Of a DNA stretch of 64,000 nt, positions 1 to 64,000 are shown in pieces; position 1 is the first letter of the stretch, and each line of letters starts with the position of its first letter. The stretch covers positions 62,001 through 126,000 of the forward strand of contig NOWV01000139.1 in assembly GCA_003344405.1 (NCBI GenBank). Reading direction: 5' to 3'. Origin of the DNA: Trichoplax sp. H2. Taxonomy: Eukaryota. Below the pieces are notes generated by a model, which was not told where the DNA came from, searched no databases, and saw only the letters and a program-made list of their open reading frames with translations. A program made the position numbers and the translations under genes.

Positions 1-674
1 TTTCCTCGTATAAAAATTATGATATCTTGGATTACAGTTCTTCAAATTACGATTAAATGATCACTTATAGAGGGTTTAACAGAACTCCACCAGGAAGTTG
101 TTTGATTTTATTCTACTTAAAAGTATTAGCAGTCGGTCGATATAGAGAGTTTAGAGGTAACAGATTCATATGCAACCATGACTGTTAATGCATTAGATTA
201 TTTAAGAAGATAGTCATGATGGAATGGTATAATTTGGGTGAACTTTATTAACTACATAATAGTAGATTTAGTTTAGATACCATATACCGTTGTTTTGCAA
301 TAATCTCATCAGATCGACAATTGGAGAATGTTTACTTTATGAATCAAGGTAGTATATATTCAAAGTATTAAACTTACTGAAAAGTTTTCATGCCTTTTAT
401 TGATGCACTTTTAATCAAACAATTGCAATATCATACCATAAGTCACTACAGTAATCTTATTAATGCCCTTAAATAGAGGAAGCACTTGCTTCATAAACGT
501 AGTTGATACACTGTACTTTAGTTGGGTACTTTAACTGAAGCATCATGTGCCGGCGAATTTAATCTCTATAATTGCTCTATATACAATAAATTCTGTTGCA
601 ATTTAATCGTGATTAATATTCTATCACGAAAGATGGTATACCGCTTCTAATTCAGGATTTAATTTTTGTATTAG

Positions 675-832
675 CTATCGTCTATCCAACGTCTCAGCCA
701 GTATATTTACAGGCTGCACCCGGGGGACACTATACTACAGCTATGAATCCTAATTCAGTAGCACCTACATCAATTCAGCAAGTAGCACCTCCACAATATG
801 GAAATTTACCTCAAACCAAAATATCAAATTAA
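675..832 (+). CDS. Terminal exon of a gene that starts left of the window, probably another MS4A-like array member (Q/P/Y-rich C-tail)
   Basis: Acceptor TTAG ends at 674. Phase-1 frame reads IVYPTSQPVYLQAAPGGHYTTAMNPNSVAPTSIQQVAPPQYGNLPQTKISN*, resembling exon 5 of the downstream paralogues (QYQPAQxTYxQ..PGxYT). A possible upstream exon lies at 313-348. Confidence 0.65.
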
Positions 833-2710
833 GGAGAAGTTTAGTAATACCAATATCGCTTCTTCTTGGAAAACCTTTCCTAAAAAATAGCTACGGACGT
901 GGATTAAGCCTTTTAAAATGTAAGAAACGTAGTATTGGTGTTTAAACTAATTTTCAGGGAGTTTAACTTTTACTATTAAACGAATTAGAATGCGGTAGAT
1001 GCAGGCTTTGCTTACAGTTAAGGGTTCATTCTAGCTGTTTTTATATCATGTAAATAAAGTACTGCAGGTTGGAATATTCTGATTTTGTTGACTGTACTGC
1101 ACATGTGGTATTGGGATTAGTTAATAGGACTAGGAAAGAATTTAATTTATGTATTAAATCTGTGAAAGTGTGTGGTGTAGCCCCCCTCCCCAAATATAGC
1201 TTAGATTACGATTCAAGATTGTACGAAAGGAGGCTAAATTGCGAGCAGGGTTGTAAGACTGCATAAGTGTCTAATTGTGGAAGATATTTACAGTACGTAT
1301 TGCAGTAATTGTATTGAGATGCTTATTTTAAGAATTTGAGATAGTAATAGATAGCGTTAATTATGTTCGTACTATGAGATTTGTATTGTGACGCTTTAAT
1401 TAGAAGCGCGAATTATGAATTGATAGCACGATAGTAAATTTATATATGATTTTGAAACCTAATTGCTAAAATATGATTGTGTTTGAAAGAAAATTATTTT
1501 GTAACTAATTGTATGTAAATTGTGAATATTGCTGTGATAATTCATATAGTCCAGAGATAGTCCTATTGAAGCTAGCTAGTTCTTGGTAGTTGTAATACGA
1601 ACCTAATCTATGTAATAAAGTGAAGTTTACAAGAAACTGCATTTTTGGGTATTTTTGAGAAGACAATTTATCATAACGTGATTTTAAGAATTCTATCTAA
1701 CTGTGAAATCCAACTAGTATTACAGGCATCTTCATTAAGATTAGCCACAATTTTAAATAAAAATTTTACCTCAAGATTTAATCTCGCTCATTTATAATAG
1801 ATTGAAAACTAGTACTAACTGCATTTCTGTTCATCTACGATTAGAAAGATATATTGTAACTTTGTATATCTATTTCAAGCAATAGTTTTAATAGCTCTTG
1901 CAACTTTTAGAATAACATATTTGCTCATTTAATAAATATTCTGCATATAAATATTTCTGATCTACAACCCTTTAATGCTCGCAAATATTTTCATATTATA
2001 ATTATCGAAATTCATTTACAAATTAATATAATTCGAAATTATTTGATGATGATACGGTAGTAGAAGTCATCGTCTATCGAAAGATTTAGTCTGATGCTTT
2101 GTTATTATTTTTATTCACCGAAGCATTCATCTATTACACAATCTAGAGCTTTTTACTGACATTGCTAGAGGGAGAGCGTATAAAAGCATAAATCTTCAAT
2201 TAAATAGATGACTCATATACTTATTCTTGCAAACTCATCCACTTAGATGTGCGATTAATTTTCCTTGAATGAGTTCCGTAACGAAGATTATCCATAAAAT
2301 TCAGTATATTCAGCAATCAGTTTAATCATTATTGCAAAATTTAATTTGCACATTTTAATGGATTTAACAGAATTTGTGGCATATAGAGTGAAATAAAACT
2401 TTAATAATTATAATCGCATCACAAGCTATAAGAACAATTTCCATCAGGTGTTAATAGTACTTATAAGTATTCACTAACTTATAACTGGAATACCCATAAA
2501 TATGTGCATGGAATAATTAGTTAGCTCGTAGATAAAAATTGATACTACTCTTACTTGATTCTATGAAAATTTTTCAGTTAAACTATGCTTACTATTGTCT
2601 TCTACTAGCAAAGTCGAACCGTAGAAATGCACTTTCTTCATGCTCCATAAAACTGATCCATAGACGGAAACGTATACTGAAAGAGACTAAGAATCCATTA
2701 AGTATATACT

Positions 2711-3159
2711 TGTCACAAATCAGCTTCGTGACAAGGATAACGTACAACAAATCTCTAAATTACTAAATTACTATAGTCTCCGGGATTCAGTATCCCTTAA
2801 CTATCTCACAAAAATTTAGACGCCTTTGATTCTATGTTAAACTCAACTAGATAATTGAGAACTACTTTATTCAGCTATCTGACGGGCTTATATACCCTTC
2901 TACAGCAGCTAACATTCACGAGTCCTCTTATAAAATACTTAGGTGAGAATATCTACTAACTAATTTTTCACACTTGTACTACAATATGTCCATTCACAGA
3001 ATCATTTCAGTGCACATTACAGTACAGCATTAAATTTACTGTAACACATTTATGATTAGTGTAATTCCTATTGTAAGTGACTAGTTGTAATATATTATCA
3101 CTATATTATATTAACCAAATTTAGATAGCTATTTCTTCACGGTAGTTCGTACCGTGACA
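2711..3159 (-). mobile_element. Solo LTR, family A (449 bp)
   Basis: TGTCAC...GTGACA termini. Flanks ATACT (2706-2710) and GTACT (3160-3164) form a 5-bp TSD with one mismatch. Near-identical inverted copy at 36292-36727. TATATAA and AATAAA read on the minus strand. Confidence 0.9.
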
Positions 3160-3957
3160 GTACTATATTAAAGAAATAAAAACTCTATTAGAAACTAAAT
3201 CCCTATAATTTGAAGGTTTTTTGATTTGTTACTTATCTAAAATAAACTTAACAAACATACGGCGTTTGTAGAGGTAATTGATAGTGATGGTATCGCTAGG
3301 CATATCACCTTATATATATATTATGACGTTTAACTGACAACTATGACGTTTCTTCCTGTACTTAAATTCAACCATATGGAATTATTAAATATAAATTACT
3401 ACGTGTCAGTGGTGAATGAAATATATCAGCGTGACTGGCCAAGTGCGGTATTAAAATGCATACAATATTGCAACCATATTTTTTTGGACTATTTGAGTTC
3501 ATATTAAACTCCAAGATATGAATGGTTTTGAATTTCAACTATCCTGCTAAATTTCAGGTAAGATGCTCAGATAGAGTATTAATACAATAGCATATACGTG
3601 TATCCCATGTACTGTAATTGAGGTTCCTTAACAAACTAATCGAAAGACTTCAACTCCCTGTTCTGCCATAGGCATTCCATAGCAAAGATGATGAGTTATA
3701 AAATAAATATAATTATTTGTAGGAAGTAGCCTTGATAAATTTTATGAAATTAGCATTTAGCCCTTCTACTAGCATATAATCTGATAGAAAGGTATAACTG
3801 CTAGCAATTACAGCATTGCTTGACTAATTTGCCACTAAAATGTAAATTTGGAATAGATAATATTTGGATAATATAATATCACCTAAATGTCCCTTTTCTA
3901 TTCGAATAGTGTTCATATTTGAAAGTATTTCATTGCCATTGAACCAAGTATCGAATA

Positions 3958-6873
3958 ATGTCGGGTTTATCAAGGCAGCAATACGTGCAACAACCGCAAA
4001 TGATGCTGCAACCAGAACAGCAATTACAAGCAGCCCAGCAGCAACCTCAAATTGAATCACAAGTGCAAAGAATTCAACAATATTCAATGGCACAACAAGT
4101 ACAAACAGAGCAACAGCAACCATCATTGGGACAGCAGATGTACATGCAGTCACAATCAATGTCACAATCTTATCCCATACAGCAATCACACATACAAATA
4201 ACTTATCAGAAACAAGCTGCACAACAAAGTTGCTGCTACTCTTGCTGCTGCAGTAGACCTAGAATTTTGTCGAACCAAATGCATTCCGTCAACTTTAAAC
4301 TTGGTATTTGCATGCTGATTGTTGGCGTAACTTCGCTGGTATTTGGCATTATTGGATTTTTTACCACTTCAGTCTACTACGCAAACGGTCCTTATCATTT
4401 CTATCATTTCAATGCATTGGTCTATATAGGTCCAAATATTTGGGCTGCAGTATTTGTAAGTCCTACTTACATAAAATTAGGACTACTAATGTTACATCGG
4501 TATTTCTTATATTCTTGGGCGTCCCATCATTAAAGCTATCCACCACACTTATGTTTTCTAAACTACAAAATGAACTCTTGCATCCAAATTATACTTTATA
4601 GTTCGATGATCACTCACCTACTCATTATTAAGATATTTATTATGGTAATTATTTACTGCCCTTGAGTGAATATCTAATTAAAAATTATATAGAATCATGA
4701 TCAATGATTCTTGCACAAATAGTTACTTCTAGACAAGATTGTTTAATTTAACTAAGTATTATGACCGTCTGACACTAATCATTTAGACAATGAGAAAAAA
4801 AAATTAATAGGTAATTTGTTTCATTAGTAAGATAGCTGAGCTTCTAAGTAGTGCAATATTTAGTCGAACTCGCTTTAATGGCTAATTAAGATAGCGTAAA
4901 GCACATCAATGCTGCTAATCTTTCCATTAGTGAATGTTAAGCGAACAGATGTTTATTTAAATTGCTTAAAACAATTATTAAGATAGCAGATCGTTTATTG
5001 ATGTATTCTATATGGCTCTAATAGTAAGAGCTAAATCGGCATTCTTAACGTATCAATGGTTCTATTTACCGAGTAATTATCAAGACTTTTTAATTGCCTG
5101 GAGCATTAACTGAATCTTTAATATATTTATTAGTAAAAAATGCCGATAAATTGCATAACCTCAATGATGAGAAATGATTAATATTATACTTATTCGGTTT
5201 TTAAAGAATTGCTATTTATGCAATATTAGATAGGTTTTAAGATAAGTAATCTTCTTATTACAGATTTTTAGAGAGACAAAAATAGAGGACTAGCTGAGGT
5301 TGAATAGTTTTCGTTAGTAAAGTTAGTAATTTTATCAAAGTAAGTTTTAGTTAGGCATAAGTAAATGATTAACTTTTGGCGGCGTTGTAGTCACAAAGAA
5401 TGCTAATCATCTTATTAGTACAATTTTCAGCTAGGTACAGTTAAATAATGAATTAATTGGCATTTCTAAAAATTCCTTTTAAAATTAAATTACAATTTTC
5501 CTCAAAACAATAATTAGTCTTTCATCTTATAAATTCTCCTACAAAATATAAGCATGTATAGTATGTGAGTATCGGATTATATTTTATAGTAAGCCATCTT
5601 TTTAATAATAAAATGATTAAACTATTCTCATTTGAAATTATCTCAATAATTCATCAAATGCGTAATGTTTTCGTCTAATTTACCTTGCAGTACATCATCA
5701 ATGGTGCTCTGGCAACAGCAGCAATTCGAAACAAAACCAACATTCACCTGGTTAGGGATATACCATATTTTGTTATCGCATATACCATTTCTATGATTAA
5801 TTTATTAGTTATAAATATTATTAGTGTATAACTTACCATTTTGCTAGATATGTCTGATTTATAATGATGGCTATTATAATATTGTTAAAAACAGAAAAGA
5901 TAAAACCAGTTGTTACTTACTGTAGTTTACTAGATTCATATTAAATCATCATTGCTAAGTGTTTATATACTTGAACGAGACCGATTTCGTATACGGTCAC
6001 GTTCATACTCGAGGTAACCAACAAATTTATCTTAGACATCATTAATAGCAGCCAAATAAGGATGTTAGAAGTGTTTTAAACATTTTTTCTGACCTAAGTC
6101 AAACCTTAACTTATATTTACTGATAATTATCTATCCGCTTTAGATGAACAGCTTTTATGCCTTTACGATCATGAGCTTTATCTTTTCAATGGTTCATCTT
6201 GGCTTATGTATCGGTACAATATTTATTTATGGCACTAGATCGTCCTTGTGGTATAATACTGTGTCCATTATATTATCTTTCTTTGCACTTTCCATCGCCT
6301 TAACTTTCACAATAATTCTGAGCCGATATATCTATTGCAAGAAAAGCAACTCTGTAAGCAAATAACGAAAATGGCAAATTATGCATTATAAATGCTCCAT
6401 TTTATGGATATCTTAAAGTCTACTTCAGAGGCTTAAATTATTTAGTATTTATATGTGTATTGCAAGTGTACTGCTTGTAAATTCTAGGTTAAATAGCAAT
6501 TTCAGGACCACAATAGAATTATAACATGCACTGAGGCATAACCTTCTTTTAAATTTTGACTATTATTCAATTAATAGAATATACCTGCTGTCCAGTTTTA
6601 TAATCAGCCGGAAGTTGCTCTACCACCAAGGTTGATGCAAGCAGGTAGATAGTTTCTCTTTGAATTACAAGTTTTATCTGTATAGATTAGCAGATATCTT
6701 TAACTTTATTAATTTCTATTTACTCAAATTTATTAGGAACGGCCTATCCTTCTCCAGTCTATAGGAAAGACGAACAAATAACGCCGACTGCATACTATCC
6801 AGGTAATGTAGAAGCCATGTCTAAACCAATTCCACAAGAGCTGCCTCAATACTCTAGTGTTGTAAATCGGTAA
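3958..6873 (+). CDS. CD20/MS4A-like four-TM protein, paralogue 1 (~323 aa, long Gln-rich N-terminus)
   Basis: Exons 3958-4455, 5691-5750, 6144-6353, 6578-6644, 6737-6873, all GT-AG and in frame. Four hydrophobic segments. TM2 GPNIWAAVF|YIINGALA resembles the MS4A GYPxWGxxxYIISGxL motif. Confidence 0.85.
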
Positions 6874-9506
6874 CATAACTGAATGGCATAAAAGAAATAA
6901 ATGATATCATATTTTATCACAAGATTTAAATCATCAACGGTCTTAAGGCTGAATACATTTTTGAGTAACTACCATAGATTACTGGTTAAGGATCTTAATT
7001 TTATGCAACTGAAAATCAAGTAGATCATATAAGCGAATTTCATTTTTTCTTCAATGCTATATACAGTAAATATTTTCTAATTTGAATAATTTGTGTAGCG
7101 ATATATCAAGTATTACTTCTCGGCTATTTAGTTCTAAAATTAAGCAGGGTAACTTATAATTTCTACAAGATCAATACGCAATCTTGTTGATTTAAAATTG
7201 TTTTTGCTTGATGCATTTGATCAAATCGAGGATGATACTACACTGCTTTGTATTTTATTTGATAGTATTAATTTTGGAATGGTTTTAGCTCATACAATAT
7301 AAACGCTCTTTTAGAATACTTTGATTAATAAAAAATACCATTTTTAAGCTCGAATTGTATAATCTTCTATAACTATATTATGTCATGATTGAGTCTGACC
7401 TAAACTGGAAAGTAATCATAATCTGCCGACATAGCTGAGACTAAACTGGGATATGTATGACAGTTCTGTTTTACATGGGAACAAATTTATAAAAAGAAGT
7501 TCGTAGGATGTTCAATTTGGTACAACTATGGTTAGGAAGCTTACCGCTAGTGAACACGGCATCTGCTAAATCCTACTTGAATTTCTCTACCACCAGAGTA
7601 AAAAATAACCAGGAATATCTAAAGCGAAATTTCCTTTATAAGGGGAAAAAGTTCATAATAGGAATTCCGCAGAACTTTCAAAGCGACACAACTTATAGTA
7701 AGAAAGCTGTACACGAACCTTACATTTGCGTAATTTTGCTGAAATTTTAAATTTTGTCATAGACAGTCATGATACTGATAGCTGATTCTTACATAAGCAA
7801 ATTTACCGAGATACAGTAAATATTGGTACGTACTAAGTTAGCTTCAAATCTCAGCAGTACACCGGTGTCTATTTGTATGTTTACTTTTACGGTTTGATAT
7901 TGATTACGAACTGAATTACTTTGAAACAACATAAAACTATATCTAAAACTATGACGGAACTAATTAACTGTTTGTATGTACATTCAAATCTGTAATTACT
8001 ATTTTACAATTATGGAAATGCTTATAGTTTTGGAAATTGTTGATGACCAACTACAGTCCGTCGTTAAAGTTAGTATTAGCTATTTCTTTAATAATTACTA
8101 CTTAAGCTTAGAGCATTACTTATAATTTTCAAAGATTAGACGTTAACAATTTAAACATCATGACTGACAACTAAGAGAACCTAAGTTTAACCAAGAAGGC
8201 AACACTGATAAATAAATAATACGAAAGGAGATTTTCGTTAGTAATGTAGATACAGTTTCTAAATTATAAGTTCACTAAAATTTTAACTCATTCTGGTTCA
8301 CTAAAGTAAAATACAAATTTAAGAGGTACTATTTTTGGATTCGATTGTATAATATGTAGGTAGGCTGGTTTAAGAGCCTATTCTGCAGACATAACTTGAA
8401 AATGATTCATAAATAACGTACAAAAAGCGAAAAAATTTATTAGTGATTGTATAAGGAACACTTTTGTACAATTATAAGTAACTATGCTGATATTTTGATT
8501 AATTTTGTAAATTTGTTTTAAACATAGTCATTTGATAGCGTACTTATGAATAATTTATAATAGAATGTAGAGGTAGAATAGAAGCAAATCAAACTATTGG
8601 TTGAAGTTTATTCTAAAAGATATTCTTATATTCTCTTTTCAGTTCTATATATCTAGGCAAAAATAGTGTTCTTCTACTGCTATGTCAAACGCAAAATTTA
8701 ATATGGGTAATGAAATTTTAAAAATATATTACCTACTTTAGTAATGTTTGCTATATTTATAATACTGCTCTACATTAAAAAATTCTCATATTGCCATACA
8801 TTTTCAGTTGATTCCATAAAACTATTTTACTGAATACAATGAAATTCGTTAAATCTTAAGAATTTAGTTGCCGAGCTACCTACTAGATAAGAATACTTTT
8901 GGATAGGTGAAACCTAATTTGCACCACGATACTCAAGCATATAAGTAGTCCAAAATACAATTCACAAAGTAAGTTAATATTTACTTGCTAGATTTCAATG
9001 AAATCTTAATACTTTAGCTCTGTATTGATGGAAAATGAAGCAGAAAAAAGCTAAACTAGGAGAATTATATAATTTTATATCTTTTAACCTACTTTTACGT
9101 ATCAATCATCTTTCAATGCAAGGCTAAAATATTTTTAAAATTTATCCTATCATGCATCAATATTAGTATTTTACACGTTAATTACCTTTAGAGTAGCTCA
9201 TAAATTGTTTTTTAATTACGCAACTTGTGCTTATATTCTTTCTTTAGTAATACAAAATGCTATCATATTACACAAACTTCACTAGCTAAAGTTATGGCAT
9301 TGATCTGGGCTATACTATTTCATATGGTAAATTTTTACATATCCATATTGAGACTTACAAAAAAGACTATACGTTATTAAATATTGTATACTCACCTAAT
9401 TTTACCTTGCAATTATAATCACTTATTTTTATAATACTGTACATAGCAATTTCTCTAACTGATTGACTTGCTGAAATCATATAAATTTTTTAGATTAGTT
9501 ACTAAC

Positions 9507-10318
9507 CACTGCTATAACTTTATAATAATCTTCTCTTCTTAAAAGTATGACGAAAGCTATACTGAATGTAAAGGCAGATAATGCTATGTTCAATGATATA
9601 AGTTTGTACCAATAGATAGCTCGAGTATATCAGTAAAGCATGAAGCCAGAACTGAGACCAATATGTACACCAGAGAGAATTAAGCTAAGCATGGATGAAA
9701 TTGAAAAGTAATTCATCTATTGAAAATAGCAAGAAAAAATGTTTAAGAATCGGTAAGGAAGGACAACGTAAAAGACTGTTACATTTTATATACTGTAGTG
9801 GTATCGACATCACTCGAACGTACTATTCATACACTATTTTGCTGCTTACAAGACTTAGTTGCAAAGATGCCCCAAATTGCATACTGCAATGAAATATAAA
9901 TGAAGACAAATATTGTAATTGATCATAGGCTTCGTATAATAGCTTAAGGAAAATCCACGCAGGAATAAGTAAAAAACATGCTTAATAAATGGAAACGGAA
10001 ATATATTTTGGGTATGGAATAAGATATAATTGAAAAAAATTCCTTTCAGGAAAATAGTTTTAACATCCAACGAGTAGTGAAAATTCCAATGATCCCAAAT
10101 CCTACACTCGCAACGCCAGTCAGACATAATACGATACCAAGTCTTAACTGAGCGGCATGAAGATGCAAGGGCAAAGATTTCTCGCATGGTATACAACAAT
10201 TTTCATTAATAGCTTCGTCGTGATTAATTATTTGAGGCGTCTGACCTGGTAACATTTTAGTAAGAGTTTTCGTTTCTTGTGCATCTTGGACATATTTCAC
10301 TAGGACAGGAGTAGCCAT
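9507..10318 (-). pseudogene. MS4A-like pseudogene (paralogue 2)
   Basis: Exon 1 from ATG 10318 (MATPVLVKY...CCIP...LGIVLCLTG) stops at 10046 and lacks the DIWxGxF end. Micro-exon 9883-9824 contains TGA at 9827-9829. The 210-nt exon 9716-9507 has an in-frame TGA at 9630-9632 where paralogues encode Gly. Confidence 0.85.
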
Positions 10319-10394
10319 CCTGCTTTGAAATACTTTAATTTTATTGTTAGCTCTACAAGGGTAAATCAAACATAGGTTCCTCATTATATCTTGG

Positions 10395-10982
10395 GTTCAC
10401 AAAACAACTTTCGTGAACGTACCTAAACTAGTCTATCTACTCTTAAGGTTTCCCGACTAACTCCGGAGATCCTCAGTAAAGGAAAACTAACTTATTCCTA
10501 TACCATAGACAACGAGTCCAACGATAGGTTTAGGTTATTAAATATTTTATTACCAGCTATTGCAACTTAGTACCAGTGTACTCTAGCGTAGCCTTCGTGG
10601 AACTCAGATTAAAAAGTAATAATCAAGCTTATATACAGTTTCATATATCACACAAATAAGATCGGTACTAATCTTTGACATTAAATTATAGAATGTACAA
10701 TACAGATCCATACAGGCTTACTATAGATTCGACTAGCTCGAGTGTTACTTATCACTTGTCACAAATTAATATTATTAATTAGCACCTTATTAACTAACAT
10801 AATAATCTTTACAGCTTGACATCTTAATTGCTAACACCATATCCACGCTGTATATTACTAGGATAATTAATAACAAAACTCAATTAACAACTAGGTTGTT
10901 GCCGTGATCGGCAACCTCCATAATAATATTGTTACACATTTTAGATCAAAATATTATTCATTTCGGAGCGAGCTCCGTCACA
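10395..10982 (-). mobile_element. Solo LTR, family B (588 bp)
   Basis: Perfect 5-bp TSD CTTGG (10390-10394 and 10983-10987). The minus-strand 5' end is TGTGACGG and the 3' end is slightly degenerate. Homologous to 13120-13700. The empty site with a single CTTGG is present at ~11448-11452. Confidence 0.92.
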
Positions 10983-11255
10983 CTTGGATATTAGAACAAT
11001 AAATTTCGCACTAAACTTTAGCAGCCTTAATTGAAGTATTTAATTTTTTAGCACCTTTTATCTTACTCAGTGATCGATTTTTATTTGCTGAAATAATGAA
11101 TACTAATCGATTGCGCCAAATACTTGACTATGAATTGATCAAAATAATCCGATCTGCATTGAATAAATAAATTTTGAGAGAAAGGTTTTTGCTTTTTCCA
11201 TACTGACTTTCGATAGACGAATTCTTCATTGTATTTAAACTTTTGATCACGTTGA

Positions 11256-11275
11256 NNNNNNNNNNNNNNNNNNNN
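11256..11275. other. Assembly gap (20 N)
   Basis: Run of 20 N characters. Confidence 1.
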
Positions 11276-11720
11276 TCGTGATTAATTATTTGAGGCGTCT
11301 GACCTGGTAACATTTTAGTAAGAGTTTTCGTTTCTTGTGCATCTTGGACATATTTCACTAGGACAGGAGTAGCCATCCTGCTTTGGAATACTTTAATTTT
11401 ATTGTTAGCTCTACAAGGGTAAATCAAATATAGGTTCCTCATTATATCTTGGATATTAGAACAATAAAATTCACACTAAACTTTAGCAGCCTTAATTGAA
11501 GTATTGAATTTTTTAGCACCTTTTATCTTACTCAGTGATCGATTTTTATTTGCTGAAATAATGAATACTAACCGATTGCGCCAAATACTTGACTATGAAT
11601 TGATCAAAATAATCCGATCTGCATTGAATAAATAAATTTTGAGATAAAGGTTTTTGCTTTTTCCATACTGACTTTCGATAGACGAATTCTTCATTGTATT
11701 TAAACTTTTGATCACGTTGA
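11276..11720. repeat. 445-bp duplicate of 10218-11255 lacking the solo LTR (probable alternative haplotype)
   Basis: Colinear with 10218-10394 plus 10988-11255, with only ~7 substitutions seen. Both copies abut the N gap. Confidence 0.9.
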
Positions 11721-12348
11721 ATAAGGTTTTTATTTCATATTGTTTGCTACTCTCTACCCAGCATTGCAATGGCGATATATGGAAGATAGATTTTGTGTGA
11801 AGGAACCGCAATGCACTTAACTAGCACTGAATGATATATACTGATATTTTCTCTAAATCATGTGATCTGAAGACTCTACAAAAGCCATAATGACTACGAT
11901 CGATACTGTAGATAGGCTTTTAATTAATTTTAATGACAGTCTGAGAAAGATTATTAACAAATCATACAGAATCTATTGAAAAATTAATGAATAAATTCAT
12001 CACAATATATATTTAGGATCATTTCAAAACATTCCACTATATTTCGTTGACAATGCAGCTCATCAATTTTTGACAGATACTTTAAAGACGAAAATATTTC
12101 ATTATTACTAAATTTCTAATTAATCAAGATTTGCTGATATACAATATATATTATTGCTAGGTAATAACTTATTATTTTTACAGCATTTTTCTTCATTTTC
12201 AAGTATAATTCTTTAAGTACATGTCATTAAAATGATAATGTGATTGCCATGCTGTCAGTATTTAATAACAAACGCATTAAAAATTCCGTTTTTCTTTTCC
12301 TTGACTCATTGCTAACAGACAAAAAGCAATAGTAGCATGGATGCTAGC

Positions 12349-12835
12349 TGTCACGGTACGAACCACCATGAAGAGTTAATAACTAAATTAGTGTTTAACA
12401 TTTATATATGGACTAATAATGACTTATAGTAAGAACTACGGTAGTTATTATTTTGTTGCAGTAAATTATGCTATTGCAGTAAGAGATTTCATAAGGTAAC
12501 TAATATGAATTGATTATATTGTTATGTCTTGTAACGCTTGTGATGAATATCCTGAAGATATTCAATTATAGATAATACATACCATAAATAATTCTGTGTG
12601 TGGACATACTGAAGTCTAATTATCTAGAATCGTTCAGTACATGTCCAAAATTATGAATAAAGTCTTTATTAATTTAGCTAACCAATATGAGCTGAATTTT
12701 ATGAACTGTTATGACTCATACATGATAGCTGTTGCCGAAGGGTATTTAAGCTCGGCAGATAGTTGAATAAAAGAAGAGTTTTATAGTTGTTTTAACGTAG
12801 AAGCAAAGGTGTCTAAATTCTTATGCGGTAGCTAC
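12349..12835 (+). mobile_element. Diverged family-A-related LTR, 3'-truncated
   Basis: Begins TGTCACGGTACGAAC like 36292. Retains the GAAGGGTATTTAAG, GAATAAAA and TTTAACGTAGAAxCAAAGGxGTCTAAATTCTT blocks, then loses the last ~85 bp of the LTR. Confidence 0.8.
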
Positions 12836-13700
12836 ATATCTTTCACTTCCTCATCGGACAAGGCGGTAAGTTATTCCGTCCTCTGGCTTTCAGCATCTTC
12901 GGTTAACAGGTTTCAATCTACGCTTGAGTGAGCCATCTTCACTTATCGGCGTATCAGTTGATCAGGTTATCTTCGTAGACTCTTCTGACTTCTTTACAAG
13001 AACTGAAATTGGTCTTCTTACCTTTTTCTTGAGGTCAGTTTGTCGAGTGCTAGCGTACCAAGGAGTTCCAAGTTTTAGGGCAAAGTGGTTTCTTCTTCGG
13101 ATCCCACCGCTGCCACCAGTGTCACAAAACAGCTTTCGTGAACGTACCTAAACTAGTATATCTACTCTTATGGTTCTCCGACTAACTCCGGAGATCCTCA
13201 GTAAGGGAAAACTAACTTATTCCTATACTATAGTAATCAAGTCAAAACGATAGGTTTAGGTTAATAAATATCTTTATTACTAGCTTGCTTACGTTTGTAC
13301 CAGTGTACCTTACGTTAGCCTCAGTGGAGCTGAGATTAAAAAGTAATAATCAAGCTTATATACATTTTCATATGTCACACAAATAAGATCGGTGCTAATC
13401 TTTCACATTAAATTATATATTGTGCAATACAGGCTTACTATAGATCCGACTAGATCGAGTGTCACTTATTACTTGCCACAAATTAATATTATTAATTAGC
13501 ACCTTATTTACTAACATAATAATCTTCACAGTTTGACATTTTAATTGCTAACACCATATCCACGCTTGATATTGCTACAATAATTAATAACAAAACTCAA
13601 TTAACAACTAGGTTGTTGTCGAGAACGGCAAACCTCTATAATAACATTATTAAACGTATTAGATCAAAATATTATTCATTTCGGAGCGAGCTCCGTCACA
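12836..13700 (-). mobile_element. 5' end of an LTR retrotransposon: family-B LTR (13120-13700), PBS and leader with a decayed gag-like start
   Basis: LTR TGTGAC...GTGACA on the minus strand, followed after 1 nt by TGGTGGCAGCGGTGGGAT. About 260 bp of internal sequence includes a frame from ATG 12936 reading MAHSSVD*NLLTEDAESQRTE*LTALSDEEVKDM. Confidence 0.88.
13101..13118 (-). promoter_or_regulatory. Retrotransposon primer-binding site complementary to the 3' end of tRNA-Leu (AAG/TAG type)
   Basis: The plus strand reads ATCCCACCGCTGCCACCA, matching the 3'-terminal 18 nt including CCA of animal tRNA-Leu(AAG/TAG) as I recall it. It lies directly next to the LTR end. Confidence 0.88.
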
Positions 13701-14622
13701 ACATGGTTTGTTCATCTTAGTTAAGTAGGTAAACTTAAAGTCTACGTAAATACTGTAGCTTTTATCCCATTGGATTATTGATGGTCCACTACAAAATATT
13801 GTTAATAAGAATAATCTTGACAATTATAAAATAAGATAAAAATGTTACTATGCTGATTGTAGCTGCTAATGCTACGAAAATTATATAAAAATCCAGCTTT
13901 AAGTTATTGTAATACTTCTTTCTAGAAGTCTTTCTACCTGCTAAATTTGGCTAGAATAGAGCTGTGAGTAGATTATCATTGTATAAAGGTCTTGTAAGAT
14001 CCTAATTTTCTACAAATTTTGTAATTTTACGATCAGTTTAATCATAGCCTCACATGATCCAAATTAAAGGGGCTAGCAGTATGGATTTATTTTAATTGCA
14101 ACCTGCAAATCTGAAATTATAATATTAACAGATGAGACTATAGTTGAAATATGTTCACTTTATTCAAAGGGCATACGATGAATAAAATCGTTATAATATT
14201 TAATCGGTTATTATTTATTGATTTTGCCGTCTATTCGAATCTTGGATATTACACAAACTACCTACAAAGATTTTTAAAGCTTTCACAAATGATTCATCTA
14301 TGAATAATAACGTCTTTATGATAACGTTTAAAAGACTTGCTAAAATAAGCTATATGTTTTACGAATGATATTACTGCAATATGTTATCTCAGCACAAAAC
14401 AAATCGTTAGCCTTATTAAAAGAATAAAAAGATTACTAAAGAAAATTTGGTAAAGAACGAAGCTCTTTGCATTACAATTATTGTGGAATTCATACAGTAA
14501 GTTGATAATTACGTAAGGGTAAAAGTATATGTGTATAATATTTAGTTGCTATGAATTTATCCATTTGATGAATTCCATTATAATTAGAATTTCAGAATCT
14601 TATTTTGTCTTAATGGCATAAA

Positions 14623-16529
14623 TTAGGGATTACCACCCATAGTTTTTGTAGGTTCTGACTGATTGGTGGAAATCTGATTCGGGACTGCTGTGTACGGCCC
14701 AGGTTGAATAGCTTGCGTATATGTTGCCTGAGCGGGTTGGTATTGTATAGGCACTTTAATTATAAATAAGCATACAAAATCGAAATAGTTTATCAAGTAT
14801 CATGCTTGAAATGATAATAAAAAATAGTATAAAGAGTAATTTGATAGTTTAATGTAGCTAATCCTATAGTGATATTACATTGCAAGCAGTTATTTGATGA
14901 TATTATTATAATTTTATCCGGAGAAAGAAAATTCATAATAATAAATCTAGAATTATTTTTATCAATTAAAAAGCTATTTCATATCACTATACGATATGGG
15001 CGGACCATATTAAGCCATTTCCAATTGTCAAGTAAATCAGGCAGATTCTAAATTATAAATGCGTTTTAGTTAATCCTGAAATTGCTATTACCTTGCTGAT
15101 TTGGATATTGTTGCATTGTTATAACGTGAGTTGCCGATTGATAGTGTGCAGAATGAGCACCCTGAATCAAAAATCATGGTATACCCGTATGTTAATGTGA
15201 TATAGATGAGTTACCAATTGAATTGCTAATGAGATTATTTGTCTTTTCAAATACTACAGATGGTGATTTAATAGAAAGTGAAGCTTTTATCACAGAATAG
15301 AACTATTAACGGTAGCTTCATTATTTGAATTCGTATGCGAAGTGGAATAATAACAAAGTAAAAAACAATTCTACTCTGCAACGTCCAGTTATCTTATAAT
15401 CAGCTTCTGAATATTGGAATGAAGACACTAGATATGGTTACTAACCCCAGGATAAGATTTGCAATAGAGTTCTCTACTAAGTATTACAAGGAAAGTTAAA
15501 GTGGTAGCAGAGCCAGTTACTGCTAAGGCCAAAGATACAATGTTGAACCAGATAGAAGGAAGAGTACTACGACCAATCAAATAACCAAAACTGATGCCAA
15601 CGTGACCAATGGAGGATACGAAACCCAAAATGGAGAATGCATACAAACTATTCATCTATTGTAATTAATATAAGTGAAATGGCAATCTTAAGCAAGCAGC
15701 GATGTCTTCCTTCTTTTTAAGTAATAAATTGGATCTTATTTATATATATACTGTCTGTAAGGTTGTATAAATATTTTGTGATCATTTAGAATTTACCAGA
15801 TGAATGCTGGCTGCTTTTTGTTTCTTGTGATTTGCAATGGCAAAGATACCTGCCAACAGATACTGTTGCAAAAGTAATTCAAAATATTAGCTGAATACAA
15901 TTCTGATTTTGAAGTTCATGCAAAACTGTAACTTATATAAAGGTAGGTTTAACAGATATCCTGAATAAATACATCGTTGTTAACAGTATCGTAGAACGGA
16001 GATAAGAAAGACTTGGAATACAGTGTTCATTTGAAAAAGAACATATTAATATGACTATGAAAGCGATAATAGTAGAAGCAGCTGGGAAGACAGCGGTCTT
16101 CTGGCGCTTATAGGTACGAACTAGTCATCGGTGAAATTTAAAACTACATGAAGATTAGATCAAGGAAATATTACTCAGGAAAGTTTGCTTATCAATACTT
16201 ACAAACAATCCAGCCCAAATACCGCAAGCGAAAAAGGTAGTTGGATTGTAGATTAAATATGTATAATTATAGCCATTGCCACTATAAGTATGGACAGTAT
16301 AGGTGGTAAAAAATCCAACAATTCCGAGTATTAAACTCACAAGACCAGTCACAAGTAATGTAACACCAAGCCCCAGTTGTGCTGGTCGAAGTTCCTCTGA
16401 CAATGCCTTCTCACGCGGTATACAGCAAGATGTACTAACTCTCTGAGTTTCGTATGTTATTTGAGGTTGTTGTACTACTGTACATGGTACTGGTTGTTGA
16501 TTGTATTGCGGTCGGATTACAGCTGCCAT
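14623..16529 (-). CDS. CD20/MS4A-like four-TM protein, paralogue 3 (~267 aa)
   Basis: Exons 16529-16203, 15862-15797, 15655-15446, 15161-15092, 14753-14623. All GT-AG with an open frame. TM2 reads ACGIWAGLF|YLLAGIFA. Confidence 0.88.
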
Positions 16530-16836
16530 TTTGTTCTAATACACATTGATTGATTTAAAGCTTGCTTTTTACAGGATGCTCATAACTCTTCCAATTGCCG
16601 ATAAGATAGGTTATATACTATTTACTACTTAGCCCTGCAGCTATCTACTGAGCATTTAAAGTCTTCTAATATACTGCTTGGAAGGCATTAAATACTCTAA
16701 AATTTATAAAATTATGCCTAATAACTGCTATAATGATTACTATGATTGTTATAATTTAATCTTTAACATGGTAATTTTAAATAGATTTGATTGAAATTCG
16801 AAAGGTGCATTTCTAATAAAGTAACTATATTCACTT

Positions 16837-16930
16837 ACCTTCAAATTTGTGTTCTCTTCGTTATTCAAGAAAAATGTTTTAATCGTTAACCTTTATATAA
16901 TGCTGCTTTCTGATTGTTGTATTATGACGT
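16837..16930 (-). promoter_or_regulatory. Putative promoter and short 5' non-coding exon of paralogue 3
   Basis: Minus-strand TATATAAAG at ~16891-16900, a GTAAGT donor at 16838, and TGACGT at ~16925. A similar arrangement lies upstream of paralogue 4 (TATA ~24054-24062, donor ~23988). Confidence 0.4.
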
Positions 16931-19900
16931 AGGATCCATAAGTCCCTCTGATGGAAGCATACTTAATGAATTTATCCATCACAATAGCTAGAAAGATTAT
17001 TATTTACTATTATAGCAAATAGCTTAATTTTATATAGAATGGAGAACTCTATTATCAATATATTCATATATGATATTTAACTTTTACACCCTTTATGCAA
17101 TCTATTATAATTTCGTTTTAGCTACTTTATGCACATTATTTTACTAGATATATTATAATTCGATTTTCTAAATTTAATATCCGTTAGAGCATGAGCTCTG
17201 CATTGTTATTTGCTTTTATTCAAAAGCAGTCTCACATGTGCATAATACATATGTAAATTTGTAGCTCTGTAATGTAATTTATTTTTATGGTCTACTTATC
17301 ATTATATTATTTGCTAATGTAAAAGGACAGGCACTATATTGTTGCTGATTTCATAGTCCGATATAGTCTACCAAGTAAATAATTTAAACGTCATTTATCG
17401 CTACCTAGGGATTAATCATCGTTTTACATGAGGAGTCCTTTCTATCAAAATTTTGTAGTGAAATAACGTAGAAGGTTGATAATATCCGCTACACTGTTTG
17501 AATTCAAGTTTCTTTGTGGCGATATTATGCAAAGAATTAATGTAACTATAAATCTTTAGACGCTTTTCTTAATATATTGAGATTTCTTGCTAAGATCTTG
17601 CTATAATATCAATAATAGGATGGCAAGACTTGATAACATAACATTAAGTTATGAATAATAAAAGAACATGAGGTAATAAATCACTTGAATTGCAGATTTT
17701 GCAAAAATCATTGCCTGATATCAAACATGCTAAACTACTTGATTGGAGAACTTTGAGTTACTGCTTGAATTAAATTCAAAAATTAGCTTTACCAATAAGA
17801 AGATTTACCATTGTACAGGTTGTATTTTGCTTAGTCTATGATTCCAAAATGTTACTTATTAGTACTTTTTTAAAAATTATATAAGCTGCGACTCCAATAG
17901 ATGCACGGTTTGAAATCTGATACTAAAAAACGCGCTTTGAAATTGAACCAAGTCTAGTATGAGCAATAGCACTAATTATCCCAGCTACTAAATACCGATG
18001 CAATTATTGGATATTTGTACAAGCTGCTCTTTACTTGCAAATTTGGGTTTTATTATTCTTTAAATGGACTATTATGATCGAATCGAAAGATTTGTATAAA
18101 TTTAATAAATCAATTCCTTCATAAATTGCAGTAATATCGAGATATAAAGGGGAAAAAGTACGAAAAGATCTACTCAATCTGATATTCTAATTATTCTTTT
18201 CTGTTCTTTTTATTTAATTCTGTAAAATATCTCAGGTAACTTTATAGAACTTTTATGGACATATCGTCTATTGATTATTAGGAATTGACTTAGAATATAT
18301 AGATGAGTCTAAACGACTATAGTTAAACCAATATTACATTTAATAAGTAAGTACTCATGTGCTGTAAGATAGATAGACGGAACATTGGTCCAAATTCAGC
18401 CTATCTTATGACATGTCGTCTGAAGCAGCCCTATAAATTGCGGCCATAAAGATAATTACAAGCGAAGACGACTTTGATGAGTACATTTCGGTATTAAAAT
18501 AATCAGAAGTACTATCTAGTCTATATTACTTTATATCAGCTTGTAAGCTCATCAAATAAATTGTACTTTTCGGATCGATGTTATTAAGGAACCCCGTATT
18601 AAGTGCGAGCTACTTAACCATGAAAATTGAATGTTCATATATCCATCATCCTGCATGTTTCAACTTTGTCGTAGCTACTTTCGCTTCTTTTGTTAGATGA
18701 TGTTGATCATTCATATTTATGTTCACTTAGGCTATAAGCGCTAGAATGCATTGTACGCAATTACAAAAGTTCATGATACGTACTTATATCTCATTTAGAT
18801 ATTTGATTTACCAGCATGGTATATATTAAATGCATTCTAGGACATGCAAGTTCTATGACGTAGGTCAGTTGTTAATGATAAATTACGTTATCATTCTTGG
18901 AATGAATGAACGTAAGTTAGACCTTGAGTCGAAATATTCTAAATCAAAAGTATTATCAAATTTATAAATGATCGTATCATCAACAGAAGCCTTTTTAATG
19001 ATGGCAATGAGTTGTCAAATAGATTTTAATTTCGGTATTTATAATTAAACCCTGAATATTAATTCAAGACATTTACTAAATTTAACGATACTGGTTCTTC
19101 ATTATAAGGTCTGGTAACGTTTTCAAAGATTGAAACCAAATGCAATTAAAGTAAAAACTATTAAAAGTTCCATTCTGTATTTAATAGCTATCATCATTAG
19201 AAGGTTGATTTTTATTATTATGTGATGTACAAAGAATTGGACTACTATACAATGGATTAAAATAGTGAGAAATTTTCACTAAAAAGTAAATTTGCGGTTT
19301 GGCTTCGACAATTTAACTTACGGAAGAGACGATGGGTCCCAATCCTATTTTATCAAGGATATAATTGAGTGGTATTTTTGCACTTACTAACGAGCGGTAG
19401 CTTTCAAAGATTTTATTAAAATATTTCTCTACAGTGTGTATTCAATATTAAGCTACGTAACAAATGCCATAATTATATGATTATAAAATTTGTAGTAATT
19501 GTAAATAATCGTCGGAGAAATTTAACGAGGTATTACTTAGAAAGTTTGCAACCGGAGCTAATCTTAACTGTCATACATATTTTTATATGTAATTCTAGAC
19601 TATTCCGAAAAATTATTTGCAATCCCGATTCTAAATTACAATTAAATGATTAAGATCAAACTAGCCATATTAAATGAAATGAAATGAAAAGTGTAGAAAT
19701 CAAGCCACAAAACTTTTAACAAACTTTGATTCTACTTTCACAGCACTCTGGTCGACTTAACGAACTTTGATACCAAATAAAATTGGGGAAATAACCAATC
19801 AATAATTTATTAAGAAAATGTGAGAGAATCTGATCAAACAATCTTCCAAGTACTGAATTCTAAGTATTATAAGTCAAGAAATAAAAACAACTGAGTTGAA

Positions 19901-21098
19901 ACTGTCAACAACCAAACAATCTAACAAAAAGAAGGACGTTTTCACTCATAACAAACAGTTCGACTTAGATGGTCTTTAAAATCCAACAAGTTTTTCAAAA
20001 GAATTTTCTTTTACTTTCTACTCTAAATTTTCTGATTACACTATCATTTATAGACTTTGCAGAGCAGTCAGTGGTATTTAAAACTAAACTTTTATTAACC
20101 AATCGCTCTTCAGATTCACTTTAGAAAACTACTTTGCACCACTTAAGAAAACAAAAATCATTCAAAGTTCAGACGCGATTTACCGTATGATTCCCTTACA
20201 AAACACTATAAAACCATCAAACTAACTATAAAATAATCATTAATACATTATAAAAATCTAAAAATTAGCCTTTAAACATCAAGATTTAGCCCTAAAAATA
20301 GCATTCTAGCTACTTTACAATCAACACAACCTCTGCCATTTGCCATCTTATTTTTTATTTTCTAAGCTAAACTTTCCTAATGTAACTTGCATGATATTGT
20401 ACGATAACTGTACGATTATAACCCAAATTGCAGTACTTTACCGTCATGTTATAAATCTCCTTTCTCTATGGATAGGGTTTTCTTACTAAGTCAAATTCAT
20501 TTACAAGCCCAATAGACTATCAAACGCCCCTTCTTAAAGTTAGGAGATTGCTCCTAGGTTATTTCTATAGTAATCTATACAACACTTTGTAAAATAATGA
20601 AGAAAACATGGCGATATCACGATTTGGCATGGTAAAATTTAAAGATACTACCACTTTCAAGGTATTTTCTATAGTAAGTTAAAATATTTACATCCTGAAA
20701 GCTATAAAGGACTCTGCTCTTTGTCCTTTACGACATAAATTTCTGTAAAATTTATTAAAGACTTACTAATTCGTCTTATCATAAAACAGTAAAAATAATT
20801 AAATAGTTTAAACCAATGAAATTGAAGTAGCTAAGGATTACATCCAAGCAAAAATATGTTCTTCTAGAAGTAAAGTTATAATTGTTCAGGAATATATTTA
20901 ACGATAGCACTATTACTACTAAAGGATAAGACCGTATGCGGCATTCAGTCGTTATAAATTAGTTGGAATTCTTTTATTACAAATTATACTAGAATGACAT
21001 TATTGACTATCATTTTATCGTATTGAGCGTTATTAGCCATAGATTTTGTAGGCTATCATTGAGTCAAGGAACACTAATTAGGAGCTGCAGTATATGGC

Positions 21099-21660
21099 TG
21101 TGATATATACCGATCACGAAATTCCAAATTTTAGAAAAATAAGAGCTTTATGGAATCTTATACAAAGATTTACAACACGCAACTCTACTCTAGCCGAATA
21201 CTACTACTATAGACTTCTATAACGAACTAACAGAATAATCTAAAGTTGCATGCTTTTATACTTTTCGTAGCATTCGCAGCTACAATCCGTACGCCAACCT
21301 TTTACCTTATTTTACGCGTAGTTAAATTATTCTCAGTAACACTATTCTACTGTGGACCATCATTAATCCGATTTGGATATGACTGCAGTATTTACGTAGG
21401 CATTATTCACACCAGTCAAAGTACAATGAATTAACCATATCCTAATATATGATTTACAGTTCCATTTTTACCTATAACCTTATGAATAACTCAATACCTT
21501 ACTGTATATAGTCGTCTGTACTCTAGCATAGAGTCTATAACACTACTGTCTATAGTTATGGCTACCAAATATATCTTAGAATAAATATAGAAGTTACCTT
21601 ACCGTAGATTATACTAAACATGGCTAACAGTCTACAATCACTATACTAAGTTACATTACA
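21099..21660 (-). mobile_element. Solo LTR, family C (562 bp), inserted in the last coding exon of paralogue 4
   Basis: TGT...ACA termini. Flanks ATGGC (21094-21098) and ATGGT (21661-21665). Inverted homologue at 38335-38885. The exon-5 reading (QPGP|YTAAPN) resumes on the far side. Confidence 0.92.
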
Positions 21661-23680
21661 ATGGTCCAGGTTGAGCCATTTGCACATTGACTTGCTGAAT
21701 GGGATGGTACTGCATGGGGACTTCAGTTATGGGTACATAAATATAGAGGCAAAAAATTAAAAATTTGTAGTTTATTAATGATTTCAAAGAATACGTGCGT
21801 TTACTTGCAATCGAATAGAAACTACTTTGATAACATGCAACTTATTTGCTACTGAGTACAATTTGAGCAGTTATTTAACGATACAGTGATAGGTTGATTT
21901 ACAGTAATACATACTTACACAATAATAGATACATAGATACTTGTACTATAGCATATCCTTGCATATTCTTGTATAGTAAACGACAAGCGCATGTACTTTT
22001 ATATATTCTTTTCTATTGTTTTATAGGCGAGTTTATGTTATGAAGTATTTTTTCATGTTTTGCTATTCATTTTACCGAGCTATCAACATTTGTTAAGTAT
22101 ATTAAGCGACTTATAAAACATTGCCGTATTTAACATTAAGATAATCATTACCTTGTTGATTAGTATCCAGTTGTATTGCTACAACTTGATTTGTGGCCTG
22201 ATACTGAGCAGAATTAAAATCCTAAAGCAAATATTTATTAAATTTATAAATATTCGATAGTTATTCTTAATCGATTAGGGCGCATCAATATCGATAATAT
22301 TAATCATTTTAATATAGTAGTTTTCTGGTAAAAAATGAAATCTTCATAGCGACATAGCATATTTAAATGATTGAATGAAACCATTATGATAATTTATCAA
22401 AATACGAATAGAAATAATCACGATAAAGAAGACTATACTCCGCATCACTCTTCTATTTTATTAATTAATCGATATTATAATGGTTAAAATAAGGATACTA
22501 GAAAGTGTATATCGCTTACCTTCGGAGATGCTTCACAGTAAATTTCTTTGCTTAAAAGTACAATGCAAGCTAGAGATACAGCAAAGCCAATTACTCCCAG
22601 GCCCAATGATACGATATTAAACCAGATAGAATGATAAGTACCATAGGAAAAAATAAATCCAAAACTGACGCCAATGTGAGGAACTGAGAGGATGATGCTT
22701 ATAATGCAGAAGGCATAGAAGCAATTTATCTATTAAAAATTACAACAAGTAAACTAATATTATTTTAGGTACATAATCCTGTTTTTCTCTTTCCAAGTAT
22801 AAAATTTTGTCTTTTTATAACTAAAAGTCTAAAGTATTCTGTGAGTGATGGTTAGTCAGTTAAAATTACCAAGTGAATACTGTTTTCTTTCTTGCGGGTT
22901 GTAAGAGCGAAGATACCACCTAGTAGGTACTATAAGAAATAAGAGTGATTCAAACCATTTGTTGAAAGTTGAGCTGCGATAGATTTAGACGAGATTTTAA
23001 AAGAGACTATCCAAACTTTAATAGAACTTTTATGGTATCACTTATCCTGTATTTCAAGTGCAAAATGGCAGTCATGTCAAATAAACTATCCAAAACGGTA
23101 CCATACTTTTTATCACGTAATAAAGTTGGATAAATACTCAAAAGCAGGTAAGAAAAATAGAAAACCATATGATGCTTTTATTGCAAATATGACGATGGTA
23201 GTAGTCATAAAAGCAGTAAGAAAATTACCCACTTGCACTTGTTGACAATAATCAAACACTTAAACTATGGGAATTAAGCAAATCCGATATTCAGATTGAA
23301 GGAAAGTTAACTGTAGTACACGTATCAAAGCTTACAAAGACTCCTGCCCAAATGTCTGCGCCTATCCAAGGAGTCATATTGTAGATATAATATGTTGAAT
23401 TGTAACTAATACCCTGGTAGGTATAAAGATAAGAGTTGGTGAAAAATCCAATGATTCCGACTAGGAGACTTGTAAGACCGATTAGGACTAATAAAATTCC
23501 AAGTCCAAACTGTGCAGGTTGAAGTTTGAACGGCAACGACTTCTTACTTGGAATACAACAAGATGTAGTAACAACTTGATCTTGATACATTACTTGCGGC
23601 TGCTGCGCTGTCATAATCTGTGCTGGTTGTAGTAGTATTTGTGGCTGTTGAATAAATTGTGGTTGAGTTGGTAGTGCCAT
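21656..23680 (-). CDS. CD20/MS4A-like four-TM protein, paralogue 4 (~249 aa; C-tail truncated by the LTR)
   Basis: Exons 23680-23336, 22929-22870, 22729-22520, 22221-22152, 21720-21656. The frame is open until ...AQPGPL*, where the TAA is supplied by the LTR. Confidence 0.82.
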
Positions 23681-25573
23681 TTTGTTCTAAGGTACACCGA
23701 TCTTGTTGCTGATACTATGAAACGAATATATTCCTATTAATTACTTAATTTATTTGATAGTAATGGTAATAAAAGCTAATTTAGTTACACTGTTTTGTTG
23801 ATATTTGCTGAGTACTTGCAATCTTCTAATATCTACCTAATCTAGATAGAAACTATTGAATAAAGTGGAATAGATATGATATTAAATGATTACTGTAAGA
23901 ATACTATATCAATTCCTAAGTCGAATCTTTTATATCTAGATTTAAAGCATTTCTAAAAGCTCCACATCCTTTCCGTCATCGTTACTTACTTTCGATAAAC
24001 GACTATTCGCTATTCGTTTGTTCCGTTAAATGCCGTCTAATAATTATTGTATCTTTTATATATTACATATATATACAGTATGAGACGTTGCATAGCTTAT
24101 CTGCGGTCGAGATTAATTCACTCTTTTAATAAAGTAGACATGTGATATAATAGCTAGAAACAAAATTAGAATAACTATAAAAAACTATAAAATTCTATTT
24201 TAGTATTAGGTGAATGCCTATTATTAACAGACTCATAATATCAATAAGCATTAAAGATTGCCCGTGAGTGGATGGTGCTAACATTAAAGTCAATATGAAG
24301 TTTAAAATAGAATTGATAGAATACGTAATCGGCTATATATTAATGATCTACTCATAAATAATTCATAAGATATCATAAAAGCACATGCGCTACATTGTTG
24401 TTGACTTTTAACCAATTGCAGCCATGCAAGTAGATCATTTGTGCAACATTGCTTCAAACTAGATGCTCCAAGTATAGTTGTCATCACGTCGTAAGAAGTC
24501 TATTCCTATAAAATTCTTAATTAAATATAGTAGCTATATCGGCGACCGATAAGAGCTATAAGGTACCGGAAGATACCTGCCTTCTATAAGCAATTACATA
24601 AGTTATAGGGCTAGTTTTAGTCTTAAACGGTTGTATAACTAAGAGATCTAGCACTTAAACTAAGGAAGAGCACAAAAGAAAAATACTCGTAAACTACAGT
24701 GTTGCGCTTTGATAATGGAGTATTGACGCTTTAGCTCTCGTAATATAGAAAACAAAGAAATATATGCAATAAACTAGCGTTACAAATATTAATTTGATCA
24801 ATTCTTCAACATTTATATTTTTATAACAGTAACATTACAATCTCACCCGGAATGGGCCCAAAATAAACTAGTTTCTTCTGGTAGAAACTATTTGACTAGA
24901 TTTAAATTAATTTAACTTCATTTGTAGTTCTGCTGTAAATTTAGGCACATCATAAACATTTGCGATTTCACTATTAGAAAATTGCCACTTCGAAAGAGGC
25001 AATTTTTACTTCGAGAAATTTTGGTATAGCATAAAATTTATGAGACTTGAAAGTTGTGAAATCAGTGATTTATTGTCTCATTAAGACTTACAAGCAAGGT
25101 AATTACCAGAAACTACAAATTCGATCATTTAGCTTAAGAATCTCAGTCATAACCTTATCAAAAGCACATTTGCTATTGCGGTGGAATTCTAAACTATCGA
25201 TACATCATAATGACGTCTAGCGATATAAAATGTGGCCTATTGTACCTATAGTCATTCTAAACAATTTTCAAAATATTTCAATAATGAGCGGCAATTGTAA
25301 ACCATATTTTCTGTATGTTAAGAGAAATATTTCATCAATGTATGATAACAATTCTTCTTGATTTAACTAAAGACGAAATGACTGACACCTATACCGCAAT
25401 GAATTAAATATTCCCGTACTATACTGCAATTAATTTTTGGTACAACTAATAAAATTAGTCACTTTAAGGATGAGGGTATGAAATCTAGTCGATTCTAATT
25501 GATTAGAATTGATAAAATTATAGTACAAAGAAAGATTTTGTAATTCTCTATTTTCAGCATTGAGGCAAAGAAT

Positions 25574-27653
25574 TTAGGCATCACCACTCGCAGTTTTTAC
25601 TGGTTCTGGCTGAATAGTAGCAGTTTGAGTTTGAGTAGGGGCTACAGTATACCCCCCAACAGGCGCAACTTGCGTGTACGTTGGTTGAGCGGGTTGGTAT
25701 TGCATTATGACTTGATCATTAATATGAAAACAAGAAAATTAGTATTTGCTACACTAATTATTCTATTTAAATTATCTGTGCATAATCTTACGCAAACTAC
25801 CATACTTAAACTATTTAACTTAACCTTAAGAGATATCATAAACACACGAAAAATATCACACTTAATGCTACTGAAATGAGATAATTCATAAATGCATGGA
25901 TGGAAGAGGTAAAATCTTTCCATAAATAGAAAAGGCAAACTCTTTCCCTAATAGCATAGTATCCTCTGACAACACTTGAATATTACGATTGATTTGATTT
26001 TCTTTACAAAATGATCATAGTATCAATTAGAAGATAGTCAGGAATAGCCTACAGATCACAATTTGTGATCATATTTAACATGAAATTATTATTACCTGGC
26101 TGGTTAGGATATTGTTGGTTAGGGTATTGTTGGTTAGGATATTGCAGCACAGTTAGAACTTGACTTTTACCTTGAAATTGGACTGTGTAAGCACCCTAAA
26201 ATTGAGGCCATGATATCAATATATCTATTTATGATTACTCAACAAATTCATATACATATTTTAATCTATAAATCAGTAATAAATGCGAGCCAAAAAAGGC
26301 TATTTAATAAGTGAAATTAAAGCATGAACATAGAAAGCTTGATATGTACAGTATCATATGCAGTCTTATAAAGGATTAATTTTTTAACGAAGAGCAAGAA
26401 CTGAAGAAATTTATTATTTTGAGATAAAATTTTCATATTTTATAAGATACTGAAATTGTTTCACTAACCGGTGGGGTAGGTTTACAATAAATTTCTTTAC
26501 TTAAAAGTATGATGAAAGTCAAACTGCAAGAAAAGCCAATTAATGCAAAAATCATTGAAACAATGTTGAACCATTCCGTGTAACGAGCGCCGTAGTTAAA
26601 CATAAAGCCAAGGCTTAAGCCAAAGTGAGGTAATGATAAAATAAAGCTCATTATCGAGAAAGCATAGAAGGTGTTCATCTATTAAAAATTACAACAGCCA
26701 GATAAAATGAAGTAATTAGTTGTAACGATCATTCCAGTCGTTAAGGTAATTATAAGTAGGTAATTAGAATTTAATTGTTACAGTTTGGAATGTTTTACGC
26801 ACATTGTATTTGATAATCAGAATTACCTGATGAACGTCGTTTTGTTTCTTGTAAGTAACAGCGGCTAAGATTCCACATATGAAATACTGCAGCAAAAAGA
26901 TTTCGAAACTTGAGTTAAAATTTATCTTATTTCGATGTTATGATACATTTTCAGAATGTGACAACAATACTAAGGCATATATTAGATAAATGGTCATTGT
27001 ATTATAGTATTCAGGGTATTCATTTATGACCGTAGACAGTTAAATTAGTTAAACTACAGTAGTTAAATTATACAAAACCTGGAAAACAGAATGATAGTGA
27101 AATAGTGTATCAGAGAATTGAAAACCTTGTATTACATCTACTGCAGTAACAATGATAGTAATTGATTATACTGGTATTTATATTTGTCAAGACTCCCTTA
27201 CGTTATGGAAGTACTAGATAGGAAACGAAAGCTCGTCAATATTAGAAATAGAAAGAATTGCTCATTACTGTCAAACATATTTTCAGTAACAACTTTATCA
27301 ATGCTTACAAATAATCCTCCCCAAATATCTCCGGCGTACCAACTGGTTGGATTATAATAGGTATAAAAAGTATGAGAATGGGGCGAGTAGCCTGTATAAT
27401 TGGCCTTGAAAATTCCAACGACACCGAATATCACACTGGCTAGGCCAGACAGGCTCAAGAAGATGCCAAGTCCTAATTGGGTGGAGCGAAATTTAATCGG
27501 TAAAAATTTACCATGTGGTCTGCACACACCGGTACCAGAAGGAGCCATATTTTGTTTGTGTATTATTTGTGGCTGCTGGACAGGAATCATTTGTGCTGGC
27601 TGTTGAATTACTAGCGGTTGTTGGACGTATTGTGGTTGAGCAGGAGTAGCCAT
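25574..27653 (-). CDS. CD20/MS4A-like four-TM protein, paralogue 5 (~283 aa)
   Basis: Exons 27653-27309, 26886-26827, 26678-26469, 26195-26096, 25710-25574. Open frame. TM2 reads YAGDIWGGLF|YFICGILA. Confidence 0.88.
26100..26144 (-). repeat. Coding 15-bp tandem repeat x3 (QYPNQ)
   Basis: Three copies of TTGGTTAGG(A/G)TATTG in exon 4 of paralogue 5. Paralogue 3 has one copy. Confidence 0.9.
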
Positions 27654-30600
27654 TTTGTTTTATGTCAGTCTAGTGTAAAATCGAATGACATAAATTAGTT
27701 ACAATTGGAGTTTATTACCTCTAATTAAGGCTTAAGCGTAAGGTTTACGTATCAGACTTCAATTTCACTGTATACTCACTTTTTTCGTTTATTTTAAGGA
27801 TAGAAGAAAAATTAACTATAGTGCATACGTATAATTCTATGCTATCGTGACAAAGTGTCTTCAAAATGCTAAACAAGAATTATTGTTTCTTTTGAAACTT
27901 CATCTTATCACCTAAACTTGGTTCCTTTAACGTACGACTATTATTACTCCGTGGTTTACTAATATTAAAATCTCACAATCGACGTTCAACTATTTCCGTA
28001 CAATATTATTATTTTATCTAGACTAATTTGGGGCTGTGCTACCGTTATCGAGAGTGTTAGATCATGCTTTGCTGAAGCTGAAGTTAACTACTATTTAATA
28101 ATTCTAAGTTAATATCTCTTGTTATAATTAGATAGGCCATGTTTCGATAAAGATAATTATCCTGATAATAATAGAAAAAAATTACTATTTCTCTTCTATA
28201 TAAGCATGCAACTTACTGTAGTGTACTTGAGGTAAGTTGCCAATCTACGGTCTTGAAAAAATGACTTAACTGGCTTTTGGTAGTCTATATATATAGCTAC
28301 AGCATTTATCGTATTGTCTACCAGTCTATTGAAATATACAAATTACTTTGAGCAAATACGGCATGATACGTATGACATCACGTAAAGCGATAGCTCACAG
28401 TTAATTATTGATTGAGACTGAAAGCCATGGCAACGGCATAAGAGTTACTATCAATAGTTGCGTGGAATATGATATATAATTAATTATTATAATTATTGGA
28501 CATTTAATGTAGCTAAATAAATAGAATAGCGAAACGCCTAGATACCTTTGATCATCGTAGGCAACAGAATAGAATTATATTCTTCTAACTATTTGATATT
28601 AATTAAAGGGGACTGATTTTATAGCATGTGCTGTAAATTTCAGACATAAATAGTCTAATCCTGAAAAGTATCTCATGTTACAGTAACTATGTAAGCTAAT
28701 TTTGATATGAGTAAGCACAAGCATAATTAAAACATTCTTATACAATTATGAAGCTTTTATTCCATGATAGTTGATATTGCTACAAGTAAGCACTAGCGCA
28801 ATTAGAAAAAATTTTTAAATTATGAAATATTCAGTCCTCATGATGGTCATTACTAATACGAGTAACAACTACCATAATTAAGAAAACCTTATATAACCAT
28901 GTGGTATTCTATCCTTAGTTAGCCCTTATTGATATGAGTAAGCAATCGTATAAATTAGAAAAATCTTGAAAACCTATCTATTATTCTATAATCTTGTTAA
29001 CTTTCACTGCTCTACATTTTAATTTATCTTTGATTGATTCCATATAACAAATTAAAAGCTGTATGATTAGCCATGATCGTTATCACATAGTGTAATATAT
29101 TTTCTTGAAGATTTCCTTTGCATACGGCATGATTGCTTAAAAATTAAGAGTATGAGATAAAACTTAGCTCTACCATTTATTAGTATTCTAGCTAGGTGAT
29201 GTTTTAATATTATTGTTAGCAATTGATGATCTGTTATTGTGAAGATAATGACCAACTGCTAATAAAATATATTCGCACTGCCTAGAATGTTAGCATTCAC
29301 ATAGACCCTATATCTGTATTAATCATCTTAATGACACCGTTATTGCCTACGCAGAGATAAATTAGCATAGTAAATGAACTGGATATTACAGATGTAGATC
29401 TGAGTACTAGCAAAATGTATCTTTTTTATAGTTACTGTAACGACCGTTATGTTTCAGTAAATGCTAATTAACCTACCAATTTAAATAGTAAAACAAAATT
29501 GTTGTATTATTGCGAATTAGATGAATATTCTAACGTTATTAAATTACTTACTTTAGCAAAAATTTTCAACATTTCAGACGTCAAAATACGTATGAATAGT
29601 GTAAAGGTCCTTTATTCACAACTATACGATAGATAAATTAAAAATATAATAAACTATTTCTATAAATACTTGATAATAATTCTGTCAGAGTGCGGTAATT
29701 TATATGGTAAATCACGTTTTTACGATCCATCATCCTCGTATGAAAGTGTTTAACTTTGGCTGCGTTTGTATCAAACAGGATAGCATAATAAGTATTAAGG
29801 CTAACATATTTATAAGACATTAGCATCAAAAAATTAGCTTTATGTGTTCTAAAGATTATCACGAAGGTGAATAATTAAAATAACTTCGTACAAGCACAAT
29901 GATCCCGTAAATTGCAGATTAAACTACAATACTAAGTATTTAAAGACAAGATAGATCTAGATTTTGGCTTTTACCCTCTTTAAAACTTTAAACAATATGC
30001 GTATTCAACTGAACAAGCAATCCTTTAACGTCAAGTAAGTCGATTCGATGTATGTCTGTAACTTGCTATTAATTTTTGTGAAGCTAAATAATTCTGATAC
30101 CCTCTCACAGCCCTATTTTGTTGTTATTTTATGTCAGTATAATGTTAAATTCCTGTACAATCAGCGCATTGATTTTAGTACTAGTAATCACGAGGAAGCA
30201 ATAGATAAAAAACTAAAATAATGATGTAAACCTCATAGAATAAACCTAGATTGTTGCTTATGTAATTATTAACAGCAGATAGATGGTTGAGCTATGAATC
30301 TTTGATTGTATTCCACAGACACAATAATCCTTAACTTTTATCTACAATAACTGCCGTGTGACGCTATGGTTTTACTAATGGCATTTGTCTGCTATAGGAA
30401 TAAAGATTTTAGAGGTTGCTGTTAACATTTTTCAATTTTGTTTGCTTCCTGACAGTCAATTTCTAATTCTAGAATTAGTAAATCATTCGCCTGTTTGCAT
30501 TGACATCCACACCCGATACTAGTAAAACTTGCTGCTGCCTTAAAATAAATCAGTTGCTTCCTGTTAAACTCATTAGAATGTTGTATTATAGTAAAGTTTA

Positions 30601-33029
30601 AATATGCTTTAGTAATTAAGATTTCCGACAACTTATTTTTTGTTCTTATATTTCTGATGAAGTAAATTTCAAAAAATAAAATTTACGAAATAAAGAATAC
30701 ATGGAGAACCCCCGGCATTAGTAAAGTATTATGATGCCATACTCAAAAAGATCAGCAGATGGGATTTATTGTAATGAGGCAATAAATTTAATGTAATTCG
30801 CCCTTTTACACCTATTATTAGTCATTTAATCTTGAAAGAATACCCCGATATCTGAAGTTAATTGTTCTAATGTACAGACATTAATGCACTGTCAGCATTA
30901 TTCAGTTACTCAAAGGCGCGATCGAAAAGTAGGTGAATTTTAGAAAACTGGTAGGCTTAGTTAATGCTCATAATTATCATAGCTATAAATCATGAGCTGA
31001 TGACTTTAATATACAGTAATACACAATCAGTGCTATAAAATTTAACTATAACGCTGAAAATATCGCCTTTACATATTCTATGACAGCCATGGACAAGAGT
31101 TAGCAACATCCAATGTTGCCCTAACGCCAACATTGTTGTAATGATATGCAAGGGCGTAGGTACTAAAGACTCGCTGCCTAGCGATTATCGGTATAACAGA
31201 AACGATTCTGCGTATTGCTTAATGAACGATATCTCTTATTTAAATTCTGATTGTTGGCAAATAGAGGTTAGATCAATAAGTGATGGGTTAGCTGAGAAAT
31301 CTAGCAATAGTGACATTCATTTCAGTATATAACTTTGTTGACGGTAGATATTTCTTCGTAGATTTAGTGTACTTTACGAGTAATAATACTACAGCGTAAC
31401 TATAATTTGAAAAGCTTATGTGTTTACCTAACATTTAAATTCAGAAACATAGATAAATTACATTTTGCTACTCTTAATGAGCATAATATACTGTGCTTGC
31501 CACTTCAGTTTATTTAATTGCACAATATGTAAATTGTGTTTCAATGTAACTGTAATTAATTTTTTTAAAGAATCCTAGAGTCTGGTCAATCATCAATTAA
31601 ATAAAATAGAAGCGCATCTCCAACTTAACAACAGGATTATATTCTTACTAGTACTGGGAGTAATTACAGTATTTAAAAAATACATAATATTAAAACTTGA
31701 TAGAGTAGAGAGAATGACTGACATAATCAGATACGGATAAAACTCGTTTATGTGATACACAATCAAAATAACGACCTTTAGGTACGATACAGTAAATCTC
31801 CCAGGCAAGCTGATATATGACTATGCAATGATGATTAGAAAGAATGATATTTGCAATGTCTCCCAAGTATTGTAAGAAACAACCGATTTAATCAGAGGTA
31901 ATCCTTTCCTAAGGCTATCAAGAAGATGAAGAATATCTATTTTAAGCCGCGTAGGTATAGGTTTAAACAGCGATGATTCCTCGCTTAGTCTGTAAGATAT
32001 GCATTCTCATACTGCAATTAGATGTTATCAGGATGTAATTATGACAGGTTTAATAATATTAAACTTAGTAAAGGTCATTAATGCTAGAAATTATATTTGA
32101 CTTATTCGTAATACCATCCTCAAACAAGTAGAATTAAGTAGAACTACAAACTATGCAATAAAGGGTGTTGTATGCAAATCAGAAAGGCAATGTATATTTT
32201 GTTAATTATCGGGATCTCATAAATGACTTTTACCGTTACTTAGTTAAAACTGAAAAGTCATTAAGGTCACTAAAGATTGTATTCACTTTGTTGTTTAAAT
32301 TTAAAAATAGACAGGCAGCCAAGATCTTATAGAATTTTAGAGCTCTAGAGAAAAAGAACGAAGCTTTATGTACCTCAGTTAAATGATTGGTTTCTATGAT
32401 TAATCAAGAATCGATATAACACTTAAAAGAATTTCAGGACCATCGTTATCGTTAAATAAGATAATGAGATTTTTTTGGAGAATTATATTTAACGATTTAT
32501 TTAGTAATAATATCTTTGTATGAATATCAGTCAATCATTAATAGTAAAAGAATCTAATTCTGATATATTAATTTCTTTTCATAACTACTCCTACGTATTA
32601 AAATTTGTGTTTCGATTTCCAAATTTTAAGTATTTATCTGTTATTAGAGTAGCATAGCACCGGTAAGACCTATAGTAAACACAGAGTTAGATTCACAATA
32701 TCAGCTGTTTTTGCGGTTATTGTAGAACTACATGTCTATTAATTTTATCAGATTTTCATGCATTTCAGTAATGATAAAAATTTCGTAATGAAGTAGCTTT
32801 TGGTAGACAAAACATTATTTCATCAGCCTGGTATAAATCACTATTAAACTTTGTATATGGATGTGGTTATCTCTTACGCTATCATCAATGCTTTGCTTAA
32901 CGATTACGTAGAGTATGAATGCTATTAATTAATATACTTGGAAATATTGCTTAATTATGCCTAATATGATGGAAATAGAGTGCAAATAGTCTAAAAATTT
33001 AAATAATACCTAGATGATTCGGAGATTGA

Positions 33030-34476
33030 TTAATATCGAGCAGGATCACCTTGGAACTTGATTGCATATGGGGTCTATAACACATTAGTAAAAATTAAGA
33101 ATAGAAACTTTATTTATAACCTATTCTATGAATACTTCAGTAATGTAATTCGTATAGTCTTTATGGCAACGACATCTGGCTGTTTTCTACTACCGTGCAT
33201 TTTATTGCTCTTGCTATAACTACAAGTTATTGTACTAAGCATTTAGGAATAGAGCTGCAATGACTATTGGTCAACATTATGTTAATTTGGCATAAAGTAC
33301 AATCTAATAGCAGCATGTCTTAAATTATTAAATTCGAATTATGTGACTAACTTGTGGCCCAGAAATGCAGAAAATATTTTTTAGTAAAAATCTTATAAAA
33401 ACGGCGGAAATAAGGAATCCAATCCCTGCCAAAACTAAGGAGGCGATATTGAACCACATACTCAGTGCGACTCCATATACAAACATGAAACCAAAGCTCA
33501 CACCAATATGTAAAACTGACATGGATAGGCTTATAATCGTGAATGCATAATAGCTATTCAGCTGTCCATTTGGAAAAGAAGGGATGCCACATATGTCAGT
33601 TTTATATTCATTTTAATTTAAATTTTTCGACAATTTATCTTATATTAATCTGTAGTAACAATCTAATTTAATTCAGTTTTATTACTCCTAATTTACCAAA
33701 TGAAAATTTTTTCGCGCATTCTGATGTTCTACTATAGCAAAGATACCACAAACAATATACTTTAATAAGAAATCAAAAAATGAACACAATCCACGTTAGT
33801 ATTGCCTGTAGAGGGTATATAAATCAAGGAAAAATGGCAGGACCATGCTTATAAAACGCATTAATTAATTAAACTCAGTGCATCTCTTTCCATAAGTTAA
33901 AATCATAAAATTTGACTGTAATCCTGAAGATAATATTGTTTACTTTATTGCTGCTTCTAGTTAAGTTATTCATATATAACAATATTAAAAATGCTATCGT
34001 CCTTTACCTACTCATATTAATAACTCTAAAAATCTGTAATTTTTATTCTTTATCAACCCAACTTGGGCGTTATTATACACTAAATTATTAAAAAATGAAT
34101 TTATTATACCAAAATAAAAATAAATCATTTAAGAAATACATGATACAGGCATTCTTTACGGCTAAAAATTACTATAAAGTTATTGACTTACAAAAAACCC
34201 TGCCCAAATGTCTGCGCCTACCCATGTTGTGGGATTATGGTAAACATAGCCTTGCAAATGAGAGTCAGGTACAGTTGTGGTAAAAATTCCAACGATGCCT
34301 AAGACCATGCTAGCTAGACCACATATCATTAAAACGATTGCAAGTCCAAATTGTGCTGGACGGAAATTAGAAGGTAATGATTTCCCATGTGGAATACAAT
34401 ATCCTGGATTCTCAGCGGGCAGATAAGAAATAACTTGAGGCATTTGGCTTTGCTTCGATACTACTGGAAGAGACAT
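33030..34476 (-). CDS. CD20/MS4A-like four-TM protein, paralogue 6 (~200 aa; short C-tail after an apparent exon-4 frameshift)
   Basis: Exons 34476-34192, 33759-33697, 33561-33352, then 33074 onward (TPYAIKFQGDPARY*). All four TMs are intact. The old reading (..NQSPNHL|GT) survives in another frame to 33010. Confidence 0.75.
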
Positions 34477-36291
34477 ATTGCTATTCGATGAAGATGCTGT
34501 AGCTCTAAAGATTTTCAAAAAATAACATTAATTAAAATCAATGGCCAACTTTTTATATCTCTATAACAATAACTTCAATGAACCTCAATCTCCATAATCA
34601 TGTAATAAGCTTGTATATTTCATAAACTGAATACAGTATTGCACTTAATGTACTGTTAAAAGTAAACTACTTGGTACACAATCTCCATAATAATGTTAGC
34701 TGGAAAAATGAACAAGTTAAAAATGGTATGATACATGATCTAAAAAAAGACAATCTACGTTTATTTCCACAAATTTTGAAATCTATCATAGTATAATGTA
34801 TACAAATTTTACGTTAGATCTGTATATATATTCATATACATGATTGATGATGGCATCTATACCGTATTTAGATCTTGCAACTGTACCTTTTGCACTGCCT
34901 CTGCAAAATGAGCGGTTTAAAATTAATTTCGACTTAATAAAAGTTCCCTTTTATATGTTCCGATAATTGTATGCTCCTCCTTTTATCAAAATGGTACAGT
35001 GCGACAGCAACTGTAACTTTTGTCAGCTGAGCCTATATCATAATTTCGTTGCTATAGTATATTGTTAAGAATATGGTAATAAACCAGAGGTATTAATAGT
35101 ATCATTTTTGGCATAGCTGCATTTGATCATACTGTATTATATGTATTTTTAGTATTCAGAGATTATCCAGAAATAGAATGTCATTACATCAGTGATAATA
35201 CGCTGCGCGTTCCGTACTCCACTTTAAGCACTGTATATAACGGTTTTTACCTTGATGACATATCGGTATTAAAAGGTCTTATTAATTGTAAATAAATAAT
35301 GCAGCAAATTAAACATTCGCATTGTTACCATTGTTTCATGCAAATAGAAGTTAGATTGCAATCAGCAAATTAAATTTTAAAGGAATATTGATCATAAGAG
35401 CCGAAGCTACTGTGTTACAGTATTGATTTATATTGATGCAAGCTGTAATAATGAACTATTTTATTAAATGAACAATAAAGGAATAATTTTAATGTAATTC
35501 ACAATAGCTGCTGCAGTTTTGTCTCGATTGCTCCTTCTCACTTAGACTGCAAGATCGCTATCAAAGAGAACTGCTCTATTCGATAGGGTCTGCATGGTCT
35601 CTTAAGTTATAAAAATTTTGTCGCAAATTCACGTTTTATGCAGTGTATGGTGTTCTGCATGGTAAAGACATTTATGATATCGCGATACTATACTGTGTAG
35701 TACAACTACTGACAGCAAAGACAAATTTTTGTGGCACTTTTCTAAGACGCTTCTGCAACACTCTGTTAATTTCAATCAATTACATCATAGCTATTTTCAT
35801 ATTGACAAGCTGGAAGAAGAACTAGCAACCTCCGCATTGGAAGTACAATATTCGTAATTTTATATAGCTATTTTGGCATAAACTAACGAAAATAACCAAT
35901 ATTCTCTCTTAGCCCTTTAGTTTGCCTTCTTTACACCCTAAGTCTTAATGTTGTAGAAGTAATATTCCTATCGATTAGACATGAATGTATAATGCATACC
36001 TTTAAAGAATTTCGATTATGCGTACTTTGATTTATTTGCTATATTTTATTAGTTGTTCCACAATTACAGCCAAGTTGCATATAAAGTCTATACAAAAATA
36101 CGATTTAAAGACCAGTCAGCGATAGTAAGGTATTTTAATTTTTCAGCAGAGCACTATTTCCATTTTTCTAATAATGCCCATAATCAAAGCTTAAAATAAT
36201 ATACAGTAATTCGCTAATATGTTGCCATGCTGCCTTGAGTAAATTAAAGTCTTGGATGGATAAATATACAGTCCTTTAGGTTTGACGCTAC

Positions 36292-36727
36292 TGTCACGGT
36301 ACGAACTACCGTGAAGAAATAGCTATTTAAATTTGGTTAATATAATATAGTGATATTATATTACAACTAGTTACTTACAATAGGAATTACTCTAATTATA
36401 AAAGTGTTACAGTAAATTTAATGCTGTACTGCAATGTGCTCTGAAATGATTCTGTGAATGGATATATTGTAGTCCGACTGTAAAAAATTAGTTTGTAGAT
36501 GTTCTCACCTAAGTATTTTTATAAGATGACTCGTGAATGTAAGCTGCTGTAGAAGGGTATATAAGCCCGTCAGATAATTGAATAAAGTAGTTCTCAATTG
36601 TCTAGTTGAGTTTAACGTAGAATCAAAGGCGTCTAAATTCTTGTGAGTAGGGATACTGAATCCCGGAGACTATAGTAATTTAGAGATATGTTTTACGTTA
36701 TCCTTGTCACGAAGCTGGTTTGTGACA
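36292..36727 (+). mobile_element. Solo LTR, family A (436 bp)
   Basis: TGTCAC...GTGACA termini with a perfect TSD GCTAC (36287-36291 and 36728-36732). Internal TATATAA at ~36558 and AATAAA at ~36581. Confidence 0.93.
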
Positions 36728-38029
36728 GCTACTCATATAATATGAAAAATAAAGTAGCAAAAACCTAGAACCTTAAAACCAGAAAATTGGCAACGTATAT
36801 TGAATGGACACATTGATATGGCTTAGCGCATTTCATACAGTACATCTCATATATTCTTACAATTATAGCATTCTCAAGTTTAAAACACTGTATATTTATA
36901 AACCACCATACTACTTAGTCTTTATCTTAGAGGTTACTACAATAAGTAATCGTTGTCTGTGATACTGAATGCACTTGAAGCTAACTAAGCCGTAATTATT
37001 AAAGACGCATTATAGATGCATTTAAAAGCGAATATTAAAGTATCAAAATGATTTTCAAGTTGTATTACGGGAAGAATTAATTTTAACTATCGAATCATAA
37101 TTCATTCCGTAATTCAAAACTGCAATTATTCATATTTAAATGCTACAAATGTTGTGAATTATTTCTATGACACTGATATTATCAATATCATTAGAATCAT
37201 ACGGATCACATTCAGCTGTTCGCTTTTGCCGATAACCGAAATTTGATTACTCTACTAAATGAAGAAATAACCTACCTATTGCTTTTTGCAATAAATAGGC
37301 ATGTTTAGTAATTATAAAATAATTAATTCAGTAGATAACCTTAAATTGATTATATACCATCTGAAGATGTCGTCTAAATTAAGCTTAAATGTTGCGGTAT
37401 GATTTTAGAGATCAATTATATCTAAATTACGGCAGCATCTAGGAAAATCAGTATAGAAATTTGGGCATGTTATTCTGAATAAATGTTATATACATAAAAA
37501 ATCATAGCCTAAATTTGTAAAGTATAACAGTCTCATGAAATGGTTACTTACCTAGCAAGATATGGAAGTTAACACGTTTTATTCTGCAAGATTAAAACTA
37601 TTTAATTTATACGCTAAATTACGATAGATTTTGTGAAAGGATTAGATGAATATCGCTATAATAATGGTACCGGTACTCCTAATAGTGTCCATTCGATCAG
37701 AATAGTTTATAGTATCTATAAAATAAACAGACCTTATCAAATTTTAAATATAATTCTGCTCCTTATCTTTTGATCGAAATTTTAGCGTAATTCTTACTGT
37801 GAGTATTTCTAAATGATTAATAATAGAATTAGAATCGATTTCGTCTTAAAATGAAAATGGACCATCATAATTCTCTGCTATGATTTTAAGTATAGTTCTC
37901 GTATTAGACTTTGACAGTAATAATGTAAGCACCAAATAAAGTAGTTTTGTCAATTTAGCCAAAACGTAATACCATTATTCGTGAATCATAGCACTAATAG
38001 TTGGACTCATCGGTAATTGCCCTCGAAAA

Positions 38030-38310
38030 GTAATTTACTCGTCCAGATATCTGTAACACTTTCCGTGAAAATTGATGAAATCCGTTAAACAAACTGATCA
38101 CCAAATTATTATCACATTACTAAAATTCCACCAGAAACGATGATCAACGGTTCAAGTATCCAAATACTGGTAGAATGCTAAATTTGATACCCTTCGTAAT
38201 TATATCCGATATATTTACTAAGTATCGCCATATGTATCTGCTACTATGAGATGCGGCCCTGAGATTTAAACCATTATATGTTTAAATGCCTTTTCAGTGG
38301 CAGTAGCCAT
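38030..38310 (-). pseudogene. Possible highly degenerate MS4A-like exon-1 relic
   Basis: ATG GCT ACT start like paralogues 2 and 5. Fragments LIIVSGGILVM and VTDIWT occur in the expected order but are broken by stops and frameshifts. Confidence 0.3.
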
Positions 38311-38334
38311 CCGACTATAGGAGCCAAGAGATAC

Positions 38335-38885
38335 TGTAATGTAACATAGTATTGTGATAGTAGACTGTTAGCCATGTTTAGTATAATGTACGGTAGATAT
38401 TTATCCTAAGAGATATTTGGTAGCTATAACTATAGACTGTAGTGGTATAGACTCTATGCTAGAATACTGACGACTATTTACAGTAAGGTGTTGAGTTACT
38501 AATAAGGCTATAGGTAAAAATAGAACTGTAAATCATATATTAGGATATGGTTAATTCATTGTACTTTGACTGGTGTGAATAATGTCTACGTAAGTACTGT
38601 AGTTGTATCAATATTGGATTAATGATGGTCCGCAGTAGAATAGTGTTACTGAGAATAATTTAACTATGTGTAATATAAGGTAAAAGGTTGCCATGTAGAT
38701 TGTAGCTGCAAATACTACGAAAAGTATAAAAGCATGCAACTTTAGATTATTCTGTTAGTTCGTTGTAGAAGTCTTTAGAAGTAGTATTCGGCTAGAGTAG
38801 AGCTGTGTGTAGTTAATCTTTGTATAAGATTCAATAAAGCCCTTATTTTTCTAAATTTGGAATTTCGTGATTGGTATATATCACA
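38335..38885 (+). mobile_element. Solo LTR, family C (551 bp)
   Basis: TGTAAT...ATCACA termini with a perfect TSD GATAC (38330-38334 and 38886-38890). TATAAAA at ~38725 and AATAAA at ~38833. Homologous to 21099-21660. Confidence 0.93.
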
Positions 38886-39987
38886 GATACAAAGCAACAT
38901 GAACAGGTCATTAAATGACCAATTTTCCGTAGATTTAAGACTGCATGCATGAAACTTAATGGGTGACAGATAGACAGCTTGTAATCTTGCTATCTAGGAA
39001 CTGCTGCTGCTTATTGAGAACTTAGAACTAAGCTCTACTAAATATCAATGAAAGTAAGAAATGATAAATTTATGTTATTAATATAGAATTACTTAGAGCA
39101 GTAAATATAATAGCTAGATGAATACGCGTATTAATCATATTCTGATATTAACGCATCGAAATAAATTCGTTATATCAAACGTAAGTAGTTACTTTCAGTT
39201 TAAGTTTAGCCGGTATCTTATACAATAAATACTATTTAATTTTGATAGAACTTATAGCTTAGAGTACGGAACTATATCTAGCGTAATTTCTCTTGGTAAA
39301 AATTGGATGATTTCTGAAAGCTACAAAACGATTTGATCTTCGCAAATTAAATTGCAATTGTCGTCATAATAGTATAATATGTACTTGGTATAGCTTTTCT
39401 TTAGTTGAGTTATGGAATTATCAATTTATTATCTCAATGCTATCCGGTCACTGCCGCAGCCATCATTTGTACTATCAATTAGTGCAATGATGATTTATCA
39501 TGTAAAGTTGATAAATTAACATCAAAGCTACTATAAATTTTATCATGACTTAGTAATGCAGAACTAGACAACCAGCATTTCGCTTATAGCAAGCTATTGG
39601 ACTAAATCTTAGTTTATACGGCCTTTAGTAAAAATTTTAAAGCAAGATGAACTGATAGTAGAGTACACGATTTATTGGAAGCTTTTATGCTCTGTGAGCG
39701 CTTCAGATATTATTTTATCAACATTTAACTTTATCCATTTCTTAGTTTAATTGCCATCAAAAAGCTCAGAAAAGTACTTAGTCAATATTATAACAAAGCT
39801 GTAAAGTTTGCAAACAGTTAGGACCTTCAGCTATAATACAAAACGAGCCTTTCGATACTGTCACAAAGAAATAAAAGCTGTACAGTGTCGGTGAAGAAAA
39901 CTTCATAAAAGAAATGACAATTTTTTAGGTAATTAATATATCATCGTGCTTTGAGATCTTGCAATCAGTACTACTTTCCGGAGAGAT

Positions 39988-40775
39988 CTAATAGTAAAAT
40001 CTGTACGTGGTCATTATAGCGAAATGGATGCCAAATTGCACTGCTGATAATACCAGGCTGATTATACTTAAAGCGTAGAAACGATTGACCTAAAATTGGA
40101 AAAGTTTAAAAGTGCGTACAAGTGTTATAGCAGATTTTATATTGATCATAATAAATATAACTTTTCGGGCAGGTCTAGAGTCATTATAGGCCCAAGTATG
40201 CAACTAAAGATATAATAAAAATCAAACTATCCATACCATTAGCTGGTTAATTTCATTATACCGTAGTATAACAGCAAAGATCCCACCAAAGATATACTGA
40301 GGAAGAATGCAAGAATATCAGTAGATCACCTAGCATTTCATCAATTAGAATAGAATAAATTCTGTATTTGTAATGAAAAACGATACTATAGATATCTAGG
40401 ATTTGAAAGTACCACAATTTTATAATGATAAATTACATGGTACTGAAAAAATAGCCATATGGTTAACTGAAACTTGTACTACTACGTTAAATAGGCCTTA
40501 TCAAGAAAATCCATAGATTAATATCTACTTACAAACAAGGTAATCCATAAATCGATCGATATTAATGTGGCAGGGGTTCTGTTAAATAAAACAATAGAGA
40601 AAACAAGACATCCAAGCAGGCAAAAGACAGACAAAATTATCATCAAAATGGTAATCTTTGATCTTGGACAAATTCGCTTAGGTATAGATCGTTTGGGCAT
40701 GCAAGATGGATAAGCAAATCGGCGAAGTTTCTTTAACTGCTTATCACTAAGTTCTTGGTCAAGTTCCGTAGGCAT
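39988..40775 (-). pseudogene. Divergent MS4A-like paralogue 8, truncated after TM3 (probable pseudogene)
   Basis: Exons 40775-40533 (..ISIDLWITLF), 40296-40237 (YIFGGIFA..) and 40089 onward (VNRFYALSIIS..RFYY*). TAG at 39988-39990 precedes TM4. A TM4-like stretch (FYFFVTVSKGSFC) lies further on in the same frame after a second stop. Confidence 0.65.
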
Positions 40776-43099
40776 TTTTGACGATAAAAAATTTATTTTG
40801 GCTGATGTATTCTTCGAATGTTAAAAGTTTTTTTTAAATGACTTTATAGAAGTTCTCTCAATAGCATATGCAATGTTAGTGAGCTCAAGGAAATTGTACT
40901 CCTCTTTACTTTTACCAGTAAGTTTTATTAGCTTTTATGAAATACATAATCGCATTATATTCTCTAAGCTATAATAATGTAATTGTTATAATACCATAAG
41001 GGGTTTTAATTACCGTCTTGCCTGCCCAAAATAAACAATCTTAAAGATTTAGCATCTTTCCCAGGTGTTTAACATATTCTTAGATGACAATATGAATACA
41101 TATCGGCCGGCAAAAATTATTTTAATTTTATAATAATATCACCAGTGCTAGTCAATATATCGTACAATATAGCGTGTAAAATTACTGCATGATGAAATCT
41201 GGTCGATCTATCTAATGTTGACATACGGTTATAAGAGGTATTACAATTAATAAAGGTATTATAGCAACGAATTCGTGAACATTCTAAAAGTACGATGCAG
41301 TCACGTGAACTAACTCTAGTTTAGCCTTATTGCATTAGTATAATATTTGAAAATATCGAAATTGACTGCATAAGTGATATCATATGCTCTATTTTAATTA
41401 TTTAGTATTCAGAGAATTAAAGATATTAATTCGTGATGGAAATCATCATTTACGCTCACATAGGTCATGAAGGTTCTATTACGGAAAAGTTATGCTTTAC
41501 ACTAGAAATATCAAGAAATTGATGCCTTAACGATGGAGAGTAATAGTCTGTATGACTAGGTATCCGCTAGACATTTACAGGCTATTTTATCTAGATTTGT
41601 TGTAGTCTACTAAGACACATATTGACAATAGTAACTAGTTTCTGAGCTAGTACATTTGATAACTGAAAATTAAACTATAAAGCAAAATATACATTTCGTA
41701 CGGCACTCCTTCCCAAAAAAGCTACGAACATAGTTCAACATGAAACACCATTTAATAACTACTTGCTAATAGCAGCTCAAAATTATAATACATCTTGTGG
41801 AATAGTAATTATGATAGCAAGACATGCAATTATTGGACTTTTTACCATGCTTAAGCTCTCTAACGTATAGACTTATAGATTTAAGCCGACCAAATTAAAT
41901 TTCTTTGCTAAGCGCAAAGTTTTCGCATCAGAAAGGCCAATCTAGAAAATACGTTAGATATTTAATCTTCTCGAATGCCGTAACGTTTAACATTACCAAC
42001 CAATTTTATACAATGAATGCTGAAAACTTAGATTGAACTATCTATATTTACTTCATGGACATATTTACTCCTTGTGAGCTATTACTTAAACTTATCCTAC
42101 TAGAAATCCTAGGCGTATATAAGAGATTTCAAATTTCTAACGACTGAGAATCTGTCGAAAAAGATATTAACCTGAAGGATTATTCTTATCTAACCTTAAT
42201 TCTTAATTTATTTGTTACTGCACCTTCTATTCGGCCATCCACCTATAGCGATACTTACGAGTGTAAATGTTACTATTATTGGCATTAAAAATCTATTTTA
42301 CTCTAGAATCAACTAAATTTTTGGTAAAATTAACTAATAATGAAAGGATTTATTATCATGTTATTCTCATACAGATTTGATTTAGATTTAAAGTTTGTTC
42401 GTTATGGTCTAACTATTATCGTATGATATAATACCGGTTTTATTATAACATTTCTGGCTTACATGAATATTAAACAACCTCTATAGCAATACAGTCTGTG
42501 TTTAGGCACTAGATATGTGCACAAGAAGGAAACACTGATATCAGGGGTTACACATCAGCTGGTAGTTTAATTGTGGTATCCAAAAGTCTTAAAATAATAA
42601 AGTGTTATTGTTATCGTATGATGATTTTATATCTAAAGGCTTGGGCTATGTCATAAACAATGTATCTGTTGATATTTATCCAACAATTTATAAATGATTC
42701 CGAGATACAGCAGCTGCTAAGTGTAATTAGTAACCTACTTAATTAAGTAGTAGGAAGTATCAAGTTCTTTCGTATTTTTATGAATATCACATACATAATA
42801 GGAAGTACAGATTAGTCACAATAGCAATTTATCTTCATTACTCCTTTTAGTTTTTAAGATATTGGCATCATACTGATACGTAATTACTGCTATATTGCTA
42901 GATCATCAATATTAGATTCTTTTAATTGAAAGTTGTCCAAATTCATATATTGGTTTATTAATAATAAGCCACATTACTTTATATACAATAAAATGAAATG
43001 TTATAATTTATTCTTAAAATGCAGATAAAACATAGTAATGTGATGTATAACTATTGAGGATTTCTATTTATTGGCAGATTATATTTTAAATTGTGTGTA

Positions 43100-45320
43100 C
43101 TAAACAAGCTGGGGTGGATTAGCAGACACTGGTTGAGGATACATCATAAATTGTCCATTTTGAGATGGTTGTGCATAAATACTTGCAGCAGGTGGATCAA
43201 TATTTTCTGTCGGAAAAAATTAAAATTTTTGATTAGAGCGATTGCTCATACTTATTTTCAGAGGATCACTGATTATATAGTGTCAATTTTAAAATAAGTA
43301 AGAAACTTAATTCTGTTAGAACATAATATCATTCGAAAAGCAGAATCTTAGTAATTTACGTTCACGACTTTGAACTTTCTAACAGTGATTATATTTGATA
43401 TTGCAGTAATTAGCACTATAATATAGAATAGTTCTTAAGTATTGCAAATGAAATTGTCGTAGTAATTAGACGAAAGCGATTTTATGTAGACTTTATTCAG
43501 GCATTCATTACGGTCGAGTACCAATAGTAGTGGTGAAGGAACTTGATAGACCGTAGCTAGGTTAAATTAAGATAAGTTTTCTTGAACGATTGACCAAAGT
43601 TTTTAAACTACAAACAACTGGATTAGATACTTACCAGGTTATCATTACATTGCAAAGTGATTCTAATGACTTTTACAACCTCATCAACTGCAAAACTTTT
43701 CTTGCTTTAAGCAGGAATTGAATAAATTTTAAAGTCATAGATAAAATGCTCTATTACAGTAATAATTATAATAGCTGCAGAGTACATTCAACTTGAATTT
43801 TCAGCCTTCAAAATATTTAAGAAATGCGCATACAATCTGTAAAGATATCGTTGCACAGGTACAGTATATCGCTACCTTAGTAGTGCAATATTCATAAAAC
43901 TAGGAAATATTTTACCTGTTTGAATAGGATACGGTTGGAATATTACCGTTTGATTTTGTATGTTCCCCTAAACCATTAGCAATTACAACAGTTTGTTACA
44001 TATTTTATATGGTACATTATGAAAGTCTAATAAAATTCACAAGAACTGTCGAATTTGGTGATCGTTAACGTTTATTAAAGTCAATTTTATAATAGTGGCA
44101 TAGATAATGAGTTGCAGCTAGCTTTATGATTTATAATACTAATGCGATATTAAATTATGGCATACGCAAATGGCAACTGAAGGACATTGATTATCTTGCG
44201 GTAATACTACCAGGATGCGTGTAAACTGCATAATATTTATCTTGATAGAAGGTGATGAGCACATGATACAAAATTGACTATAATATTTTTTACTTACACT
44301 TTCAGCAGGTCGGCAGTAGATTGTACGTGAAAGAATAATCATCATGGCTAAGGCTAAGGAAAAAACAACAACTCCTATAAACATCGAGGCGATGTTATGC
44401 CAATACAAATAATAAGCATTGTGGGCAAACATAGATGCCAATGAAATTCCAAATTGGAGTATGGAGAAAAATAAGCTGATTATTACAAAGGCATAGTAAG
44501 AGTTCATCTGTAATAAATTCAAACGTTATTAGTTATTCAAGGCCCATATAGTATTCTATTAATAAGGCACTTTTAAAAGCTAATTATGGCGAGGGTATCT
44601 ATATTAAAAGTCGCATTACTTAAAAGTATGTAACGCCATATCAGACTTGAATATATCAATCAATTGCATATATCTTACCAAATGGTGATTGTCTTTATGA
44701 AAATGAATAGTAGCTGCAAAAATTCCACAAATGCAATACTAAAGAAATTAAATATTCTTCATGAATATCATTTAATGTTAGGCCAGTTGTAAATGGACCT
44801 GTTATTTTTGTCTGCTGATATCTTGACGGTTCACCGATTACAGTACGATATTCATTGGACTACACGGTCGGTATACGAATTATTATTTATGAAATATGAA
44901 TCAACACGGAAATACTGCCAAGATTTAAAAGTATCAAATTATAGAATGCTAAAATTTATTCATCAAGAATCAATAATATCAAAAATTTACTATTCATAAG
45001 TATATTTTAGTTTCTATAATCTAAATAGAATCAAGATAATTAGCAACAGAATTCATATTTAACCGAAAATTAAGTCATCTTACCGAAATCCCAACCCATA
45101 TATCTAATGCTATGACAACAGAAGGGTTGTAGCAATACCCATAGAAGCCGTATCCAATGCCACCTAAGATGATACTGACAAAGCCAATAACTGAAATGGT
45201 GATGCCGATTCCTAAAGATGTAGGACGCAAGTGCAATGGCAATAGGAAGTTGTTGTAATATCTTTGATAACTAAATGATTCTGGCTGGTACGGATGGTGC
45301 CCACTAATTTCAGCAGACAT
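43100..45320 (-). CDS. CD20/MS4A-like four-TM protein, paralogue 9 (~221 aa)
   Basis: Exons 45320-45084, 44738-44679, 44507-44298, 43967-43916, 43206-43100. Open frame. TM2 reads IALDIWVGIS|YCICGIFA. Confidence 0.85.
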
Positions 45321-48300
45321 ATTGGATTAAGTTACTAACAAATTTTATTGTAATGAAATAAGATAATTTATGGGCTAGAACCTGTGAAATTAAATCCAAG
45401 AGATAAAATAAGTCTTTGAACGTTAGCATTCAATATCATAATTTCTTTGATAGTTTATCGTAGAATACGATTATATGATAGGTTAGGCTCGGTGATTACT
45501 CAAAATATTGGCAACGATCAATTGCATACGTAGTTAACAGAGTTTAAATTCAATCTAAGTATGTTTAAATCCTACAGCCCAGAGTACATATAGAATTTAA
45601 TAAAGCACGTATTTCATTACAAAATAGTTATGAGCAACTGGTACGTCTTAATAATAATTCAAAAATATTTTTGATCTCTATCAGTACATATGCTCTACTG
45701 GGCTAGAGGTAAAATTTCGATAAGAAAGATCGATCTTACGTTCAGGGCTTTACTTAGATCTATGAATCTTTTTGCTATTTTAAACGAGTGGAGTGAATTC
45801 TGCTTATAAGTTGACATTAATCTGATGACAAAGCAATAATTTACAAATCAATTTGTTTGCGAATGGAAATTGATACTAGCCATTACAATTACTAAATTTT
45901 CTGCTTTTTCTTTCGGGCAAGAAATTCTTTTACTGCTTTCAATATACCGGTATGTTACTTTTTATCGAAATCATTAGGCTGAAATGACAACAGAGTAATC
46001 GAGTATCTTGAAACATCAAAGAAATAAACTAGTTTCTAGATATATTTTTAAATATAGTGATACTGCCGACGAATGAATGTATTAGTACCAAAATTTTTCC
46101 ATGGGTAGCATCATTTCGTATTAAAGATACGGAGGGTTATAAATTGTAAAGGAATAATTTTTACAACGAGCATTCGATTTGTCTTATGTATCAAGTCATA
46201 AATATTAGTGAAGTACATTTAGTACATACTTTTTAGGCCAGAATATGTATTTCAGTGCAAGAAATATAATATGATGCTGGTCTTCCTCTACATCTATTTT
46301 ATTTTATCCTTTTTATCGGCGAGATGTACTTGGATCTTGTAGCTTATAATAAATGTGGAATAGTCTGCAAGCTAATACGTGATATTCAGTAATTTAAAAT
46401 CTTGAATAGTTTCTATAACGCTACGAACTATCCTTAAAGCCTTTCATGGACGATCAATTACACATTACTTCACATATTTCTTATTATACCGCACCTCTTA
46501 GATTCATGAGCGGTTATATTAGCTATGGTATAGCTAACAATAGCTATGACTTTACAATGCATCCATAACGCAGTAAGTAATTATTTGTTTATATTTTATT
46601 TTCAGAAACAGATCGAATGACTACATCAATAGCGTCATGGCAGAAAATAGCAATATTCACATATTTAACCATATGGTTATAGAATACTCGAATTATACTA
46701 ACAACACCATATAATGCGAAAGGGTAATTACATAGTTTATAACATATTACTACATAAATACCAAGCTGTAGTGCTTACTGTAATTAATAGAAATTACTAC
46801 ACAAGCACATTATGTGGAATATTTCTAGACAATAAACTCAATTAACAGATTATAAGTTGCACCAAAATAGCTGCATTTCACAATCTGCGTAAACATTCTT
46901 GACACTCAGCTACTTCCCGGTCAATCCTGATTAAAAAGGTGGGTCGGTTCTACGTTGCAAACCAATGTAGGTCTTCTAGGTGATAACTCCAAATTTTAAA
47001 ATAGTGTAATAGCTTGTCTGCTACCACTTTTAAGGTTCGTCGCCTATACGTTAAACATAGGCTATAAAATATGATCTACAATTGCTTTATTAACCATAAT
47101 CGACTATTTCACGCCACATAGGCTTTATTTATGCTATTATCGTACTAATGTACTAAAACACATAACTACTGTAGTTAGCTGAAATACTAGAATCACATCC
47201 TTTATATTATATGTTCAGCGTTATAGGCGTCCTCGCATATTATCACTAATCTAAGCGTATGACATACGAATAGAATCATACCGTATCTGCATAGTTGAAA
47301 TCATCTAAGAAAATTCATAGCTAGGAGTAACCTAAAAGATCAGAGTTATAAAATCGCTTATGAAGGGGTAGAATCGTTATGTAAAGGGGCTCATAAACAT
47401 AAAGCATCGGATAAAACGCGTTACCAGTCGCAATAATTCGTTTACAGAGATTATTTTATTAACTTAAATCTGCCTACTTAAGGAATAGTGCTATTGCTAA
47501 TAAATAGTAGCATTCATAATATGATTGGGCAATTCAGTAATATAAGTAAATAACATCATTACGAGCAAGTTTTTTCTTAAGTAATACCATCTTTTTCATA
47601 TTTTGCCTTCACATTATTTTTCGTTCATTGACTTTGAAATCTATCCTTCCCTGTTACTATGTGAATTGAGACCTATCTATATCGTATCGAATAAATTCAT
47701 TAGAAATAGCGTTGGAGGCTGCCGATGGTATTCGATTAGCAGATGGACTCGGATAATTATATGTTGAATCAGTTTTGGGAAGCAAAAAACAGGTTATCCT
47801 TCGTAACGCAAATAAATACCTATAAATTTCACTTTTGAGTGTAAATTACTAGATTGACTTTAAAAATGGCTTCGCTATAATGTCACACTCTACTAATTAC
47901 ATTCTTATATATCATCGATATGCTTGCATTCGCTGTAAATATTTAAGGAGCTATGACTGCACTTGGTATAGCATGTATCACACACACTTGTACCGAAAAT
48001 TACACAGATAAGATAATTTCTGTATTCCTTCACATTGATGTTTTATTACGTTTATTCCTTCCGAATATCAACAAGTACAACGCTACGTGAACTGAGAAAG
48101 ATAAATTAAGAAACAAATAGTAAATCACAGTAATGAAGATAATGTTTAATATACACGTATAATAGTTGCCATTATCTTGACCTTCTGATTCAAGATGATG
48201 GAAGTAGACTGAAAGGCATTTAAATCAGAATAAACTTTGAAGAATTATTAGTAGTTAATTATTACCCACTAATACATTTATAATGGCATCAGTTAAGATT

Positions 48301-48643
48301 CAGTTATGAACTCATATGCTAGCTTATAATTTATAAAATTTTCTGATTACGAAAACGATAATGTTGTGTAAAGCCCAAGTGTGATAATTACTGATTTTAC
48401 ATGCATTTCAGCCGTAAAAGTTTAGAATTTCGTTTGCTAAATGGATATAGTATTGTCATCTCTCTACTACGACTACTTGAAGGAGGCGAAATACTGATAT
48501 TTGGATAGCGTGACACAGAAATTAAAAGTGAGCTGCGATTTCATTTTTCTTTCGACGTTTGTGATCTTATCTATGCTACAGCATGATCAATTCCTTATTT
48601 GTTTATTCAACATTTCTTTAAAATTTTACAATTTTCTGCTCTC

Positions 48644-51117
48644 TTATATTGAAGCCTCAGCTATGCCGGAATTGTATTTTGAATCTACGAAAAAGTAACT
48701 GGATGAAGAAGAAACGATGTTATTGTAGCTATGGGAAGTTGAATCTGTCAAGACATCATTTTGACCACACTTAAGCATCAATTTCGTAAATGAAGTCGTA
48801 ATTCGCTTGGAAAAATTAATTGCTTTATCTTCCGGAATTAATAGAATTAAGAAACTGAAGCTGATGAGAATTGCTCCAACAATTTTTAGGTTGTCAAATG
48901 CAATCTGATGGATTGCAATATCTACAATTGCATTACCAGGTATTCCAAGGAGTAAGCCAATTGCCACATATATCGGATAACTAATTGCCGTTCCTAAGAA
49001 TGTCAGACCAATAATAGCAACGCTTAAAGCAGAGGTCAGGTTAAGTGTATCCCAAGGCATTAAATCCCAGTTTATTGATTCAAATTCAGTAGCTGTAAAA
49101 ACTAGTACAAATATCCACCCAGATAGCATAACTGTCAAACTAACAGCGGTGAGTAATAGTAATGTCTTGCTTATACTAGCGTCAGGGAGTATTTTTTTCA
49201 GATACACCTATGCAAATTTAAAAAGTAAATGCAGGTAGAATTGATATATTAGCTTCGGTTTGAGATAGATTTAATGCTTTTATATTGCAAAGCATTTTAT
49301 TTAGTTAGATCGACTCGCGAGGTTTTTTTCAATAGACTAAATACTGCACATGATGGCAATTTCTACGTACTACCAAGAACTACGGTACCATTTATGTTAC
49401 TCGCACAAATAAGAGCCGGTATAAACAGATATAGAGAATTACTACCGACATCAGCTTCCTTGCTAAAAGTATTCAACTTTGATATTGCATGACTAAAACG
49501 CTTGATGCCTAAAAGGAGTGTTTTTAATTAAAGGATTACCCTGTACAAGGCCGACATTAGTGCTGATATCAACGTGATGACAATTCCTAACTCGTTGGAA
49601 CCATTCTGCTTATATGAACCAGCATAAAATAGTACGCCCCCAATTGCTATAAAAATAGCCATAGTCTGTTGATGATAAAAATAGAAATAGCGGTATTGCT
49701 GATCAGTTTAACGGTATCAAATTGAGAATTATAGGTAAAACAATTTGCAGAGTAGTAACTATAGTTTTAAATAAATGTTTGAAGTATTACCCGTATTAGT
49801 ATCACAGGTTCTCGTAGCCAGGATACCGATAGAATATAGATCAGTGCGATATTTACACTTAAAATAGTTACGTAGTCAGTCAGCGAAACCATTTTGACAG
49901 CGTAGAAGAAAAAGCCATAAGTGCCAGTCAAAAAAATTGTTACTGGAATTATCTTGAAAATGAACCCTTTTAAGTATTGACCCTGATACTGTAAAACAAC
50001 TGAATCTTCCCTATATCCAATATAATTTAACAATTATTATGAATTTAGGGAGTAATATTTACAAAACATCTATATCCAAAGCAATAAATGATACTTTAAT
50101 ACTCACTTCCACATATCTTTTAATGATTTCCCAAATAACATGCCAATCGGACAGTAGATCGGATAACATATGATTGTCCATGATCTAGAATACCTGTTAT
50201 ATGAATGAGATAACAAAATCGATAGCATCAGTAAACCATAATTTTATGTGTTTGTCTTTTAAACTTACCAAGTTGCGAATGCAATAGCAGTAAAATTTCC
50301 TGATGTTAGATCGCGTACAAATTGACCTTCTAGCACAACAGAGACTGCTAATAATAGTACTGCGAATAAACCAGTTGAAGATTTGATAGAATAGTGACTG
50401 CAACGTCGCCTACAAGTTTCATTTTCTAATTTAATTTATTATAAAAAATATTATACCTCTTTAGTGAATGTGGATATTATAGTTAACCGTAAGATTTAGA
50501 TCGTTATAACAGTATAGCATTTACAGCAAGCAATGATATTAAATATAATCATTACATAAGAATTTTAAAATTGTATACCGTAATTAGTTAGAACGCATAT
50601 ATTATAATAATCGATAACAAACAATGCTATCCTCTAACATTGCTGTTTTCCTGCACTTTGCAAAGAAATTATCTTCAACCAACATTACGTTCGCAGGTTA
50701 AAAGTTGTACGAAAAGACGAAATAACTAATCAATTGACTTGATAATACAGCTGAACTGATTTTAGCTATGATAGTTATGAGAAAGGTGGTAGGTTAATGT
50801 AACTGTACTAAGATTGAATTTATTCTAATTAAGAAAGACTTCTAACAACTGTACTTTGCTGACTTTAAGCATCGAAACTGAAATTGCATTTGTTATATAG
50901 GTATTACAACAATAATTATAAGCTGACCATACGGTTAAAAGTCATGCAAATCTTTAGGACTATGCGCTATGCAGGTTAGAGTGAATAAATCATTATTCAT
51001 TTATTTATTTGAATAGAAACGTGGTTCGCATAATTTTAATTTAAAGACATCAACTTCTTGAAGTCATGACCACAAACCTGTCTCGGATATCTCAGTTTGA
51101 TTTTCGTATTCTCTCAT
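48644..51117 (-). CDS. SLC35F3/F4-like (EamA/DMT superfamily) transporter, copy 1 (~397 aa)
   Basis: Exons 51117-51078, 50425-50269, 50193-50107, 50010-49791, 49665-49540, 49207-48644, phases consistent. About 10 hydrophobic segments. SYPIYVAIGLLLGIPGNAIVD resembles SLC35F3/4 TYPxLxSLGxVLSIPxNAxxD. Confidence 0.85.
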
Positions 51118-51619
51118 GGTTACTTTATAGAGGACTATAGTTATCGATAAATAAGAATGAAATAGTCACTGTGAGTGATTTTGATTTGTAGCAAAGCCCT
51201 TGATCCGCATCCGAACTTTATTAAGTCACAAAAATTTGATGTTATATAGGTAGAAGTTAGCCTTTATAATATTCAATCATATAGGCAGAGCTTTGTTTAC
51301 TTATTTTATTTCTCAAAACCTTGTTCGCATGTAAAGATCATTAAGGTATCAAATGCTCATGTTTATCATTGAGGATTATATTATCAACGGAATGATTGAT
51401 CTTAGTATCTTATGATGCATTAAATATATATAAATCTATTCGACCTTGTATTAAATGCTATGCGAAATGCAACTATCAACTGCTCCAATTGTTGAGAAAA
51501 TTTTATTAAATCGTGATCTACATAAATTGTGTTACTTCTTATCTATTTGGTCTAACGGGAATGCTAGCAATATTCAAGGTGGCAATCGTTTAGCTGAATG
51601 TTTTGTAGCTCTCATTGAG

Positions 51620-54600
51620 AGAAATGAATTGCTGCTGTTACACTACTGAAATGTTCCCTCTTCTCAGAGATTAATTGGAGGCTACAATCAAGAATAATGG
51701 CTTCATTCAAAAGTACAGTACAGTTTGGTTTAATAACATTGGCATAGTTCTAGATACGATGAAAGGATAATGGCAACAAGATCAACTTTGTCACGGAAAG
51801 AAATCGTCCGTATTACGTGTTACCGTAGCCTCGTCTATAGGTAGACGTCAGGAAGAAGGAACCTGACAGTTGGTTTATAGTATTCATTTTCTGCAGTAGT
51901 TTTCAATTTCCTGGTTACAAATTTCGATTTGTAACAGGAACATTTATCATTTGATATCACCTGTAGCTACACTATCGTTACATACTCTAGAGGCAGAGAA
52001 ACATAATACTATATCATGAAGAAGTAGGACAGAGGATTAACGATGCTGTTCTCTCAGTAACTGGGGTCTGAATTTCAGTATAATTAATACTGTATTTTTC
52101 ATTCCATGAAGGGGACAAAATCCCTGTTAGTGTACAGCATAAGTATATCACAATCCATAGAAAGTTTTATCCTTACACTGGATGGGAACGTATTCAATTT
52201 GGTAGGAATGCTTTCGATAGCCTAAAAAATAAAATGCAAGATCGATTTTTGCTTGATATTAATTTATCTCTACATTATTTTTCAAAGGAAAATTGTTATT
52301 TCAATATTATCCGATTTACTGATATTGTTGTTATGACCAAGCAACGCAAACAACTTATTTCCAGTCTGGTCTCTGTCGATGAAACAAGTCAATAATATTA
52401 ACTCTTGCTGGTCTTGCTACAGTTTATAGCTGCAATTTAGGATAGCGCTTGAACACGTCAGCTTTTAACCTCGAGAGGTCCAGTTTCCTACTCGATAAAG
52501 CGAAAGAAGGATAGTAAACTCAACGTTTCTCTGTCTCCTTTATTAGCCTCCAGGTAAACTAATTAAGTCGCCAACATAGCACTTTGACCTATTTTCAAGT
52601 TTAGAATTAAGCATGCGCTAAAAAAACCGGATTAATTGGAACAATTAGCCGCTTGCAGTGTTTTCTCCGGGCTTATTGTATGATAAGTGTTTGAAGGTAA
52701 CTGGGTCAAGGCCAGCCATTATTTTTGCTTTAGTTTACGAGCAGAATTATTTATACTTGTTTTTACTGTACGCTGTAGGCGTAGAGTACTAAACGGCGAT
52801 GATGATTGCGCAATTTCCTCGAAGATTGACGCAATCAAGTGTTTTATACTGTACAGTATTACTGAACAGTGTACGTATTCAGTATGGATTGTATCCAACA
52901 AAACTTCGAAAACTTTTCCTTATTCCTTTCCTTCACTGACAATTTAGCTATTGAACACATGATGGTTATTGGAGGACATTGCACGCATGTACAAGCCATT
53001 ATTAGTTCAATGGATGTTATTTCCTGGATCGTACAAGCACACGGACAACAAATTTACCTAAAGTTAAAATGATTTCAGAATCTGTTTTCAATCAAGTTTG
53101 GAGATGGTGTACAGTACAGTACAGTGTACAGTATGCATGTCCACTGAGCACTGTACTGTACAGTGTACTGTATACTGTAAATTCAAGTTTTCTTATCCCA
53201 TCAATTGATGTAAATAAACAATGCAATGAATGATAGGAAAATACGACTGCCTATTGGCTAATACCATAATGCATTGAGATGCTACAGAATTTTGATTTAC
53301 TAGCTTGAAGATGGCTAGTGCAGCACTACGAGCACTACCATATTAACAATCGTATCTGTTGATGAATAACATGCTGTATATTATACAGTCAAACGGACGA
53401 TGGGAAAATACTGCTGGCTAATACCATAATGCATTAAGATGATACAGAATTTTGATTTGCTAGCTTGAAGATGGCTGCATATGAACTACAGTATAGTGCA
53501 GCACTGCGAGTACTACCGAATTAACAATCGTACGGTATTCGTACCTGTTGATAAATAGCATGCTGTATATTATACAGTCAAACGGACGATGAGAAAATAC
53601 TGCTGGCTAATACCATAATGCATTGAGATGCTACAGAATTTTGATTTGCTAGCTTGAAGATGGCTGCATAAGAACTACAGTATTGTGCAGCACTACGAGT
53701 ACTACCGAATTAACAATCGTATCTGTTGATGAATAGCATGCTGTATATTATACAGTCAAACGGACGATGGGAAAATACTGCTGGCTAATACCATAATGCA
53801 TTGAGATGCTACAGAATTTTGATTTGCTAGCTTGAAGATGGCTGCATAAGAACTACAGTATTGTGCAGCACTACGAGCATTACCATATTAACAATCGTAT
53901 CTATTGATAAATAGCATGCTGTATATTATACAGTCAAACGGACGATGGGAAAATACAGCTGGCTAATATAGATTATCTTTTAATTGACTAGCATCTTGAT
54001 GGCTATATGAACTACAACGCAGTGATACGAATACTGCCGCTTGAATAATAGCATCACTTGATGGAAATAATGAAATAGATGATTCGAAATACGACTGACT
54101 AATATTTTAAATTGTCACCAACAGTACAGCTAAAGCACTATATATAGTACGTTACGACAAGCATTACCCGCTTTAAGCTGCTTGTTTTTCAACACTACTT
54201 CAACTTATTACTACCACAACTTGACATTCAAAATGATTAAGGTATAGTAGAGGAACAAGGAGCAAGTACGGGTGCATACAATACAGTATTGTATAGTACG
54301 CCAAGTAAAATGAAAGAAAGAAGAACTTAAAACGATCGTTGTCGACTATACTAATAATGTGCTGACCGATTCTATTGCCTATCATTTCAACTGGATTGAG
54401 AATAATAAAAGTTATCCCATCGCCCACCCTTGAAAAAAAAACGGCAATCTTTTATCACTGGTCAAATTGTGGTCGGAAAAGCTCCTTACTTCTTACATTA
54501 CTACAAACAACCTCAACAAATTGCAAAGTAAACAGTGCAATGACTCCGAGCGAGTGTTCGAACGTAACACCAGTATCACTTAGGTGCAAGATTTCAGGCC

Positions 54601-54780
54601 AACCTATTTGGCTGATTCTGGAGAATAGCCTGCGGACTATATCACAGTTTATTCCCATGCAATTACATAGCTTCACCAGGCTTCAAAAACTGACTTCTTG
54701 AAAATTTTACGCGTGAATTTCTTTATTGATTTATATCGTTACCCATTGTAGGAGAAATTCTCGATAAATCAACAGCGACT
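51620..54780 (+). pseudogene. Decayed intronless ORF of unknown family, copy A (interrupted by an insertion at ~53075-54150)
   Basis: Peptide anchors IGGYNQ (51674), FYPYTGWE (52165), KHALKNRINWN (52609, one-base frameshift) and VRVHTIQY (54266) are colinear with copy B at 58.4-60.0 kb. Boundaries are approximate. Confidence 0.55.
53225..54100. repeat. Tandem repeat with a ~178-bp unit, four good copies plus a degenerate fifth
   Basis: The anchor GGCTAATA recurs at 53256, 53416, 53605, 53783 and 53961 (spacings 160, 189, 178, 178). Confidence 0.95.
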
Positions 54781-55374
54781 GTAGTCTTTTAGTATCACAA
54801 ACAAGGTACAGTATTATTATAATTAATTAATTAATATACAGTACATGTATAATGGCCAGTACTCTCGATTATGATCGAACAACATGTAGTACTATACTGT
54901 ACTGTACTATGCTTAATCACTGTAATAGACGTTAGCAATAAGGATACTTTTCTCCATAAAATTCTCCGCGTATGGAATACACTATTCGAAAGGGAAATGA
55001 TATTATTATATGACTTGACAATCTGCAAATGTGCATACAACAAGTTAGGAGTGGTAACAGCTTTTAAGCTTGCAATCATAGTACTGTCCTATTTACAAGT
55101 TGAAGAACTCTCTAACTAACTTAATATGCCCAAGATCAATGAAGGAAATCAGCATAAAAGTACAGTAGTTACTTAAAAATCAATTTTTAAACCTGCTAAT
55201 TATTCTACTGCTAGTTAGACAAGAATACAGGCAGTGATATTTTACATATACTATTAAAGTAGCCATCTGAGTGTGAACCGTTCCATGCTTCTTTAACCAT
55301 CATTTTCGTATTATTTTATCCAACATTTTTACCGTTATAGGATTCTTGATAACTGCTAATTCGTTTATATGAAC

Positions 55375-57857
55375 TTAGATATGAGTATCGGAAAAGCCAG
55401 TATTATAATTAGAGTCGATGAAAAAATAACTGGATGATGTAGAAATGGTGTTATTGCAGCTTTCTGATTTTGAAGTTGATAAGGCATCGCTTTGACCACA
55501 TTTTGTCGTAAATTTCATACAAAAAGTCGTAATTCGCTTCGAGATGATAACTGCTTTATCTTCCGGAATTAATAAAATTAGAAAACTAAAGCTAATAAGA
55601 ACTGATCCAACAATTTTTAAGTAGTCAAATACAATCTGATGAATTGCAATATCCACTATTGCATTTCCAGGTATACCAAGCAGTAGGCCAATTGCTACAT
55701 ATACAGGATAACTAATTGCTGTTCCTAAAAATGTTAGAGAATGTATTGCTGCACCAAATGCAGCGGTCAGATTGAGTGTATCCCAAGGCATCATGTCCCA
55801 GTTTATTGCTTCAAATCCAATAGCTGCAAAAATCAATACAAATATCCACCCAGATAGCATGATTGTCAAACTAACAACGGTGAGTACTAGTAAAGTCTTG
55901 CCTAGACAAGCGTCAGGAAGTACTTTTTTCAAATATACCTAATCAGATTGAAAGGAAATTCGAATCAGCAATGGGCACTAGTTCTAGTTTTACAAACAGC
56001 TTTAATGTCCACATACTACTGCTAATTGTTCTGATATAGTATTTAATATATCAAGTATCGTATACGATCATTTTGCTCTAAAAATAAATGATATTACACT
56101 CGTATGCACAACAATTTGCTTTGGCTATCACGCTGAGACCAGTAAATCGCTGGAATAAATAGGTATATATATATATTTAGAGCTTATTTCCTATTATCAG
56201 TACTATCGCTATTGGGACATGATCTGAGAGAAAGATATGAATCAATGACCGAAAGGGTTATCCTAAAAATATTACCCTATAGAAGGCTGATAATATTGCC
56301 GACATGAGCGACATGATAATTCCTATAGTATTAGAGCCATTCTGTTTATAGGAGACTGCATAGAATAGTATACCAGCGACTGCTAGAAAAACAGCGATTG
56401 TCTAAGATAGCAAAATCGAAATATCGACATACGTATATTGGTTAGTTAAAAATGACAAAATTGAGATATCGTTTTAATAACTATTTCGAGGGATAAAAAA
56501 AAGAAATTATGGATAATGCTCGTATTTTAATGAATGTAGTAAAATTTCACCCGTATTAGTATCCAAGGTTCTCGCAGCCAATATACTGATAGAATATATA
56601 TCAGCGCAACATTCACGCTAAGAATAGTTACATAATCTGTTAGAGACACTGATTTGATAGCATAGAAGAAAAAGCAGTATGTCGTAGTTAAGAAAATTGC
56701 CACTGGAACAATCTTGATTATAAATCCTTTTAGGAATCTGCCATGATACTGTAGAATGACGGAATCTTCCCTTTATCAAATATAATTCAACAAATGGAGC
56801 TAAGGTTAGAAATACTGAACGAGTTCGGCAAGAGTGTTTATGAAACAGAAAATATTCTAATAAGCCAAATATGGCATTTTAACTCACTTCCACATTTCTT
56901 TCAATGATTTTCCGAAAATCATAGCAACCGAACAGTAAATTGGATAACATATAATAGTCCATGATCTTGCGTACCTATTTTACAAGCACAGCGATAATGT
57001 AGATAGTATCGGTGAACTACAGTAGAAATCAAACAGAATTATTCTCTAAATTTACCAGGTTGCGAATGTGATAGCAGTAAAATTTCCTGATGTTAGACTA
57101 CGGCCAAATTGAGCTTCTAGTACAGCTACGACTGCTAGCGCTAGCACGACGATTAAACCAGTCGAGGATTTGATACGGTAGAGACTGCAACGTTGTCTAC
57201 AAGTTTCATCTTCTAATGAAATTCGATTACAAGGTGATAGCGTTTTTAGTGCGTTTGGACATAATAAACAGTAAGAGGTAATTGAACTATCTGTTATCCA
57301 ATATAAAATTAATTGCACACAGCTATATAATGAAATTGTTAGAATGTGAAAGCTCACTTTATGTTTTGAAGAATAGAAATGAAAAAGTGATTAGATTTAG
57401 TGAGAGTATCGTATAAACTATATTGCTTAAATTTGAAAACTGCGACTATAGATGTTGCACAGGTACAGCGTTCAGTAATCTTCTTACTGAAATGTTAAAA
57501 CCTGTGCAAAATCAATTTGGAGGTCATCCTATTGGGTCTCTGAACGAAATTAAATAGATAATTTGTAATTTAAATACTACCGTTGAACTGACTTGTGATG
57601 CATAGAATTGTGAGTTATTTTCTACTGTTCAAACTAAACTTGGCATTCTGATATTAATGGTTATAATACTAGTTATCATTATGATAATAGGCATGCCAAT
57701 TATGAAGAGCGTTGTGCATTGGATTGAAAGAATCAGTTAAGCATTTGTTAATGTAGAAGTTGATCTGCATGAAATTAATCTTAAGAAATTAGCACTTTAA
57801 TGTATTTGGTCACAAACCTATGTTGGATATCTCAGTTTGATTTTCATGGTCTCTCAT
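55375..57857 (-). CDS. SLC35F3/F4-like transporter, copy 2 (~397 aa)
   Basis: Exons 57857-57818, 57212-57056, 56974-56888, 56770-56551, 56401-56276, 55938-55375. Exon sizes are identical to copy 1. Confidence 0.85.
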
Positions 57858-58412
57858 GTCTATTTTATTGATTACTATAGTTATTGATAAAATAAGAATG
57901 AAACAGTAATTTTGGATGATTTTCGTAACAGGATTTGGATCATAACTATCTCAGGTGTAAAGATGCAGAAATTGAAGTTTGCATGGTCCCTGTTAGATAT
58001 CGTAACGCAGATTTTGCTTATAGTCATTATTTTATCGCGGCCTTTATAGAAGATGTCATGGATATCAGCAATCGGGCTATAGTTTTCAAGAGTGGTCAAA
58101 CTAATTTTGACGCAATCATAGTCTCACTAATCATACTCTTGGACCCATTAATTCTTAATTTTTCGACACTACTTTACAACCGTTGTTACGGTTGCTTTAT
58201 AAAATATCGGCCATCCAGGGAAATAACGAACGAATCGAGAACGCTACAATCATTGTGTTTTATGGCCAATGACTCTATTTATCTAACCGATATATTAATA
58301 CTCAAAATATGGGTACATCGGTTTACGAATAGCAGTTCTAGACGCAAGAACATCATCACTGCTATTCGTTTCTCGATATTTCTAGCATGCACCGCAGCAT
58401 CAGAGTATTAAG

Positions 58413-60300
58413 ATGAACGGATTGAAATTTTGTTAGTCTTAATTCCATTAACAATTGGTGGACTCTGTCAATATATTCTCGAGCTTAATACGGTACATTA
58501 CTATGATTAAAGTGGAGAAATTTCTCTATATTGTACTATTTGTTAAAATCTGCCTATCAAAGCAGTTCATTAAATTGCCAGTAGGTACTTTAATTTTCGG
58601 AACCCAACCCATGTAAACATTAGTCATCCAATCGATTGCTAGCGTTTTCGACTTTCAAGCCAAGGGTTAGCTGTGGGGTCCCTACAATATGGAAAGACTT
58701 TTTTCACTTTGTTATTGTCTACTGTAGCCTTGCACAATTCCCCAAAGTAAGATATACGTAAGGACAATCAAGGGCATGTTAAAGGATGGAAATTGACTTC
58801 GGGACCAACATTATCCAGTCGAGCACTGCTAATTTACTACCTTACCCTCAAGTATATACTACAGTCATGATATGAATATATCCAGGCGAGCAGAGCTATT
58901 TTACTAAATTCAAGCATGCAGTACAGTAATGATATTAATATTTTTTCCAGTTTTTGCCGTTGGTCTGGTACTGCAGTAGATACGCAAATGGTGTATCCTT
59001 ACACTTGATAAGAGCCTGTCGAATTTTTTACCAATGTTACCAGAATCTTTGAAATGAAATTAAGAATCATTTTTACTTATAACTAATTTGTTTATCACGC
59101 GATTGATGGAAAATTTATACCTGATATTGATCAATTATTGCCAATGTTGTTCCGACCAGATGGATAAAGTCAAGGAAACCTTTCAGATAAGATACCTTGG
59201 CGCAATATAAGTAAACGAAAAGACAATACTTATTTCAAGCCTCCTTCATCACCGCACTTCGATATTACAATTCAAAATATCACCTTTTCGCTAAACTGAT
59301 CCAAATAGGCGCTAATAAAAAAACTTACGACTGGATATAGCCCAGGAATGGAATTCGTTCTAGACCAAGAATGGAATCGTTCTAGCCCGATAGTTCATGC
59401 ATACTCGTATATACAGTTTGACATATATAATATATATATACTCATATATATGCGTACAATATATATATATATATAGTACAATAAACACTCTATCAATTAA
59501 CTTGAAAATAGGGACTCACTTTTCCATTGTCTCCTATTCTTGAAGCGAGAATGAAATTTAGGGTTTAAGCATGCGCTCGAAAACTGGCTAAACTGGAATG
59601 AGAAGACCAGTTTATTTTTTTATGGCCAGGGTCAATGTCGATTTACTTATTTAGAGGCAAGAGGTCAAATTGTCTATTATTTACTATCAAAATTATTTAG
59701 CTTTGCTGATTGAATTATGGCGACGATGGTATTAATTAATATTGAAATAGATTTGACAGACTTGATTTTCTACCGGGTCCAAGATAAACTGGTGTTGTGA
59801 AAGTGAAAAACAGGATTGTGTTCATGATCTTTTGTTCGTAATTCAATATGATTAGCCCTAGTTAATATCGTTCGTCGTAACGATACAAGGCAAAAGAAAT
59901 CCCTCGATGATTTCTATCACCATCATACTAAATTATATAATGTCATTCTTACTACTGTACAATTAAAGTGAGTGTACATTCATGAAATCAGATACAATAA
60001 TAAACTAATCGTAATTGCCTCGAGGGCATCTTCATCATGATACTGCTTTAGCTCACTAAAATACGATGATGAATTGAAAGTGAAGGTATAGTTAGCGCAG
60101 TGAAAACCACAATAGTCTTGTATGAAATAATTTATTAGGGACTAGCAACAGCCAGATGGTTAAAATCGGCTAGTTTATCGCAAGTAGCCAAGCAGTGCCA
60201 CCGAAAACTGTCATACTTTTATTGACCAATCCATTGACTTCTTAGTGTTTGTATATTATTACTTAATATCAACAATATCAAAGCCGCAGTGAAATGAAAA
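58413..60300 (+). pseudogene. Decayed intronless ORF of unknown family, copy B (signal-peptide-like start, many N-x-S/T sequons)
   Basis: RIEILLVLIPLTIGGLCQ (IGG at 58454), VYPYT**E (58991), FKHALENWLNWN (59564) and VYIHEIRY (59972) all lie in one reading frame with scattered stops. Homologous to copy A. The end is approximate. Confidence 0.6.
59405..59476. repeat. Imperfect (TA)n microsatellite
   Basis: Interrupted TA dinucleotide runs. Confidence 0.8.
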
Positions 60301-61036
60301 CAGGCCGATGAAACAATAGTTTTACAATGTTTAGTTTAATATACAGCTAAGGTTATGCTCTTCACTACCACTTATGAGCAGGAGATTGTATTGATGGAGA
60401 TTATGCTATCAGACAGACTAAGAGGAAGTAATTACGATGATCGATTAATCGGATGCACAACTTATTAGGGTTTTGAACTGGTATTGGATCTACACGTTTA
60501 TAGATAGTAAGTCAATCAAAATTAAAATTTGTCATTCACAGTTCAGTATCGCCGTGTCAAAGTGCAGAATATCTGCAACAGGATTTTGATTAAGAAAATC
60601 AAATCATATTAATGTGATTGTACGTGTGCCCTGCTGTTATACACTATTATAATTACTAACTTAAAATAGTACTATATTCCGTACAATTTCTACGCATTTC
60701 GCTAGTAATAATTAATAAGGGAACTAAATCGCAAGTAATAATTAAGAACTTTAGTCGGAATACCTTAAGCAATCATAAGATCTAGATATTGACTGATCTA
60801 CACATGTAATAAGGCAAGATCGCATTAATAGCATGTAACATCGGCATCATTTGCCTTTTATGCCTGCTAATGTTATAGGAATGAAATACTCTGCAGTAGA
60901 GCAAAATAACAAGATAATATTTGTATGATTCAGAGTATATTTTTCGCTTGCACGAAACCTGCCATGCCATGATTATTCATTATCAAATTGTTTCCATCGA
61001 ATAAATTGCTTTAGCAAACAAATAACAGCCATTATC

Positions 61037-63535
61037 TTATATCTGAGTTTCGGCCAAACCGGAGTTATACTTAGAATCGATGAAGAAATAGCTAGAAGAG
61101 GTTGAAGTTACACCATTATTCGTTGGTGTCGTTGGGTCTGTCGAAAGGTTGTTTTGATTACATTTAATCATCAGTCTTAAGCAGGCGGAAAGGATTCGCT
61201 TTGAGATAGTGATTGCTTTATCTTCCGGAATCAATAAGATTAGGAAGCTACAGCTAATAAGAATTGCTCCAAGGATTTTTAAATAATCAAATATAACATG
61301 ATGCATTGCAATATCCACAATTGCATTGCCAGGTATTCCAAGCAATAAACCGATAGCAACGAAAACAGGATAGCTAACTGCTGTTCCTAAAAATGTTAGA
61401 GCATGAATTGCCACTCCAAATGCTGCGGTTAAGTTGAGGGAATCCCATGGCATAACATCCCAGTTTAAAGCTTCAAATCCAGTAGCTGAGAAAAGCAGTA
61501 CAAATATCCACCCCGACAGTAAGACAGTCATACTAACGGCACTGAGTGCTAGTAATGTCTTACCAAAGCAGGAATCAGGCAGTACTCTTTTCAAATATAC
61601 CTATGCAAATCGATAGAATAAACACCCCAGAAGATGTTTGTGTTAGTTTTGCTTTCAAAGCAATTTTACCATTTTCTTTTTAATGTAGTTCTTTGTTATT
61701 TAGCAGTTATCTACGTAAAGTATTAATAACTAAATTAAATTTACTTAAAACAAAATTAAATTAATGGACGCTAAGCTCAGTACTTCGCAAAATGTTAGTA
61801 TTAGAGGTAATTAGATTTATAAGGGATTTTAGAAAAGCTGCAGAGAATTTTAAAACGTGTAGATGATTTTAAATTTTACCCTATATAAAGCTGAAAGCAA
61901 TGCTGATATTAAAGACATGATAACTCCAACTGTACCGGAACCACTTTGTCTATATGAAATGGCGTAGAACAGCACGCCTGCAATAGCTAGAACGACAGCA
62001 ATTACCTGTTGAAAGTATAAATAAAGTTCAAGTATTAGCTAGCAGTATCAAAATGAAGAAATTTGAGAAATCTTGAGTATGATACGCTTTAAGTGATGAT
62101 TCATATAGAAAGTAAAGATCTTACCCGCAGAAGTATCACAGGTTCTCGTAGCCAAGTCACAGACAGAATATATATCAAGGCAATGTTCACACTTAGAATG
62201 GTTATGTAATCAGTTGGTGATACCATTTTTACAGCGTAAAAGAAGCAAGTATAAGATGCAGCTAAAAAAATGGTTATTGGTATAATTCTGATAATGAATC
62301 CTTTCGTAAATTTGCCATGATATTGTAAAATGGACGAATCTTCCCTATTTAAACCATAGGTTAATAAAAAAAGCGCTAAAATCAATTATGTTGCATACTA
62401 CGGTTCGTATCATTCCAGTTTGCTTTATGAATACTCTTTAATTCGAGAACATTATTGAATCTCTAGATCTTGAGTACTAATTAATACTGTCAATATACTC
62501 ACTTCCACATTTCTTTTAAGGATTTTCCAAATATCATGCCAATTGGACAGTAGAGTGGATAACAGATGACTGTCCATGATCTAGCATACCTAGTACACGT
62601 AAATATATGGCAACAAAATGGAGAATTTCAGATAGAATAGAAATAAATATGATTACGTTTTGAACTTACCACGTAGCAAATGCTATAGCAGTAAAATTTC
62701 CCGATGTAAGATCGCGGCCAAATTGACCTTCTAGTACTACAGCAACTGCCAGTAGTAGTACTGCGACCAAACCCATTGATGATTTGATCGAGTACGTATT
62801 GCAATGTTGTTTGCAAGCTTCATCTTCTAGATAATTAATAAACAGATAAAACTGATCTCAGTTGCGTAAAGAGTTTTGCAACCGCAAGACCTTTAAACAA
62901 GTTGCTAGTTGCCAGTTGTAGTAAAGCCCCAAATACAGTATATCCAAGACTAAGATTGCTAGATTGTACGAAAATAGATGAATTGTATGTGAGATTTTAA
63001 GATTGCATGAATAATATGATTATATTTATTGCTTGATAGTCCGTGATAGTTGTTATGCGAACCGAACATATGCATTAAATTAAAGTTTACAAGAAACTGT
63101 AGTTCTTGCTTCATTCTGATTTTGCTTATGTATGTACTGAATTAAGTAACTTTCTCACTAGAGAAAAATCATATTGAACAATTTTAAAAGTTCCTATATT
63201 CGTGTGATGTAAAAGATTGTAACCGAATGATATGTAAATACATGATCTTGATCGACAGTCGAGTTGATATGAATAACTATAGCACTTTGAAGCTGTTCTG
63301 CTGAGTTTCGAAATTGAATTTCTCCTGTTATATCGTTATTACTTTCTGAAGTTGTTAGTAAGACCACAAGCTGCGCGAATTTTGAAAAATTCGTGCCATT
63401 AATATGAAACATGTCATGGTGTATTATTTATTCTAAAGAAACCCTACTTTTTTACTTTAAAGTTAAAATTCAATTCCTGATATACCGTCACAAACCTTTT
63501 TCCGATATTTGAGTTTGATTTTCGTTTTCTCTCAT
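61037..63535 (-). CDS. SLC35F3/F4-like transporter, copy 3 (~397 aa)
   Basis: Exons 63535-63496, 62826-62670, 62589-62503, 62344-62125, 62005-61880, 61600-61037. Exon sizes are identical to copies 1 and 2. Confidence 0.85.
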
Positions 63536-64000
63536 ATTTACTTATAGGATACTAAAGTTATTGATAAATAAAAATGAAATTGCAATTTTTTGATGATTTA
63601 TTAATACGAATTGAACCCGATTCTGAGCTCCTGTATGTACTGAAGTTAGAGATGTTGTTATTAATACACATCCTAATGACTATCACGATCAGGGTTTGTG
63701 TATAATTAAATGCCCCTTGCTATACAGAAAAAAAATTCAAAACCTAAGAAATTCATAAATCTTATTAAGAATTGACTAAGGTCACGTATAAGATATTACA
63801 TTCAACTTTACAATACAATGTTAATGCTTATCTTAAAACTAGAGGTGGCATTATAACGCTGGGAAATGATTGAATAACTGGTTCTGAGACATACTTGATT
63901 GCACTGGAGCTACTTTAAACATACATACTATTATCAATTGCTCATCAATACTCATATATTAATAGTATTAATTTTACTTCCATTGATTAAGTGATAGACA

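What the first reader, a model, noticed from the sequence alone, without database searches (positions are those of the whole stretch)
675..45320. Birth-and-death tandem array of MS4A/CD20-like four-TM genes: candidate non-GPCR receptor repertoire in an invertebrate
Seen: 8 clear paralogues (up to 10 with the edge exon and the relic) in 45 kb, sharing one exon architecture and ranging from intact to tail-truncated to pseudogenised, with strongly diverged proteins. Known: mammalian MS4A genes form a tandem cluster, and some act as chemoreceptors in necklace olfactory neurons and as immune-receptor subunits. Inference: an independently expanded, fast-turnover cluster in an apparently early-branching animal could be an undescribed chemosensory or microbe/self-recognition family.
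Basis: partly seen in the sequence, partly recalled or inferred. Interest (0 to 1): 0.8.

Follow-up and report, generated by a model that had tools for sequence, protein, structure and literature searches.

The report
Placozoan tandem array of CD20-like genes
This stretch of the Trichoplax sp. H2 genome holds eight neighbouring copies of a four-helix membrane protein gene distantly related to the vertebrate CD20/MS4A family, and published single-cell tables place different copies in different cell types rather than in one sensory cell class.

Summary
Window 675-45320 carries eight paralogues with one plan of five coding exons: four intact (c1, c3, c5, c8), two tail-truncated (c4, c6) and two disrupted (c2, c7). 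It also holds the last exon of a ninth gene and two relics.

The window is Trichoplax sp. H2. The genes belong to a run of locus tags, TrispH2_008318 to 008330.

CD20-like/MS4A-superfamily homology is supported but remote:
- Pfam CD20 is the top hit for 13 of 14 family members. It passes Pfam's cut-off for four placozoan relatives, not for c4.
- The eight best matches of a family profile among solved structures are all FceRI-beta or CD20.
- The best fold matches are FceRI-beta and sarcospan.

RNA contigs confirm the splice sites of c4 and c5.

Turnover is slow. Trichoplax adhaerens orthologues are 96-99.7% identical, and Hoilungia has a matching run of gene numbers.

Published single-cell tables put the paralogues in different programmes (lipophil, gland, epithelial, fibre, peptidergic). 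That resembles the lineage-specific use of vertebrate MS4A genes more than a chemoreceptor repertoire, and no test here supports a sensory role.

A C-terminal PPxY-type motif is enriched in the family.

Verdict: a new member of a known kind, of moderate interest.

The parts
675..832 (+). c0: last coding exon (exon E, tail with PPQY) of TrispH2_008322, whose other exons lie left of the window
   Evidence: P0009 residues 152-203 are 100% identical to 674-829; named; the ORF is listed
3958..6873 (+). c1, intact, 323 aa. Exons A 3958-4455, B 5691-5750, C 6144-6353, D 6578-6644, E 6737-6873. Taken to be TrispH2_008323 from gene order.
   Evidence: LPQY lies 10 residues from the C-terminus
9498..10318 (-). 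c2, disrupted. Exon A ends in a stop just after TM1 with no donor; exon B 9883-9833; exon C 9716-9498 has an in-frame TGA.
   Evidence: the annotated 90-aa product P0019 matches exon A
11276..11452 (-). Duplicate of the 5' part of c2 exon A (98.9% identical to 10218-10394), beside the 20-N gap at 11256-11275 and inside a 465-bp tandem unit. May be an assembly artefact.
14623..16529 (-). c3, intact, 267 aa. Exons A 16529-16203, B 15862-15797, C 15655-15446, D 15161-15092, E 14753-14623.
   Evidence: No matching annotated protein was found among the hits.
21656..23680 (-). c4 = TrispH2_008326, tail-truncated, 249 aa in my model. Exons A 23680-23336, B 22929-22870, C 22729-22520, D 22221-22152, E 21720-21656.
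   Evidence: P0001 is 100% identical over exons A-D. The RNA joints B-C, C-D and D-E lie at these ends in 3 RNA runs.
21098..21660 (.). 563-bp dispersed repeat (TGTAATG...ATCACAG, 4-bp target duplication CCAT) inserted in exon E of c4.
   Evidence: 89.7% identical to 38335-38886, which is flanked by ATAC/ATAC. Loose ends of many contigs fall at 21098-21100 and 21660-21663, and depth in X1 is very high.
21029..21097 (-). Relic of the distal part of c4 exon E, now holding stops.
   Evidence: tblastn with c3 exon E, E 3e-4; the junction reads ...QPG|PYTAAPN* once the repeat is set aside
25574..27653 (-). c5 = TrispH2_008327, intact, 283 aa. Exons A 27653-27309, B 26886-26827, C 26678-26469, D 26195-26096, E 25710-25574. 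A 5'-UTR intron spans 27670-28216.
   Evidence: My model equals P0034 over 283 of 283 residues. All four coding joints were seen in 3 RNA runs, and the UTR joint in 2 of them.
33030..34476 (-). c6, taken to be TrispH2_008328 from gene order, tail-truncated, about 200 aa. Exons A 34476-34192, B 33759-33697, C 33561-33352, D from 33074, which is out of the ancestral frame and stops at 33030.
   Evidence: RNA contigs of X5 and X13 join 34193 to 33074 at depth about 7.
39988..40775 (-). c7 = TrispH2_008329, truncated. Exons A 40775-40533, B 40296-40237, C from 40089 with a stop after 33 codons; no TM4.
   Evidence: P0030 (134 aa) matches
43100..45320 (-). c8, taken to be TrispH2_008330 from gene order, intact, 221 aa. 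Exons A 45320-45084, B 44738-44679, C 44507-44298, D 43967-43916, E 43206-43100.

Best explanation
The region is the right-hand two thirds of an old tandem array of genes in Trichoplax sp. H2. The array appears to run from TrispH2_008318 to 008330.

Shown or well supported: the genes encode CD20-like (MS4A-superfamily) tetraspan membrane proteins. Both ends are cytoplasmic. The four TM helices form a bundle. The first outer loop is variable (11-31 residues) and often carries N-glycosylation sequons. The second outer loop is a fixed 7 residues. The cytoplasmic tails are rich in Q, P and Y.

From published tables: different paralogues fall in different cell-type programmes.

Inferred, about one chance in three: the proteins work as vertebrate FceRI-beta and CD20 do. 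That is, as small oligomeric membrane adaptors or scaffolds that tune other surface receptors or membrane domains in a given cell type. Surface level would be controlled through the C-terminal PPxY-type motif, which would recruit WW-domain (Nedd4-type) ubiquitin ligases.

The array grew by tandem duplication before the Trichoplax/Hoilungia split. It has since lost or damaged members slowly, through a stop codon, deletions, a frameshift and one repeat insertion.
For: Identity:
- Exon A of c4 is 100% identical to TrispH2_008326.
- phmmer of that protein against 1.84 billion representatives gives 33 hits at E<=1e-3. Every named one looked up is Trichoplax, apart from one ascidian.

Family:
- Pfam CD20 is matched by 13 of 14 members at E<=1, against 1 of 14 for MARVEL at E 0.97.
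- 5 of 18 scanned relatives pass the cut-off.
- c4 hits the ascidian P0028 at E 8.8e-7 library-wide, and P0028 scores 43.6 bits on Pfam CD20.
- The eight best PDB hits of the family profile are all FceRI-beta or CD20, best E 5.1e-5.
- The AF2 model has four helices with TM pLDDT 82-95.
- Foldseek's top three hits are FceRI-beta (E 1.4e-3, TM 0.63). VIA-align gives sarcospan Z 16.1 and FceRI-beta Z 16.0.
- In the ESM Atlas, 28 of 30 named hits carry PF04103.

Topology:
- K+R make up 16-17% of the inner segments, against 2% of ECL1 and 7% of ECL2.
- There are N-glycosylation sequons in ECL1 of c3, c4 and c5.

Transcription: GT-AG joints lie exactly at the modelled exon ends of c4 and c5 in 3 RNA runs of one study.

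Cell-type use (Najle et al. 2023, PMC10580291, Tables S3 and S5). Tags for c1 and c8 are assigned from gene order.
- c1 and its T. adhaerens orthologue: lipophil (0.898 and 0.923).
- c4: pan-epithelial (0.596).
- c5 orthologue: gland (0.558).
- c8: unknown_1 in H2 (0.935), lipophil in T. adhaerens (0.917).
- 008318 and 008320: pan-peptidergic.
- 008319: peptidergic kappa (0.914).
- 008321: fibre.

Age: orthologue identity is 96-99.7%, paralogue end branches are 0.5-2.3, and Hoilungia gene numbers run in matching order.

PY motif: [LP]PxY occurs in 9 of 15 C-tails, against 1.4 +/- 1.1 in shuffles; 0 of 5000 shuffles reach 9.
Against: - The homology is remote. c4 scores 20.4 bits on Pfam CD20, under the 27.9 cut-off, and the exon pieces alone gave nothing.
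- No Foldseek match reached E<=1e-3. Helical bundles commonly reach Z about 14 by chance, and tetraspanins score 14-15 here.
- The matches to Pfam CD20 cover only profile positions 2-98 of 156, TM1 to about TM3.
- The adaptor and PY-motif mechanism is inference only: no partner, oligomer state or ligase binding was tested.
- Four window copies (c3, c4, c5, c8) lack the PY motif.
- Module memberships are modest for c4 and c5 (0.55-0.60). The H2 module of c0 and c5 is not in the paper's annotation sheet. c8 and c0 fall in differently named modules in the two species.
- c2, c6 and TrispH2_008325 (probably c3, by gene order) are absent from the module table.
- My tail sequences are related, so the shuffle test overstates independence.
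Confidence: 0.6

Rival explanations
1. One reading: the array is a repertoire of non-GPCR chemoreceptors, or of microbe/self-recognition receptors, diversifying in its outer loops as mammalian necklace-neuron MS4A proteins and ascidian MS4A genes are proposed to do.
For: - The genes are clustered and diverged. ECL1 is the least conserved part of the membrane core (17% pairwise identity, length 11-31, against 43-54% in the TM helices).
- 4 of the 6 differences between c5 and its T. adhaerens orthologue lie in residues 78-96, at the end of TM1 and in ECL1.
- Array members left of the window, and a second-cluster member, sit in peptidergic modules beside GPCRs.
- Ascidian MS4A genes are reported as clustered, expressed in palp sensory cells and positively selected in their outer loops (passages of bioRxiv 10.1101/2022.08.15.492342).
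Against: - Window copies map to lipophil, gland, epithelial and 'unknown_1' programmes rather than to one sensory class.
- The exposed surface is small: ECL2 is fixed at 7 residues.
- The cytoplasmic tails are as variable as ECL1 (15-21%), so loop divergence may simply reflect weak constraint.
- The repertoire is small, and the tested orthologue pairs are nearly unchanged between T. adhaerens and H2.
- No selection test was possible and no ligand data exist.
Confidence: 0.15
2. The proteins are themselves cation channels or channel regulators of the plasma membrane or endolysosomes. This has been proposed for CD20 and TMEM176 (recalled, not taken from any call).
For: They form a four-helix membrane bundle of the CD20 type. 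c1 and the T. adhaerens orthologue of c8 fall in the lipophil module beside V-ATPase subunits, which would fit an endolysosomal or secretory-granule membrane role.
Against: No pore-lining polar or charged residues stand out among the nearly invariant columns (G68, W111, G113, G120, Y199, C200). No oligomer prediction could be run. A co-expression module is no evidence of location.
Confidence: 0.1
3. The likeness to CD20/MS4A is convergent: a placozoan four-TM family whose hydrophobic helices happen to score against PF04103. Zuccolo et al. 2010 argued this for invertebrate candidates.
For: - The scores are borderline: 28.2-28.3 against a cut-off of 27.9, with c4 and the c5 orthologue at about 20.
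- The fold is generic. Many unrelated bundles score Z 10-15, and no Foldseek hit reaches E<=1e-3.
- PMC2826416 concluded that invertebrates lack MS4A genes (passages).
Against: - CD20 is the top family for 13 of 14 members, while other four-TM families barely register.
- The eight best of 177,635 PDB sequences are all MS4A proteins, aligned motif for motif across TM1 and TM2.
- There is a transitive link through an ascidian protein that scores 43.6 bits.
- ESM Atlas neighbours are CD20-like clusters of cnidarians, echinoderms and molluscs.
Confidence: 0.1

Closest known systems
Vertebrate MS4A cluster (CD20/MS4A1, FceRI-beta/MS4A2 and relatives)
   Same: - Four TM helices with both ends cytoplasmic.
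- Shared TM1 and TM2 motifs: LG.t..l.G...l..G, and W.G..f.lsG.l.I.s.
- Best sequence and fold matches.
- Tandem gene cluster.
- Different paralogues used by different cell types. The vertebrate pattern is recalled, not taken from a call.
   Different: - Only remote similarity, about 15% identity in the structural alignments.
- The long variable loop is ECL1, not ECL2, which is fixed at 7 residues.
- Q/P/Y-rich tails with a PPxY-type motif; I made no dedicated scan of the tails for an ITAM.
- No orthology to any vertebrate subfamily was tested.
Ascidian MS4A expansions (29 genes in Ciona; bioRxiv 10.1101/2022.08.15.492342, passages read)
   Same: An invertebrate, lineage-specific, clustered expansion. 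The one named non-placozoan hit of c4 is an ascidian protein (P0028, E 8.8e-7), which also ends in a PPAY motif.
   Different: The ascidian genes are reported as enriched in palp sensory cells and as positively selected. The placozoan copies are spread over many cell programmes, and selection could not be tested.
Sarcospan (dystrophin-glycoprotein complex subunit)
   Same: Best VIA-align match: Z 16.1, rmsd 2.3 A over 135 residues. It is a small four-TM scaffold subunit of a larger receptor complex.
   Different: The family profile found no sequence match to sarcospan at E<=10. Whether sarcospan belongs to Pfam CD20 is recalled, not tested here.

Membership tests
CD20-like / MS4A superfamily (Pfam PF04103) | Significant profile similarity to the family model | tested here: met
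   Met at family level: 13 of 14 members have CD20 as their best Pfam family at E<=1. Of the 18 relatives scanned, 5 pass the 27.9-bit cut-off: P0003 28.2, P0004 28.3, P0006 28.3, P0015 28.2 and the ascidian P0028 43.6. The family profile hits FceRI-beta at E 5.1e-5. Caveat: the window's own c4 scores 20.4 bits, below the cut-off, and single exons score nothing.
CD20-like / MS4A superfamily (Pfam PF04103) | Four TM helices with N- and C-termini in the cytoplasm | tested here: met
   AF2 helices at 51-89, 103-128, 133-161 and 167-199. K+R make up 16-17% of the inner segments against 2-7% of the outer loops. Sequons occur in ECL1.
CD20-like / MS4A superfamily (Pfam PF04103) | Fold like solved MS4A structures | tested here: inconclusive
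   FceRI-beta is rank 1-3 in Foldseek (E 1.4e-3, TM 0.63), but nothing reaches E<=1e-3. VIA Z is 16.0 for FceRI-beta and 10.6-10.9 for CD20, against a helical-bundle background of about 14.
CD20-like / MS4A superfamily (Pfam PF04103) | Orthology to a named vertebrate branch (MS4A proper, TMEM176 or sarcospan) | not tested
   No vertebrate sequences could be brought into the tree. Only an ascidian and one unnamed row served as outgroups.
MARVEL domain (the UniRef name of the T. adhaerens orthologue of TrispH2_008318) | Match to Pfam MARVEL PF01284 | tested here: not met
   1 of 14 members, at E 0.97. The UniRef name was seen.
Tetraspanin | Large second extracellular loop with conserved cysteines | tested here: not met
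   ECL2 is 7 residues in all nine array members compared. No Pfam Tetraspanin hit appeared. The structural Z of 14-15 to uroplakin and PRPH2 covers the TM bundle only.
Chemoreceptor repertoire (functional class) | Paralogues expressed together in a dedicated sensory cell class | tested here: not met
   Published module tables place window copies in lipophil, gland, pan-epithelial and unknown_1 programmes, and neighbours in fibre and peptidergic programmes. These are bulk module memberships taken from supplements, not in situ data.
Chemoreceptor repertoire (functional class) | Positive selection in outer loops; ligand-evoked responses | not testable with these tools
   The paralogues are too diverged (about 70% nucleotide identity in exon C only). 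No DNA of the other placozoan species was to hand.

The most novel reading that the evidence does not exclude
Placozoans, which have no neurons or immune organs, already used an MS4A-like gene array as vertebrate blood cells do: one tetraspan adaptor per cell type. In that case the 'cell-type-coded MS4A cluster' would predate bilaterians. The peptidergic-cell members of the array may in addition act as non-GPCR sensors of food or microbial cues, with PPxY-driven ubiquitin-dependent turnover setting their surface level.
Probability: 0.15. Interest if true: 0.65.

Novelty: new member of a known kind. Interest (0 to 1): 0.35.

Why it matters
A 2010 survey (PMC2826416, passages read) held that MS4A genes arose in jawed vertebrates. 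Later work placed them in ascidians.

A transcribed, spliced CD20-like array that orthogroup tables place in four placozoan species pushes a clustered expansion of the superfamily to a non-bilaterian animal. It also offers a very simple system, with a handful of cell types, for asking what these adaptors did originally.

The gain is incremental:
- Pfam already labels some of these genes CD20 in public tables.
- CD20-like clusters of cnidarians, echinoderms and molluscs are in public collections.
- No function was shown here.

Tried and rejected
- Pfam on 13 single-exon translations gave no family at a meaningful E-value. Spliced proteins could not be typed, so database proteins were used instead.
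- The whole genome is not held.
- phmmer of c4 alone against PDB gave only a caveolin at E 0.011, which I take as chance.
- The single-sequence AF2 model was poor (pLDDT 59). It was replaced by the model built on the alignment.
- The word-indexed profile search returned only 3 proteins I already had.
- An inverted-repeat scan found no terminal inverted repeats for the 563-bp element. Its ends and 4-bp target duplications were read directly instead.
- RNA contigs gave no cover over c3 (14550-16550) in X5, X13 and X15. Contig absence proves nothing.
- A homodimer prediction (complex prediction, residues 45-205, two copies) never ran because the queue was full. Oligomer state is therefore untested.
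- The synonymous/non-synonymous count rests on the 13 differences that one search listed in c4 and c5 (about 5 synonymous and 7-8 not). It is a partial list, with 196 further differences not shown, so I draw nothing from it.
- Literature searches found nothing on these genes: MS4A + Trichoplax gave 1 irrelevant paper; CD20-like + placozoa gave 0; TRIADDRAFT, TriadG and UniProt ids gave 0; a wider cnidarian/sponge search gave nothing relevant among the 12 papers listed. PMC11452194 mentions neither CD20 nor MS4A.
- Earlier-findings look-up: nothing on this genome.
Full report
**What is in the sequence**

The window is AT-rich eukaryotic DNA (GC 0.28-0.36) with one 20-N gap at 11256-11275. Stop-to-stop ORFs and tblastn of exon translations against the window show eight related genes: one on the + strand (c1) and seven on the - strand (c2-c8).

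Exon A holds the N-terminal tail, TM1, the first outer loop and the start of TM2. It matches between copies at E 5.5e-37 to 4.7e-8. Exon C holds TM3 and TM4 and matches at E 1.6e-26 to 4.5e-5. A 17-22-codon exon B, bounded by AG and GT in phase 0, lies between A and C in 8 of 8 copies.

Two further exons follow: D (Q/Y-rich, phase 0 in, phase 1 out) and E (a P/Q/Y-rich tail). I located them in c1, c3, c4, c5 and c8, and exon D alone in c6. My five-exon model of c5 equals the database protein P0034 over all 283 residues.

**State of the copies**

- c1, c3, c5 and c8 are intact, at 323, 267, 283 and 221 aa.
- c4 has exon E interrupted by a 563-bp dispersed repeat at 21098-21660, flanked by a 4-bp duplication. 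A second copy lies at 38335-38886 (89.7% identical) with its own 4-bp duplication. The distal part of c4's exon survives as a relic at 21097-21029.
- c6 has exon D shifted out of the ancestral frame and stops after 14 codons.
- c2 has lost the end of exon A with its donor and carries a TGA in exon C.
- c7 stops 33 codons into exon C and has no TM4 in any frame.
- The ORF at the left edge (about 675-832) is the last exon of TrispH2_008322.
- A 98.9% identical copy of the 5' part of c2 sits at 11276-11452, beside the N gap and inside a 465-bp tandem unit. It may be an assembly artefact.

**Where it comes from**

Exon A of c4 is 100% identical to the hypothetical protein TrispH2_008326 of Trichoplax sp. 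H2 (P0001).

Look-ups gave these locus tags: c0 = 008322, c4 = 008326, c5 = 008327 and c7 = 008329. Further family members 008318 and 008320 lie on the same 199,047-bp contig. From gene order I take c1, c2, c6 and c8 to be 008323, 008324, 008328 and 008330.

phmmer of P0001 against 1.84 billion representative proteins found only 33 hits at E<=1e-3. Of the 30 I looked up, those with names are from T. adhaerens or Trichoplax sp. H2, apart from one ascidian protein (Phallusia mammillata, P0028). The rest are unnamed fragments.

**Which family**

- Single exons gave no Pfam match.
- The full-length c4 protein has Pfam CD20 (PF04103) as its best hit, but below the curated cut-off: 20.4 against 27.9 bits, E 5.6e-4.
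- Among 18 relatives scanned, 12 list CD20 at E<=0.1 and 5 pass the cut-off. Four of these are placozoan (28.2-28.3 bits) and one is the ascidian (43.6 bits).
- Scanning the 14 members of alignment A1, 13 match CD20 at E<=1, against 4 for BCLP and 1 for MARVEL at E 0.97.
- A profile of A1 searched against all PDB sequences gives FceRI-beta (four sequences, best E 5.1e-5) and CD20 (four sequences, E 0.04-0.07) as its eight best hits. The TM1 and TM2 motifs align.
- The AF2 model built on A1 has four helices with pLDDT 82-95 in the membrane core and disordered tails (mean pLDDT 68).
- Foldseek ranks FceRI-beta first to third (E 1.4e-3, TM 0.63), though nothing reaches E<=1e-3.
- The Foldseek-free search ranks sarcospan (Z 16.1) and FceRI-beta (Z 16.0) first. 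Tetraspanins score Z 14-15 and CD20 about 10.6-10.9, on a helical-bundle background of about 14.
- In the ESM Atlas, 28 of 30 named neighbours of P0004 carry PF04103. They include clusters commonest in Cnidaria, Echinodermata and Mollusca.

I conclude that these are remote but genuine members of the CD20-like superfamily. Orthology to MS4A proper, TMEM176 or sarcospan was not tested.

**Protein anatomy**

The positive-inside rule and the ECL1 sequons support a topology with both ends inside the cell.

Among nine array members, the TM helices are 43-54% identical. ECL1 is 17% identical and 11-31 residues long. ECL2 is 25% identical and always 7 residues. The tails are 15-21% identical.

A [LP]PxY motif occurs in 9 of 15 C-tails of 25 residues or more, against 1.4 +/- 1.1 after shuffling; 0 of 5000 shuffles reach 9. 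In 6 of those 9 tails the motif lies 6-24 residues from the end, and a seventh has one of its three motifs there. The ascidian protein has it too.

In the window, c1 (LPQY) and the c0 edge exon (PPQY) have the motif. c3, c4, c5 and c8 lack it, and the truncated c6 has no tail long enough to carry it.

**Transcription**

Contigs of three RNA runs from one study (X5, X13, X15) carry GT-AG joints exactly at my exon ends.
- c4: the B-C, C-D and D-E joints.
- c5: the A-B, B-C, C-D and D-E joints, plus a 5'-UTR intron (27669 to 28217) seen in two of the runs.
- c6: a low-depth contig in X5 and X13 joins exon A to exon D at 33074.

Run X1 behaves like DNA, with even depth of about 90 and no splice joints. 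It is extremely deep over 19.2-21.9 kb, which fits the repeat.

**Age and turnover**

In a 25-row tree all placozoan rows form a starred clade (95/97) apart from the ascidian and one unnamed row. T. adhaerens/H2 pairs have branches of 0-0.04, while paralogue end branches are 0.5-2.3. Seven T. adhaerens/H2 orthologue pairs are 96-99.7% identical. Paralogue DNA aligns only in exon C, at about 70%.

The orthogroup table of Najle et al. 2023 (PMC10580291, supplementary file 4; searched, cut when stored) gives the following:
- c8, c5+c6, c0 and c7, and also 008318-008321, share orthogroups with Hoilungia hongkongensis genes numbered g06588-g06600 and with genes of a fourth species.
- c1, c2 and c4 have Trichoplax-only orthogroups.
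- Copy numbers differ. OG_3226, for example, has 2 genes in each Trichoplax species and 4 in each of the other two.

The array is therefore old, with slow birth and death. It is not a fast-turnover cluster.

**Cell-type use**

I read sheet (a) of Table S3 of the same paper in full and searched sheet (b). It assigns the genes as follows.

| Gene | H2 module (membership) | T. adhaerens orthologue module |
|---|---|---|
| c1 | lipophil (0.898) | lipophil (61179, 0.923) |
| c4 | pan-epithelial (0.596) | not searched for (Tadh_wf_g10219) |
| c5 | lavenderblush3 (0.545), absent from the annotation sheet | gland (61181, 0.558) |
| c0 | lavenderblush3 (0.732), absent from the annotation sheet | pan-peptidergic (61177, 0.739; labelled CD20) |
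| c7 | unknown_1 (0.744) | no T. adhaerens gene in its orthogroup |
| c8 | unknown_1 (0.935) | lipophil (61182, 0.917) |
| 008318 | pan-peptidergic (0.792) | pan-peptidergic (61174, 0.744) |
| 008320 | pan-peptidergic (0.662) | pan-peptidergic (64327, 0.615) |
| 008319 | peptidergic kappa (0.914) | not searched for (Tadh_wf_g10210) |
| 008321 | fibre (0.545; labelled CD20) | not searched for (61176) |

c2, c6 and 008325 are not in the module table. The main text of that paper mentions neither CD20 nor MS4A.

Expression is thus cell-type-specific but spread over most cell classes. This argues against housekeeping use, and equally against a repertoire housed in one sensory cell class.

**Explanation**

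The best-supported reading is an old tandem array of CD20-like tetraspan proteins, each used by a particular cell type. Their action as adaptor or scaffold subunits, as for FceRI-beta and CD20, with PPxY-dependent control of surface level, is inference.

The rivals are a chemoreceptor or recognition repertoire, channel activity, and convergence on the fold. The evidence for and against each is set out in its own section.

**What is known**

- Zuccolo et al. 2010 (PMC2826416, passages) concluded that invertebrates lack MS4A genes. They noted weak candidates in lancelet, sea anemone, sea squirt and sea urchin.
- A 2022 preprint (10.1101/2022.08.15.492342, passages) reports 29 clustered MS4A genes in Ciona. 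Some are expressed in palp sensory cells, and sites in the outer loops are positively selected in Botryllus.
- PMC5620054 lists the CD20-like family among metazoan-specific membrane clusters (passages).
- I found no paper that describes the placozoan array.

**Verdict**

The receptor interpretation is not supported. This is a new member of a known kind, with interest 0.35.

Noticed in passing
window 21098-21660, 38335-38886, 13736-14049: A 563-bp dispersed element (ends TGTAATG...ATCACAG) with 4-bp target duplications (CCAT, ATAC). It is present at very high depth in the DNA-like run X1. One copy truncates the tail exon of c4. It may be a solo LTR or a short non-autonomous element.
   Followed up: partly
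window 48644-62829, - strand: A second, unrelated tandem family with three copies (about 48644-50436, 55375-57223 and 61037-62829) at 68-81% nucleotide identity. One exon gives a weak Pfam EamA-like transporter hit (E 1.8e-4, below the cut-off).
   Followed up: partly
window 10983-11845 and 11256-11275: A 465-bp unit repeated 1.9 times around a 20-N gap, carrying a 98.9% identical copy of the 5' part of c2. It could be a recent duplication or an assembly artefact.
   Followed up: no
family tails; window 6737-6873 (c1) and 675-832 (c0): A C-terminal [LP]PxY motif is found in 9 of 15 family C-tails, against 1.4 expected by shuffling. The ascidian relative has it too. This suggests WW-domain or Nedd4-type regulation.
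   Followed up: partly
window 34193 to 33074 (c6): Low-depth RNA contigs in two runs join exon A directly to exon D, skipping exons B and C (TM2 end, TM3 and TM4). The phases keep this join in frame. It may be a minor or non-productive isoform.
   Followed up: no
window 25712 to 26101 (c5): A second joint form of the D-E intron, with three other letters between the two sides, is seen in all three RNA runs at depths similar to the canonical joint. It may be an allele or an alternative splice.
   Followed up: no
window 2711-3162 ~ 36289-36727; 10397-10982 ~ 13122-13700; 53232-53968: Further dispersed repeats (91% and 88% identical) and a short tandem repeat block at about 53.2-54.0 kb.
   Followed up: no
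window 4185-4230 (c1) and equivalent sites upstream of TM1: Cysteine pairs or clusters about 12 residues before TM1 (CC in c3 and c4; SCCYSCCCS in c1), and a nearly invariant Y-C just after TM4. These are candidate palmitoylation sites.
   Followed up: no
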